Of a stretch of DNA of 64,000 nucleotides, positions 1 through 64,000 are shown one piece after another; within the stretch, counting starts at the first letter, position 1; every line of letters starts with the position of its first letter. Origin of the DNA: Lytechinus pictus. Lineage: Eukaryota. A model generated the notes under the pieces. It was not told the origin of the DNA, did no database searches, and saw nothing but the letters and a program-made list of their open reading frames with translations. The stretch is from NCBI RefSeq assembly GCF_037042905.1, contig NC_087250.1:20462001-20526000 (forward strand), given 5' to 3'. The translations under genes and the position numbers were made by a program.

Positions 1-2838
1 AGCCCGCGCAGCGGGCCGGAGCCCAGGAGCTTACTGTGTAATTCGCCATACCCCACGGTAGTAGCGTGAGGTATGGTCTAAATCATTTTAAGAGTAAATA
101 CTTAAAGCAGAAATTAAGCACTTACCACGATTATATTGTAGTAAATTAATTATTAATAAATTAATTTCTTGATAACTTGGATATATTATTCTCTATGTTC
201 TTCATGTTACATGTTTATATGTCGTTTTGATTCGAAATTAATTGAATCATCACTATTGGTAACTCTATGTGCTGATTTTGATTTCCATTGATTCGCAAGT
301 CAAGAGGTAATAGATTGTTTTTTACCAAAAATTAACAATCTTCCCTCGATCGCCTAGCTCGCTTGGCGAAACACTTCCGAACCGAATCACGTGACTGCTA
401 TGTTTTTTCACTTAATCGAGAGACTCTCGTTGAAGTAAACACAACAGTCGATCAGAATTAGAATTTAACTCTGATTTTATACGATTATCGTGCTTGACCG
501 TTGATTTATTCTAAAGATTAGTCCCAAGCAGGAACTCGTAGAAGTTGATTTTGTAAATTGATCATTCTTTATTAGTTAATTTTAGGTCTAACGTCGCGCG
601 GTTTTCAACCAACATCAGCGCAACGCACCTCTCTGTCTGGCCCGAAGCTCCAGGCAGGGGTAACGTTCACGAGCCGGCTGTCGTCTCCATGAAGGCAAAT
701 TCTGAACGAGTTTTCTTTTCGTCAGTTTTTACTGACAATTTGCTGGAGTTAGCTGCCAATTGTCTCTTGATTCAATATTTTCGCGAAGATAGCTAAATTC
801 CTTGTTTCCATATTGTCATATTTCTTGTTCGTAGATCTAACCTTAACTTAACTTCACGCCAAGCTTTGTCTGGTGTCAGCCAACGGCAATAGCGTATACT
901 ATAGCGTCTGCCTATCTGACGTGTAGGTGTTGTGCTGTAGGCAGCACTATCACTACTTTGTCTTTGCATTGTTTGAGCTCAATTCGGCTCTTACTGGGAA
1001 TTAAAATAATTTATTTTAATTCCTTTAACCTCTTGAATTTGAGCTTATCAGCTGAGTTAGAGCTGTGAATTGGTTTTTTTACCTAAAATATATATCAGAT
1101 CTTTGTCAGTTTGTGATAATTCTGATTTTTGTAAAACTAGCTCGACGACGAATTTAGCCATAAAAATATTGGATCAGAATAATTCCAAAGTGAGAATTTA
1201 ATTAATCCCGAATAGATCTAGTATCTTCATATAGTTTAGGGAATTTTCTTTTGCAGATAATCTTGTTCATCTTTCAGGTGTTTGTAATTTCCTGACTGTG
1301 TATACCTGGAGCCAACAAGTGCAATTGTTTTGCTTTGCCTTTTGACTCGGTGTACACTTGTTTGAACGAGGACTTGGAATTTAATTTCAGGCCCTTAGTT
1401 CTTTGTAGGAAATTTTTCTTGGAGGTTATCCTGGATTGTCTTTTTGTCTGTTTGAAATTCAGGTTTTTTAAGTTGAACTTTTAACAAGCATTGTTAGATC
1501 AGGATTTTTTCTTTGGAATAATTCTTGCTTGTAAATTTGATTTCTATATTTCTAAAGAAAGATAGATCTCAACTGAAGGTACAAGAAGACCTGAATTAAA
1601 TTTTAATAAGGCTCTTGAAAATACTTTAAGCAAATCAACTTTTGATTCTGATTTTAAGTGAGATGTACAGATACTATTGATCTTTGATATCAGAATATTT
1701 GATATCAACATTCTTTGAATTTTTTTTTTCTTCATATGGTTGCTCTGTTAATGTACTTTGGAGCATCATTCTTGCATTGACAAATTGCAATTTTTTTTCA
1801 GACTCGTGAATTCAAACCTTCAGTGAAATACAAAATTCACTGCTGTCATTTTGCGCGAATTGATTTCTAAATAGTCATTTTTAGGCTCATTGCCATTCAC
1901 TTTCATTTTAAGTTGGTAACTTATCCCCATTCTAAAAAAGGAACCAAAAAGAGGGGGAAAAAAAGAAAGAAAATCGGATGTGGGATAAATATGTTTGTAA
2001 ATTGAATTATTGCATTCATCAGGAATAAACGATTATCATTGAATGCTACTCCTGTAATCGTTGAGGCTTCGATAAGTTGAATCCTTGTTAGGTTCTTTTA
2101 ATAGTCGTAGAGTAAGTAAAACTTATTGATACTTCTGCGATTACTCAGAGTAGTACAAGTTTGATACATTCTATTCTACAAGTGTAGTTTCTGAAACTTG
2201 AAGCTGCACTGTAATTTGTAAATATACTTTCACTGAATACATCCATTGCTACAGGAGTGTGTACATTTATTATTAATATTCAGAGTCAGACGCTTGTTCT
2301 TAGCAGTACAAGTATTGCAGTACTTCACTCTTTCCTTGGCAGTAAGTGTATTCAGTGACACAAGATTAAAGAAGCATAAACAAACCTAGTTAAGTTCTTT
2401 CACTGATCTGCAAGCTATATTCTGTTAAGTTACACCTGTAGATCATTGAACTTGAATTTATGACAGTATTTACAAAATGTTTAAGAATATACTTTTGAAT
2501 CACCAAGGTGATCATCAATAATACTTTCCTGAATTTATTTTGGATTTCATAATGATGCAAAGTGACATCGCCAGAGTAAAACAAAGATTAGTTGAAGACA
2601 TTATAGACAGTCGTAATATTAGTAAAGGATACTTATATGAGCATTCACTGGCAAATAATCTGTACAAGCTTGGTTATCCCAGAAATTTGTAGATGAATTT
2701 GTTTATGAGAGGTTTGATTGTTCAAGGATACATTATTTATCTGATCTCGATTTAACAGATCTTGTATATAAATGTGCTGATAAATGCCAAAATAAATATG
2801 CTGAACCCAATACTGGTAGACAGCCTCAGGCTGATAAT

Positions 2839-4203
2839 TTGCATTCATCTTATACTCAGTGTGAATCCAGATCAAACAGTAGGGTTCAGATTACAAATGA
2901 ATATGATTCTTATCCACAATCTTCCTGTCATACCTCCAATGATCATTCCAAAGATGATGGTTATATGGCAATGATGATGCGCTGTATGGCTGTTGAAATG
3001 AAATCATTGTCAGAAGAACTGAAATCATCTAGGCATTCACCTGCTATAGATTCAATGCTTCCGTCCTTAGATCGAGGTTACGATGCCCTGAGATCTTATT
3101 CTCGTGGGTGTACTACTGGTGCGCGAGTGTCCTCGTTGCCCAAGTCCGTGACCTTCGATGGTAGAGGATGTTGGCACACTTTTATATGTAATTTTCAGCT
3201 ATATTCGGAAGATCGCGATTGGGATCAAGCCCAACAGCTCAATGAACTTTGCTTTTGTCTTGAGGGAAGCGCAATCAAATATTTTGCATCGGTTATTGTT
3301 TCTTCCAAACTAAACGTTCCCTATACAGATATTGTCAAGAAGCTTGAGCAAAGATTTGCTTCCAAAGAATTTCCTGTCGCACAATTGCAATTCGATTTTG
3401 CGCAGCAGGCAACAACCGAAACAAAGGGGGAATGGGCCGACCGTGTCCTATCCTACGCTTCACGCGTCTTTGACGGATTGCCTGAGGAGATTGTTGAGAG
3501 GCAAATAGTGCAAAAGTTTTGTCAGGGTTCATTGGACCATGAGGCGGGAAAATGCGCCATCAGATCACGTCCTCGGAATCTCGATGATGCCATTTACTTA
3601 GTTCGGTTGTTTCAGCATCGGCTAAAGTATGCAAGACAAAGGTCTTACGATACTGTCGAGGAGGATCTCAGAAATAACCGTATGGGCATTTCCGGGCATA
3701 CCTCTAATGTTCAGCAGTCCTCCCGTCAGGACAGTCTGGAGGACCGAGTGCCCAATCTGGAGAAGAAGGTTGATATTCAATCTGCTCCAGGGGCACAGAT
3801 GAAGTCCTTCCAGTCCTCAGTCCAGGGATTGGTAACTGCTGTCCCAGAGCTGAATAGGCATACACATTCTCCTTCGACAGAAGACAATGAATCCCAGTTG
3901 TCTTGTCGTGATGTTTGTTTTGCATGCAACAAATCTGGGCACTTTAAGAGGAACTGTCCAGAATGTGTACTAGCAGTAAAACATGTAGATATCTTAAGTG
4001 TAGATGAAGTAACTGTAAATACCACATGTGTAGATGATGTAACTGTACATACTACATGTGTAAGTGATGATACTGTAAATACTATAGGTGTAGATAATGT
4101 AAGTCTTGTAACTGTGTCAGAGGACAGTCGAGCCTCTACTGAGGATACCAAGCATGGGCAGAGTTATCTTGTGCAAATGCTTTGGGGAAGTACCCCTCCT
4201 TAG
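2839..4203 (+). CDS. gag: Ty3/Gypsy-type Gag-like protein with CCHC zinc knuckle
   Basis: 454-aa ORF (frame open from 2659; first ATG near 2965). Capsid-like motifs PKSVTFDGRGCWHTF...W...LCFCLEGSA, QQ...E...WADRV and KFCQG, plus a CX2CX4HX4C knuckle CFACNKSGHFKRNC. No protease, RT or integrase motifs recognised downstream. Confidence 0.85.
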   Translation: MHSSYTQCESRSNSRVQITNEYDSYPQSSCHTSNDHSKDDGYMAMMMRCMAVEMKSLSEELKSSRHSPAIDSMLPSLDRGYDALRSYSRGCTTGARVSSLPKSVTFDGRGCWHTFICNFQLYSEDRDWDQAQQLNELCFCLEGSAIKYFASVIVSSKLNVPYTDIVKKLEQRFASKEFPVAQLQFDFAQQATTETKGEWADRVLSYASRVFDGLPEEIVERQIVQKFCQGSLDHEAGKCAIRSRPRNLDDAIYLVRLFQHRLKYARQRSYDTVEEDLRNNRMGISGHTSNVQQSSRQDSLEDRVPNLEKKVDIQSAPGAQMKSFQSSVQGLVTAVPELNRHTHSPSTEDNESQLSCRDVCFACNKSGHFKRNCPECVLAVKHVDILSVDEVTVNTTCVDDVTVHTTCVSDDTVNTIGVDNVSLVTVSEDSRASTEDTKHGQSYLVQMLWGSTPP

Positions 4204-4671
4204 CTGTCCATCCTTGAATTCCTCAGTTCTCTTTTCTGGTGGAACAAGAGGTATGTCTGTAGTTTAAGTAACGGCCAATTCCATTTATCTTGTCCGTGGC
4301 TCCTTCCTCCCTGGCCACCACCCCAATAATGGAGTAGTATCTCCTTGATCAGTTGCTGAAAGTCCTGCAATTGAAATTTCTGTTATACATTGTAATTCCT
4401 TTAATAGTCACTGAAGGTGAAGGCACACCCCTTATTTTCAATAGCTTTTACCTCTTTAGGTGACATATGAATTAATAGGTGCAAACACTGTTTATGCAAT
4501 AGATAGCTCTTTTATATTTGTATATATTTTATACTTCATAAAGATATAGATATTTCAACCATAGATCCTTTACCTTGTTTGCAAAGGCTTTATAAACAAC
4601 CCTGGAAATATTGTCATACAGGATGTTGAAATAGTAGTAGTTTTTCTCAAGAGAAAATACTATGTATGTAT

Positions 4672-6493
4672 TAAGCCTGAGTCATATCGATTATTTTGAA
4701 AACCGGTGTTCGACAGCTTTAATTCGATCGAACATCGATGCATCGAAATTTGAAGGCGGGGAAAATCGAGTCATTTTTTTTGCTCCGGCCAGCCGGCCGT
4801 CGATGCATGCGCTATGCATGCACTACATGCACTGACGGTCTGCGCTGGCCGCGCCGGGTGAGCGTTGCAAAAGCAGATGACAGAGCAAAGTTCGTTTGTA
4901 TTTTCCATGATCACAAAACACAAAAAAGGCCGGGGGCAATGCAGAATTCTTCCCAAAATATCTTCAACAATGATATTTGCAGATGATAACATATAAGTTT
5001 AAAATGAAACAATATTAAAGACATGAATCACGCAGAGTCGATCCGAATGATTTTCGGTCAACTAGCATTCGCAGTCCAACCTCGCACACACCAGCCCCGT
5101 TCACTCACTCGATCTCCCGAAACGACAGGCATGCTTGCCAGCGCCATCTAACAAGTGCAAACAGCGGGGAGAGCGCTGTAACTTGCCTGAGATTGTGTAG
5201 TTGGCGGGGTAGTTGGATCCAAAATTAGCTCCAAATAAATTGATGGAAATAAATACGTAATTTTCTCTGGATGGTCATTTGAATTGGTATTCAATGCTGA
5301 TATAACGATTGTGAGGAAAGATTGTGGAATATGAGTTCTGACGATGTTCGAGACTTAATCCTGATGATAATCCATTTATATTAATTAGACACAAGAGCTT
5401 GTGATCGAAATAAATACGAATGTCTCGGATCGAGCTCTAACTTCATATAAATTATTATTGGATGTAAAATAATTACGATTTAATAAGATTTTATGGCCAT
5501 ACTAAAAATATTGACGATGTCAGCAAAGTATGTTATGTTCATATGGAAGAATTAATAGTATTATACTGGCATTATTTTTATTTTTTATTCCATCTCTGGA
5601 CCGGACGTCTCCGAGCTCCGAGAAAAGAAGCACAATGCGCATGCGCGTTCGATGACGTCTGACATATTTTCCATTCATGAAATCAGAGCCCAAAGTTGGG
5701 CACAAACAAGCTTCAAATTGATGGGAAAAAATATCAAATGTAATTTTTCTCTGTTGTGTCATGTAAAATATTATTATATGGTGATATTACGATCATCAAA
5801 AGAGTTTCTACATGTTGACAATGTTCAATAATCAATCCTGACGTGTAATTATTTTTTTAGACAAGTGCGAAGAATCCACTCACTCAAGTCGATCGTCATG
5901 TGATGTCCGCCATTGAAAATTGAAACGAAATACAAACGTTTCACATCAAGCTCTAAATTCATATTAATGATTATCATATGCAAATTATTGTTAAATATTA
6001 CGATTAAATCATGTTCTATGGTCATGATATTAATATTGTTCATGAAAGCAAGATTTACTTTTATACGTTGATCGCATCAATTTTCCGGCCATTTTCTGAT
6101 TTGATTATTTAAAGCACAGTACTGCGCATGCACGATCAATGGCGACTTCCATTCATAAATTCATCGTGCATAAATTATCTCGGCACGAGCAGACGAGCCA
6201 TGCAGACGAGTAAGACTCGAACTATGATCGAAATAAACTTCAAATTAATGGTGAATAGGCATCATAATTACACAATCCGTTTCATTTTGGGGGCAATATA
6301 AATGAAGTAAGTAGTAGTCGAGACGGATATTACTGTTTAGTGTTTATTTTGATGTTTGATTGTGTGAACCAAATGAATCGGCCGGCCAACGTATTTATTT
6401 ATTTTTTTCGATGCACCGATTTTGCAAAATCTGCATCGGCGTTCGATGACATCGATCGAACACCGATTTTAAAATCGATTCGACTCAGGCTTA
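4672..6493. mobile_element. Non-autonomous hAT-like DNA transposon nested in the retroelement
   Basis: TIRs TAAGCCTGAGTC / GACTCAGGCTTA and an 8-bp TSD GTATGTAT (4664-4671, 6494-6501). Subterminal ATCGA-rich motifs; no transposase ORF. Confidence 0.85.
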
Positions 6494-7177
6494 GTATGTA
6501 TGTCAGGTCCAGGTTGTTATATTTATTTGCACCAGATCTGGTTGAAGTATCATTACTTTACATGCTTTTAAGAGCTTAAACATATTACCAATCATATATC
6601 ATATTTGTAAAGGTCACATTGTACAGACCTGGTAATAGAGCTCCATCCAAATTGGCTTTATTGCATTGTCATTATTTTAATAGTACAATATACAACTTCA
6701 TATAAAGAACAGACTAAGAGTCAACTTTAAGAATTTACATTGTAAACTAGTGCACTTTGAAGGATTAACATACATGTACTTCCTTTCAGTCTTTTAGACT
6801 TGCACTAAATAAGATATTCTATTTATCATTACATAGACAAGACTGGGCCAGAATGGCCGGATTACTTAATTACCATTAGCTTGTTCTTGTTTCTCCAAGT
6901 GTATATTTGCTGGTCTCAAGTGATAAGATTTTGCGGGACCAGCAACCTTTTTAAATGAACAAGTTGTTAAAAACCATTCTATGTCCTCAGATCACATTTT
7001 CTATGTATTTGAGGTATTTTATTGAGGTTATGTATTTAATCAGTTTTAATCAAATAGGCTTATATTGCATTCCTCTGTCAGAGTTCTTCATATATCTGTT
7101 TTTCTATTGAGATTGCACAATATAGCCAATTCATGGATTTGTCAATATATGTCGCAATCTGATGGAACCGGGAGGAA

Positions 7178-7736
7178 TGTAGTAAATTGGCCATGTACAC
7201 GCAGTACCCTAGATGTATTAGTCTGTATTAATCTATGTATTGACATATGTTGATGTATGTTAAGTCTGTGTATGTGCTGTGTGTATGCGAGGAGCGCTCC
7301 TGATTGGAGGAGCCTTTATATGCTCCTAGGCCTGCTACGTGTGTGCGTTGCACAGCACGTACACAAGCTGGTGCAAAAGAGATTGGATCCAGACACCAGA
7401 GAGAGAAGACCCCAAGACGCCAACGAGTGTGGACGCATCAACCCAGCTGCATCCCCACCCGGCGCCATGGTCTGTTATCAGAAGTCTTAATAGAAGAAAA
7501 CTGATATTAGTATACCTGTGTTTCTACCGTGTGGCATCGTTTGTACAAGTGTCAGGTGAGTATTAGTTGTTGTCCCTGTCCCGTACCGTCGAAGTAACCC
7601 ATTTGTGTACTATTAGTGAGTCCTATTAACCATTGTCAGTGTTGTACTTGTAAGCTTAATCACTCGCCATCGTATTGTATCGTATCTCGTGCCATCACAG
7701 CATTAACCCACACCACATCCTCTCATTTTTACAACA
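7178..7736 (+). repeat. Single LTR-like segment preceded by a polypurine tract
   Basis: GGGAGGAA (7170-7177) is immediately followed by TGTAGTAAATT; the segment ends ...TTTTACAACA. Confidence 0.6.
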
Positions 7737-8159
7737 ATATGGATGAAGGTCTAACGAGTGGCAGCTTCCTGACATCGAGGCACAGACTGGAACCTCAAAA
7801 AACGAAAAGTTCTGTCGCGGTAAAAAAGCCGGTAGCTCTCCTTCTTTCAGAATTCATAGCAAAATGGCCGTTCGAGACCGGTACCGAGGGTGTAGGGCGC
7901 ATGCGCGAATTTGACGAAGTCTATATGCGCTAGTGCTATAGCCTCGGTCTCGATCGGCCATTTTGTTTTGAATTTTGAAAGAAGGAGAGCTACCGGCCCG
8001 CGACAGAACTTTTCGTTTTTTGAGGTTCCAGTCTGTGCCTCTATGTCAGGAAGCTGCCACTCGTTAGACCTTCATCCATATAATCGTGGTAAGTGCTTAA
8101 TTTCCGTTTTAAGTATTTACTCTTAAATGATTTAGACCATACCTCACGCTACTACTACT

Positions 8160-9049
8160 AGTAGGATGGGGGGTCGGGTGTCCGGACACTTTATATTTTT
8201 GAAGCCTTCTTTTTTTTCTTTGGATTAGGGCCTACACTAAAAATACGAATTCAATCGTTGTATTCAGTTCTATTTTGTTCTCTATAATATTTCCTAACAT
8301 TTTGTACTAAAAATTGATGAAACTTCGCTTGTAAATTTTTCCAAAACTTTCTAAAATTGATCGTCCGGACACACAACCTGTCCGGACACACAACAACTGG
8401 GTATATGGTTGGAACTACCCCTTATCGACCACCTAATCTTCTAAGCATCATATCTGCGAAAATATTCATCAATTTTACCCAGTTTTCGTCTCATTTGTGC
8501 AGAAAATTGAGCAGATCAGATTCCCATGTTTCGCTCGGCGACTCCGATTCAATTTGCGTATATATCGACGATCAACGAATGCGACGATTTTCCATTTGCT
8601 CATTTGCACCCGTCTTTTGAAACCGACCACCCGCGGTACACTAAGTTTACGGCCGATTCTTGTCGCGGTGGCGAAATATTTTTACTCTTTCAAATCAGTT
8701 CTATGACGTCAACATGCTAAATGATCGCCTCACTACTTCCACTGCGAGCTCCGACGCATGATTCGACGATTGACGACGGATATTTGTTCTAAAGCCGTTT
8801 CCTATCGGATTTCTTGGTTTTTCAGCGGGTTTTGGGTTTGGTCAATACAATTTTGATTAATTCTACTAAATCTTTACTGTTTGTTGCTTCTTTTTTTCTC
8901 GTAAAATCGATTCTTACCGTTTCTATGGACACTGTTGCGCCTACTCTCCCGCGCGTATCGATTGTAATACGCAATAATTTTAACGCGCGCAAGGTGGTCG
9001 GTTTCAAAAGAGGTGGTCGATATGTGGTGGTCTTACCATACTACGGAAG
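8160..9049. mobile_element. Unclassified composite insertion in the right arm of the foldback element
   Basis: Interrupts an arm that is contiguous at 40-80. Contains imperfect inverted ends (TATCGACCACC ~8423, GGTGGTCGATA ~9012) and CCGGACAC repeats. Confidence 0.5.
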
Positions 9050-9713
9050 TACGGTGGGGTATGGCGAATTACACGGAAAGCTCCTGGGCTCCGGCCCGCT
9101 GCGCGGGCCGGAGCTCCCTGGGTTACGCTGCCTTGAGCCTGGCTGAGGTAACCTCCCTGGAAACTGCTCTGTCACTATTATGGATCTCTCTATGCACTTG
9201 TTATCAGCTAAACAGGTAAGCCCCTACGGAGTTTCAGAAGTGGGTTTGAAGTTTGGACTTACCTTAACACCGTCCTTCAGATCCTCATGGAAAATAATTA
9301 GGAGAGGGATTGTTAATGTTATGAAATCTGTGCCCTCCGTTCCAGCTCCGTGCACTTATTATTCAGGCTTCTGGAGCGCCATCTACGGTAAAATTTTCGT
9401 AATACTCCCAATAAAGAAGTTCACCCTAAAACTTTCATTGTAAAAAAAGGTAGGCTAATAGTATACAAAATATAGTGGTGAAGGTTTGATGAAAATCCAT
9501 TGAAGATTTAAAAAAATATTAGAATTTCAATTGTTTGTTTTGTGACGTCATTTATGAGCAGCTGCCCCATAACTTATGTAATATAAAATGCATCATAACT
9601 TTCATGATATATAAAATGCATCATAAATTTCATTTTTTAATAGTTCATGATGATTGAAATATTTCTTCTTTTAGGAGCGGGTGAGAAATAACCAGTTGAT
9701 ATACTAAACTTAA

Positions 9714-10924
9714 CCCTAAAAGAGCCGGGTTATTTAATATTGGACCCATCTCACAGTCGAGGGGGGGGCGGATTCCGCCACCCCCCCCCCCCCCCCCCCC
9801 ACCGAGATCTCGGCCGTCGATTGCACGAGCGCCACGAAAATTTGCACAGTGGTAGTGTGCGATAAAATCTACAAGGCTGTATGATTAATTTTTCTGAAAA
9901 AATATTTATTTTTTTAATGAATTAATTTAGACCAAAAGCTTCGGTCTCTGTTATGTTGGTTGTTCAGCTGAACTCCGTTGGCTTCACTCACCAAATACAG
10001 AGACCGAAGTTCTAGCGCGATCTGTACAGGGGACTCAATGGCCATATGTTTATGTACTTAAGATCGGATAAAACGGGGAAGTGAATTTGCGCGACAGCCG
10101 AGGTAAGTCACTGTTTTTGTTCCTTTTAACTTGATTTTTCTCAGTTTTTTGGCAATTAATGCCAAGAAGGAATATTAATTTGCATTTTGGTCGCGTTAAT
10201 TTTCAAAATTTTTATTCATTAAAGACAAAAATTGAAGAGCCCCGACGGGGGGATTTTGCATTGCAAGTCCCCTAATGGTGGCTGCACGCTAGCGAGCCGT
10301 CTGTGTACGAGGAGAAAAAAAAAAAAAAAAAGTTAAAAAACTCCTCGAAACAGACGGCTGCCAGCTGTCTAGAATTAATTATGCTTATTTATGCATGAAA
10401 TAAAACATTTGCTCTAATTACCTTATTATTTCTAATTTTGTATTCACAGACTCTTTGTAGGATTCTGATCAAATGTACATCAAAAATAATTTGGTATCGC
10501 ACATTTTTTTTAATGTATTTTATTGTTTTTTTAATTTCTTACGTATTTCTGTGTTTTTTAACTTTTTTATTTTATTTTTTTTTTTATGGAAATTGTTGCA
10601 GACTTAATTCTGATCATAAACAAGACGAAATTAATTAATTCTAATCAGTAAAAGTAGAAATAATGATACATTTATGAATTTTTGGCTAAATACACAAGTT
10701 GCAGTGGATTTGTACATGAATTCACGTAGTTGAGCAATTTTGGGTCTGACATACACTTTCATAATGTTGTGTAATTTCGTAACCGCGTACCCGGGCATCG
10801 CAAATTTTGTCTCAAAAGTTGCGCGAGACTTGAAAGTAAAAAGTCAGTGAGCGGCGCGGTCAAAAAATTTATCGTGAAAAATGTCGAGGGGGGGGGGGCG
10901 GATTCCGCCCCCTGGCCTTTTGGG
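9714..10924. mobile_element. piggyBac-like non-autonomous element
   Basis: TTAA|CCCTAAAA... and ...TTTTGGG|TTAA (TSD 9710-9713, 10925-10928). A related right-end fragment lies at ~58320-58558. Confidence 0.8.
9928..10371. mobile_element. 444-bp insertion with 9-bp TSD and TAGAC/GTCTA ends (Mutator-like by TSD length)
   Basis: GAATTAATT at 9919-9927 and 10372-10380; two internal hairpins. Confidence 0.7.
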
Positions 10925-11162
10925 TTAATTTACAATAAAACCCATTTCTATTTTTATTTTTTAGAAAATGAAATGTAATTCATTGATTTTTTTCCTTTTT
11001 TATTTACGACTACATATGAAGTTGCCCGCACGTGACGTCACAAAAATATAATCCTAATAACTTTTTAATCTTTGATGGATTTTCTTTAATCCTTCGCCAA
11101 TAGTTTTTCATCATTTTTGTTCTACTTTGACGATTTTTTTTTTGGACAGGGTGAAATTCCCC

Positions 11163-11756
11163 TTAAAGGGATGCTCCGGGCTGAAAATAATATGATTTGA
11201 ACAGATGAAGAAAAATCTGACAAACAAAACACTGAAAATTTGATCAAAATCGGGCTAGGAATAACAAAGTTATGGTATTTTAAACATTTGCATTATTCTG
11301 GTGAAACATTTCTAGGCAATGAGCAATTTGAGGCTGTCATATCCCCACTTGTTCTCTGGTATTTTATTATATTAAATTAGGTTTATTCAAAATTTTCTAC
11401 CAAGAACTGAAAAAATGGATTGACAACTAATTTAGTGCATTAGATATTCATTGCTGCAATTCATTTTATTAAAGAGGAGACACATTATTATTCACACATG
11501 TATGAAAGAATGAAACAATTGTGATTTTATGTAATAAACATAAGAAAAAGGAAAGTGGGGATATGACATCATCGGCCCACCCAATGACTATCCATGATAA
11601 CGTGCATATAACTGTTTTCACAAAATATTGCTAAAATTAAAAATTTGATAACTTTGTTATTTGTTATCCGATTTTGATGAAATTTTCAGCATTTTGCTCT
11701 GTGAATTTTACTCTATGTAATATATATATATAATTTCGGCCCGGAGTATCCCTTAA
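11163..11756. mobile_element. Kolobok-like MITE
   Basis: TTAAAGGGATGCTCCGGG...CCCGGAGTATCCCTTAA with long imperfect TIRs; same family as 33671-34273. Confidence 0.7.
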
Positions 11757-12430
11757 AAAAAACATGGTTATTTTAACTGTTAAACAACTGGGCCTACTGC
11801 AGGGGGAGGGGGTCATAGAGTAAAACAGTAAACAGTAAAAAAAAATAAACAACGTTTTTACTGTGTGTATAGACAAACGTGTCTCTGTCAGATTATATGG
11901 CATTTTAGCAATATATAGTGCACAATAAGCGCAAAAAAAAATACTGTAACACAAATGTACAAATATGAATATATTCCGGGATTATCTTATTTTATTATTC
12001 ATTAGACACTTCAAAAACATTCGCACACGTTTATACAAAAATGAATTTCAGTACAGATTAATGGGCAGAGACATGATAAATGATCATAATTGATCATAAA
12101 GATGCAATATTAGCAATTATAAAATAGCAACACAGAAACAAATTCTTGAAAAGTTACAATACAGTTTTGTTGGACTTCTCCCGGGAATTCTACCGCACTT
12201 GTTTGCTTGAGCGTGCAATGTCAATTTTCGTTGCGCACTTTTTGCACTGCCATGCAGTGCACCAAAAAAGTTGGATGTCATGTGACGCGTATTGACCAAT
12301 CGCGATGCTTGAAATAATACACCGCACAGTGCGGCACCTATCTAAAGAAACCTCGCGTGCTCTGCATTTCCACTAACGCACTCGGCTGCATGCATTATTT
12401 GTATACAGTCAACCCCAGCATGCCGCCAGT

Positions 12431-12588
12431 CAGGGGCCGGTTTCATAAAAGACTTACAACTGTTGTAACTTTGCCATTATGGCACTTACCATGGTAACAG
12501 GGCTCATCAGCCAATCAGAATCAAGGTTACCATCATAGTTGCCATAATGGCAAAGTTACAACAGATGCAAATCCTTTAAGGGCCCCTG
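12431..12588. mobile_element. ~155-bp palindromic MITE (CAGGGGCCCGTTTCATAAA family)
   Basis: Palindromic structure; further copies at ~24270-24419, 52913-53075 and ~56820-56985. Confidence 0.75.
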
Positions 12589-13605
12589 GTGGTCAGGGAA
12601 GAAACTGAAAAAAATAGTAATAATAAAAATCACTGTAACCTGAAGGCCTTCCTTCCGTGGTCTGCAAACACAGGCTCATATTTGACACTAACAGCTAGGT
12701 CTAGAGTAGAGACTAGAACCCCAAATTCTCTGTCTGTGTCAAATAGAGCCAGCCAAATCACCGTGGCGAATCTAGACTCACTACTACAGACTCTGCATTA
12801 GGTACTAGGAGTATTGCGAAAACAAAAAAGGTCTATGTCTGCAGACTAGTCCCTCCGCGCAACCAATGGATGCAATATGAAGACTGGTAAAAATGAAGCA
12901 TAATATGGTAACACAATTAAATAGGAATAATGACAAAAGGGGATCATCCTTAAGAACATGTTATTTTCATTTCATTTCTTTATTTCCATTACCAACATGA
13001 TCTTTTCGCACATTTTGATATACAAATATAAGAAAACATATAGCAAATTTATACAAAAATCACTTATGAATGGTGGAATGCTGTTAAAAAATTGAGTCTT
13101 TAGAGTCTGTTGGAGACCGCCATCGTGAGCGATTAAGCTTGGTAATGATGGCGGCCTCGTGATAAGGTCCATGTAATTTCTTCATCGATCAAGTGCATGG
13201 TGCAATCCAGGTGCAGCTATAAAACAGTTGATGTTTTAACTTGAAGAGTGTACGTGTTGCATATGACTGGAAGGTGTTTTTTTATTTTAAGGTTAGATTT
13301 CAAGGAGTATATAGTTGAGCATGATTCGATATTGTTTGGAAAATTGTTTCAAATATTTGGACCATAATGTCAAATAGATTTATTGAGTAAAATCAATATT
13401 AACCAGTGGAAAGTGCAAACGAAAAATTTCAATGAACTAATAAACTATTTAGGAATTGTGATTGATTCGATTGTCTATTCCATTAAAGTGGAATAACATC
13501 GAAAGAAACAGGGCTTCCACCAAACCTCCTGCTGGGGCTCGCGAATAAAAGACTTGTTCAATCGTGATCATACCACCGTATAGCCCGATAAAACTTCAGG
13601 AAATA

Positions 13606-15053
13606 TTACTGGTTAATTTGTTTGTTTCCTTCCCGTCTTTTCAGTTTCCTCATTTCTCTCTGTTTCTCACACCTCTTCCGATCCTCTTCACCCATCCTCG
13701 CCATCTTCTTCTTTCCGCATCCATGCGCCGCCTGCCTGGACTTTTTAGTTACAGCGCCACCGGCGGCAGTGGATGGTATAGTTGTGACGTCATTGAAGGG
13801 AGTGGAGACGGTGGGCTTCTTGAGGACGCATTTGCCATAGCCGTACTCATAGAAATAAGAATCTGGCTCTGCAGACGGCTCGACGTAGCATGCTAGACCA
13901 TCTCCGCATCTACCGGCCTCATCGAACGCACCGCCACATTCCTCGCCTTCCAACTGATGAGAGAGAGAAGGAGGGGGGGGGGGCAGAGAGGGAGAGATAG
14001 GAGAGTGAGGGGAGGGAGAGAAAGAGATAAAGAAAGGGGACACTGGCAATTATATACATGATATTTGATAAGAAAATGGTTTCAGTGATTGATGAGAATA
14101 AGAATATTGACTGAAATAGGATCATAATTTTTCCTGACTACTATAATTCAGAAAACAAAATCATAAAAATATGTGGCAAAAATTGAACGGTTCTTCCTTT
14201 CGTTCTCTTTTCTTTCTTTCTTTCTTTTTTTTTTTCTTTCTTTCTTTCCTTTTTTGTTCTTTCTTTCTTTCGTTCGTTCTTTTGTTTCTTTCTTTCGTCC
14301 TTTCTCTTGTTCTTTCTTTCGTTCTCACTTTCTTCCTTCCTAATTTCTTTCTTGTTTGTCTTTCTTTCTTTCCTCCCTCCCTCCCTCCCTCCCCCTTCCT
14401 CCCTTCCTTCCTTCCTTCCTGTTCCTTCCTTCCTTCCTTTCTGTTACCTTCGAGCAATCGCTCTTACAGCAGGAGCAGATATCCCATATGACTTTCGACC
14501 CGGCCGGACACTCGACATCTACCGGACAGTTTTCATCACGCCAGTCTTTGAGGGTTGAGGTATTAATGCCATACTCATGACAGATACAGCTCAGGCAATT
14601 TCCCCTTGAAATTAAAAAAAGAAGAAATGAACTTCATCTTATTTTCTGGTAACTATTTTATGTTTTAATAGAGATGTGAATAAAATTATTTCTATTGAAG
14701 ATTCGACAGCGTATAGCAAAACGTAAATAAGTGTAGACCTTAAAAAATGATCTAATTTCCTAAAACCTTCACCAGTATTTTTTTATTATTATTTCTGCCA
14801 TTTTTAAAACAAACTATTGTTCAGGGTAAACTACCCCTTTAATCATATTTATAATTAGTCTAAATTATCTTTATTAATCATAATTGATTCCGAATGAATT
14901 AAAGGGATGGATACTTTCGAAACACAATTAATCGGAAACATTTTCTGTCTCTAGTATAAGACCTCAGATTAGTTTTTCGGACCATATTAGTTCTTACCTG
15001 TCAAATAAAGCCACGGTTGCTATGACAATAAAAATCAATTTAGAAGACATCAT
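13606..15053 (-). CDS. Secreted single IGFBP-N-domain protein, paralog A, with basic tail
   Basis: Exons 15053-14998 (signal-like MMSSKLIFIVIATVALFD, phase 2), 14604-14448 (RGNCLSCICHEY...CPVDVECPAGSKVIWDICSCCKSDCSK, phase 0) and 13953-13606 (LEGEECGGAFDEAGRCGDGLAC...GKC plus Thr-rich and K/R-rich tail, stop). All GT-AG and in frame; 12 Cys in the mature domain. Probable 5'UTR exon with donor at 15655 and TATA-like motif at ~15770. Confidence 0.88.
14195..14440. repeat. Pyrimidine-rich (CTTT/CCTT) low-complexity tract in a gene A intron
   Basis: Seen directly in the sequence. Confidence 0.85.
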
Positions 15054-16203
15054 AGTTCTTGGTGTTAAGGTACCAATCGATAACAGATATAGGCCTATCT
15101 CCTGATGAGAAAACGATATTAGAAAGACAAGCCATCATGATATATTATTTAGTTTTATTCTAGTATTTGATGTTTTGTTCTAATTAATTGCTCCCGTTTC
15201 GTTTATTTTATTCGTACTCATGCAATCTTGTATTTAACATGTTTGTAAATCGAACTCCATATTTGTCGTAATATCTAATTTGATTAAAGTTTAATGCTTA
15301 TGATTAATGAACAGTGTTGATGATTTTATACAAATAAAAGGAATTAAGATATTCATTCATTCAAGAAAAGTAACAAATATACATACATTTAATAAATTCA
15401 ACATATTACAAAGCAAGTAACACTGTGTGATAAATGGAAATATTTAGTTGCACAGGTCCACATTTTAATAAAGGTCAAATTACTTGTTTTACACGGTAAT
15501 GTCACATGAATAGACACAGTACTTTTATCTTATAAAAAGATACAAGATATGATAATACTTTTCAAGAATTAAATGGAATTACTATAAAATCAAAATAATG
15601 ATTTTATTCTTTTTCAAGAAAAGTTTAGAGCGAATATTTTTTTAAAGATCCTTACCTTTTTAATGAATTCAAGGTTCATGCGTTTGATATTCTTCGGTAC
15701 AGTTGAATGTTATGAAGCCGAGCAACCTTTGTAGTATACACGAACTATAGAGATGTTTATTGAAGGGTTTATAGGCCTATATATCCAGCCTAAAATACCA
15801 CTAAATAAATATGGGTAGACAAAGGACTACGTGGGGGCATTCTGGGTATAATTCTCTTTTTATTTATATTTAGGTATAACCTGGATTTTAAGCTGTTTTT
15901 CGCAACCGCAACGCAGAACGCTTTCGAGAACCTAGATAACCTATAAATAATCAAATGCCCTTCACGACAATGAAAGCTTTGTCGAGGGTTGGTGAATTGA
16001 AATAGTATAGTTTCGCCCTGGACTCGCCCTGAATAAACGACTTATTTGCAAATTTTCGTCAGCTCCGAGGAGCAGGACGAAACTGCTGTTCCGGTTCACC
16101 AATTTCGATAAAGACCCCCCTCCCGATACATTCTTATTTTTGGGGCATTTTTTTTATTTTACTGTATTATTGAAGTCGTTCTGCGTCCTGGTGCGAACAC
16201 TCC

Positions 16204-16466
16204 TTAAGGGACAAGTCCACCCCAACAAAAAATTGATTTGAAGGAAAAGAGAGAAAAAAAAATCATCGACTGACTCATTTTGCATGACACTGAGTTGAGC
16301 ATATCACTGTGTTGTGTTTTTTTTTAAATAGGCGAAACTTTAAAATGCCATAACTTTTTTATTTTACATCCGATTTTTCCTGAAATTTTCAGCGTTATGC
16401 TAGTTTGATTTTTCTCTATTCATTCAAATCAACATTTTTTTCTGGGGTGCTGGTCTTGACCTTTAA
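16204..16466. mobile_element. Kolobok-like MITE (short, internally deleted copy)
   Basis: TTAAGGGACAAGTCCACCCC...GGTCTTGACCTTTAA; related longer copies at 25273-25850 and ~47860-48693. Confidence 0.65.
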
Positions 16467-16574
16467 TGACAAGCTCAAACCCCGGATCAGTTACAACAGG
16501 CAAACAAATAGAGGACCGGGGAAGGGGGTCTATCTTTGGTTTCGAGAGGAGATCAATGTCCCATCTCATAGAGG

Positions 16575-16638
16575 CACTAGCGTACCTACGGGGGGGGGCA
16601 GGGGGGGCACTCTGCCCCCCCTGACGAGATTTTGAAGA

Positions 16639-16673
<35 letters not shown>

Positions 16674-16719
16674 TGTCAAATTTTTTCTGGTACGAAAATC
16701 TGTATTTTGTATTGATGAC

Positions 16720-16755
<36 letters not shown>

Positions 16756-16952
16756 TGTCAAATTTTTTCTGGTACGAAAATCTTTATTTTGTATTGATGA
16801 CCCATTTTTTTTTTTTTTTTTTTTTTTTGCTTGTCAAATTTTTTCTGGTACGAAAATCTGTATTTTGTATTGATGACCCCTTTTTTTTTTTTTTTTTTTT
16901 TTTGCTTGTCAAATTTTTTCTGGTACGAAAATCTTTATTTTGTATTGATGAC

Positions 16953-16990
<38 letters not shown>

Positions 16991-17122
16991 TGTCAAATTT
17001 TTTCTGGTACGAAAATCTTTATTTTGTATTGATAACCCCTTTTTTTTTTTTTTTTTTTTGCTTGTCAAATTTTTGGGCGGCCAATTTTGCCCCCCCTGTG
17101 AAAAATCCTAGGTACGCCACTG
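16575..17122. mobile_element. hAT-like MITE with internal ~77-bp poly-T-containing tandem repeat
   Basis: TIRs CACTAGCGTACCTA / TAGGTACGCCACTG and an 8-bp TSD CATAGAGG (16567-16574, 17123-17130). About five units of GCTTGTCAAATTTTTTCTGGTACGAAAATC...GACCCC(T)n. Confidence 0.85.
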
Positions 17123-17210
17123 CATAGAGGGTTACACCTGGTAACCTTACCGTTATGGCAACTACCATGGCAGCATGGCTCAATAGCCAATCTCAAGCAA
17201 GGTTTTAAAT

Positions 17211-17450
17211 GCACAGCAAAAACTGTGGTGTTAACCGGTGTACATGGAGGACCACACCAGTCATTTTACACCGGTGTTAAATTGACAGTGTTAGTTTAAT
17301 ACCTATAGGTGTTATTACAGCACCTTTGGTTGCTACATTTACACTCTTTGGTGTTATGTTCAATCTCTAGGGTGTAATTTTAACACCTCAGTGTGTGGTC
17401 CTCTATTAACATCAACTGGTGTCAGTTTTAACACCACAGTTTTTACAGTG
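17211..17450. mobile_element. CACTA/EnSpm-like (CACWG-ended) MITE
   Basis: CACAGCAAAAACTGTGGTGTTAA...TTAACACCACAGTTTTTACAGTG inverted ends. Confidence 0.65.
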
Positions 17451-17629
17451 TAGCTATATACAATAATGACAAAGTTTTAACAGAGAGGGAGAGGGAAATG
17501 GGGGAACTGACATACCCAAAATATTATCTTGCCTATACATGTGGATGCTCCAAATCAGACCAGAAATGCGGGGAGAGAAAGAGGTAGAGCTATAGGCCTT
17601 ATTCAAAGACCAAGTTAAGGGGGAGACTA

Positions 17630-18370
17630 CACTGTTAGAAAATTTATCCTTAAAATAAAAGAAGTTCCTAGCTGCAGCAGAGTCTCGAGAACACCTGTAA
17701 TCTTACCAGATTGCGTAATCTTACAGGAAATTGGTATTTGGTGTATGGAACCTTACAAATTTCCTTAAATAAAACAGTCTTTTCCCCTTTTTAAACAGAC
17801 CTGTTCTCTTAAATTGCAGAAAAATTCCTATTATGAATTTACAGAATGATTCTGTCATTGCTTTTTGCAAAATCTTCTGTTTTTCTGTAAAATTAGGTTG
17901 TTTTTTTTCGCATACATTCGTAATTCCGAAGCTTCGTTATTCCGAAGGTTCGGATATTCCGAAGGTTCGTTATTCCGAAGGTTCGTATTTCCGAAGGTTC
18001 GTAATTCCGAAGGTTCGTTAGTCCGAAAACGAAATGAGGTTCGTTATTCCGAAGGTTCGTTAGTCCGAAAACTAAATGATTAACTAACCTTATTTCGTTT
18101 TCGGACTAACGAACCTTCGGAACAACGAACCTTATTTCGTTTTCGGATTAACGAACCTTCGGAACATCGAACCTTATTTCGTTTTCAGATTATTGAACCT
18201 TCGGAATAACGCCACAAATGTTCGGATTAACGAACCCTTTTACGTTTTCGGATTAACGAACATCGAGGTATAGGCAATTTACGTGTTTCGGAATTACGAA
18301 CCTTCGGAATAAAGAACCTTCGGAATTACGAACCTTCGGAATTAAGAAGTGTAACCTTTTTTTAACAGTG
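17630..18370. mobile_element. CACTG-ended MITE carrying an inverted array of 19-bp-based repeats
   Basis: TA|CACTGTTA...TAACAGTG|TA. The left ~250 bp match the array-free copy at 41938-42212. ~17915-18345 consists of TTCCGAAGGTTCG units that switch orientation at ~18080. Confidence 0.75.
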
Positions 18371-19213
18371 TACAAAATCTCTTGTCTATTACTTGTAAAA
18401 AGGGGCGATAAGAATGGGGAGGAGACAGCCCCAAGATATATCGTGCTCATATTCTGATATTACCTCAAGTTCACCCACTTGTGAATTTCAGTCGAGTAGC
18501 AAACTGGCATTCATAAATAATCCTGAGTTTTGATTGTTCTGCAGGGACGAGTTGGTATAATTGTAGATTAATCTGTAATTCTGATTTTAAAAAACCCGGG
18601 AAAAACCATATACTTTTTAACAGAAATTACTTATCTTACAACAATATGTACTTTTTTACCGGAATCTCGTTGATTACACAATGATACGAACTTTTGTATA
18701 TACTAGATCAAGGTTTTACAGGACGGTATAGCTAGATAACAATGGAAATGTCGTGTGCGCATCAATAGTTTGTTCAAAGATAAGGTTTGTATGTATTATT
18801 ACGAGAATACGAAGAATCTCGAGTTAAAACTATCTTATTTATTTACCCTGATACGAAATGCTCTGGAAACAGAGAATTGTCAATGGAATTGCAAGCTCAG
18901 GCCCAAACAAAGCTGATATCATATCTATGTATAAACGATATCTCGAACAAGCGTGTACATCGTCGTAACCCTCACGCACCCTAACACCCGCAATCGACCC
19001 ACACACGCACACATGACTCCCAAAGCCCACGCAGTAATCATGGTTAATTAATGAGTTCATAGGCCTATACGTTATGTTTATTGAAAATGAAAAAAAAAAA
19101 CACTTTGCTCGTCCGGTTAATGTCCCTGTTTTCCCGGTAGAAAAAAAAAATATCAATCCAGAAATAATGTAGAATGCCTTATTCTATTATTTTTTGGTTT
19201 TCATCATATTCTA

Positions 19214-19450
19214 ATTCTTCCCCCTCTCCCTCTCCTCCTCCTTCTCTTTTTCCTCTCCTTCTCTTTCTTCTTCTTCTTCCTTTTCTTCTTCTTCTTCGAT
19301 CTTTTTTCTTCTTCTTCTAATTCTACTTCTCCTTCTTCTCCTTCTTCTTTTTCTTCTTTTTCTTCTTCTTTTTCTTCTTCTTCTTCTTCTTTTTCTTCCT
19401 CTTCTTCTTCTTCAACTCCCCATCCCTTCTTCCTCCTGTTCTTTTCTTAG
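19214..19450. repeat. (TTC)n-type microsatellite / low complexity
   Basis: Seen directly; similar tracts at ~28920-29005 and ~29477-29605. Confidence 0.9.
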
Positions 19451-19968
19451 ATAAAGAAGACATATTGTATATCTTCTTTTAAAGTACAGAGCTTCTCGTA
19501 TTACCCCGAGTTATCAGTAGTCCTGTTGCGAGATGATTATTGAAGAGGCCCCGAAGTGACAAGATCGAAGGCGACCATACCAATTTGCGAATTACAGTGG
19601 TGCTCAAAATTTAGTAAGCCCCACAGAAAATGAACATATTTAGAGTGTTAAAGTTCTGCCATGTTTATGTGAAGTCAGGTGGTAAAATATTGCATTTAAA
19701 AAGGTTTGTGAACTCTTGGCTTGCCGAACATTGTGAGGTTGTTGTCTACATTCAATTCTCAGAATCCATCTGGGTCTTATTATGCTTATTGAAACCTTTT
19801 GAAATCGGTTTTATTTACATTTCAAAAGGGTATCGAAGAGAACATATGAAGTCCTCACTACTTTACTTGAATGTTTATTAACCTTCTTAAATTCCTTTAA
19901 ACATATATGTCCATGTATAGGTACAGGCTTACTATGGAGTTATGAACTATATACTCATTATAAATATA

Positions 19969-20500
19969 CATTGCGTCCCAGAAAAAAGAAAACAGGGATT
20001 CCCATGTCTTTATTCTTCAAAGGCAAATGAATTATGATATTTTATTTACATAATCATATAAATCAATTATTCATCTTTATTTTGATACCAAAAATGAGAC
20101 AAACACTTCACGCATTAATGCGCAAGATGAGTTTAAAATTTAAATGTCAAAACCAGGTTGCGCAGAAATATTGGACAAGCTTGGTTCGAGATACGACGAC
20201 CGTGCCTATTTTCGACGATTGGACTCATTAGCATTGCTTTTGTATTCTTTGTTAAGATTCTCTCCCTGATCACTGAAATGAGAGTGGATTCAGATTCACA
20301 CGTGAGTTTCTGCGCAAATCGTTTCTGATATGTCTCAATATTTATTGTTTGTTATCTGCCATGAGTGAACGATTTGCTAAGCTGTTGGTTTCAAATTAGA
20401 GATGAGATTCCAATCTTGCCATGAGTATCAGTAAAATCATATTTGATAATTTGTGAAATCCATCTCTGAAAACGGGTTTCCTTTTTTATGGGACGCACTG
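19969..20500. mobile_element. Tc1/mariner-like MITE
   Basis: TA|CATTGCGTCCCAGAAAAAAG...CTTTTTTATGGGACGCACTG|TA; a second, right-truncated copy at ~34881-35340. Confidence 0.8.
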
Positions 20501-22663
20501 TATGTAGCGGGGGGGGGGCATCAGCCCCCGCTACATACAGTAAAAAAGGAAACCCGTTTTCAGAGATGGAATTCACAAATTATTCAGCCCCCCCCCCACT
20601 TTTTTCCAAAAGCGTGTACAAAAACGTAAAATTACCATATGATTGTGATTTTTTGCATGGTCAGCCCCCCCCCCCCCTACTTTAAAACCGTTCCGCGGAC
20701 CCTGGTATTTATGATATACAAAAAAACGCAAAAGTAAAAAGGAACAAAGTGAGGATTCCGAAGCTCTTAGAAGAAGAAATAATACAACAAGAACGTGAAA
20801 CATGCAGTTAAGAAAAGCAAACTTACGAAATTTTCAATAAACAACAACAGAAATAAGAGAAAGAAATACATTCATGCTGATGAGGTCAATGACAACCTGA
20901 CACGGAAGGTCAAGAACATGTGACGTCACACTGCTGTGAAATTAGAACTCGATCACCGTGAGAAAGAAAACATTTCCAATCACACTAGACCCCCCAACAT
21001 TTTAACAATCTTTAGGTTTTATATTTGGGTAAGGAATTTCTTTCGACATGTCGGAACTTCATTGTGAGATTCATTTTACTCTTTGAAAGTCTTATGGTAC
21101 ATTTGTTGATCTTCCATAGCCATGATAGCGCTGGACTGCTGCAGCACCGCTATGTCAAATTTCATAGCACGCTTTTTGCACTTCACGGCGATGCGCGAGA
21201 AAAGCTGCATCGTCACGTGACGCTATTCTACCAATCGCTACGCTTGATATCATATACATGGTTTATAAAATGTGATATTCACCTTTCGCGCGATATGACG
21301 AGATGTCAGATGATGTACTAAGAATCAATGTAAAAATAGAAGATCTGAAATAAGACAGAGAGAGAGAGAGAGATGAGACTGGGAAAAAGAAAGTCTTTAG
21401 GGAACAGAACGGTCCCCGTCGGTTTAATAAGATCGATGTCACGTGACATGAAAGTCACAATTTATGACCGCCAGGAAAACAGTAAAATAATATTTTCTTT
21501 AAGTTGAATAATGTCATTTATCATACATTTCGACTTGTAATTGATGGAACGGAAAAAGCTATATCTCTTTCGACTTGGGCCCCGTTTCATAGATACTTGT
21601 TATCATAAGAAACGAACGACATTTATAAGAATTTTAATATCAGCCAATCAAATCGAATGATTTCAGTAGCTTTAAACTGTAATAGCAAATTTGTTATTAT
21701 AACAGGTTTTATGAAACGGACTCTTGCTCATCATCAAAGACTATCTGTATTTTTTCCTCTGCCTAATTTAGGCTTTACTTGCTTTAATAAAAGGACATTT
21801 AAAATTATTATATTCCATTGGTGATATCGGAATATATTCTCATATATTTGCTAAGCAAACAGAAACATGACTCGTTGTAATAAGTTGCCTTTCATTCACC
21901 AGATAATTTCGTGATATTAATTTAAAAAAAATAATAATAATAAAAATTAACAATAAAGATGTACATCGATGATTCAATGCAAAAAGTTATTGAAGTATTT
22001 TATTTGTGTAAAAGGCTGTATATAAGAATCTCACTGAAATATTATGAACATTTTAAAACCATGCTTGAACTTAACTTCTCTGCTAACACAAGACAACACG
22101 TTACGGGGTTGAGAATGGTAAAATTGTGACAGCTAATGTCACCGGTGGATCCAATATTTCATGAGGGGGCGAAGAATGTTTACAGATTTGTAAAGAATTG
22201 TACGCTAAGTTGCAGGGGAGGGGTGGACACCCTGTATTTAAGCCTAATTGGCCCCAATATTTCCAACTTTTTTTTGGTATATCAACTTAGTGCCAGGAAA
22301 TACCACGACGAAACGGTTACGGCTACGAAACGCTAGACCTTCAAAAGTGATAACATTATGATGTCGTACTACGTCACAATAGTCATGATAGTTCACGATA
22401 TCAGAGAGAGTGAATGGTCGGATGTCAGCCAGATGCCGGAAGGCTAACATTTGCAAACTTCCAGACGAATCGAAAGTGGCCAAAATAAAGCTTCAGGGTG
22501 TCCAAGAAAATCGGACACAAACACTCTCACATCATGCACATAAATCTATGCTTTTTCAAAGCTTTTGTCATAGGCATTGTTATTCGTTATTATCAGTGTT
22601 ATTAGAAATATTACTATTATTTTTATTGTTATTATTATTAGTAGTAGTAGTATTAGTTGTAGA

Positions 22664-22695
<32 letters not shown>

Positions 22696-22753
22696 CAGCA
22701 ACAGTATGATGATTTTTATCATCATCATATTTTTCATCATCACCACCACCATC

Positions 22754-23619
22754 CAGAGGCGTCGATCCTGGGGGGGGGGGGGGGGGCAGGGGGGGCAATC
22801 GCCCCACCAATGAAAATATTGGGGGGGCAAACATATCGTTTTGCCCCCCCAATAATTCCATATGTGCAACTAAAAAATAAAGTAAGATTGTAATGTTACA
22901 CTGAAATAAGCAAGCGAGATTGAGATAACAATTCGTTCTTTATTTAAAATCGTGCTCAAATGTCCGCTTTTCAGATTGAAATATAAAAATTTTTAGCTCG
23001 CGCTTCGCGCTCGCATCATTTCTGTAGCATAAACCCATACTTTTCGTGATTAAATTGTTTTTTATGATGATTCTTAAATGTCAGGATTTTATATCAATAA
23101 TGATCTTTTGAATTTGAATTGAGTAAATAGGTGAATAGAATGCCCCGTTTTCAGTTCTAAACCTCAAAAAAACTCCCGCTTCGATTTCAATAATCTTTTG
23201 TTGGATATAAATCTTGTTCTTTATTAAAAGCGTCAATTAAACTGTCTTTTTTTTCAGATGGAAATATCAAAATTTTCAGCTCGCGCTTCGCGCTCGCATC
23301 TATTGTTCTTCTAGATACCCATCTTAATCATTGGTACCAACAATGCTTAGAATATCAAGCTTTCAGGTCAGAATATAAAGAAATTTCATCTCACTCTCGG
23401 CACTCGCATTATCTGTGTAGTGAGATACATGTATCTATCCTCCTTATGAGTTACTACAAACAAACCTAAACAGGTACATTTTTCCTGTTTTCATGTCAGC
23501 CAGTATACTAAAAAAATTCAGCTCGCGCTTCGCGCTCGCATTAATTTGTTGGTGAGCCTGAGATATGTGTCTCTTTCTCATGAGTCATATATGTATATAA
23601 TATAAATATATATATATAT

Positions 23620-23688
<69 letters not shown>

Positions 23689-23821
23689 TATATATAATAT
23701 ATGCCTATGTGTGTGTGTGGGAGGGTGTGGGTGAGTTTATTCGTTTTGTGTGATCGAGCGCCTTGGAAACATTGATTCATGATTTTGCCCCCCCAATCTG
23801 AAAAATGGATCGACGCCCCTG
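22754..23821. mobile_element. hAT-like non-autonomous element
   Basis: TIRs CAGAGGCGTCGATCC / GGATCGACGCCCCTG and an 8-bp TSD CCACCATC. Internal GCTCGCGCTTCGCGCTCGCAT repeats and (TA)n. Confidence 0.85.
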
Positions 23822-25003
23822 CCACCATCATCATCATCCTCATCAACATCATCAATTTCGTACCATTTTTATTTTTCATTATCAATAGTATCATTAATAT
23901 CCTTAATACTATATAATTATGTCATTTATTAATTGCTGTGATGTGTCGTTCTTTTTATAGTACGTTATATTTTCAAACTAGAATTGGGCTTATTCTTGCT
24001 TTTACCAACTTTCTTTAATAGATTATTCTCATTTGGCTACTCTCTAAATGCAAAGAAGATAATTTGGTCCCTAATCACATTCCTCTCAGAGTGAGATAAG
24101 GGACCACTCCTGATAGAATGAGATTTCAATCTTTCAAGAGTGAATTTTTACCCTTATTTGGAGTGAAAGTGTGCATTTTTTTTACACTTTCACTCCAAAA
24201 GGGAAAAGTTCACTCTTGCAAGATTTAAATCTCATTCCATCAAGACTTGTCCCTCGTCTCATTAGGGACCAGGGGCCCGTTTCATAAAGAGTTGCAACTG
24301 TTGTAACTTTGCCATTATGGCAACTACCATGGTAACCTTGATTTTGATTGGCTGCTGAGCCCTGTTGTCATGGTACTTGCCAAAATGGAAAGTAACAACA
24401 GTTGCGAACCGGGCCCCTGCTTGGCTCATTGCATTTAAAGAGTAGACAATTTTTCTAACACCCTATATAACCATTTCAGAGAAATTTCCAAAGGTCAACA
24501 GCATTGCCAAGTCTAGTTGTAAAAGAAAACTAGAAGATATTCAGACTGATTGGATCGGATTGAGAGAGTTTCCTCGTCTGATCCGAAAAAGACTAGTCTT
24601 TTTTTGCAGACATTCAATCAGTCGACAATTTAAAATATTGTGTTATTGTTAAATGTGTACTATTTGCCGTTTGACAGAAAGTTTGTCTTACCATTTTTTC
24701 TAATATCTATAATCTTATAAAGGGGCGGTAGTTGCCCCCCCCCCCCGAAATTTGGAAACCTTATTCATTTTTACAGATTCATATTTTTATCAAAATTCAC
24801 CGAGATTGTGCATGAAATTCTTTGATGTCACTTAATTAGAAAATATTAATTAGAAAATTTAAAAATGCCCCCATGACAATCTCGGACGCTTCGCTCTCCT
24901 ACTTTCGATTTTGTTTAAGCCCATCTCCCCTCCCCCCCCCCGAAAAAAATCTGCGTACTGCCATATTCTGGATATCTGTATTGTAACTGCAAGTATAATC
25001 CTA

Positions 25004-25150
25004 CAGGGGCCGCGGGACGGTTTTCAAAGTGGGGGGGGGGGGGCTGAGCCAAAAGTGGGGGGCTGACCATGCAAAAATCACAATCGTATGGTCATTTTTG
25101 CGTTTTTGTACACGGCTTTGTAAAAAAGTCCCCCGGTTCCGCGGCCCCTG
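25004..25150. mobile_element. MITE with CAGGGGCCGCGG TIRs and 5-bp TSD (hAT5-like)
   Basis: TSD TCCTA; sister copy 50276-50454 has TSD TATGT; a partial inverted copy lies at ~20583-20704. Confidence 0.8.
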
Positions 25151-25272
25151 TCCTACACTCTAAAATAATATAAAAGAATTTGAATAAAGATCTTGTCATA
25201 GTGCACAAATATCTACCATTATATTTTAATGAATAGTCTGTGTTTTAAGACTGACAAGAATCTTGTCATATC

Positions 25273-25850
25273 TTAAAGGTCAAGTCCACCCCAGGAAAAT
25301 GTTGATTTTTATCAATAGAGAAAAATTAAACAAGCAAAACCCTGAAAATTTCATCAAAATTGGATGTAAAATAAGAAAGTATCGCTTATTTTTCACAAAA
25401 TAGTTATTCAGTAATATGCAAATTAAAAGGTCGATAATGTCCCTCACTCACTATTCCTTTTGTTTTTTGGTTTGAATTATACGATATTTATTTTTTACAC
25501 ATTTTACATTAAACTTTACTGAACCTAAAGTGTTTAAAATATTTGGTAATTCAACATGTACAGGGAGGAATAAACCTTGTTTCGTAGGACGTTGAGGAGA
25601 AAATGGAATATTTCATATTTCAAATAATAAAATACAAACAAATAATGAGTGAGTGACGTTATCAGTCCCCTCATTTGCATACAGACCAGGATTTGCATAT
25701 AATTGTTTGTGAAATTAAGTGAAAACTTTAAAATGTCATAATTTTCTTATTTTACATCAGATTTTGATTAAATTGTCAGTGTTACGCTTTTTGTATTTTT
25801 TCTCTTTTTATTCAAGTCAACGTTATTGTTGGGATGAACTTGTCATTTAA
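25273..25850. mobile_element. Kolobok-like MITE
   Basis: TTAAAGGTCAAGTCCACCCC...GGGATGAACTTGTCATTTAA. Confidence 0.7.
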
Positions 25851-26194
25851 TAGAAATTCTTGGCCTTTCCATTTAAACATAGATCTACTCATTTTCAGAT
25901 TTGTGTGGATTGTTTTACAGTTATCTTCAATTGTTTTGTGGGAATGTCGAGTCACCAATAAGAACAATAAATTATGAACGTCAAAAAGGCCCGCAGGTTC
26001 GAAGTAACGGGTCTGCAAACCAAAACCTAAGAAATGCGACGTCACAAAAGTGGGCCGAACTTCCCATTCAGTGCGCATGTCACAACTTGGAGCCATCAAC
26101 TTGTTTAGTAAACAACATTTCGACTCTTTTTTTTCTGTCTCTAGCTCTGTGTGGGCGATATTTGCTTTCCGAAGCATTATAAAAGAAGAGCGAA

Positions 26195-26314
26195 GTATAA
26201 ATATTTCATCACTTCACGTCTCTTCACCTATTTTCGCTGGATTATCCGACATTTAACTGAACACTTCTATTGTTTTTTAAGGAACACAATTTGAGACGTT
26301 GTTGAATTAAGGAG
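26195..26314 (+). promoter_or_regulatory. Candidate TATA box and non-coding first exon of gene B
   Basis: GTATAAATA at ~26195, donor GAG|GTAAGA at 26314, and acceptor TTTCAG at 26868 just before the ATG. Confidence 0.5.
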
Positions 26315-26872
26315 GTAAGATTTGATTTCCTTTTATCTTTTGATAACAATTTTTATTCTTATGTGATAAAGTGTATTTGTACATTCAACACCGTGCTTGA
26401 GAAATTGGACTTTGCATTTAGAAAACGTAGTGTTATATTATTATACCGTAGATTAGTGGTCTAATACTAGTACGATGAAATCATTCTTTTCGACTCTAAT
26501 CGTTTATATAATGTACATCTCACACAGTGCGCTATGTTATTCTTATTATTTTCTTAAATGAAATTGTCTATATTTTTTAAAAGAAAATTTACTCTGCGCT
26601 TTTGTTTTCAATGTCGGTCGATACATCATTTACACGAGACCTAGTCAATGTGCAGCGTTACGTGATTGTTACCGTATTCTTATTTTTTTTTTTATACATG
26701 TACATGTATGTAAAATATTCTTAACAACTATTTTAAAAGTCCTTTTGTTTTTGTGCGTATTCTCTTTGCTCAATGTTGGATGCCTTTCGATTGAAAGATT
26801 TTTTAAATCACGATTTGTTTTCATCGTTATCTTACTACAAACGATTTTTCCCCCTCTCTCTCTTTCAGAAAT

Positions 26873-29800
26873 ATGACGTTCCTTGAAGTGGTCCTTCTTC
26901 TTTTACTTTCCTGTATGATAGAGAGGTGAGCATTGATTTATAAATATAAAAACTACCTTTAAAAGAAAGTTTTGGAAATCCCTAGTGGAAAACATAGTAC
27001 CACACAATTTGTTAAGAGTGAGTGCATAGTATATGTTCTTAGTGAGTTCTGTGAATGTGGATCACTTTAAAATATTTAACAGCGTTAACATAATTTCAAA
27101 CTGTGGACACCTTGACAGTCCAGACTTTTCGCATTACTATACAGGGAAACTCTCTACACCGCACCAATTCCTTTGAAAATTCAACAACAAAAAAAGGTCG
27201 AATCGATTGATGATTCGACATTGTGTTCCACACTATAGGAACACACTATTAGACATCCTGCGTGAGAACAGACTCCGCTTCCACACTGTGAACAGACTCC
27301 GCTTCCACACTGTGAACAGACTCCGCTTCCACACTGTGAACAGACTCCGCTCCACACTGTGGACACAGTATAGGGCACACAGTCTTTTTTCGAGCAGGGC
27401 GTTGGTTACACGGACCTAATTACAACTGGCAGGCAAAAAATATTCATTCGAGCCAACACATTCTAAATTTTTAAATTTGATATTGCTGATGACAAACGTG
27501 AATGAGTATGATTGTCCATCTAGCACTGATTCTATTTTTGGTAACTAAACTGAACTTCCTTTTCCCAAATTGGGAAGATATTTCACCAGTTTGGAACTAA
27601 ATTTGACTGGCGAAAGAATAAGGGCCATTTTACTGTCTCAGATGCTGAATTTGATCTTGTCAAGCGTAGTATTCATAAATGCCGATTTATTTTTTAAATG
27701 AGCCGGTCAAGGTACCCTTTTCTGGTCAGATATGGAATGTCAGATATACATCATACCACTGGTAATAAACATTTGACCCTCGAATTTCATCCTTATTTCT
27801 TATGAATTTGTTTAAACTGCCAAATTAACACACGGGTCTATGGGAAATGTTTTAGGCCTGTGCAACCCGTTGTACACTTTCAGAAATCGCGTACGTCGTA
27901 GCCCGGAAAGGTAGTCGAAATAGTCAATCCAATCTGTATAGAGTTATTGAAAAGGACAATTTTGTGATACTATACCCTTTTTACACAGGATTTTCTTAAC
28001 CCCGGACTATCGCTAACCCCGTACTATCCTTAACCCCGTACTATTTTTTTTCCTTTTTACACATGCCAAATTGTTATTGCTAACCCCGGATAAGGAATGC
28101 TAGCTTTTCACACACGAAACTCGCTAACCCCGGACTAGTGGTTTTTGTCGATCATTCGTAGTACAAGTACTTCACTCGTACCATTTTACACACGCTACAA
28201 TTTCCTTAACCCCGTACTATAGGTGGGGCCAAATTGCAATTTAGCCCCACCTATATATAGTACGGGGTTAAGCTTAGCCCACTTTCGTTTTACACTAGCG
28301 ATCTTAACCCCGTACTATCGCTCTTAGCACCGCAATTGCTGGGATAACCCTGCTTTTTTGCAGGGCCAAATAATCCCGTACTAAAGGTGGGGTTAGCCCA
28401 CTTTGCAAAAATGCTGTGTAAAAAGAAAGTGGGCTAAGCTTAACCCCGTACTATAGTACGGGGTTAAGGAAATTTTAGCGTGTGTAAAAAGGGTATTAGT
28501 TTACATCCAGCGAGATTAGCCGCATACCTTTACCATATGGACATGTGTTTTGTGAGCTGTAAATACCAGAATTGGCAATCATATAATTATAGTCAAGCAG
28601 CAGGCAATATCAACTTTCAGAGATCTTGATCAAAGTTTATACCAACTCCCGATTTAGTCTGATTTTCCAGCTTCCATTTAGGTCAACCTATTAGGTGAGG
28701 TTAATGCCGGCTTTCGATAGAGTACTAATGGTTGTGTAGTTTCGATTCCAGTACGTATAGTAGGCCTCAAGTTACTTGTTTATTCATGTTATAAAAAAAG
28801 ATTGTCTTTTATTTGTTTGCTTGGTGGTTGGGGTATTTTTTTTTCAACGCAGACATATAGTCTTTCTTCAAAATCAATTCTTCCATAATCGTTTTATTTC
28901 GCAGAATGGAATGATTAGCAGGAGGAGAAAAGGAAGAAGAGGAAAAAGAAGAAGAGGAAGAAGAAGAAAAAGGAGAAGAAGAAGAAATTAATAATAATAA
29001 TAATAAGTTGTACAATTTCGAATTTTTTCTATAATGTATTTCTAATTTGTTGTAGTAGTGATGTTTTGACTTTCATGGTCTCGTATAAAATATTTGAAAT
29101 ATCTTCTTGCTACTATTCATGTTTTTTTTTTGGTCTTTTCTTAACAGCGCTTTGAAACATAGCATAGAAAGCGCTTCATAAAGTTTGTGTATTATCATTA
29201 CTGTCGTTATTATTACCGAAAACACTGAAGATAAATGGAAATGCATGGTAAACTGTATACGTTTGCCCTTTTCATGATAAAGGTGATCTTATACTCATGC
29301 GTGACTCTTTTTCGATCCGTTTTGTGAAACGCCTCCCATTCATGCTGGTCTAACAATAGGGATCCAATAAATTTGTCACATTTCTCTCTCACTTTCCCAG
29401 TGTCAAGTGACAGAGTTTTTTCTCCTACCTCTATTGAATAAAAGCACCTGACCAGAATAGAAATTGAAGGAATTATCCTCCTCCTCGTCCGTCTTCTTCC
29501 TCTTCCTCTTCTTCTTCTCCCCTCCTCCTCCTCATCCTTCTTCTTCTTCTTCCTCCTCCTCTTCTTCTTCTTCTCATTTTCTTCTTCCCCTCCTTCTCCT
29601 TCTCTTTAACATTCCTATTGTAAAATAATGTCGTACTTGATCTTGTCAGTATAATTCTAAAGAGAATAACAAATGTTTTTACATTATATCAAAATATCAA
29701 GTTAATGTAAAATAGCGTTAACCGTGCGTACGTCATACACATCTTATCATTATCGTACGCAAAGGAAAGAAGGGGGTAGTTGACAACATAACTTTCTGAT

Positions 29801-31630
29801 ACCCCTCTTTTGTTAAAATTTTACAGAAATCCATCGGAATTAGTATACAGTATAAATATATCCTTCAATTTCTATTTAGAAATTACCCAAACTCCCCCGA
29901 TCGGCTCGCTCGCCTCACTTGTCTTATTTCAGTCTGTATTTTGTTATTGAACATATGCCATATTCTTGCACCCCCTAGAATTATTTAAATAGATACAACT
30001 ACTTGAATATATGAATCAGAGTATTACAGTCTCCATAAAGTATTTTCCTTATAACAATTCGCTAATATTCTATGCAGAACTACAGAAAGTTAATTGTGTA
30101 TAACCTGTTTGAAGTTTTACTCCAATGTTCTTTAACTCCGACACTCGAATTATAATGATCGTTAAATACAAAGTAGGCCTATATTATTTCATGTGAAGAA
30201 ATTTAGTCAAGAAGGAAAATGAAACACGCTTTCGCATCATTTTTTTTTCACCTTCACTTTTTCTCTTCACGCCCACCTTATTACCCACAGGTCGATCTCG
30301 CTGTCGTGCCCCTGTTGGGCCCACGACGCTGACCCATCAAACCCGCTGTCATACAGAGAGACGTACTGCAATGACCTCAACCTTCAATGTCCTTCCGGGT
30401 CAGAGGTCATCAGCGACCACTGCGGATGCTGTAAAGTATGCTCACATGTGAGTATAGTATGCCATAAGAAACCAAAACTAATTAGCTGGAGACCCGGGGA
30501 GCCTCCAAAGGAGTCCAAGAGCAGGGGTCCGCATGGCCTTTGATGACATTATGTCCATGCACGTAAAATCTGGAGAATTGGGTTGTGAGACTCAGGGTAG
30601 GCCTATTTGGCGGAATGAGGGGGAGGGGGGGGTGAATTTTTACTATACTATCATACAGGCTTCACAATCCAGACAGGTTGAGCTTGTTCCCATTAAAGAC
30701 ATGACATACCATAAGACGCTAATGGGTAGCGAATTTGATAAAGGGTTCGTAAATATTTTCATATCACAAAGTGAATGGAGTTTTCAATGAGAATAGCGTA
30801 GTGCCCCAACCATAATGAGTCCATGGGGCTTATGTGTTTATAGACATAAAAAAAAACCGAGGTCCTCGATCAGTTTATATTTGATCAATGCTGATATTTT
30901 GATATTTTTAGGGCGATGCCGCTTTTAAAATAAGGACATGGAAATGTTTGAAAAGGAGACAATAAAATATTCCAATGCCAGAAAAAGGAGCATCCGATTC
31001 GATGCCAAATATTAGGGCTTCCAAAGCCATGCAAGGTCTTGGATTGCGATAGATGATCAATTTTTCGATGACCTTTCGTTCTTTCGTCAAATCTGGTTGT
31101 GCTCAAAACTAAAAATGCTTGCCTCCTTTTGAATATAAACAAAGTTATCTTATGTTTTATTTACTGATCAGGTTGAAGATGAGGAATGCGGGGGACCTTG
31201 GAACGTACTAGGAACTTGCGCCAAGGACTTCGAATGCGTCGACCCAAAGACGAAAGCTCCAATCCACATGGAGAAATATATCGTCAATATCCCTATGGGA
31301 GTCTGCAGAAGAATCAAACGATCTGGCGCAGGTCAGGCGCCCTCTACGCCCGAGCCACGTCCATTCAAACCTGAGTTCCCTCCTGGTTTCTCATTAATGG
31401 ACTTCTTCGGACCTTTCGGTCCACAGCGGCCATTGGATAACGAAAAGCCATTGGGTATCAACAAGAAGACGAAGAAGACAAAGAAGGACAAGAAACTGAA
31501 GAAGGATTTGAAGAAGAAGGACAGAAAAGAAAAGAAGGAGAGGAGAGATAGGAAGATGAAGGAGATTAGGAAGCAGAGTAGGAGAAAAGTGAGCAACGAA
31601 GTTAGCAATGAGATTCCCAAGTACTTCTAA
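26873..31630 (+). CDS. Secreted single IGFBP-N-domain protein, paralog B, with Pro-rich then Lys/Arg-rich tail
   Basis: Exons 26873-26925 (MTFLEVVLLLLLSCMIE, phase 2), 30291-30447 (RSISLSCPCWAHD...YCNDLNLQCPSGSEVISDHCGCCKVCSH, phase 0) and 31172-31630 (VEDEECGGPWNVLGTCAKDFEC...GVCRRIKR...KYF*). GT-AG and in frame; CGCCxxC motif; 12 Cys. Confidence 0.9.
27262..27362. repeat. 27-bp minisatellite, about 4 copies
   Basis: Repeat unit GTGAACAGACTCCGCTTCCACACT-like, repeated in tandem. Confidence 0.85.
27973..28495. mobile_element. TIR MITE with internal TAACCCCGTACTAT repeats
   Basis: TACCCTTTTTACAC...GTGTAAAAAGGGTA ends; lies in a gene B intron. Confidence 0.75.
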
Positions 31631-32826
31631 AGACTTGTCAATTGGACTGATTGTTTGTTTTCCAAACAGGGTATAGTACTAGCCTGTGATAGTATTCATC
31701 TAACATCATGTTTCCAGGCATCTTGCATTGCTATTAAAGGTGTTCAATAATCAATATAAGACAGTTCCCGGGCAGTTCCCACGTAGATGACAAAAAGATA
31801 AATTTGTTATTCAAGGTATTCGATCATTTTCCATCCCCAATTTGATTGTTGATAATGGCCCCTTTATCTGACGCGGGCGTTCACCATTTCCATGATTAGT
31901 GACCTTCAAATTATGCTCGTTGAAGTTCGCATCGATGCCCTTCAAAGTCTGGCGAGATGTTCATTCAAATCAATTCACGAAGAAGGGCGGCAGGGCGAGC
32001 CTTTATAGTGGAGGGTCATAAAAAGGTGTCACCTTTTCTCAAGAAACGGTACTTTTCTGATATTCTTTTTTTTTCTACCGTAATATGGACCTTCTTCCTG
32101 GATGAATTAAAACATACATCATTTTCATTTTCAAATAGTTCCAAAGATGTAAAATTTTGTCGGAATACCCTTTTGGGGTTGTAATCTTTGTACCCTCAAC
32201 CTAAGTAAAAAACAAGTGAATATATGTACATTTTTGTTCTCTAAAGGTTCTCTAAATATCTCTTGTTCTCTCCTTTGTCACTCATTCTCTTGTTTTTTCT
32301 TCCGTTTTGATCAATATATTGTGCCCAAAAAGGTGCAACTTTGCACCTGGCATAACCATGTTAATTGGTACAACTCTGCACTTTTTGTCCATCCCTAGGG
32401 TAGCGGCCGTTATTTATGTGTGCTACGCTGTAATAAGAAATATTAAGGTGTCAACATATTAGTTCTTTTGTAACTGTACTCTAAATGGTGCCGTTTCAGG
32501 TATCAGCGAACTAGCTCGAATTATCATGATTATTGTTCACATTGTGTGTGAGGCGTCAGTATTGCTTATAAAATTATATATTATCTATAACCGATTACTA
32601 GTCTCTTTACGTAATGTGTACAAACTGAATACATTTTACGGATGCTATGTGCATTTCTGGGCATTGGCTCGCCTAAAACAGACAAAGGATATAAGAAGAA
32701 ATGAAAAAAGGAGGGAGAGAGAGGGAGAAATATAGAGGGAGGGGCTCGGGAGTTGTTGTTATTGTCTCTTTTCCTCATCCAAACGGAGGAAGCAAAGTTT
32801 ATGTGTCGTTTGGTAATACGCAAACC

Positions 32827-33000
32827 GGTGTGTTGGCTCAGTTGGTCGAGCATCCGTCTAAGAATCGGGAGGTCGGGAGTTGAAAACCCGGCCGCGTCAG
32901 ACGTAAAAAGATGACAGTTGGTGCCACCCTGTTTGGCGTTCAACAGAGACTTGTCGATCAGGGGCTGCACGGTGGCTGCCCGGCCCACGATCAATTGGGT
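32827..33000 (+). mobile_element. tRNA-derived SINE head (degenerate tRNA-like 5' region)
   Basis: A-box TGGCTCAGTTGG and degenerate B-box GAGTTGAAAACCC; poor acceptor and T-loop, continuing into a non-tRNA body. Confidence 0.6.
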
Positions 33001-33670
33001 AAAATGGATTTTCGGAATATTTCCATTCTAAGATTTATTTTCATTATTTTGCCTAACTGATTGAAAAAAAAATATATATTTCAAACTTTTTCTATCTTGA
33101 ATTATTAAAAATATGCTTTTTGAACAGAATTGACAATTATGTACAGTATATAGGTCGATTTTCTGCTCCCAGCCCCCCCCCCCCATGCGCGAAGTTACTT
33201 GCCTTATTTACACCTCACTACGATCATATATTGTATATATTTGTATATCATATTTTCTGTAACTATTATCTAGTTAATAAAATCTATCAATATACAATGT
33301 CAGGATTTTCGCCTCATTCGTTTAAACATTGTTATTTTTTTCAAGTATACGTTGTTTAAGCCCGTCGTTTGAAACAAGATGTTTAACAAGGTTAAACCAT
33401 TGTTTGAACATTTAAACTACTTATTGTCAGTGACGAGCTTAGACAACGTGATTAATGATATTCATAGCTTTACGAGGATTGACAGAGAAATAACTAGATA
33501 GATAGATGGATGGATGGATAGATAGATATAGATAGATAGATAGGATAGATAGACCATGGAGCTATAAAACACGGATGGACAGAAAGAAAGATGAGATAGA
33601 ACGACAAAAGGTATCATACAGATATAACATGCTAGCTAGCTACATAAAAGTGTTGGTTAAACGCTTGACC

Positions 33671-34273
33671 TTAAAGGGATGGTCCAGGCTGGAAATATTT
33701 ATATCTCAATAAATACAGTAAAATTAACAAAGAAAAATGCTGAAAATTTGATCAAAATCGGATGACAACTATAACAACGCTATTGAATTCTAAAGATTTG
33801 CATTATTCTGGTGAAACGGTTCTAGGAGTGTCTTTCTGAATATTCATTAGATGGGCTGATGATGTCATATCCCAACTTGTTCTTTTGTATTTATCATATG
33901 AAATTAGGTTTATTCAAAAATTTTCTACCAGGAACTAAAACAATTGGCTTGACAACTGATTAAATGCATTAGTTATTTATTGTCGCAACTTATTTCATCA
34001 TAATGGAGACACATCATTTACACATGTATATATGAAAAAATAAAACATCAATGATTTCATGTAATAACATAAGAAAAATGAAAGTGGGGATGTGACATCA
34101 TCAGCCCACCTCATGAATATTCTTAAAGACATGCCTAGAACTGTTTCATCGGAATAATGCAAATCTTTGAAATTCAATAACTTCGTTATTTGTTATCCGA
34201 TTTTGATCAAATTTTCAGCATTTTGCTCTGTGAATGTTACTCTATTTATTTAGATATAGATATTTTCAGCCTG
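33671..34273. mobile_element. Kolobok-like MITE (right end eroded)
   Basis: TTAAAGGGATGGTCCAGGCTG...TTTCAGCCTG; homologous to 11163-11756. Confidence 0.7.
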
Positions 34274-36199
34274 TTGTTTACCATATGAACCTTAGTTGTT
34301 TAAACTGTTTAAACAACTACTGTAATGATCATTTAGTAAACAGTGTTGTACAAAAAACTGAAGCATCGTTTTTACTTTGCATCCCAACAATGAAACCGAC
34401 TGCAAACCGATCGATGATATGTCATTCGAGATAACGTTATATTTGATCAATCTCAAGTCGGTTTCTTTGCAGTGCCTACAGTATTCATATCACATATGTT
34501 ATTATTATCATATACTCGTGAATCATATCGAGTCATATCGAGTTTCATTGTCTGTGTCTCCGAAGCGAATTAGGGAGTCCCTCGCTGTGACTCAGTGTCG
34601 AATATACTTCCGGCAATCTGTAAGACATCAAGACAAGACAGTTTGTATGATTAGATCACTAAACATTTCCAGGTTCGGTGATATTCGGGGTGAATTACTG
34701 GTGAATTTGCCATTTGCTATTGTATTTCAAAAAGTTGAATTTCGCAGGGTCAAAAGCGAATTTACTGTTTGGTTTGATCCAACATAATGGTCTAATCATA
34801 TTTGTTTTTGTTTTTTGTTTATTTTTTTTAAGTAGACCAATTGATGTATGGTTGGACGAACCGGACAACACCCGATTATACAGTGCGTCCCAGAAAAAAG
34901 GAAACCGGGATTTCCATGTCTTTTTAATTTAAAGGCAAATGAATTATGATATTTCATCTACATAATCATATTATTCAATTATTCCTCTTTATTTTGATAC
35001 CTAATATAAGACAAACATTTCACACATTACTCAGCAAGACGAGTCTGAAATTTTATTTTCAAAACCAGGTTGCGCAGAAAAATTGGACAAGATTGATTCG
35101 TGATATGACGACCGTACATATTCGACGTTTGGCTCATTTGCATTTCTGTTGTATTCTTTGTTAAGCTTCTCTCACTGATACCTGAAATGAGAGTGGAATC
35201 AGATTCACAAGTATAAGTCTTTGCGCAAATCGTTTCTGATATGTCTCACTATTTATTATTTGTAATCAGACATGCGTTAACGATTTGCTAATCTGTTGGT
35301 TTCAAATGAGAGATGAGATACTACTCTTGCACTGAGTATTAAACTTATAGTAAAACATCTTTAATCATGTTAAAAAAATGGAAAATAGCTTATATAGAGT
35401 CAATTGATAATGACTCGATAATTAATTAAAGAAATGAATGAATAAATAAATGAAGATAAATGAATGAATGGATAAGTAAATTTCAACAAATGGATAACTA
35501 AATGAAAATAAATACACGTGGCTCTTTCGGGGTTTGAAAGAAAAATAGTTGTGGCTAGAATGTCTTGAGGAAAATGAAACAAATGGGCATATACACAAAC
35601 AATGTTTCTTATGGTCGTGGTTAATAGTTAAGCCTTTTCGCTTGCTTGTCATGGGCGAATTCAAGAATGTGAGATTTAAAATCTTGATCTTGATTAGTCA
35701 AAGATTGATTTAAGAATTAAAAAGAAATATTGATTTGTTTGATTTTGTGTTTTTGCCCCAGAAAATACTTGATTTTATCAAAAGGTTACAACACAACAAT
35801 GCAATGAGATGTCGTGATTGTTTCACACTTATCTTTAAACGATAATAAACATGGCATCAATGTCAATGAGGAAGGGCAACCGGCGCCCAAGAGGAAAAGA
35901 CGTGGACGATTCTTAATCTTTTCTCGTCCATCCCTCTCTCTCTTTGGTTTTTGAGAAACTGCAATCATTCTCTCTCTCTCCCCCTTTCTCTCCCATTCTT
36001 TCTTTTTCGTATTTGTATTTCGCCCTACTGTTTACTGTTAATGACATCTGCTGTTAACTATTTATATCAAACGCGATAATACACATTTTCATTGTCCTTT
36101 ACAGCAGTCACGTAGCTCCTTGCACGTAGTTTCTGTAGACATATATAGCCCTGCTGATTAGTTTGAAGTTCGATAGTGAAACTATATAACTTCCTTTAA

Positions 36200-36880
36200 T
36201 CCCCCTCTCTCGTTTGATAGTAATCTTCATCTCTCTCTTTTCTCTCCTCCAACACACACTCCCATCACTCTCACTCGCCCCCACCCTCTCTCTTTCTTAA
36301 TTTTTGACCCTCATTTTCTCTTTTCCATCTATCTCTCACACAATTATGCACTCTTTCTACCATTCCCCTCTCTCTCTCACACACCCACACACACATCCTC
36401 CTCTCTCTTTCTCACCCCCACACACAACACACTCTTCCTATCCCTCCCTCTCTCGCACACACACACTTCCTCCCCTCTCTCTCACACACAAACACACACA
36501 CCCTCACACACAACGCACTCTTCCTACACCTCCCCTTCCACTCTCTCACACACGCTTCCTCATCTCCTTTCTCACATTCACACATACAGCACACTTTTCT
36601 CTCCCCTCCCTCACACACACACACACACACACACTTCCTCCCCACTCTCCAATACTCTCTCACACAATCCTACCCCTCTCTCCTGTCTCACTCACACACA
36701 CACACACATTTTCCTCCCCTCCCGTCTTTCCATCACCCCCTCTTTCTCTCTCTCTTTCTCTCTCTCTCCCTCTCTCTCACACACACACACACCCTCACAC
36801 TCTCTTCATTCGACCTCTCTCTTCCTCACTCCCACCATTTATCCCCATCCCTCTCTATCTTATTCATTGTATCACCCCTT
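36200..36880. repeat. (CA)/(CT) compound low-complexity tract
   Basis: Seen directly; it explains the spurious 192-aa ORF. Confidence 0.9.
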
Positions 36881-37715
36881 GAAGTTGTAAGCTACCCCTT
36901 TTAGTCACTTTATCAAGTATTACTAGAATCAGTGACAATATTCTCATGGATATAATTTATTTTATGATAATTCGATATTTACATATTGAAATAAATAAAT
37001 CAAGATAATACAAACTACAGCTGACTTAACACATAAATTTGTCTTTATATGATATTCCACAGCCCCTTTTACATTTTCAAGAAATATATTATATTTATTT
37101 TTTACAACACACTATCGTACCCTGTAAACTATAATCATGAGTGCCCATGTGCAGTCCAAAAGTCAAAGTACATAAATAAAAATGACCTTATTAAGATCAC
37201 TGCGTTAATTAACTTGTCATCGTAGTCGCTCGCTGTTAGGCTCCCCCATCAGCACATCACTATGCCACCGGTCACCCCCTCTCACCCCCCCCAAAAAAAA
37301 ATAATTAATTGCTTCCCTCTTGTTTCTCAAGGATTCGGGGGAAATACTTGTCAGTCCATTCCTAGACATGCAAAGTGTGCGTCAGCAAGAATTTCCACAA
37401 GCAGGAAAGAGAAGATTTCAGTAGCATTAATGAGTTGTCCATACGTCGTAGAGAGTGGGTCTTTAAGATAAAGAAAATTCATGTCGTATTCTTTTCAGAT
37501 TGAAATAAAACATTGTTAAGCTGCTTTAATGAGTTGTTGATTCACAAGTTTTCCTTTAACATCAAAAGGAAGCACTTAAACAGCATCGATGCGTTGTCCA
37601 TGCGCCACATATAGAAGACGTCCTATTGACGAGGCGTGCATCCATTTAGCATGTTGAGAACGAAAAGCATTCAAGCAGCATTGGTGAGTTACATATGACC
37701 TGTTGAGAGGGCGCC

Positions 37716-37841
37716 CTACGGAGTGCAGTATCCCTTTGAGAAAGGATTCTTGATGACCTTGCCCGTCTCGTCCTTGCAAGCTAGACCCTTTGAACATACT
37801 CCGAAGACCTTCCATGGTCCTCCGCACTCCTCTCCTTTCCC
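37716..37841 (-). CDS. Second IGFBP C-half terminal exon (3b): alternative last exon of paralog C, or an orphan exon
   Basis: Acceptor CTGTTCTTTTGATCTGCAG, then phase-0 GKGEECGGPWKVFGVCSKGLACKDETGKVIKNPFSKGYCTP* (126 nt, 4 Cys). Homologous to exon 40850-40563. Confidence 0.8.
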   Translation of the reverse strand, partial: GKGEECGGPWKVFGVCSKGLACKDETGKVIKNPFSKGYCTP

Positions 37842-39002
37842 CTGCAGATCAAAAGAACAGGGAAAAGACAGTATGTCAATTCCAAATATGGAAGCAATTC
37901 AGTCTTAAAGAACAGTATCTGGGGTCAATAACCAGTGAGTCTGTTTATCCAGAAGGTTTAGATGATGAATCGTTGTCCTGTCTTATGCAAATGAAGAGTC
38001 TCAAAGGACAGTATCTTGGATTAACAACCAGCCAGTCTGTTGCTTCAGAATGTTCAGATGATACGTAGTTGGTCTATCTGCATGCAAATGGAGAGTCACA
38101 GAGGACAGTATCTCGGATCCACAACCCGACAAGCCGGGCTGTCGCCATGGTCAAGGTTGCTGATCTGGTTTAGGCTAGGCCTATGCGTTCCTTAGCATTT
38201 CAATTTAAAACCATTCTGATGTTCAATGACTCCGGATGATAAATGCAAAAAAGGAGGAAAATGAACAGTTCATTATTTTACTTGTCCGTGACGTCTTCAT
38301 GCTTGATTTGTAGACTTCAATGGTATCTACCAAAAAGGCCGGTGTGCAACGGATAAAATGCCACCTTCGAAACGTTGAGAACAGCAAAACCACAACAGTC
38401 AGCCTTCTTGGGGCATAATGTTTGGCAAGTTATAAGTCAACGTGTGTCCTAAATCAAAAGTCTGAGTATATACTAAGTTGTGTGTAAAATATGTGTAAGC
38501 AGCAGAGACCCCGTTGAGTCATGTGGTAGGTTAGTCAGTTAGTTTTGTAGAGATTGTCAACGTCCAATGGAAAATTCTCAAAGTGTATGTATGTAGCTTA
38601 GGGGTCCCGAATTAAAATCTGGTCACTGGTCAGGTTCAAGGAAGCCATACAGCTGGGATGTTTAGCCAAGTCGATAGAAGGTCGGTAGGGAGTCGCATAC
38701 GCTTGCAAGAGTCCGCAAGTAAGTCGTAATGCAATCTGAACCATCATAGAACAGGATGTAGAGTCATTGTATATATAGTCCGTCTATGCAAGCTTACCAC
38801 CAGTTCCTGTAAGGTCAAAGGTCAGACAGTCAATATCAGTTGGTCCTATACTTTGTAAATTTTGGTAGATGTTCATATAAATGTCAGCAGGTTCTGGGAC
38901 CCGGTCTGGGACACGTTCACAATAAAAAATAGCATCATCTCGATATCCTATATCATGTACATATTATTCTTACATGTCTTATGCAGGTAATTATTCATTC
39001 AC

Positions 39003-39157
39003 TTTAATAATAATTGCTGGATTTATGAGGCGCTTTTTGCCTGAGGATACAAAGCATTTGCTATTATTACCCCGGCTTTAGCTCGAGCTACCATCACCGG
39101 CGCTTAGTGCATTCAAGGAATTAATCCTGCCGGTTACCCATTCACATCACCTGGGTC
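39003..39157 (-). mobile_element. 5'-truncated SINE fragment
   Basis: Shares ATTATTACCCCGGCTTTAGC...GCATTCAAGGAATT...CACCTGGGTC with 60436-60665 and 61958-62332. Confidence 0.6.
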
Positions 39158-39981
39158 ATGATTTTACAAAATCGGGTTAATCTAACTGCAAAAAATCTAC
39201 GACGATACAGTAACAATTAGGCTTGGTATACAGACTTTCTCATGAAATTAGCAGGCCTATTAAGTACAACTATTTTTATTCATATAGAATTTACTTACTT
39301 ATTTATTCCTATAATAATAGTAAAAAATACTGTCAACTGTGATATTCATCACATTCCATACACGAGTGCCGGTATGCATATGCTCTCTGTCGTAAGATTA
39401 TCAAATCCCTCATTTTAAACTCGTCACATTTAATGAAAATTGACTGCGATAAAAACATAATAAACATGATAAAGCTACAAAATCAAAAGTAAGACGTCAA
39501 AGGCCATTTTAAAGTCATATTATTTAAGATATTTCCTCGGGAAGAAAGAACATAAAGAATGAGGTAGTTTTCTATAAGGGTACGTCTTGCGATTGTTCTC
39601 AAAAAGCCATCGATAACAGCGTTACTCTACGATTGATGATTCCTAAATAATATCTCCCATGACAATCGACCCACGTAAATTACCCCCCACAACAATTAGC
39701 AGCTGTACCTTACTTATTTTCACAGCATAAAAGGATTGTGTAAACGACAAAAACTGTCGTCACACATTTTGCAGTTATCAGGAATAAAAGCCAAAAATGT
39801 TGAATTTATGGCGTTTTGATTACAGATCAATAGACATTGAATGAAAATGAATCATATTCAGTGGCAATGCCCTCTGCTGACTCTCCATATGCTTTCAGTT
39901 TATGTTATTAAGATATTCATATCTGACAGAGAATTCCCTCGATCAATTTCTAAGTAGTTCATCATGTTTAGCCCATCCTAC

Positions 39982-40216
39982 CACTGTTCAAAATAATTTA
40001 AACAACGCTGTTTACTATGTGAATCGCACAGTAGTTTTTCAAACAGTTTAAACAAGTGTTTAAAATCTTAAACAACCATGCTAAAAATTATTGATAATTA
40101 TTCATTTGAATTTAAACTTTGTTGTTTAAGATTTAAACACTTGTTTAAAATGTTTAAACAACTACTGCGCGATTCACATATAGTAAACAGCGTTGTTTAA
40201 ATTATCTTTAACAGTG
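39982..40216. mobile_element. Palindromic CACTG-ended MITE
   Basis: CACTGTT...AACAGTG ends with long inverted arms. Confidence 0.7.
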
Positions 40217-40562
40217 TATGTAGAGAAGCCCATTGGAAGTTATAAGCCTTGATGTTACAAAAAAAATTGCACTCAGCAATAAGAAGAACATATTAAATCA
40301 CGTTTAATAAGGAATGAAAATATTATTGATTAATCTTTTAGAGAATATTCTTTATTGTCCGTTGACTAACTGGATTATGGTCTTTGCTCCAGGCTAGGAA
40401 TCTGGTTTAAGATCTGGTCTACTAGGTCCTTAGTGTAAGATAGACCTGTCAGTAATAGGTCCAGGGTGGGTCTACTGATTCGAAGTGTAGTTTGGAGAAT
40501 GGTCTTATTGTCTAGGACCCCTGTCTAAGACCTGATCTAGCAATGTCCTTGAGTATAAAGAC

Positions 40563-43500
40563 CTACCAGTAATAGGTCCAGGGTGGGTAGTAAGGATTCG
40601 GAGGATAGTTTGGGGTCTCAGGATAGGTCGGTGTATCAGGGTACGTTGGTTGATCGGGATACGTCGGTCTGTGTGGATAGTTCGGAGTCTCGACGGTCTT
40701 CTTCGGACTTTTACAAGCCCCAATTCTCATTCCGAATGGGTTCATGCTGTTCGTCGAAACCACTGTTCCGGTCTGTTTGTCCTGGCATTCGAGTCCCTCG
40801 GAGCACGTCCCCGCTGTCTTCCATGGTCCGCCGCATCTTTCATCTATTCCCTAAAGGTCAAAGGTCAATGTTTAAGGTTAAGGACAGGGATAGAGAAGTG
40901 CCTATAATAATAATGAACAATGATAATACATGCGATTTGTATATAGCACACTTTCCGTCTTGATTAGATGCTCAAGGCGCTTCAGAGCAGAACAATTAAC
41001 AAAAACAATTTACATATAATACATGTCTGAACAATAAATCAAAGTCTATCAAAAAGCACACTTATACAGGTATGTTTTCAGGTTGCCCTTGAAGGTGGTC
41101 ACTGAAGTCTGGGTTTTCAAACTATGTGGGAGAGAATTCCACAGGCTAGGCCCTGCACGAGCAAAGGCCTGTTCCCCACATGATTTCTTGGCAAGTGGAA
41201 TTTGTGAGAGATTAGATGATGATCATCTACGTAACGAGACGGCGAGAATATTGATCTCACAGTGCCGAATTATAGCATGTTTGCAAGTCGACGTGGCGAG
41301 ATATTTTCACTTCGCCAAGTCGATTTTATATCCTTGTTATGTTGAAATGATAAGATACATTGTCTTGCCAAGTCGACTTAAAAAAGGTTGTTTGTCGTCA
41401 TGGCGAAATAGCCTACTTGATAAATGTAATTCATCATGGCGACATTATATGTTCATAAAGTCCTCTTCGCAGGGCAATGTGTCTCATAATGTCGACATAC
41501 AAATTATCATAAGTCGACTTGACAAATATCCTATCTCACCATGTTGTCTACATGCAACTTTCCACGAGTCGACTACACAAGATATCATGTGTCGACACGA
41601 GATGTTTTATTAGCTGACTTGGACTTGGCAAGATAAACGTATCTTGCAATGTCGACATAATAATCTCTTTAAGCAAAATGACACTCTAAAGCTTCCGCAA
41701 ACAAGGCCTCGGACAGTGCTCCTTTTTTGTTACACTGCCAGAATACGGTAAAGGAGATCTCGCTCTGTGATGATTTACGAACACAGTAAATGTATTGTCA
41801 AATGTCCATCATGACAAAGAACGTCAGATAAATCTTTGTCGAAAATTGGTAATCAAATAAAAACGGCAATTTACTTCTTGATTCTTGAAGTCAGCTCTGA
41901 AACTTAAGACAAAACTGCTCATTTGGCTCACCAATCACACTGTTAGAAAATTTATCCTTAAAATAAAAGAAGTTCTTGCAGCAGAGTCTCGAGAACACAT
42001 GTAATCTTACCAGATTGCTTAATTTTACAGGAAATTGGTATTTGGTGTATGGAACCTTACAAAGTTCCTTCAAGAAAACAGTCTTCCCCTTTTTAAACAG
42101 ACCTGTTCTGTTAAATTGCAGAAAAATTCCTGTTTGATGAATTTACAGAATGATTCTGTTATAGCTATCTGCAAAAACTTCTTTTATTTTAAGTATAGAT
42201 TTTCTAACAGTGCATATTTCCGACCAATTTGGGGATGCTGTGTGTATAATTCTTCATAGTCAGCACCCCCATGTATCCTTGAAGATATGTAAAAATGAAA
42301 CAAAAATGTAACCAAAAAGACCTTCATTTTGCAGTGAAACCCTTTTTTTTTTACTATACAAAGTTCAAGAAACCAATTTTACGTCTATTTTGTAAAGATT
42401 TTTTTTTGTTTTTCCAATTTCTCCGTTTCAATTTGACTTCCATTTTGTAGTGAAATTTTTTTTTTTTTTGCTTTTCAAATTTACATTAGCACCCCACTTA
42501 AAATAATCTTTCACAGGGCCCTGAAGACCTCCCAGTGTTTGAATTGCTATTTTAAAAATAATTATAAACAAAGCGACATGTTATTTTTAGTCAGCTGACT
42601 TTGTTAATTTGACGAACATTTTCAGTATATATTTAATCCGTTCTTGATCCTCTGTGTGTCACAGAGCGAAAACTTCCTGATATCATTCACTCTTATTAAT
42701 AATAGTTGGGCAAAAAATGCCCGACTTTTACCCAACCCTGGGCAACAAACTGTCCACGCAACTATTGGTTAAAATCTGTCCAAATTGGGTAATAAAAACT
42801 AATAATTGGGTAATAAATTTGCTCAATTAGATAATAATTGCCCAGAAAATATATGTATTTTTTACAAACATATATTACCCAACACAGTGGACAGTATATT
42901 GCCCAACACGTTAAGTGTGTAGGCCTGTAAACGCGATGCCGTGCTGACATATCGAATAGCATAGAGGCCTTGGGAAGTAGAGTTATTAGGTAAGGACCTA
43001 ATAAGGTTCTATATGACATTTGCTCCGGTTACAATTGCTCCGATGAAAAATCTGCAAGATTATCCAAACATAAATCCTAGCCCCCAACACTAAATAAACC
43101 CTCATCTTAATATTTTCATTAGTCTGAACCAAAAAGTCTATTGCACTCCTAGCTATAACCCTATGCCCTCTGAGATATTACAAGACCTAAGCAAATGTCG
43201 CAGGAGCAAATGTTGTGTCACCCCTAAGGAGTCACCCCGCACCCCCCCCCCCCCTCCCTCCCCATTGTACTGTCGATTAGAATTTATCCTTGAAACGTTC
43301 TTAGGAATACCTAAAGATGCATATAGATCTTGGCTATCTAAAATCAAGAAAACTTGCATTCTCGGTATTTCTTTAACCAACCACATTCTTGGTTCAAATA
43401 CGAACCAAGCAACGGTTGGATAAAAAAAAGAGAATCTCAAGTGACATTGAAATAAATTTTGGTTTAACCAATAATTGATTAATAATTTAACCAACTTATA

Positions 43501-46500
43501 GGATGGTTAAAAAACATGGGACCTTTGGCAACTCCATGGTAGATGGCGCAATTCAATATGTCAAATACATTGAAGCAAAATTTACTTATTAAAATGCACA
43601 AACCCTTCAGAAGGCTAAACTCTTTCTTAGCATTTCATACCTTTTCACCTTAATTCTCTCCCCCCCCCCCATTTCCAATCAATCTTAACAATTAATATAA
43701 ACGCATAGGTTTGGTCATCCGTTACCGCCTCCCCCCCCCCCCTTGTTTGCGAATATTGAGAGATTTGAGGTACATTTTGTTAATCAATTTATATTGTAAT
43801 ATGAATTGGTGAAACGCTTGTAATACCTGCGGTTTTGTTTTTAAAAAAATTGAAGATTAAGATTATCAATCACTTTAATCTTACTCGCTAGGATTAGCGG
43901 ATTAAGTCAGATTTGCTTTCAAAGTACATTGTAATGATTTGTTGTTCGAATAATTACAAATGATCAGTGAGTTTGATGGCTAATGAACTTGGATAGATGT
44001 TTCAACCGGTATTACTCCGTATTACTCTGACAGAGGTTTCAGCAAATTAGTGGCAAAATGAAACAAAATTGAATTGGCGGAAAAAATAAGCATTTTAAAA
44101 TACAAGGTACTCCAAAAAGAACAGTAAAAGAAAACTACAAATTTCATCCAATCAAAATAAGTCAAATATTTGTAACATTTCAGTCAAATCTTTTTGTAGC
44201 CATATAGATATATCTCTAGGGTTGAAACTCACCGGTGTTTTGTTAAAGTAATGTTCGAATTGCCCTTTTTAAACTAGTTATCCAAATTGCTGAGAGGGGG
44301 CGCTTTGTGTTTTTAGAATAAAATTCCAATTTTGATGGAGAATCAACGAATGGTTCAAGGGAGATTGAATAGTAACTGTTTTGACAGATTGGAATGTTAT
44401 AAATCATTTTAATATATTTTATATTTATTTCCCAAACTCCTTTCAAAGTGTACAGTCTTGCTCATAGCGTAATCAACGTGGAGTGTACATGACAAATCTC
44501 GTACAAGTCCCCAGCGAGCAAAGAGCAACATTTTTTTAAAACAAAAATCTGCTTTTGTTATAGAATTGGGCATATATATTGAAAAACAATAACATCATAT
44601 TTTACCCTTTTCTCATGTTTCCCTTGTTTTATAATTCTCTTTTTTTTTGGTCGTGGAAGTTTGTTTTGGGGGTGGGCCGTGGCCCCAAAGCCCCAACCCC
44701 GTTCCGGATCTGTACACCAGCTGTAGGGGATCAAGGTTGGAGGAAATATGGCCCGTGCCCCCCCCCCCCCCCTTGAGAGCCATAAAACAAAGTTCACGAT
44801 TCTCTTTTTTTTTGGTCGTGGAACTTTGTTGTTAGTGGAAAATGTCGTGCATTCGAAAGTGTAGACCTGTTTTTCCTTTATTTTTTTTTATTTCTTAACA
44901 AAATTGCCCCTCCCTGGATTCTCCCCTTGAGGAAGACACAAGAGAGAGAGAGGGAGGGAGGGGGTATTTACCTTAGAACATATTTGACAGCAACCGCATG
45001 CATCTAGTATAGATCGTTGGCCTGTTGGGGGTTGGGGCTTCCCCAGGGAGGGATAAGAGAAATAGAGGGGGTGGGGGTATTTACCTGAGAACGTATACTT
45101 GACAGCAACCGCATGCATCTTGGACAAGTCGTTGGCCTGTTGGGGTTTGGGGCTTCCCCAGGGAGGGATAAGAGAGAGAGGGGGTGGGGGTATTTACCTG
45201 AGAACATACTCGACAGCAACCGCATGCATCTAGGATAAGTCGTTGGCATGACGGGGGTTGGAAGAGAGAGGGGGATGGGGGTATTTACCTGAGAACATAC
45301 TTGACAGCAACCGAATGCATCTAGGACAGGTCGTTGGCCTGTTGGGGGCTGGGGCTTCCCCAGGGAGGGATAAGAGAGAGGGGGTGGGTATTTACCTGAG
45401 AACATACTTGACAGCAACCGAAGGCATCTAGGACAGGTCGTTGGCCTGTTGGGGGTTGGGGCTTCCCCAGGAAGGGAAAAGAGAGAGAGAGGGGGGGGGG
45501 CGGGGTTATTTATCTGAGAACATACTGACAGCAACCGCATGCATCTTGGACAAGTCGTTGGCATGTTGGGGGTTGGGGCTTCCCCAGGGAAGGATAAGAA
45601 TGAGATGGGGTGGGGTATTTACCTGAGAACATACTTGACAGCAACCGCATGCATCTAGGACAGGTTGTTTGCCTGGTGGACATGATGGGGGTTGGGGCTT
45701 CCCCGGGCATCTGGCATTTGGGAGTTCACTCCAACATGGACAGCTCAGTCCCTGGCAGCTGATTAAATAGATAAGCATTTCTTTAAGGACAAGTACAACC
45801 TGGTAATCGGGATGATTAGTTGGTTTTAATTAAAATAAATAGAGAAAAGATATTGTTAAGGTCGTAGGAAAATCCGTCATAGAATGACGAAGTTATGAAT
45901 TTCAGAATTTTTTTATTAATTATTATTTTGTGACTTAACTGATGAGCGAGGAGCTCCTCTCTTGTGTGATGTAAAGTCCCCAAAATGCAATTAAAAAATG
46001 ACAGCGAAAGTCAGCGATTATATTTCTTGCGATGAAAATCGGCCTGCATGTATATATCATCAGATACATCATCAAATACTAGTATATCATAATTTTTATT
46101 TATTTATTTATTTATTGGTATATATGCACATAAAAATTGACCAGCAGCACAAGCTGAAAGGGTGCATTACATACTAATAATCCATTTAAAAGGGGAATTT
46201 ATCGCACATGATATTTTGGAAAACTCCTTGCATATGACGTCACGTTACAAAGTTTTTTTAGATAATCAAAACTCTCAAATTCTTTGATGAATTTTCACCA
46301 AACCTTCTTGAATATAATTCTTTAATTTTCTGCTTTTATCAAAACCACCTAATCGCCACGGTGAACTGCCTCTTCAATTCACTATTTGGTCGACTGATTC
46401 ACGCAAATTTTTGATAATTGATTTAAAAAAAAAGTAAAAGGCAAACTAATTTGAAAGATGCTATTGTGAACTTGGAGAGTACCTTGTTTATGAAGTTCCA

Positions 46501-46940
46501 CTCACATTTCTTTATGACTGAATAAATGAATAATAATAAATAGCTCCAGGAATTATCAAATAACCAATCATAGTAATGTTTCTCTCTAAAAATCGTCTGA
46601 AGAATAAAATAGATTTTAGAATGATTTTTTTTTTCAAAGTGACACTTTCTTCCTCTATGTCAGGTAGGGCTGCATAATTATTTCACTTTCTTCATAATAA
46701 CCAATCTCTAAATAATGGATAATCATGGTGGATATTAAAACCTTATTTTGATTGTTTTCCCCATATTTGTATTATTCGAGATTTTCTTTTTTCCTGAAAC
46801 TAAAAAAATAAATTTTGCAGTTAAAATCATTTTGGTGTTTATATGTGTGAAGAAAAAGAACTATTATTTAGGGATAATACTTACTTCTCAATGACCGCAA
46901 TTACAACCGTCAGTGCTAGTAGTTTTAGTTTTGCAGCCAT
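40563..46940 (-). CDS. Secreted single IGFBP-N-domain protein, paralog C, with Tyr/Pro-repeat tail (isoform 3a)
   Basis: Exons 46940-46885 (MAAKLKLLALTVVIAVIE, phase 2), 45758-45623 (NCQGLSCPCWSELPNARC...SCPPGKQPVLDACGCCQVCSQ, phase 0) and 40850-40563 (GIDERCGGPWKTAGTCSEGLEC...GACKSPKK...PNYP/PTYP repeats...PWTYYW*). AATAAA at ~40351; probable 5'UTR donor at ~47485. Confidence 0.9.
41938..42212. mobile_element. CACTG-ended MITE (uninterrupted copy)
   Basis: CA|CACTGTTAGAAAA...TTTTCTAACAGTG|CA with a 2-bp TSD. Confidence 0.8.
44940..45622 (-). repeat. Tandem array (6 extra units, 91-118 bp) derived from the 3' half of gene C exon 2 plus its splice donor
   Basis: Each unit repeats ...GATGCATGCGGTTGCTGTCAAGTATGTTCTCAG|GTAAATACC. 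Donor-equivalents at 45513 (GT>AT), 45395, 45288, 45197, 45084 and 44971. Confidence 0.9.
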
Positions 46941-49900
46941 CTTTGAACTCTGTGTTGGATGATTAAAAAAAACCATTAACAACAATTGTCGTACCAATTA
47001 ATGGTGTTCACATATGGGGTGAAGTACTAACCCTAGAAATTAAACAGAAATAGAATTACGGTGACGACGCGTGGGCAAAAGATGCACGAGAAATTAATAA
47101 AAAAAGTATATTCATTGGAAAAGGAATATAAAGAAAGAAGTATAAAACGGAGTGATCTTGATCATATAACATTATAATATCACCATGATCATGATAATTA
47201 GTCAATATGTTTTTTTTAATATGTCGTCATATTTCGCCTTGCCTCTCATATATCCCATGTGCCGCCAATGATTAGTCTGCAGGCACAGACCCTCATTGAA
47301 ACCTTGATCAACAAGTGGGTTTCCACGCAAAGACTAACACATACAAAACTTGCTGTTGAGAGAGGGCCTTCAGTACACAAAAGGCATCAGTAGGCTGCAC
47401 ATTCAGACCCTTAACTCGAGTCAAGGGTTTGCACAGCAGACTAGCAAATGAATTAAATAGAGTAATTGAGATATTGAAAACTCACCTTCTTACTCCGATA
47501 GTCTACAAACAAAGCAATGTGAATTGCGTGAGGTATCCCTATCTATCAGCTAGCTGCATTCGACGAACTGCAGTTGTCTACGCATCCGATCCCTTTCGCA
47601 TACTAAAAGGCAGGAAAGTGCATTACGCATTTATGTACCAGTGTAAAATCAAACGTTAATGCTGCACGTGATTAGAATTAAATCCATATGGATTAATACA
47701 TCTCTCACTTGTATTAATCGTGGTTAGACGTCTGTCAACACTTTTAGTCTCGAAGATTATCTCTGCCTTTTTTCGTGGAAATTTCAGGATTGTGTAATCA
47801 GAGGAAGGCGAATGACCTGTACTTTTCATTTTTGTGCATATATAGACTATTTGTAAATAAAGGTTTATTCCACCCCAGTAAATGTTGATTTGAATCAAAA
47901 GAGAAAAATCAAACTAGCATAAATCTGAAAATTTCAAATCAGAATGTAAAATAAGAAAAATATGCAATTTTAAAGTTTTGCTTATTTTTTTTACAAAACA
48001 TAACTCAGTATGTATGATATGCAAATGTAAGAGTCGATGATGCCTCTCACTCTTTCTTTTTTTTTTTTAGTTTGAAGTAAGGATTTTTATTTATTTTTAC
48101 AATAATGACCAACTTGACTGAACCACAAAATAATTAAACAATGACAATTCCATATGGCATGTGTTCAGGAATACCTTGTTTGAATTTATTTTGGTTTTAT
48201 TTCATTAATTTCTATATCCATTTTTTGTTTGAACATACAAATAACAAAAACATAAATACAAAATACAATTCCACTGGTGGATCCAGGGGGGGGGGGCACA
48301 TCTGGTCCATGCCTTCCCCCTTGAGAGGCATAATAAACATTTACAATGTAAATTTGCCGTTCTAACACAAATGTGCCCCCCCCTTGAAAACGAGGACCAT
48401 TTTTTTCTTGCTTGTCAAATTTTCCGTGGACGAAAATGACCTTAAATTTGGGTGAAAACATTTTTTAAAATTCATATTTCATACAATATAATACAAAATA
48501 AGTGGAGAGTAGGTGATGCCATCAGTCCCCCACAATAGGAGCACGGCGTAAATATAACTGTTTTTTAATTAAGTGATTGTAAAGCATTTCGTAACTTTCT
48601 TATTTCACATCCGATTTTGATGAACTTTGATGCTTGTGTCATTTTACACTTTTTATTCAACCCAACTGCCTCTTGGATTGGACTTGCCCTTTAGATATTC
48701 TAATTCGCTCTATTTTAAAAGGTGGCATGTAGACAAAACGTACTTAATGAATAGAAGCCTGCAATGATTGGGTGTAATTGCATGTGCGGTGGTTGATGAA
48801 TTTCGATTGGAAGGGGGACAGAGTTTGCCAACCATATTTTTTTCCAATCGAAGAAATAAACAAATTATTAAAAAGAGAATGAAAATAGGGAAAGGATAAA
48901 AAAAATTGGGGCGAAAAAAAGAAAAGAAAATGGAATTTGTTTTGGCTTGGTCTTGTAAATATCTCTATATTAAAGGAGCCCCTTTAATAAAAGGGAAGTT
49001 TTGAAGAATTTAAGGGGCAAGCCCCCCCCCCCCATCCCGCCCTGTTTATAATAATGGCCCGATGCCAAGCTTCTCATTATCACGTGATTACGATGACCAT
49101 GATAGTAACAAAGACAGGAAATTAACTAATTAAAATTATAATTAGCAATTAAGTTTGCGGTAGAAAACTTGAGCCATTTCGATTTTGAAATAAATCACAA
49201 TTGAGAGAGATAGCCGGTTTTAAACACCTCTATCTTGCACTTTTTAAAGTCTATTTTTAAGCCCCCCCCCCTACCGATCCGACATTGGGTCTGCAATATA
49301 TTCGTTTTAAATAAAATGTTTTTTTTAAGATACACTATTTCAAATGTTTCATATATTTCGTATATTAAGGGAAATTGTGAACGCCCCCCATAAAAAGGGG
49401 CGGATGAAGTAAGCGGGTGTTTATGGGAGATTTACCCCTCCCCCGAAAAAAAAACTCCGCAATGATTAAAATTGTATCAAATTATATAAGATGAGAATCA
49501 TAAATGCATAAAAGTGTGGAATTTTGGTTCATCGCACAATTCAGGTGATTGTATCAATATTATATAAACATTTAATGTTATTGATGAACACGCTACAATT
49601 AAGATGGTGAGAAAAAAATATCTTAGCATGCTCCTGATTCTCAGGGGAGCGTCTGATGAAATGACCTGTCAGACGTTTAATCCGACAGTTACCATGGTAG
49701 CAGTGCTTCACAGCCAATCAAAATCAAGGAACTTTGTCAGATCTGACAACGCGTTAAAGCAAAATATTTATGAAATTATCCCCATTCATCATAAATTTCC
49801 AAATGCAACACGATTTAGTGGAATAATTAAGAGTAAAGTGTTGGAAGAATAATGGGAAATAATAATAATCGTGAGATTTCCGTTATACATTGAACGTACT

Positions 49901-50275
49901 TAAGACAACATGATTATACCAGGGGCGAATCCAGGAATTTCCAGGGGGGGCATTGTATACAGAAAAAAACTAAGCCTCAAGAAAGCTAGGCTTCACTCCA
50001 AATTAATGGTGATGATGAATGAAATATTTGACAAGCAAACAAAATAAATAAATAAAGGGGGGGGGGGGTCCTCACTTGCGTATGCACAACATATCCCCTT
50101 ACAAAGATTTGTTATGGCTCTCAAGGGGGGGGGGGGCGTTGTGCCCCTTCCTGTAACCGCCATGGACTCGTACATTCACAAGTACGACACCAACTAGAAA
50201 CCAATCGATAGTAGGTCATTGGTAATAGCGTTTTACATTTGGTTAATTTGGAGTTGATTTTGCCTCGATCTATGT

Positions 50276-50454
50276 CAGGGGCCGCGGAACGGTTTTCAAA
50301 GTGGGGGGGGGGGGGGGGCTGAGCCAAAAGTGGGGGGCTGACCATGCTAAAAATCACAATCATATGGTAATTTTTACGTTTTTGTACACGGTTTTGAAAA
50401 AAAGTGGGGGGCTGAAGCCCCCCCCCCCCAGCCCCCCCGGTTCCGCGGCCCCTG
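50276..50454. mobile_element. MITE with CAGGGGCCGCGG TIRs and 5-bp TSD (hAT5-like)
   Basis: TATGT|CAGGGGCCGCGGAAC...GTTCCGCGGCCCCTG|TATGT. Confidence 0.85.
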
Positions 50455-50913
50455 TATGTGACTGTGAAAAAAGGGTGATCGACGCACTTTTTTGGGTTCA
50501 AGGGCTGTTGAAAATATAACCTCTGTTGTGCGATTATCCTTATAATTAATTCATTCTCATCAAGTAAATTCATTGTGCGAACTGGTAGATTTACAGCAAG
50601 GTTCTGCCGTGGATATACTTTATACATGGAAAATGTTGATTATATGGGGCGTCGATACGGGGGGGGGGGGGGGCGGAGTCAGTGCTGGGTAGTGGGTACC
50701 CCCTGAGAAAAGTGATATGTGAAAAGTGAATGTGTTCTCTTTCTTCCCCCTGTGCACCATAGTAATGACACCAAAACCCAGCTCCACACATTTATTTTAT
50801 ATTTCATTCGCAACCTTCACACAACCCGCCAAAAACTCCTCAGCAACTTCACCAGCTCTAACAACTCTTAGGAAGTGTTTACATTTTTCAACTGTTACCA
50901 GCGATCTCCGACC

Positions 50914-51408
50914 TTAAAGGGGAAGTTCACCCTGACAAAAAGTTTATTGTAAAAATAGCAGAACAAATAGTAAAAAATATTGCCGAAGGTTTGAGAAAAA
51001 TTCATCAAATAATTAAAAAGTTATTAGAATTTCAATTATTTGATTTGTGACGTCATATGCGAGCAGCATTCCTACATAGCGAATGGTAAAAAATCAATGA
51101 AATGTCATTTTCTCAGAAAATTGAAAATGGTTTTCACTGTACCTTTTGTATATCAATAGACAAATCATTTCACACCCGATCATGAATAGAAAACAAAATT
51201 AAGTCATCAGGAACCATGCAAAATTTGAAATTCATGCATTTTATATTACATAACACATGGGGCAGCTGCTCGTTTATGACGTCACAAATCCAAAACTTTG
51301 AACTCTAATAACTTTCTTACTCTTTAACGCATTTTCCTCAAACCTTCACCAATAATTTTTATTATTTTTTCTGCTATTTTTACAACAAAGTTTTTTTCAG
51401 GGTGAACG
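50914..51408. mobile_element. Kolobok-like MITE
   Basis: TTAAAGGGGAAGTTCACCCTG...CAGGGTGAAC with long inverted arms. Confidence 0.7.
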
Positions 51409-52912
51409 GAGGAAGGATACAAGAGAGATAGTGCACAAAGTTGAAATAATGAATTAAGAAAAAAAAGGGGGAAAAAATAAGAAGTCTAGGTCATGGAACT
51501 ATCAACTCTCAATCAAGAGGAAAAATGACGAAAGGAGCTGCGGACAAGGGGGGGGGGGGGCGGCGAACAATTTTTTTTGATATTGTGTTTTTTATGCAGT
51601 TTCAGCAGCAACTCCAGTCTCACAAAATTCGAAATAATTTATGTAAAATTATAAAAATCCTCTGTCGAATATTCCTGTTTGGACTATAGAGGGCTAGGGC
51701 TTTATACAAAACGAGAATTGCACGCACAACGATTCTGTTGGAAATAAGTGAACACTCTTTACTTGTTTTTCACTTGTGTAGACCTTCCGTAAGTATTCAT
51801 TGCTTGATTATATTAGAAGAAAATACTTGTGAACGTTCTTCGAATTAATTCAATGTGAGAGAGAGTTTTAAGAGTGCTTGACTGCTTTTGTGTACGGCTG
51901 TACCCTTTGGCTTTGCTTTTAATGATAATATCCCGCCTGCGCAGTGTTCCTTTCGACCGGCTTCGGTCCGACGTGTTGAAATTTATGTCATGTGAAATTA
52001 ACTATATAATCTAGGAGTTAGGACAAGAGTCCGACTCAAGGCAGCTAATCAATGCTATTGTTCGATGTTATTATGGATTTATCCTTGTTGCCTTGCCCTT
52101 TATTGTGATGCAGTTAAAGTAATCAGTGTCTGAAGCCAAACTGGAAAATTTCTGTCATTAAAAACGGGCTGATTTACTCAGAAAAAAAATGGCACTCTTT
52201 TTTTTTTTACGGGAAGTTTTTTCATTTTAATTTCAGCCCAAGTCGAGGTTAGCACAGCCAGGACTCAGGCTCCTGAATATTTTGCCAAGTTGTTATATAT
52301 CACTTCATTTGCAAGTCTTTACATCAAAGTAATACAAAGTCAATTATAATATAGGCCTACATTTTTTAGTTTAATGGGAAATGCAGGGCAATAAAATTCA
52401 CTATACAGAAGAAAAAAAGTCATAAAGTTGCTCCAAAATATATGTTTTCTTTTGGGTTTTGAGCCCAATTTTAAACAGGTAGGACAACGGAAAAAAACGA
52501 AACACCATTACTACTAAAAAACTTTACCTTAATATATTCTTTATTAGCATGATTGTCAAAGACATTGCTCAAAGCTTACGTCAAAATTTCCTAAATAGTG
52601 AAAAATAAGGCTTAAATACTCCATAAAATGCGCCTGGAAATGCATGTAAGTTAGCATTTGGCCCATCCCCTTAGGCTATACTGTGTGGGTTAGTGGCTGA
52701 AAATAAGCATTTTAAAGTCTTTATGCTGACCTGGCTCTGTTTGAGCCTCTGGGGAGCTGTGGAAACATGTCACATTGATAGATAATCAACTTGGCTGCCA
52801 GAAAATATGAAGATGTCGCTACATGTAACTACATTGTTCACTCAAAATATAGAATGAAAATTTGAGGCCAATTCACCTATTGATATTTCGGACACATGTC
52901 TACAGCACCAAT

Positions 52913-53075
52913 CAGGGGCCCATTTCATAAAGGACTTGCAACTGTTGTAACTTTGCCATAATGGCAACTACAATGGTAACAGGGCTCAGCAGCCAATCAT
53001 AATCAAGGTTACCACGGTAATTGCCATAATGGCAAAGTTGCACCAGTTGCAAGTCCTTTATGAAACGGGCCCCTG
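52913..53075. mobile_element. Palindromic MITE (CAGGGGCCC family)
   Basis: CAGGGGCCCATTTCATAAAGGACTTGCAAC...GTTGCAAGTCCTTTATGAAACGGGCCCCTG. Confidence 0.8.
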
Positions 53076-53387
53076 GTGCCATTGTCTACCCTTTAATTTA
53101 TAGTCTAAAATAAATGGGCTACAATACCATTTGGACCCTGTTGGCACTAAAGAGTCATATTTTTAAATAATATTAAACATAAAAAACTTGAAAATGTTAA
53201 AAGTAGAGGAGCGTTTACCTGTACTAACAGTCTGTTATTGTCGCCACCTTGCCTAGCCGTCTTTGTTATCGTAGCCTAACTACATGATGCGTATAGACAG
53301 TGACAATATCATGACATGAGCAGTGCTAACTTAGATAAAAAAGATACTTGCATCGGCCGATAAATATCATGAATACTACCTTAAATG

Positions 53388-54494
53388 TTAAAGATCCAGA
53401 CCGGACCCGAAAATGAAATTGATAAATTATATACCAATCGAAAGCTTATAAGCTACTAAATACACCAAGGTATGCTTTATGCATTTTCACCGCTTCCCAG
53501 CTGAGTATTTTGCTTAAGAATATTCCAATTATCGGGTTTCGAACCCCGCTTAGAAAATAGGCTTTATTGTGCTTTTCACCTGCCTCGAGACCGTGACGTC
53601 ACGTTGTGTAAGAAGCGTCGTGATTCCATAGGTTTGTACACAGAAAAACTGGGTGATTTTTTTGCTTTCCAGATAACGCATTTCATTCTCTTCACTTCTA
53701 TCACAGAGGGATATCACATATATTTTTACCCACAAGCTTGAATTTATGAAATCTGCAGTTTTGAACTAGTTTTTGCCATATTTTATTTCCTGCTTATTTG
53801 GCGCAGATTTCAATTCTATCTGCATTTAGATTATGTATAACAACTTTTCCTGACAATTTAGGCCCAATAAGAGCCAAACAAAGAAATCACAAAAAAGGTA
53901 GTGAATAGTTGTAGGTTTACAACAATTTGAACAGTGAATAATTTTGAGTGCCATTTTCATCTGAAAACGAAAAAAAAAATGGATTCATAACATGGAAATG
54001 GAAGAAAATACCCAATGCTTTTGTACACAAACCTATGGAATCACAACCCTCCTGACACAACGTGACGTCATCATTTCCAGGCGACGTGGGGGTGCTCAAT
54101 CGAAGCGTACTTTGGAGGAGCAGTTTCTTTGATTTTTATTTAATATTTTTAACTATTGGAAGGAGATATATGTAATATTTTGGGTATATTCGTATTGTAT
54201 GAATCATATCCCAATCAACTTTTGAGTCTTACCTGAAGACTTTTCTGTTCCCCACTCCAACATTATTGCAAGAATAACTCAATTGTAGCATTACTAGGAC
54301 AGTACTTGAACTGAATGATGATCCTAAGCACTGTTTGAAGACATTGAAATTTGTGAGATATTTCCTATTTTTGAGCAAGCGCCATGAGCGCCCAGCTGAG
54401 GCGGATACCGGCGCTATACAAGAACCCATCATCACCCATCATCATTACCTTTATTTTGATATATGATTGTTTTTACACCGGTCAGGGTCTTTAA
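53388..54494. mobile_element. Kolobok-like element inserted at the centre of a short palindrome
   Basis: TTAAAGATCCAGACCGG...CCGGTCAGGGTCTTTAA. The flanks 53344-53384 and 54491-54531 are inverted copies of each other. Confidence 0.6.
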
Positions 54495-55551
54495 GGGAAG
54501 ATTCATGATATTTATTGGCCGATGCAAGTATTTATGTGCTCGCCTTTGAGACACTCTTGTTCACTGTTGCTTGAGGCACCCTACTTAAAAAAAAACATAC
54601 CATCAGAAAGAGCATCAAATTTCCTATAAGACACTTTATGGACAATTTTTTTTAATCAAGATGAATTTGTAGACCTACAGTGTAACAGCTCTCGGAAGCT
54701 CAAAATATAGATTTGTTTGTGTCTCATCTTTTAGATACAGTCTTGTTTTTTGCCGCCATGTACTATTTTTTTTTCATAAAATGTTACATTCCTGTCACTC
54801 TGAAGGTTATTTCTCTTCAAATCCACCAAGAAATATGATATATATTTTTTTCAGATAAGAAAAACATTTTTTCTCGTCAGACACCCGCATCAACAGGATC
54901 AAGACATCATGACCATTGGCTTTCTTCAACTTTTAATTCAAGTCTCAATTTTTACCTTGGATCTTTAGACTAAATCCACCTTATATTGATAAAGTAACCA
55001 CAAATCCTCTAAAATATGCTCCATTAACTGATAGAGTAATAATATCATGAATTATGCACGTCCAGAGTGGTGAATTGAGTATTAAATTGTATGTTGCTGA
55101 TTCGAAACATCCATTTAGCATGTACAGCCCATGCGCACACTCATGCATCGATCGTACTTTGACTCATCTATATCCATGTTGTCATTGAAGCCTTTCCTTG
55201 CGATGATATCTACTACTTTTAACATGCCCCCTCTTATTTTGATAACAATTATTACCCCCACCTTTATAATGGTATGAGCGCAAGGCTGCAAGCAATGTAT
55301 GTTAAACTTCATTTTTGTTACCAAGTATTGTTACCTTGCTTTGACAGATTGAGACATAGTACAGTGTAGATTGTTGATTCAGGGCAACGCTTATTGTTCA
55401 CCTAGTTTTGTTCGTCCTTTGCCCTGTCTTACAAAAAGTTACAATTGATCTGATCAACCTCAAGTATATGGAAATCCATCAATGTCATCATTTTTTCTTT
55501 AGGAAATTTGTGCAATGTCCCTTAAAAACAAAGAGGAACATACTGAACTGT

Positions 55552-55844
55552 AGAGATTTGAGAGTAGAGTATTCTTTCTTGAAAGTAGTCCTGAAAAGGA
55601 CTGTAAACCAGGAAAGATTGATGAGTTGAGATTGATGAGTTGAGACTCTCCTCATCAATCTTTCCTGGTTTACAGTCCTTTTCAGGACTACTTTCAAGAA
55701 AGAATACTCTACTCTCAAATCTCCACTTTCTCGCCTATCCATTTCTTCTCTTCTCCTATCCACTGTTTCTACAACACTTCACATGGTGTACCGTAAACCA
55801 CATCAGCGATTGTACATACCACCATGCAAACCTTCAAACAACAT
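55552..55844. mobile_element. 293-bp retro-type insertion with perfect 73-bp foldback (Penelope-like remnant, tentative)
   Basis: 13-bp duplication CATACTGAACTGT (55539-55551, 55845-55857). 55553-55625 is the exact reverse complement of 55651-55723. It interrupts a MITE whose intact relative is at ~62580-62858. Confidence 0.6.
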
Positions 55845-56192
55845 CATACTGAACTGTCAAGAAAACGAATGAATGAATAAATATACATCATATCTAGAAA
55901 ATATTTTGAAGAAAGATGCATTTTAGATGTTGACGTTGCTGGCTTTCCATACATGTAGTTGTGGCTGATCAGATTAATCATAACTCTTTGAAAGACGGAA
56001 CCCTGATCTTGTTTTCTTCAAGTAAATTCTCATCACCAATTCCACCCTCATTCATACCTTAATTCCTTTGTGAATAGTTTCCATTTTGTTATTTTTTTCA
56101 GAGAGACACGCACAAGCACAAGAAATTGGTCTTTTCAATAATTATCATTCGGAGGAATTCTGGGTGTTGTTACCCAAGGTCAAAGGTCAACG

Positions 56193-59100
56193 ATGCCTGA
56201 GTTGATTCCCAATGTGGTGACGATCTCTGAGGCCGATGAGCCGGCCGAGAAGACGGACGCGCCGGCCTCCAAGCCGATGGTCGGGATCATCTACCCTCCA
56301 CCCGAAGTTAGAAGTATCCTTAAATATAAATTCTATTTGTGTTAAAAATAGAAAGAATGGATTCTAACAGACCCCAACAAAAGCTGAGGAAATGATAACC
56401 AAATTTTCTCAAGCTATGCTGTTATAAACTTCTGTACATGTAGCCATGATGACAGATGGTCTGATTAATTCAAACTGCTGACATACCCGCTAATTATTTT
56501 CCTGTTTTTTTGGGGAAAAAAATTTTGGGAAAAAATTTCCATTTAAAATTTTGTGCAAAGTACATAATGTACATGTACTATATTGAACAGGAAATTAAGA
56601 ATTTTCTTAGTTCTGGATATTACCTTGATATTTGTTCCTGTTTCTTGTGTCTTAGAGTTTACAGGTACATGTGCTGGGTTTATGTTTGTTGGTCTGTATA
56701 CAAAGTGCTTTGCAGTGACACAACAAGTTGGATGGGGAGGAGGTGGGGGCAATATACTAGCAAAACTGCCTCAAACTTTGTGGTAGATAGGTGTTGGGAA
56801 ATTTGTATCCTATGTAACCAGGAGCCCGTTTCATAAAGAGTCACAACTGTTGTAACTTTGCCATTATGGCAACTACCATGGAAACCTCAATTGTTATTTT
56901 GATTGGCTGCTGAGCCCTGTTACCATGGTAGTAGTCATAATAGCAAACTTACAATAGTTGTACCGGTACATGGAACTCTTTATAAAACATTCTCAAGAAC
57001 TGAACCTTATACTGAACAACATTTAACTACATTTTTCCAACTTTCAAACTTTTATCAAAATTGTGTTCAGAATGTAGAAGGGGTCAGGTAAGTTTTCTTC
57101 TAATGAGTTGAAAATTTTGCAGTACCTTTGAGTGTTCAGATATTCTTTCAATGCTTCATTATTAAACATTGGATTCATATTGATTAACGTTTTATGGTCT
57201 AATGTGTATTTATACACATTGTAATATTACTAATGTTCACACTTTCAGCGTACCATGTTTTATGAGAGTCATAGTTGTCCTTCCTGAACGCGCTGCTCAG
57301 ATATTGTGGATAAAACTGCCAGTTTTGTTGCCAGGAATGGTAAGTTACTTATTTGCATACATCAAATTACAATGAACATTTAATAGGGAAGTTTGGTATT
57401 GAAAATTCAAATTTCTAACTTGAACCAAGTAAATAAGATCATCATGTACACTATAATATGTCTTTTTTGTGTTAGTGATGTTCAGACTTGTCAGTTTTTC
57501 GTTAATGTATCAGATCTAGATCTATAATAATGTGGTGACATTTAACCATGATGTTTAAGACTTTCTCACAAAATGCTTGTTTACTGCAACTACATTCTTT
57601 TACTGTTAAACCAGAATTCTTACGCAGGCCTAATAATACATGTTTAATTGTTCTCCTTCCACTTTGACTCCAGGGCCTGAGTTTGAGTCAAGGATTCGTC
57701 AGAACGAGATCTCCAACGCCAAGTTCAATTTCTTGAATCCTGGTGATCCCTACCATGCCTACTACAGACATAAAGTCAAGGAGTTCCAAGAAGGGAAGGC
57801 TGTTGAGCCATCCGGGGCTATGCCTCTCAAGGTAAGAGGGTCGGTCTATTTTCATTTGGTTCAATGCCAATTCGTCCAATTACCAACTCCTTTACTACCA
57901 TTTGGTCTACCATCAGTTCGTCAAATATCCGCCAGGGCCCTGTCCACGGAGGATTAATCTATTGTTACTGGGGGTGCTGAGCATTGTCACACAGCACTCC
58001 AAGTAACAATAGATAATCTTCCGTGGCCAGGTCCATGATATCCACATGGTCTAATTGCCATTTCGTCCAATAACCAGTTGGTTCGATAGCCATTTAGTCC
58101 ATATACCATTTGGTCTAATTAGACTAAGTGCTAATTGGGCAAAATGAATGAAAATAAAATAGATATTAGACCAACTGGTTATGAGACGAAATGGTCATAG
58201 ACAAAGTGATGATTGGACCAAATGGTTTTTAGATGAAATGTTGATGGATGGAAGGGCATTAGACTTTAAAGTAGACCATTCACTGGTGACTGTAATGCCC
58301 AGCGCTCACTATGCTACGTTTATAAATTTTGGCTAAAAACACTTTGCATTGGATTTGTACACAAATTCACGTTTTTTAGTAATTTTTGGTCTGCATGCAT
58401 GTACAAAATGTTGCATAATTTTCGAACCGTGTACCCGGGGTCACAATTTTGGTCTCATAAGTTGCGCGAGACTTGAAAGTAAAAAGTCGGTGAGCAACCC
58501 GGTCAAAAAATTTGTGCGGTGCATTTATCGCAAAAAATGTCTTATTTATTAGGGTTAAACCAGGGTAATAACCAAAGTCTCTTTGGAAGACCATTGAGAC
58601 GGTAGATGCAAGGTTTACGTTGATGTGAACTACAAGCTTACTGATTGGCTGCTACCAATATAGAAAACAATGTCAAAGGTCAATATAGATACTCGATAGC
58701 ATGGTCAAGTTGGTTTGTTGCAAAGTAAAGGTTAGTTTTTAATTTTGTTTCCAATAAAAATTTAGATTTTTTTGTTTTGTTTCTTATTTTCTTTCTGCAG
58801 CTCCAGCTACAGTTGACCGCAAGCCAACCGAAGCCCACCCTCTTAGTGGAACCAATCGTACCTAAAGAACCTCCTCCAGAATTTGAATTTGTGGCCGATC
58901 CGCCCTCCATCAACGCGTTTGACCTGTAAGCATACAGTACGAACTGCTATACTTTGGCAAAGGGAAGCAAGTTACAAAAGTAAAATTTGTTGTGTGTTTG
59001 TCATTTACATAGGCATCAAGGCAATTTAACAGCATATTTTCTTCAATATTTTTCCATAGAACGGTAATTTCTTCCCCAAAATTGCCTGAATGTGCAACAT

Positions 59101-62100
59101 ACAAAGGGTATTTCAGAAACAACAATAACTCAAATTTTACTGATGTGTCACTTGCTTCCTTTTGCCAAAGATGGGCAATTATACCTTTATTTGTTGACTG
59201 CTATAAAATACATGTTCCCAAGAATTTGAATTTATGCTAGATACGCCCTCTACCACTGCGTTTGACCTGTAAACATGCTATGCCTTTATTTGTTGGTTAA
59301 TATAAATATTTACATGTTTCCAAGAATGTTAATCTGTGGCCGATCCTCCATCCATTAATGCGTTTGACCTTTAAGCATACAGTACTATGCCTGTACCTGT
59401 TGGTGAAATAAATGTTCCCAAGAATTTGAATTTATGGTAGATCTACCATCCATTAATGCGTTTTATTTAAATAAGCATTATATAGGTGGGGGCTCTTTCA
59501 CAAAGATTTAAGTGTGACTTGGTGTCGCACTTAAAATGCCAACATGCACATGATATGAGACACGCAATCTTATTGATCAATATGTAGTAGTGCGCGTCCT
59601 CTTGGCATGATCTGACCAATGCGGTCACGCCTATAACGCATGCAACTGGGCCTTTAAGTGCAACTCAGGCATACTTAAAGTTGTGTGAAAAAAACCCTGG
59701 TTTATAGAAATACTGTCAGTAATGTTCATTGAAGGACGTTGTGAAACTGACCATCCAGTTTGTAATTTGAGGATTACTGTGAATATTAGTTAATTCCATT
59801 TTTTTCTTTGACCAGGGATGTTGTGAAGCAGACTGCTCAAAATTTAATTTGATGATTACTGAGCAGGGGCCCGTTGCAGAAAGAGTCGCGTTTAAACGCA
59901 ACTAAAAGAAATCAATTGCAAGTCCAAAATGCGCGCTGTTGATTGGTTGAAAATAAAGTTGCGCGTGAATTTTAGAGTTGCGTTTGATTGCAACTCTTTC
60001 TGCAACGGGCCCCTGATCAGCTAATGCCACTATATTTTCTTGTCATTTTCTTTTGGACAGGGACATTGTGAAACTGACTGCTCAGTTTATAATTTGAAGA
60101 TTTCTGAGAAAAGTAGTTCATATCATTTTTTTTCTTTGACCAGGGATGTTGTAAAACTGACCGCTCAGTTTGTTGCCCGGAATGGCGGTCAGTTCTTGAC
60201 CAACCTTATGAACAGAGAACAGAGGAATTACATCTTTGACTTTCTCAGACCTCAGCACAGCATGTTTAATTACTTCACTAAACTTGTTGAACAGTACATC
60301 AAGGTGAGCAAAGATTGTTTGTATATATTCTCATTTTTATGGTTTTTTTTTGGGGGGGGGGGGGGGCTCTTTAAAAAAATTTAATGCATATATACAGCGT
60401 GCTCAAAAGTTAATGATACCCGCATGAAAATGAACATAATAATAATAATAATAATGATAGTAATACTAATAATAATGTCATATTTTACCCAGGGTAGCCA
60501 CTTCAGTTCCGAAAACTGTTCTACCAGCGAGCCCTGCTTAACATGATAATGTTATTATTACCCCGGCTTTAGCACGGCTACCTTGATCGGGCGCTCGAGC
60601 ATTCAAGGAATTTCTTCCTACCGCGTACCCATTCACCTCCCCTGGGTCGAGTGCAGCCCAGTGTGCTTATACCGGTATTGTTGAAGTTCTGCCATGTTTT
60701 AGATATTCAATCATGAACCCAGGTGATTGAATATTACTTCCAACAAAGTTTGTTTCTCTGGGCTCATCGAACATTATAGTGTTGTTTTCAACATATAACA
60801 CTCAGCATGAAGGAGCACACATTTGTGATGGGGTTCACCAAATTTTGACCCCAACCGTATATACTGATTTGTTCATAGTGCTGGGCGATATTTACATATC
60901 AAACTTATTTGATTTGAAAATATATTGAATGTTCGATTATGGTTTAATGTTTAAATATTTGGAATCAATTTCAAATTTACATGCGATAGATCAACTTAAA
61001 TTAAAGCAGATCAGTTTATATTTGTTGATGCAAGAAGCAGACCATCAATCAATTGAATGCATGACTGTCAATTGATTTTGGGAGCTTATATTAACTTGCG
61101 ATCAATTGTAAGTTCCGTGCAACATCCCTTAAGTCACACTTGACTCTCTGTGAAATACCCCCAGGTATTGATACCACCCAACGATCTGATGGGGAAACTG
61201 ACTGTGAATGTGCAATGAAATGCAATTAATTTTTAGACCTTAAACATTGTTGTGATTAATTTCAAGTTTCTTGCAACACCCCATAAGTAACATTTAACTC
61301 TTTGTGAAACTCCCCCAGGTGTTAATACCGCCCAAAGACCTGTTGGAGAAGCTGACTGAAGAGGGCGCTACACGCAAGATCGTCATGGAGCAGGTTACGC
61401 ACAGGGTAGAGTGGGAGAAACACCAAGAAAGGCTGAGGAAAAAAGATGAAGAGGAGAGGGAGAAAGAAAGAGGTACACTCTTATGATTGTTGCAAGGGTG
61501 ACGCGACATTTGCTCCTCTCTAAATTCCACACACTAATGGATGACCAACTTCAAACTTGGGTTTAACACTGCCCTACCCTAAACCTAACATAAATTCCTA
61601 TTGCGACCCTATTGCTTGAATTATCAGGCCGTAATGAAATAGTCCTGGTTCATGGGCGCAACCGTATTGTATCGTTTTGTTTGGTTTGCATCTCTTGGTT
61701 ACTCCACAGCAATATTGCTGAAGAGTAAATAAAATTTGCAAACAGAATAAAGTAGCATGTTTTACTGAATATATTTTGCTGAATGAATGGATGAAGGAAG
61801 GAAGGAAGGGAGGGAGGGAGGGATAAAATGAATGAAGGAAATAGAAGAAAAAATTAAATGAAGAAAGATAAAACGAAAATTCCCAAGCTTGGCAATCACA
61901 TAACCATAATTGATCTGCTGATTAAATATGACCTGTGATGTCACTAAGCATCTGGTTAATAACTATAATAATTATAATAATAATAATGATAATAATGATA
62001 ATAATAATAATAATAATAATAATAGTAATAATAGTAATAATAATAACGTCATGTTTTACCCAGGGTAGCCACTTCAGTTCCGAAAACTGTTTTCCCAGCG

Positions 62101-63901
62101 GGCCGTGCTTAACATGATTATGTTATCATTACCCCGGTTTTAGCATGGCTACCTTGATCGGGTGCTCAAGCATTCAAGGAATTTCTTCCTACCGGGTACC
62201 AATTCACCTCACCTGGGTCGAGTGCAGCACAATGTGGCTAAATTTCTTGTTGAAGGAAAACACGCCATGGCTGGGAATCGAACCCAAGTCCCTCAGATTG
62301 AAAGACAAGAATCTTAACCACTAGACCACGCCCCTCGGTTAATTGATTCATATGCTGTTTTGTTTTTGTTCTTGTAGTTGCATATTCACAGATTGATTGG
62401 CATGACTTTGTAGTGGTTGAGACGGTAGACTATCAACCAGACGAAGAAGGACAGTTCCCTCCTCCACTCAAACCAAGTGAGATCGGATCAAGAATTCTAG
62501 CCGAGGAGAGATACGAACAATTTGGGGTAAGATAACCTTGAAATTTTAGTTATTATTCCATTTAACCTTAAGTAGGACTGGGCCCCTTCTAGCAAAGAGT
62601 TATGATTGATCTGATCATCTTGAATTATGTGGAAATGCAACAATGTCATATTTTTTTCCTCCAGGAAATTTGCATGATTGCCTAAGTTGTAAACAAAGAG
62701 AAGCACACTGAATTTTCAAGAAAACAATGAATGTATGATTATTTATACATCACATCCAGAAAATATTTTGAACAAACCCTCATTTCAGATATTGATGTTG
62801 CTGGCTTTCCATAGTTGTGGTTGATCGGATCAATCGTAACTCTTTGTAAGACAGGGCCAGGGTTATTTCACAGCCATGGCCGCTCAAGATCTTCGCCATG
62901 TCTTTTTATGTTATTTTATTTTGTATGTTAGACATGTTTCTTTATATGCCAACGTCATTATAATCTTACTATGTGATCCGTTACAGCATGGATGTTTTGT
63001 TATGCTTACTATAAATGATAAGAATCAATAAAACATGAATTACAAAAAAATTTATTATTCATATTTTTTTTTCTCTCTCTTCCGAAGGAGGAGCTTGCTG
63101 AAGATGAGGACGTTGAGATGGAGGTCGAGGACGATGACGAAGAAGGAGATGATGATGAGGAAGAAGGCGACGAAGAAGAAGAGGACGAGGAGGGTGTGAA
63201 GGACAAAGAGAAGGAAGAAGGAAAGAAGGAGGAAGGAGGAGAAAGGGTCAAAACCACAGATCTTAATACAGAGGTTCAGGACATGGAAGAAGGGGTAAGA
63301 AGCCATTTTGTTTGTATCCATTTGAAAGCTAAGCGATAGGGTCAATTTCCTCCTTAACTAGTTTTTCAGAAGTATATACAATCGGCATTAGGCCTTTTGT
63401 TTATGTTCATTAGAAAACTATGAGATGGGGTCAATTTCTTCATAAACCAATTTTTTTTCAGATAAATGCACAATTTGCAGTTCTGCATTTAGAAAATTAG
63501 GCGATGGTGTTGATTCTTCATAAACTTGTTCTTCAGATGTATATACAATTGGCATTCCAGATATTTTGCTTGTTAGGTGATAGTGTCCATTTCTTTAAAA
63601 AAATAGAATCAGATGTATATACAAATAGAGAGGTACTAGAACTGCATAAATTCCTAAATATGACTACAAATATGTTTCATCTTAATTTTAGAAAGAAAAG
63701 TTTTCATTGAAGATATTGTTAACCTTTGACCTCTCTTGACCTTTGACCTTTAGTCCGACTCTGACATGGAGGAGAGTGATGAGGAGAAGGAGGAGTCTGC
63801 TCCTGCACCCCCTGCTCCGCCCAAGGAGGTCGCCCCCATGCTGCCACCCCTTCCCCCACAGCTGGGAGAGGCAATCATCAAGAAAGATTACAATCCAAAA
63901 A
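56193..63901 (+). CDS. SF3A1: Splicing factor 3A subunit 1 (SF3a120/Prp21), 5' part; continues beyond the window
   Basis: Exons 56193-56313, 57301-57339, 57674-57831, 58801-58925, 60144-60303, 61319-61472, 62378-62526, 63088-63294 and 63754-63901 splice in frame. They give GIIYPPPEVRNIVDKTASFVARNGPEFESRIRQNE (SURP1), DVVKLTAQFVARNG...FDFLRPQHSMFNYFTKLVEQY (SURP2), AYSQIDWHDFVVVETVD and IKKDYNPK. Confidence 0.97.
56314..57300 (+). other. U12-type (minor spliceosome) GT-AG intron in SF3A1
   Basis: 5' splice site GTATCCTT; branch-like TTCCTGAAC at 57281-57289, 11 nt before the intron end; no polypyrimidine tract. Confidence 0.85.
59863..60015. mobile_element. Palindromic MITE in an SF3A1 intron
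   Basis: CAGGGGCCCGTTGCAGAAAGAG...CTCTTTCTGCAACGGGCCCCTG. Confidence 0.8.
60436..60665 (-). mobile_element. 5'-truncated tRNA-SINE copy with (TTA)n tail
   Basis: Closely similar to the 3' part of 61958-62332. Confidence 0.75.
61958..62332 (-). mobile_element. Near full-length tRNA-derived SINE with (TTA)n tail
   Basis: The minus strand starts CGTGGTCTAGTGGTTAAG (A box)...GGTTCGATTCCC (B box), followed by a body and a (TTA)n tail. Confidence 0.85.
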
Positions 63902-64000
63902 GTGAGTTTTAACAATTCTTTCTCTATTCAATTCAATTTTCAATTCAATTCTTTATTCATTCAAATTCAAATAGGTTAAAAAATATATATGTACAATGCA

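What the first reader, a model, noticed from the sequence alone, without database searches (positions are those of the whole stretch)
13606..46940. Cluster of three small secreted single-IGFBP-domain genes invisible in the ORF track
Seen: three genes (A minus, B plus, C minus) with the same architecture. Each has a probable non-coding exon, a 53-56-nt signal-peptide exon (phase 2), a 136-157-nt Cys exon (phase 0; 157 nt in both A and B) and a terminal exon opening xxxExCGGxW/F. Each predicted mature chain starts LSCxC and has 12 Cys. Established: this is the IGFBP N-terminal fold, found alone in crustacean SIBDs, abalone perlustrin and arachnid venom proteins. Here no Kazal, Ig, thyroglobulin or VWC domain follows, and the first Cys pair is CxC rather than the usual CxxC. 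Inference: a lineage-specific, strongly diverged family of insulin-like-peptide binders or matrix/defence proteins.
Basis: partly seen in the sequence, partly recalled or inferred. Interest (0 to 1): 0.82.

Follow-up and report, generated by a model that had tools for sequence, protein, structure and literature searches.

The report
Sea urchin single-IGFBP-domain gene cluster
Three real sea urchin genes encode small, predicted-secreted proteins of a known single-domain IGF-binding-protein type that likely bind insulin-like hormones, and one gene uses either of two last exons to swap the half of the domain predicted to hold the hormone.

Summary
The three genes are real. The spliced models match Lytechinus pictus RefSeq proteins (LOC135154556, LOC129262847, LOC129262846), pass the Pfam IGFBP cut-off and fold most like spider SIBD-1. 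RNA contigs show junctions of B and C; junctions of A were not displayed. Orthologues exist in L. variegatus and S. purpuratus, and one of C in Diadema. They are members of the known single-IB-domain (SIBD, 'venom protein 302-like') kind, and orthologues already carry those automatic names. The CxC pair is not lineage-specific (35 of 150 hits outside the urchin set). A has 14 Cys, not 12. The notable part: the last intron splits the domain into Cys1-8 and Cys9-12, and gene C has two last exons (40850-40563, 37841-37716), both spliced in RNA contigs. The short in-frame isoform was not among the database proteins returned; S. purpuratus comparison suggests its frame is conserved (1-7% by chance). 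The scan had noted that exon on this window (e1-7810014). Ligand untested.

The parts
15656..15679 (-). Gene A: 3' part of upstream exon with the in-frame ATG used by the RefSeq model (5' end not determined)
   Evidence: P0003 N-terminus maps here, GT donor follows; orthologues P0004, P0012 start downstream
14998..15101 (-). Gene A signal-peptide exon (ATG 15053; 56 coding nt, phase 2)
14448..14604 (-). Gene A Cys1-8 exon, 157 nt
   Evidence: equals part of P0003
13606..13953 (-). Gene A last coding exon: Cys9-12 subdomain plus 73-residue basic tail with 2 more Cys
   Evidence: contig cover (X15 record 8)
26873..26925 (+). Gene B signal-peptide exon, coding part (53 nt, phase 2)
   Evidence: equals start of P0001
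30291..30447 (+). Gene B Cys1-8 exon, 157 nt
   Evidence: (X1 contig joins 30447 to 31172)
31172..31630 (+). Gene B last coding exon: Cys9-12 subdomain plus 107-residue tail with 36 Lys/Arg
47486..47604 (-). Gene C upstream exon (before the ATG exon)
   Evidence: joint 46949/47486 in X15 and X18
46885..46949 (-). Gene C signal-peptide exon (ATG 46940; 56 coding nt, phase 2)
   Evidence: joint 45758/46885 in X3, X15, X18
45623..45758 (-). Gene C Cys1-8 exon, 136 nt
44960..45620 (-). Six degenerate intronic copies of the 3' half of gene C's Cys exon with its donor; 3 of 6 keep 66 nt, the frame and GT; no use seen in RNA contigs
40563..40850 (-). Gene C last exon, proximal (C3): Cys9-12 subdomain plus Pro/Tyr-rich tail; a donor at its stop codon allows read-on into D3 out of frame
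37716..37841 (-). Gene C last exon, distal (D3): second version of the Cys9-12 subdomain, no tail; gives a 105-residue in-frame isoform
   Evidence: (joint 37840/45622 in X1, X3)

Best explanation
These are three intron-split genes for predicted-secreted single-IB-domain (SIBD-type) proteins that likely act as low-affinity extracellular binders of the urchin's IGF-like hormones, with gene C switching the predicted hormone-binding half of its domain by alternative last exons. Shown: gene structures, expression of B and C junctions, IB-family membership, absence of further domains, and two last exons spliced to the same Cys exon of C. From family knowledge: IB domains close four disulphides in the N-terminal ladder and two in the C-terminal subdomain (PMC7866140, passages), and the C-terminal part (mini-IGFBP-5, residues 40-92) holds the main IGF cleft (PMC3356058, passages). 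Inferred: the phase-0 intron sits at that 8/4 Cys boundary, so each exon is a self-contained disulphide module and swapping the last exon changes the putative ligand face and removes the tail; the basic tails of A and B would hold the proteins on sulphated glycans or matrix; binding would be weak because no C-domain is present.
For: Models equal RefSeq proteins. PF00219 above cut-off in 5 of 5 and 3 of 5 further relatives, with 2 of 5 just below. Best solved match by sequence and by fold is SIBD-1 (E 1.1e-4; Z 7.2, rmsd 3.0, 65 aligned), then IGFBP-7 and IGFBP N-domains. Mini-IGFBP-5 aligns to model residues 51-101, that is to the last-exon part (weak, Z 2.3, rmsd 2.7, 38 aligned). The genome has two IGF-like genes as candidate ligands. 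Precedents for lone IB domains binding insulin-family peptides: perlustrin (PMC4244560, passage) and locust neuroparsin 4 (PMC7915749, passage). RNA joints of C to both last exons. Loop between Cys11 and Cys12 is 23 residues in C3 and 16 in D3; C3 and D3 are 54% identical over 39 residues.
Against: Isolated IGFBP N-domains bind 10-100-fold more weakly (PMC3356058, passage), and some authors hold IGF binding of IGFBP-related domains to be biologically irrelevant (PMC5618481, Introduction). The IGFBP-5 Val49 position aligns with Pro/Ala followed by Trp/Phe, and Leu70/Leu74 fell outside the aligned stretch, so the canonical patch is not shown to be kept. SIBDs are mostly tied to immunity in the papers seen (PMC7555818, PMC4244560, passages). 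The C-to-D3 joint rests on two contigs of one study with 33 and 28 letters on the short side. The plain synonymous count in the D3 frame test was not significant (5 of 11 against 0.30-0.39 expected), and the strict 5-residue test gave 6.5-7.5%. The model's first 25 residues are low confidence.
Confidence: 0.45

Rival explanations
1. They are IGF-independent immune or surface-defence proteins of coelomocytes, tube feet or pedicellariae, like spider haemocyte SIBD-1 and scorpion venom-gland 'venom protein 302'.
For: Closest solved relative is SIBD-1, linked to immunity (PMC4244560, PMC7555818, passages). Scorpion venom-gland entries share the CxC start and a long Cys2-Cys3 gap. In Tripneustes gratilla a transcript annotated Venom Protein 302 was highest in tube feet/pedicellariae and absent from larvae (bioRxiv 10.1101/284224, passages); S. 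purpuratus isoforms of A and C carry the same automatic name.
Against: That the Tripneustes transcript is an orthologue of A, B or C was not checked. 'Venom' is an automatic best-hit label. One-to-one orthologues are well conserved (B 78% to S. purpuratus), unlike fast-turnover immune families (general knowledge). Scorpion rows do not group with the urchin rows in the tree (weak resolution).
Confidence: 0.27
2. They are extracellular-matrix or biomineral-matrix proteins, like abalone perlustrin, held by their basic or Pro/Tyr-rich tails.
For: Tails: B 36 Lys/Arg in 107 residues, A 20 in 73, C 15 Pro and 10 Tyr in 68. Perlustrin is a nacre protein with a lone IB module (PMC4244560, passage).
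Against: No skeletal proteome evidence was found or examined; locus identifiers appear in no paper main text of the library; supplements were not searched.
Confidence: 0.12
3. They are neuroparsin-like hormones that signal through a Venus kinase receptor rather than sequestering IGFs.
For: Top feature-based look-alike cluster for both B and C is 'neuroparsin-A-like' (0.86 and 0.87, leads only; 20% of members carry PF07327). Venus kinase receptors are reported from echinoderms, and their ligand outside arthropods is an open question (PMC4522560, PMC4888303, passages).
Against: No PF07327 match for any of the five proteins at E up to 1; the genome-wide PF07327 search gave one chance-level hit elsewhere. 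Presence of the receptor in this genome was not tested.
Confidence: 0.08
4. They are first exons of ordinary IGFBP7, CRIM1 or CCN genes whose downstream domains were missed.
For: Some relatives in the profile search are longer multi-domain proteins (15 of 150 exceed 230 residues).
Against: Each last exon ends in a stop; RefSeq proteins of three species end the same way; a 2306-nt contig runs from B's Cys exon through the stop into the 3' region. The genome's other IB-domain loci lie on other contigs with the Pfam core in one open frame.
Confidence: 0.02

Closest known systems
Single IB-domain proteins (SIBD-1/-2 of Cupiennius salei, PDB 3ZXB/3ZXC; decapod SIBDs; 'venom protein 302-like')
   Same: [quoted passage not shown]
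   Different: Longer Cys2-Cys3 segment (17 residues in A and B, 8 in C), tails of 68-107 residues, and an alternative last exon in C.
Vertebrate IGFBP1-6
   Same: Homologous N-domain with the CxCCxxC core.
   Different: No thyroglobulin C-domain; canonical hydrophobic patch not shown to be kept. The RefSeq name 'IGFBP2' for the S. purpuratus orthologue of B is a best-hit label.
IGFBP-related proteins (IGFBP7, HtrA1, CRIM1, CCN, ESM1)
   Same: IB domain with the longer CGG-x-x-x-x-x-G-x-C spacing as in IGFBP7.
   Different: No Kazal, Ig, protease, VWC or cystine-knot modules; IB domain split by an intron, unlike the four other IB loci found in this genome.
Perlustrin (Haliotis laevigata)
   Same: Lone IB module, secreted, reported to bind IGF (PMC4244560, passage).
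   Different: Not compared by sequence here; perlustrin is a shell-nacre protein.
Arthropod neuroparsins
   Same: Small 12-Cys IB-like secreted proteins, often several per species; top language-model look-alike.
   Different: No PF07327 match.

Membership tests
SIBD / single-IB-domain proteins | One IB (PF00219) domain above the curated cut-off | tested here: met
   36.6 (B), 31.6 (A), 34.2 (C) bits against 28
SIBD / single-IB-domain proteins | 12 conserved Cys with CxCCxxC core | tested here: met
   A has S for G in the core, 3 residues before Cys8, and 2 extra tail Cys
SIBD / single-IB-domain proteins | No second folded domain | tested here: met
   tails are low-complexity without a transmembrane-length hydrophobic stretch
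SIBD / single-IB-domain proteins | Cleaved signal peptide, secretion | tested here: inconclusive
   21-22-residue hydrophobic leaders with small -3/-1 residues; no SignalP available, no proteomics
SIBD / single-IB-domain proteins | IB fold | tested here: met
   for B only: mean pLDDT 68, best match SIBD-1; residues 1-25 poorly modelled
IGFBP1-6 | Thyroglobulin type-1 C-domain | tested here: not met
IGFBP1-6 | Val49/Leu70/Leu74 hydrophobic IGF patch | tested here: inconclusive
   Val49 position not conserved as Val; Leu70/74 outside the aligned stretch
IGFBP1-6 | High-affinity IGF binding | not testable with these tools
   needs a binding assay
IGFBP7 / CRIM1 / CCN / HtrA | Downstream Kazal, Ig, VWC, TSP1, protease modules | tested here: not met
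Neuroparsin | PF07327 match | tested here: not met
Neuroparsin | Activation of a Venus kinase receptor | not testable with these tools
   needs a receptor assay; receptor gene in this genome not searched

The most novel reading that the evidence does not exclude
The intron at the subdomain boundary has turned the IB domain into a two-part cassette: sea urchins keep a constant disulphide ladder and swap the ligand face by choosing among duplicated last exons (two in gene C, conserved to S. purpuratus; possibly several in the S. purpuratus orthologue of A), so that one gene yields binders of different insulin-family hormones; in the boldest form these proteins are the missing non-arthropod, neuroparsin-like ligands of the Venus kinase receptor.
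Probability: 0.15. Interest if true: 0.7.

Novelty: new member of a known kind. Interest (0 to 1): 0.33.

Why it matters
As a cluster it is modest: it extends SIBD-type proteins, studied mostly in arthropods and molluscs, to a genetically tractable deuterostome, and no paper on these loci was found in the library. The useful part is gene C: two natural isoforms that share the leader and Cys1-8 but differ in the Cys9-12 subdomain give a built-in controlled test of whether lone IB domains select among insulin-family ligands, and the RefSeq models appear to read the distal exon in the wrong frame.

Tried and rejected
Complex prediction of B's domain with an L. variegatus IGF-like peptide: no answer, score 0.01 against a mark of 0.34, alignments not used, controls not run; not used as evidence either way. 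First read-laying (likeness 90) was swamped by intronic repeats: 15 of 332 joint rows were shown and none was a junction of A or the first junction of B, so these rest on RefSeq identity and orthologues. Raw reads X19 and X20 (about 6% of each run read) gave depth of 1 or less on B's last exon and almost none on A; not used as evidence on expression level. No listed holder was on record as RNA; X1, X3, X15, X18 are taken as RNA because their contigs skip GT-AG introns. Fourth gene between C3 and D3: rejected, no further Cys or signal exon there and D3 is joined to C's Cys exon. Tandem half-exon copies as cassette exons: no joint among the 13 listed; absence in contigs is not proof. Extra paralogues elsewhere in the genome: none found with three exon queries (counts are lower bounds); L016 and L021 look like chance. 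Monophyly of A+B+C: unresolved (64 rows kept, 20 dropped for lacking a complete domain, bootstrap unsettled, clade test unfinished). Simple synonymous-share test on D3: not significant. The 12-Cys regular expression matched only 1 of the 4 other IB loci, so the single-frame statement for them rests on the Pfam matches. CxC as a lineage marker: rejected. Synteny with SF3A1 in other species: not tested. Paper supplements were not searched and may list these loci.

Full report
Observation. A six-frame motif scan found three LSC-x-C exons and four CGG-type last exons in the window. Splice boundaries were fixed from the sequence: A on the minus strand (15053-14998, 14604-14448, 13953-13606), B on the plus strand (26873-26925, 30291-30447, 31172-31630), C on the minus strand (46940-46885, 45758-45623, then 40850-40563 or 37841-37716). 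All model introns are GT..AG, the first in phase 2 and the second in phase 0. Only three genes' signal exons and one chance candidate passed a window-wide scan for hydrophobic phase-2 exons.

Identity. Database searches returned the window's own proteins: Lytechinus pictus LOC129262847 (B, P0001), LOC135154556 (A, P0003) and LOC129262846 (C, P0005). Joined by coordinates, B equals P0001, A equals the last 186 residues of P0003, and the C read-through form equals P0005. Single Cys exons score under the Pfam IGFBP cut-off (17-24 bits) because an intron cuts the domain; whole proteins pass it (31.6-36.6 bits against 28). No other family reaches its cut-off. An AlphaFold model of B's domain from a 5-row alignment has mean pLDDT 68 with residues 1-25 under 50; its best matches are spider SIBD-1 (Foldseek E 1.1e-4; Z 7.2, rmsd 3.0, 65 aligned), then IGFBP-7, other IGFBP N-domains and HtrA1. 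The profile search of solved sequences agrees (6 hits, all IB-domain proteins, SIBD-1 first).

Expression. In one search a 2306-nt contig of run X1 joins 30447 to 31172 without mismatches and continues past B's stop; a contig of X15 covers A's last exon. Junctions of A and the first junction of B were not among the rows shown (15 of 332). In one search (four contig sets, two studies) 5 of the 13 listed joints skip GT-AG introns of C: 47486/46949 (X15, X18), 46885/45758 (X3, X15, X18), Cys exon to C3 (X3, X18; 29 letters on the short side), Cys exon to D3 (X1, X3; 33 and 28 letters, one study), and the end of C3 to D3 (X3 only; 28 letters). The runs are not on record as RNA; their intron skipping is the evidence that they are.

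Relatives. One-to-one orthologues of A, B and C exist in L. variegatus and S. purpuratus; within each species the records give the same longest-contig length, which suggests one scaffold. Diadema has two relatives, one grouping with C at 97/87. [quoted passage not shown] A profile search of 1.84 billion representatives gave 507 hits at E up to 0.001; of the 150 listed, 135 are 230 residues or shorter, 6 are urchin-type, 35 others have CxC, 51 have CxxC, 21 another gap, and 37 were partial or lacked the core. Named CxC carriers include Centruroides, Hemiscorpius, Mytilus, Antedon, Branchiostoma and Gordionus. CxC is therefore no lineage mark. The tree (64 rows, 20 dropped, 85 columns, bootstrap unsettled) supports each orthologue group but does not resolve whether A, B and C share one origin. 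A shared feature does point that way: all three have the phase-0 intron after Cys8, whereas the four other IB loci found in the genome hold the Pfam core in one open frame. Three exon queries found no further paralogue.

The switch in gene C. C3 and D3 are paralogous (54% over 39 residues) and each supplies Cys9-12. Splicing to C3 gives 159 residues with a Pro/Tyr-rich tail; splicing to D3 gives 105 residues with no tail; both have 12 Cys. The loop between Cys11 and Cys12 is 23 residues in C3 and 16 in D3. The RefSeq proteins returned for three species use D3 only as an out-of-frame 19-residue tail after C3; the in-frame form was not among the proteins returned. That tail is identical in L. 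variegatus and differs at 11 of 19 positions in S. purpuratus. Read back into the domain frame, 5 of 11 changes are silent, which alone is not above the 0.30-0.39 expected. The S. purpuratus tail is, however, still compatible with all seven conserved domain residues and no stop; neutral simulations with as many changes did so in 1.0-1.4% of 5000 runs per setting, and in 6.5-7.5% for the five strictly invariant residues (the two extra residues, Pro-Trp, were chosen from the alignment, where 3 of 4 exons have them). I read this as moderate evidence that selection keeps D3 in the domain frame.

Mechanism. In IB domains the first eight Cys form four disulphides among themselves and the last four form two (predicted for shrimp IGFBP1 in PMC7866140, passages seen), and the main IGF cleft lies in mini-IGFBP-5, residues 40-92 (PMC3356058, passages seen). 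Mini-IGFBP-5 aligns weakly with model residues 51-101, and the exon boundary lies between model residues 52 and 53. So the intron falls at the subdomain boundary, and the alternative exon replaces the part predicted to carry the ligand face. The genome has two neighbouring IGF-like genes. Lone IB modules are reported to bind insulin-family peptides in abalone (PMC4244560, passages) and locust (PMC7915749, passages). I commit to low-affinity extracellular binding of IGF-like hormones, with basic tails of A and B likely tethering to glycans, at 0.45. Against it: isolated N-domains bind weakly (PMC3356058), the relevance of such binding is disputed (PMC5618481, Introduction read), and the canonical hydrophobic patch is not shown to be kept. 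Rivals: IGF-independent immune or surface defence (0.27; a 'Venom Protein 302' transcript is highest in tube feet/pedicellariae of Tripneustes, bioRxiv 10.1101/284224, passages, orthology unchecked), matrix or biomineral role (0.12), neuroparsin-like ligand of the Venus kinase receptor (0.08; top look-alike cluster, both under 0.9, but no PF07327 match; receptor distribution and open ligand question from PMC4522560 and PMC4888303, passages), truncated IGFBP7/CRIM1 (0.02).

Literature. [quoted passage not shown] PMC7555818, PMC3509713 and PMC12785732 were seen as passages. The library lacks most subscription journals, and supplements were not searched, so this does not prove the loci are undescribed.

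Verdict. Real, annotated, members of a known kind; not a new family. The alternative last exon of C is a genuine structural variant worth one experiment. Interest 0.33.

Noticed in passing
window 44960-45620 (-): Six degenerate tandem copies of the 3' half of gene C's Cys exon with its donor site; three keep 66 nt, the frame, a GT donor and a pyrimidine tract plus AG in front, so they could act as cassette exons; none seen used in RNA contigs.
   Followed up: partly
S. purpuratus LOC587887 (P0012, P0161-P0165): The orthologue of gene A has database isoforms with three different last-exon versions and several leader versions around one identical Cys exon; parallel exon duplication or assembly/haplotype artefact.
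   Followed up: no
window 40567 / 37841 (-): A donor overlapping the stop codon of C3 lets transcripts read on into D3 out of frame; this form is the RefSeq model in three species.
   Followed up: yes
window 2659-4203 (+): 514-codon open frame with a CCHC zinc knuckle, gag-like; likely a retrotransposon remnant.
   Followed up: no
window 57637-60384 (+) and beyond: Exons with two Surp modules, consistent with SF3A1, the neighbouring gene; name from recalled domain knowledge.
   Followed up: partly
L017-L020 (G000:C19:2547321-2692658): Two IGF-like genes about 140 kb apart, each with a long basic C-terminal extension.
   Followed up: partly
L001, L002, L003, L005: Four other IB-domain genes on other contigs with the Pfam core in one open frame; L003 is followed by a Kazal-like Cys pattern.
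   Followed up: no
window 37907-38126 and 16639-17074: A 96-nt tandem repeat just upstream of exon D3, and a 75-82-nt poly-T-containing tandem repeat upstream of gene A.
   Followed up: no
window 38146-38941: Contigs of run X3 cover parts of the intron between C3 and D3; unspliced precursor or unannotated exon.
   Followed up: no

What the first reader, a model, noticed from the sequence alone, without database searches (positions are those of the whole stretch)
37716..40850. Duplicated terminal exon may let gene C switch between a tailed and a tail-less protein
Seen: 2.7 kb downstream of exon 3a there is a second intact phase-0 exon (GKGEECGGPWKVFGVCSKGLACKDETGKVIKNPFSKGYCTP*). It has a good acceptor, all four Cys and a stop two residues after the last Cys. 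I found no convincing signal exon or exon 2 between 3a and 3b, and each has an AATAAA downstream (~40351; ~37094). Inference: mutually exclusive last exons join one N-half to two different C-halves, giving a Tyr/Pro-tailed form and a minimal, Lys-rich, perlustrin-sized form.
Basis: partly seen in the sequence, partly recalled or inferred. Interest (0 to 1): 0.78.

Follow-up and report, generated by a model that had tools for sequence, protein, structure and literature searches.

The report
Duplicated exon gives urchin protein two endings
A small secreted sea-urchin protein of the insulin-growth-factor-binding type can finish its single cysteine-rich domain with either of two old duplicated exons, and the second exon is so far annotated only in a shifted reading frame.

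Summary
Exon 3b (37841-37716, minus strand) is an intact phase-0 copy of the core of exon 3a, with four Cys and a stop two codons after the last one. No signal exon or exon 2 lies between them.

The gene is RefSeq LOC129262846 of Lytechinus pictus. Its annotated protein already ends in 3b, but 3b is joined behind 3a and read out of frame.

In one of four runs laid (X1), one contig joins exon 2 (45623) to 3b (37841) at depth 16. Another joins exon 2 to 3a (40850) at depth 11.6. Both have GT..AG ends, and the two depths add up to about the exon 1-2 joint's depth of 26.4.

3a and 3b have saturated synonymous sites (pS 0.90) but pN 0.27. This also holds past the stop of the shifted frame.

So one N-half does meet two C-halves, but 3a and 3b are not strictly exclusive last exons. 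3a can be terminal, skipped or, per RefSeq, internal.

The predicted 105-residue form is absent from the protein collection searched.

This is a new member of a known kind: alternative splicing born of tandem exon duplication. Interest is moderate.

The parts
46885..46940 (-). Exon 1, coding part: the ATG at 46940, 18 codons plus 2 nt of a hydrophobic signal-like peptide, then donor GTAAGT
   Evidence: Sequence. Joint 45758>46885 in X1 (depth 26.4, side 67) and X14 (depth 2). The spliced product equals P0012.
45623..45758 (-). Exon 2 (136 nt): the N-half of the IB domain with 8 domain Cys including ACGCCQVC, then donor CAG|GTAAAT
   Evidence: Pfam IGFBP PF00219 positions 7-35 of 55, E 4.8e-5. 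Joints. The last 29 nt are unique to this donor among the tandem copies.
44940..45679 (-). Tandem array (period 107-115) of partial copies of the 3' part of exon 2 plus the start of intron 2, each with a donor-like CAG|GTAAAT
   Evidence: TRF, tblastn and the donor list. One search shows no joints from these copies.
40563..40850 (-). Exon 3a: a C-half with 4 Cys plus a Tyr/Pro-rich tail, and stop TAG at 40565-40563. Donor TG|GTAGGT (the exon ends at 40567 when spliced) overlaps the stop. The internal form is 284 nt.
   Evidence: Translation. Joint 40849>45622 at depth 11.6 in X1. The product with the internal donor equals RefSeq P0012.
40351..40356 (-). AATAAA downstream of 3a
   Evidence: An X1 contig covering 40402-40664 (depth 11.3) runs unspliced through the 3a stop and donor. 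Depth is 4.2 at 40234-40387.
38794..38806 (-). Start of an alternative exon that, joined to the 3a donor, adds NWW and a stop
   Evidence: The computed tail YYWNWW equals the tail of L. variegatus isoform X2, P0014. One search shows no joint to it.
37716..37841 (-). Exon 3b coding part in frame 0: 41 codons with 4 Cys, stop TAG at 37718-37716. In the +1 frame, after 3a, it gives 19 codons and a stop at 37783-37781.
   Evidence: Joint 37840>45622 at depth 16 in X1. pS 0.90 and pN 0.27 against 3a.
36944..37715 (-). 3' untranslated part of exon 3b, with AATAAA at 37099-37094 and 36961-36956. The true 3' end is not fixed.
   Evidence: X1 contigs cover 37323-37840. X14 contigs cover 36944-37292 and 37294-37844.

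Best explanation
This is the Lytechinus pictus gene LOC129262846. It encodes a small secreted protein made of one IGFBP-N-type (IB) domain.

The domain is split by a phase-0 intron after ...CGCCQVCSQ. An old tandem duplication left two exons for its second half, 3a and 3b.

Three outcomes follow.
1. Exon 2 is spliced to 3a and translation stops at the TAG. This gives a 159-residue precursor with a Tyr/Pro-rich tail. In run X1 this form is unspliced at the 3a donor.
2. 3a is skipped and exon 2 is spliced to 3b in frame 0. This gives a 105-residue precursor, about 83 residues with 12 Cys if the signal peptide is cut after Gly22. It has no tail and is more basic.
3. The RefSeq form uses a donor that overlaps the 3a stop codon and joins 3a to 3b. 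Because internal 3a is 284 nt (284 mod 3 = 2), 3b is then read in the +1 frame and adds only 19 residues.

In every case each protein carries exactly one C-half.

Shown here: both junctions from exon 2 in one RNA data set, the identity of form 3 to RefSeq, and a coding-type substitution pattern in frame 0 of 3b.

Inferred: that the 105-residue protein is made and secreted, and that swapping the C-half changes what the domain binds.
For: run X1:
- Joint 37840>45622: depth 16, one contig, 29 letters on the short side, ends CT..AC, which is GT..AG on the minus strand.
- Joint 40849>45622: depth 11.6, one contig, side 29.
- Joint 45758>46885 (exon 1-2): depth 26.4, close to 16 + 11.6.
- A 29-letter stub on both contigs fits a k=31 graph forking at the end of exon 2. 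This is my inference; the word length of 31 comes from the tool text.

the last 29 nt of exon 2 match only the donor at 45623. The tandem copies differ by 1 or more of 29.

3b is single-copy in the 811.7 Mb assembly, so a retrocopy source is unlikely.

there are four exon-3 copies in the window but only three complete exon-2 copies, and none lies between 3a and 3b.

- The flanks of 3a and 3b share no similarity apart from an 18-nt core.
- pS is 0.90 and pN is 0.27 over 39 codons.
- Codon positions 1, 2 and 3 are identical at 28, 27 and 14 of 39.
- Beyond the +1-frame stop, pS is 0.96 and pN is 0.28 over 19 codons.

- Computed 1-2-3a(internal)-3b is identical to P0012 (XP_054756808.2).
- The 1-2-3b product has all 12 domain Cys aligned with the 3a form and with the S. 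purpuratus ortholog.

the S. purpuratus annotated tail is a 3b homolog. It is compatible with an open frame 0 carrying CGGPW..G.C, with up to 14 of 20 identities. None of 2000 shuffled tails reaches 14.

P0012 passes Pfam IGFBP at 34.2 bits against a cut-off of 28, over residues 33-86, which span the exon 2/3a boundary.
Against: The exon 2 to 3b junction was seen in only one contig of one run.
- X14 shows the exon 1-2 joint but no exon 2-3 joint.
- The two raw-read RNA runs (X18, X19) gave almost no reads on the gene.
- X1 is labelled RNA only by a guess. Its three GT..AG joints are what show that it holds spliced RNA.
- The short side of both junctions is 29 letters, below the 30 that the tool text names as a caution for metagenomes.

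No 3a>3b joint was seen in any of the four runs. The RefSeq form is therefore unconfirmed here, and RefSeq does not list the 2>3b form.

X1 has depth 5-9 over much of the 3a-3b interval but none at 43283-45424 of intron 2. I cannot explain this.

No nucleotide sequence of a relative could be fetched, so frame-0 conservation across species is shown only as compatibility.

There is no protein-level evidence. Signal cleavage was not predicted by any tool.
Confidence: 0.72

Rival explanations
1. 3b is only what RefSeq says: the last exon after 3a, read in the +1 frame or serving mostly as 3' UTR. Its frame-0 reading frame is a relic of the duplication, and the exon 2 to 3b junction is non-productive exon skipping.
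For: RefSeq models in three species join 3a to 3b: P0012, P0013 and P0009/P0010. The 105-residue form is absent from the protein collection. The junction was seen in one of four runs.
Against: In X1 the 2>3b joint is at least as deep as the 2>3a joint (16 against 11.6), and no 3a>3b joint is seen.

Synonymous sites between 3a and 3b are saturated, yet pN is 0.27 and all four Cys are kept. This includes 19 codons beyond the +1-frame stop, where the +1 frame imposes no constraint.

The +1 tail is only 8 of 19 identical between L. pictus and S. purpuratus, while the preceding 11 residues of 3a are 11 of 11 identical. The conserved stretch of the tail (SAED) overlies ECGGP in frame 0.
Confidence: 0.17
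2. 3b is the last exon of a separate fourth gene whose 5' exons were missed.
For: The window holds a cluster of three paralogous genes, so a fourth would not be odd.
Against: No exon-1-like or exon-2-like sequence lies between 3a and 3b. The only upstream partner seen for 37841 is 45623. RefSeq also assigns 3b to this gene.
Confidence: 0.03
3. The 2>3b contig is an assembly or library artefact, such as a chimera, template switching or a DNA retrocopy.
For: It is a single contig with a 29-letter anchor, and the run's kind is a guess.
Against: The break falls exactly on canonical GT..AG at a phase-0 boundary. The two sides share only 4 letters. 3b is single-copy in the assembly. The anchor matches the true donor better than the tandem copies do. 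Depths add up across the three joints.
Confidence: 0.06

Closest known systems
RefSeq models of the same gene and its orthologs: L. pictus XP_054756808.2, L. variegatus XP_041466557.1 (X1) and XP_041466558.1 (X2), S. purpuratus XP_030848646.1 and XP_011663217.1
   Same: Same locus. Exons 1, 2 and 3a are the same, and 3b is used as the last exon. The computed product is identical to XP_054756808.2. Isoforms that differ after ...YYW are annotated.
   Different: All annotated forms contain 3a and read whatever follows out of frame, giving 19 residues, NWW or nothing. None joins exon 2 directly to 3b. No protein of 73 residues or more with the frame-0 3b peptide was found, and the only hit to exon 2 was the cluster with 3a.
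Mutually exclusive or alternative exons born of tandem exon duplication (Hatje et al. 2017, PMC5740500, passages read; Martinez-Gomez et al. 2021, PMC8373072, listing and start of abstract only)
   Same: Neighbouring homologous exons with the same acceptor phase encode the same part of a fold. Joint inclusion shifts the frame, which is one of the mechanisms that paper lists. Junctions from the upstream exon to each copy are seen.
   Different: These are terminal exons, each with its own stop and poly(A) signal, and Hatje et al. set terminal exons aside. The exons differ in length (95 against 41 codons). Joint inclusion here is annotated as a productive protein with a short shifted tail, not as a decay target. 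The 3a donor overlaps its stop codon.
Single insulin-like growth factor-binding domain protein-1 (SIBD-1), PDB 3zxb/3zxc, 77-78 residues
   Same: It is the nearest solved chain by sequence to P0012, at E 0.0057 over residues 42-87 across the exon 2/3 boundary. It is a protein that is essentially one IB domain, about the size of the predicted 83-residue mature 3b form.
   Different: The sequence match is weak. SIBD-1's source organism is recalled, not shown by any search.
Perlustrin (abalone nacre protein with IGFBP-N homology)
   Same: A small 12-Cys IB-domain protein of an invertebrate.
   Different: No perlustrin sequence was compared here, and there is no evidence of a role in mineral for this gene. 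The resemblance is a lead only.

Membership tests
IGFBP N-terminal (IB) domain, Pfam PF00219 | Profile match above the curated cut-off (28 bits) | tested here: met
   P0012 (exons 1-2-3a-3b) scores 34.2 bits, E 3.9e-8, over residues 33-86 and profile positions 7-55 of 55. Exon 2 alone scores 24.3 bits over profile positions 7-35.
IGFBP N-terminal (IB) domain, Pfam PF00219 | The same match for the exon 2 + 3b form | not testable with these tools
   A spliced sequence could not be handed to the Pfam tool. 3b alone gave 0 families. In the alignment all 12 domain Cys and the CGGPW..G.C..GL.C motif of the 3b form align with the 3a form and with the S. purpuratus ortholog.
IGFBP N-terminal (IB) domain, Pfam PF00219 | Twelve Cys including a CGCC motif (pattern recalled) | tested here: met
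   There are 13 Cys in each precursor and 12 after a presumed cut behind Gly22. ACGCCQVC is in exon 2.
IGFBP N-terminal (IB) domain, Pfam PF00219 | Binds insulin-like peptides | not testable with these tools
   Needs a binding assay.
Tandem-duplication-derived mutually exclusive exons (criteria of PMC5740500) | Neighbouring exons with sequence similarity and the same reading frame | tested here: met
   54% identity over 39 aligned positions, E 1.9e-10 within the window. Both exons are phase 0.
Tandem-duplication-derived mutually exclusive exons (criteria of PMC5740500) | Junction reads from the flanking exon to each copy, bridging the other | tested here: met
   45623>40850 and 45623>37841, one contig each, in one of four runs laid. 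There is no downstream common exon, so only the upstream side applies.
Tannem-duplication-derived mutually exclusive exons (criteria of PMC5740500) | No joining of the two copies, unless it shifts the frame | tested here: inconclusive
   No 3a>3b joint appears in the four runs. RefSeq does join them, and that join shifts the frame because internal 3a is 284 nt. The result is a stop in the last exon, not an obvious decay target.
Tandem-duplication-derived mutually exclusive exons (criteria of PMC5740500) | Internal exons of similar length | tested here: not met
   Both copies carry stops and poly(A) signals. They are 95 and 41 codons long.
Alternative last exons (alternative splicing coupled to alternative polyadenylation) | Each exon has its own stop and poly(A) signal and is reached from a common donor | tested here: met
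   Stops at 40565-40563 and 37718-37716. AATAAA at 40356 and at 37099 and 36961. The common donor is 45623. Actual cleavage sites are not shown.

The most novel reading that the evidence does not exclude
The 3a/3b pair is a conserved three-way switch of camarodont sea urchins, older than the Lytechinus-Strongylocentrotus split. A 5' splice site overlapping a stop codon, together with a terminal exon that codes in two frames, decides the outcome. The secreted IB domain then ends with a Tyr/Pro-tailed C-half, with the same C-half plus a short shifted tail, or with a different, bare, basic C-half.

From recall, the second half of vertebrate IGFBP N-domains carries the main ligand contacts. If that holds here, the two C-halves would give one gene two binding specificities, chosen by tissue.
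Probability: 0.3. Interest if true: 0.55.

Novelty: new member of a known kind. Interest (0 to 1): 0.42.

Why it matters
It corrects how a RefSeq gene is read in at least one sea urchin, and probably in three. The last exon is not just a 19-residue out-of-frame appendix. It is an old, selected alternative second half of the only domain the protein has.

It is a compact natural case of half-domain swapping by tandem exon duplication, with one exon used in two frames. It gives a clear test: one N-half with two C-halves, assayed for binding to urchin insulin-like peptides.

It does not open a long-standing question. The mechanism is of a known kind.

Tried and rejected
1. The raw-read RNA runs X18 and X19 gave no usable information. 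472 of 476 and 553 of 555 laid reads lay only partly on the stretch, at repeats, and the exons had almost no depth.

2. Runs of coded organism B held 0.04-0.10 of the words of 37000-37900.

3. Pfam on 3b alone gave 0 families, and 3a alone gave nothing relevant.

4. phmmer of 3b against 1.84 billion representatives gave 8 hits at E <= 0.001. Four of the five I fetched are invertebrate IB-domain proteins, three of them with several such stretches (P0003, P0004, P0007, P0008). One is an unrelated protein made of repeats containing CGGPW (P0006), three were not fetched (P0001, P0002, P0005), and none is a 3b-type ortholog.

5. I tested whether the exon at 38806 is a decayed third copy of exon 3. 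The only match is a 14-nt exact match of the acceptor region, scoring 28 against a shuffle maximum of 25, which is not convincing.

6. A separate fourth gene was rejected.

7. The first isoform assembly used exon bounds one base off and gave nonsense. It was corrected.

8. The search of earlier findings by place and by sequence returned nothing.

9. Paper searches gave little:
- 'single insulin-like growth factor-binding' with 'sea urchin' gave 0 papers.
- 'venom protein 302' with 'urchin' gave one preprint on Tripneustes gratilla (10.1101/284224, passages read). It reports an IGFBP-like 'Venom Protein 302' transcript in adult tissues, highest in tube feet and pedicellariae, and absent in larvae. 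Orthology to this gene was not shown.
- 'Lytechinus pictus' with 'alternative splicing' and 'isoform' gave 6 papers, none on this gene by title.

10. Folding the 105-residue form was not attempted, because a spliced sequence cannot be handed to the structure tool.
Full report
**What is in the sequence**

On the minus strand, 37841-37719 reads GKGEECGGPWKVFGVCSKGLACKDETGKVIKNPFSKGYCTP and is followed by TAG. It is preceded by a good acceptor, cctgttcttttgatctgcag.

Exon 3a (40850-40566, then TAG) has the same start, GIDERCGGPWKTAGTC..., followed by a Tyr/Pro-rich tail.

A tblastn search of the exon peptides against the window gave these results:
- Exon-3-type copies: 3a, 3b, one on the plus strand at 31181 and one on the minus strand at 13950.
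- Complete exon-2-type copies: only three, at 45751 (minus), 30301 (plus) and 14594 (minus).
- Between 3a and 3b: nothing like exon 1 or exon 2.

**The gene**

Exon 1 runs from the ATG at 46940 to 46885, followed by donor GTAAGT. Exon 2 is 45758-45623, followed by donor GTAAAT.

Exon 2 matches Pfam IGFBP (PF00219) positions 7-35 of 55. The phase-0 intron therefore cuts the domain in two.

A word-index search with exon 2 returned one cluster. Its representative is XP_054756808.2, 'uncharacterized protein LOC129262846 [Lytechinus pictus]', 178 residues, here P0012.

I spliced 46940-46885, 45758-45623, 40850-40567 and 37841 onward by coordinates. The product is identical to P0012. RefSeq therefore already uses 3b, but as the exon after 3a.
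- The donor TG|GTAGGT overlaps the TAG stop of 3a.
- Internal 3a is 284 nt, which is not a multiple of three.
- 3b is then read in the +1 frame as GKERSAEDHGRSSEYVQRV, with a stop at 37783-37781.

The orthologs show the same design:
- L. variegatus isoform X1 has the same tail.
- L. variegatus isoform X2 ends in YYWNWW, which matches a small exon starting at 38806 in this window.
- S. purpuratus has a 135-residue form ending in ...YYW, and a 154-residue form with the tail AQGSSAEDRGTSMEHARRI.

P0012 passes Pfam IGFBP at 34.2 bits (cut-off 28) over residues 33-86, across the exon 2/3a boundary.

**RNA evidence**

The run search used 37000-37900 and listed 20 runs. I laid four of them on 36500-47200.

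| Joint in run X1 (Logan contigs; RNA by a guess) | Depth | Contigs | Short side | Ends |
|---|---|---|---|---|
| 45758>46885 (exon 1-2) | 26.4 | 1 | 67 | CT..AC |
| 40849>45622 (exon 2-3a) | 11.6 | 1 | 29 | CT..AC |
| 37840>45622 (exon 2-3b) | 16 | 1 | 29 | CT..AC |

CT..AC on the plus strand is GT..AG on the minus strand.

- The two downstream depths sum to 27.6, close to the exon 1-2 joint's 26.4.
- A 29-letter stub of exon 2 on both contigs is what a graph of 31-letter words would leave at a fork. This is my inference.
- The last 29 nt of exon 2 match only the donor at 45623. Look-alike donors in the tandem array of intron 2 differ by at least one letter.
- 3b is single-copy in the 811.7 Mb assembly, and the two sides of the joint share only 4 letters. 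A retrocopy or a graph chimera is therefore unlikely.

The limits are plain:
- There is one contig per junction, in one of four runs.
- X14 shows only the exon 1-2 joint, at depth 2.
- The two raw-read RNA runs have essentially no reads on the exons.
- No run shows the 3a>3b joint of RefSeq. In X1 a contig covering 40402-40664 (depth 11.3) runs unspliced through the 3a stop and donor.
- X1 has depth 5-9 over much of the 3a-3b interval but none at 43283-45424 of intron 2. I cannot explain this.

**Is frame 0 of 3b under selection?**

- The flanks of 3a and 3b share nothing except an 18-nt core, so the duplication is old.
- Over 39 aligned codons, pS is 0.90 (saturated) and pN is 0.27. 3a and 3b are each other's closest relatives among the four copies.
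- Codon positions 1, 2 and 3 are identical at 28, 27 and 14 of 39.
- In the 19 codons beyond the +1-frame stop, where the RefSeq frame imposes no constraint, pS is 0.96 and pN is 0.28.
- Between L. pictus and S. purpuratus the +1 tails share 8 of 19 residues, while the 11 residues before them are identical. The shared SAED overlies ECGGP in frame 0.
- The S. purpuratus tail is compatible with an open frame 0 carrying CGGPW..G.C, with at most 14 of 20 identities. None of 2000 shuffled tails reaches 14. This shows compatibility only, because I could not fetch the DNA of any relative.

**Reading**

One N-half does meet two C-halves. The 1-2-3b product is 105 residues with all 12 domain Cys aligned.

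| If the signal peptide is cut after Gly22 (assumed, not predicted) | 3b form | 3a form |
|---|---|---|
| Length (residues) | 83 | 137 |
| pI | 8.5 | 6.7 |
| Tyr | 1 | 9 |
| Pro | 12 | 26 |

3a can be terminal, as seen in X1. It can be skipped, also seen in X1. Or it can be internal, per RefSeq, with 3b read in another frame.

In every case the protein gets exactly one C-half. That is the logic of duplicated exons kept exclusive by frame incompatibility (PMC5740500, passages read), although that study set terminal exons aside.

**Comparison with what is known**

- The 105-residue form is not in the protein collection. The 3b query against longer proteins found none, and the exon 2 query found only the cluster with 3a.
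- The nearest solved chain by sequence is SIBD-1 (3zxb, E 0.0057), followed by the HTRA1 N-domain (3tjq, E 0.017).
- My paper searches found nothing in print on this gene. A Tripneustes preprint reports an IGFBP-like 'Venom Protein 302' transcript in adult tissues and not in larvae (passages read). Orthology to this gene is unshown.

**Verdict**

This is a real feature. It is a new member of a known kind, with an annotation-level correction and a neat two-frame twist. Interest is moderate.

Noticed in passing
window 44940-45679 (minus strand, intron 2 of the gene): About six tandem partial copies (period 107-115) of the last ~70 nt of exon 2 plus the first ~40 nt of the intron. Five keep a GGTAAAT donor (CAG|GTAAAT at four, AAG|GTAAAT at 44972), at 45396, 45289, 45198, 45085 and 44972; the copy at 45584-45525 has no such donor. 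Several keep an open ...DACGCC.VCSQ frame. No joints from them were seen.
   Followed up: partly
window 13768-14594 (-) and 30301-31627 (+): Two further paralogous IB-domain genes with the same split between exon 2 and exon 3. The plus-strand one has a long Lys-rich tail. With the gene studied here they form a cluster of three.
   Followed up: partly
window 38794-38806 (-): A small exon start that, joined to the 3a donor, gives the NWW-stop tail annotated in L. variegatus isoform X2. Its acceptor region repeats 14 nt of the 3a acceptor region.
   Followed up: partly
window 39982-40216: A MITE-like inverted repeat, with arms of 40-49 nt that are 92-93% complementary, just downstream of the 3a poly(A) signal. 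Summed contig depth there is in the hundreds to over a thousand, as for a dispersed repeat.
   Followed up: partly
window 39059-39157: A short element with very high RNA depth in all four runs. Raw reads have loose ends on both sides, so it is a dispersed expressed repeat rather than part of this gene.
   Followed up: no
window 2659-4200 (+): A long open frame with a CCHC-type knuckle (C..C....H....C), which looks like a retrotransposon gag.
   Followed up: no
window 37925-40387 against 43283-45424: In run X1 the interval between 3a and 3b has contigs at depth 5-9, while the upstream part of intron 2 has none. The cause is unknown; it could be read-through past the 3a poly(A) site or slow removal.
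   Followed up: no
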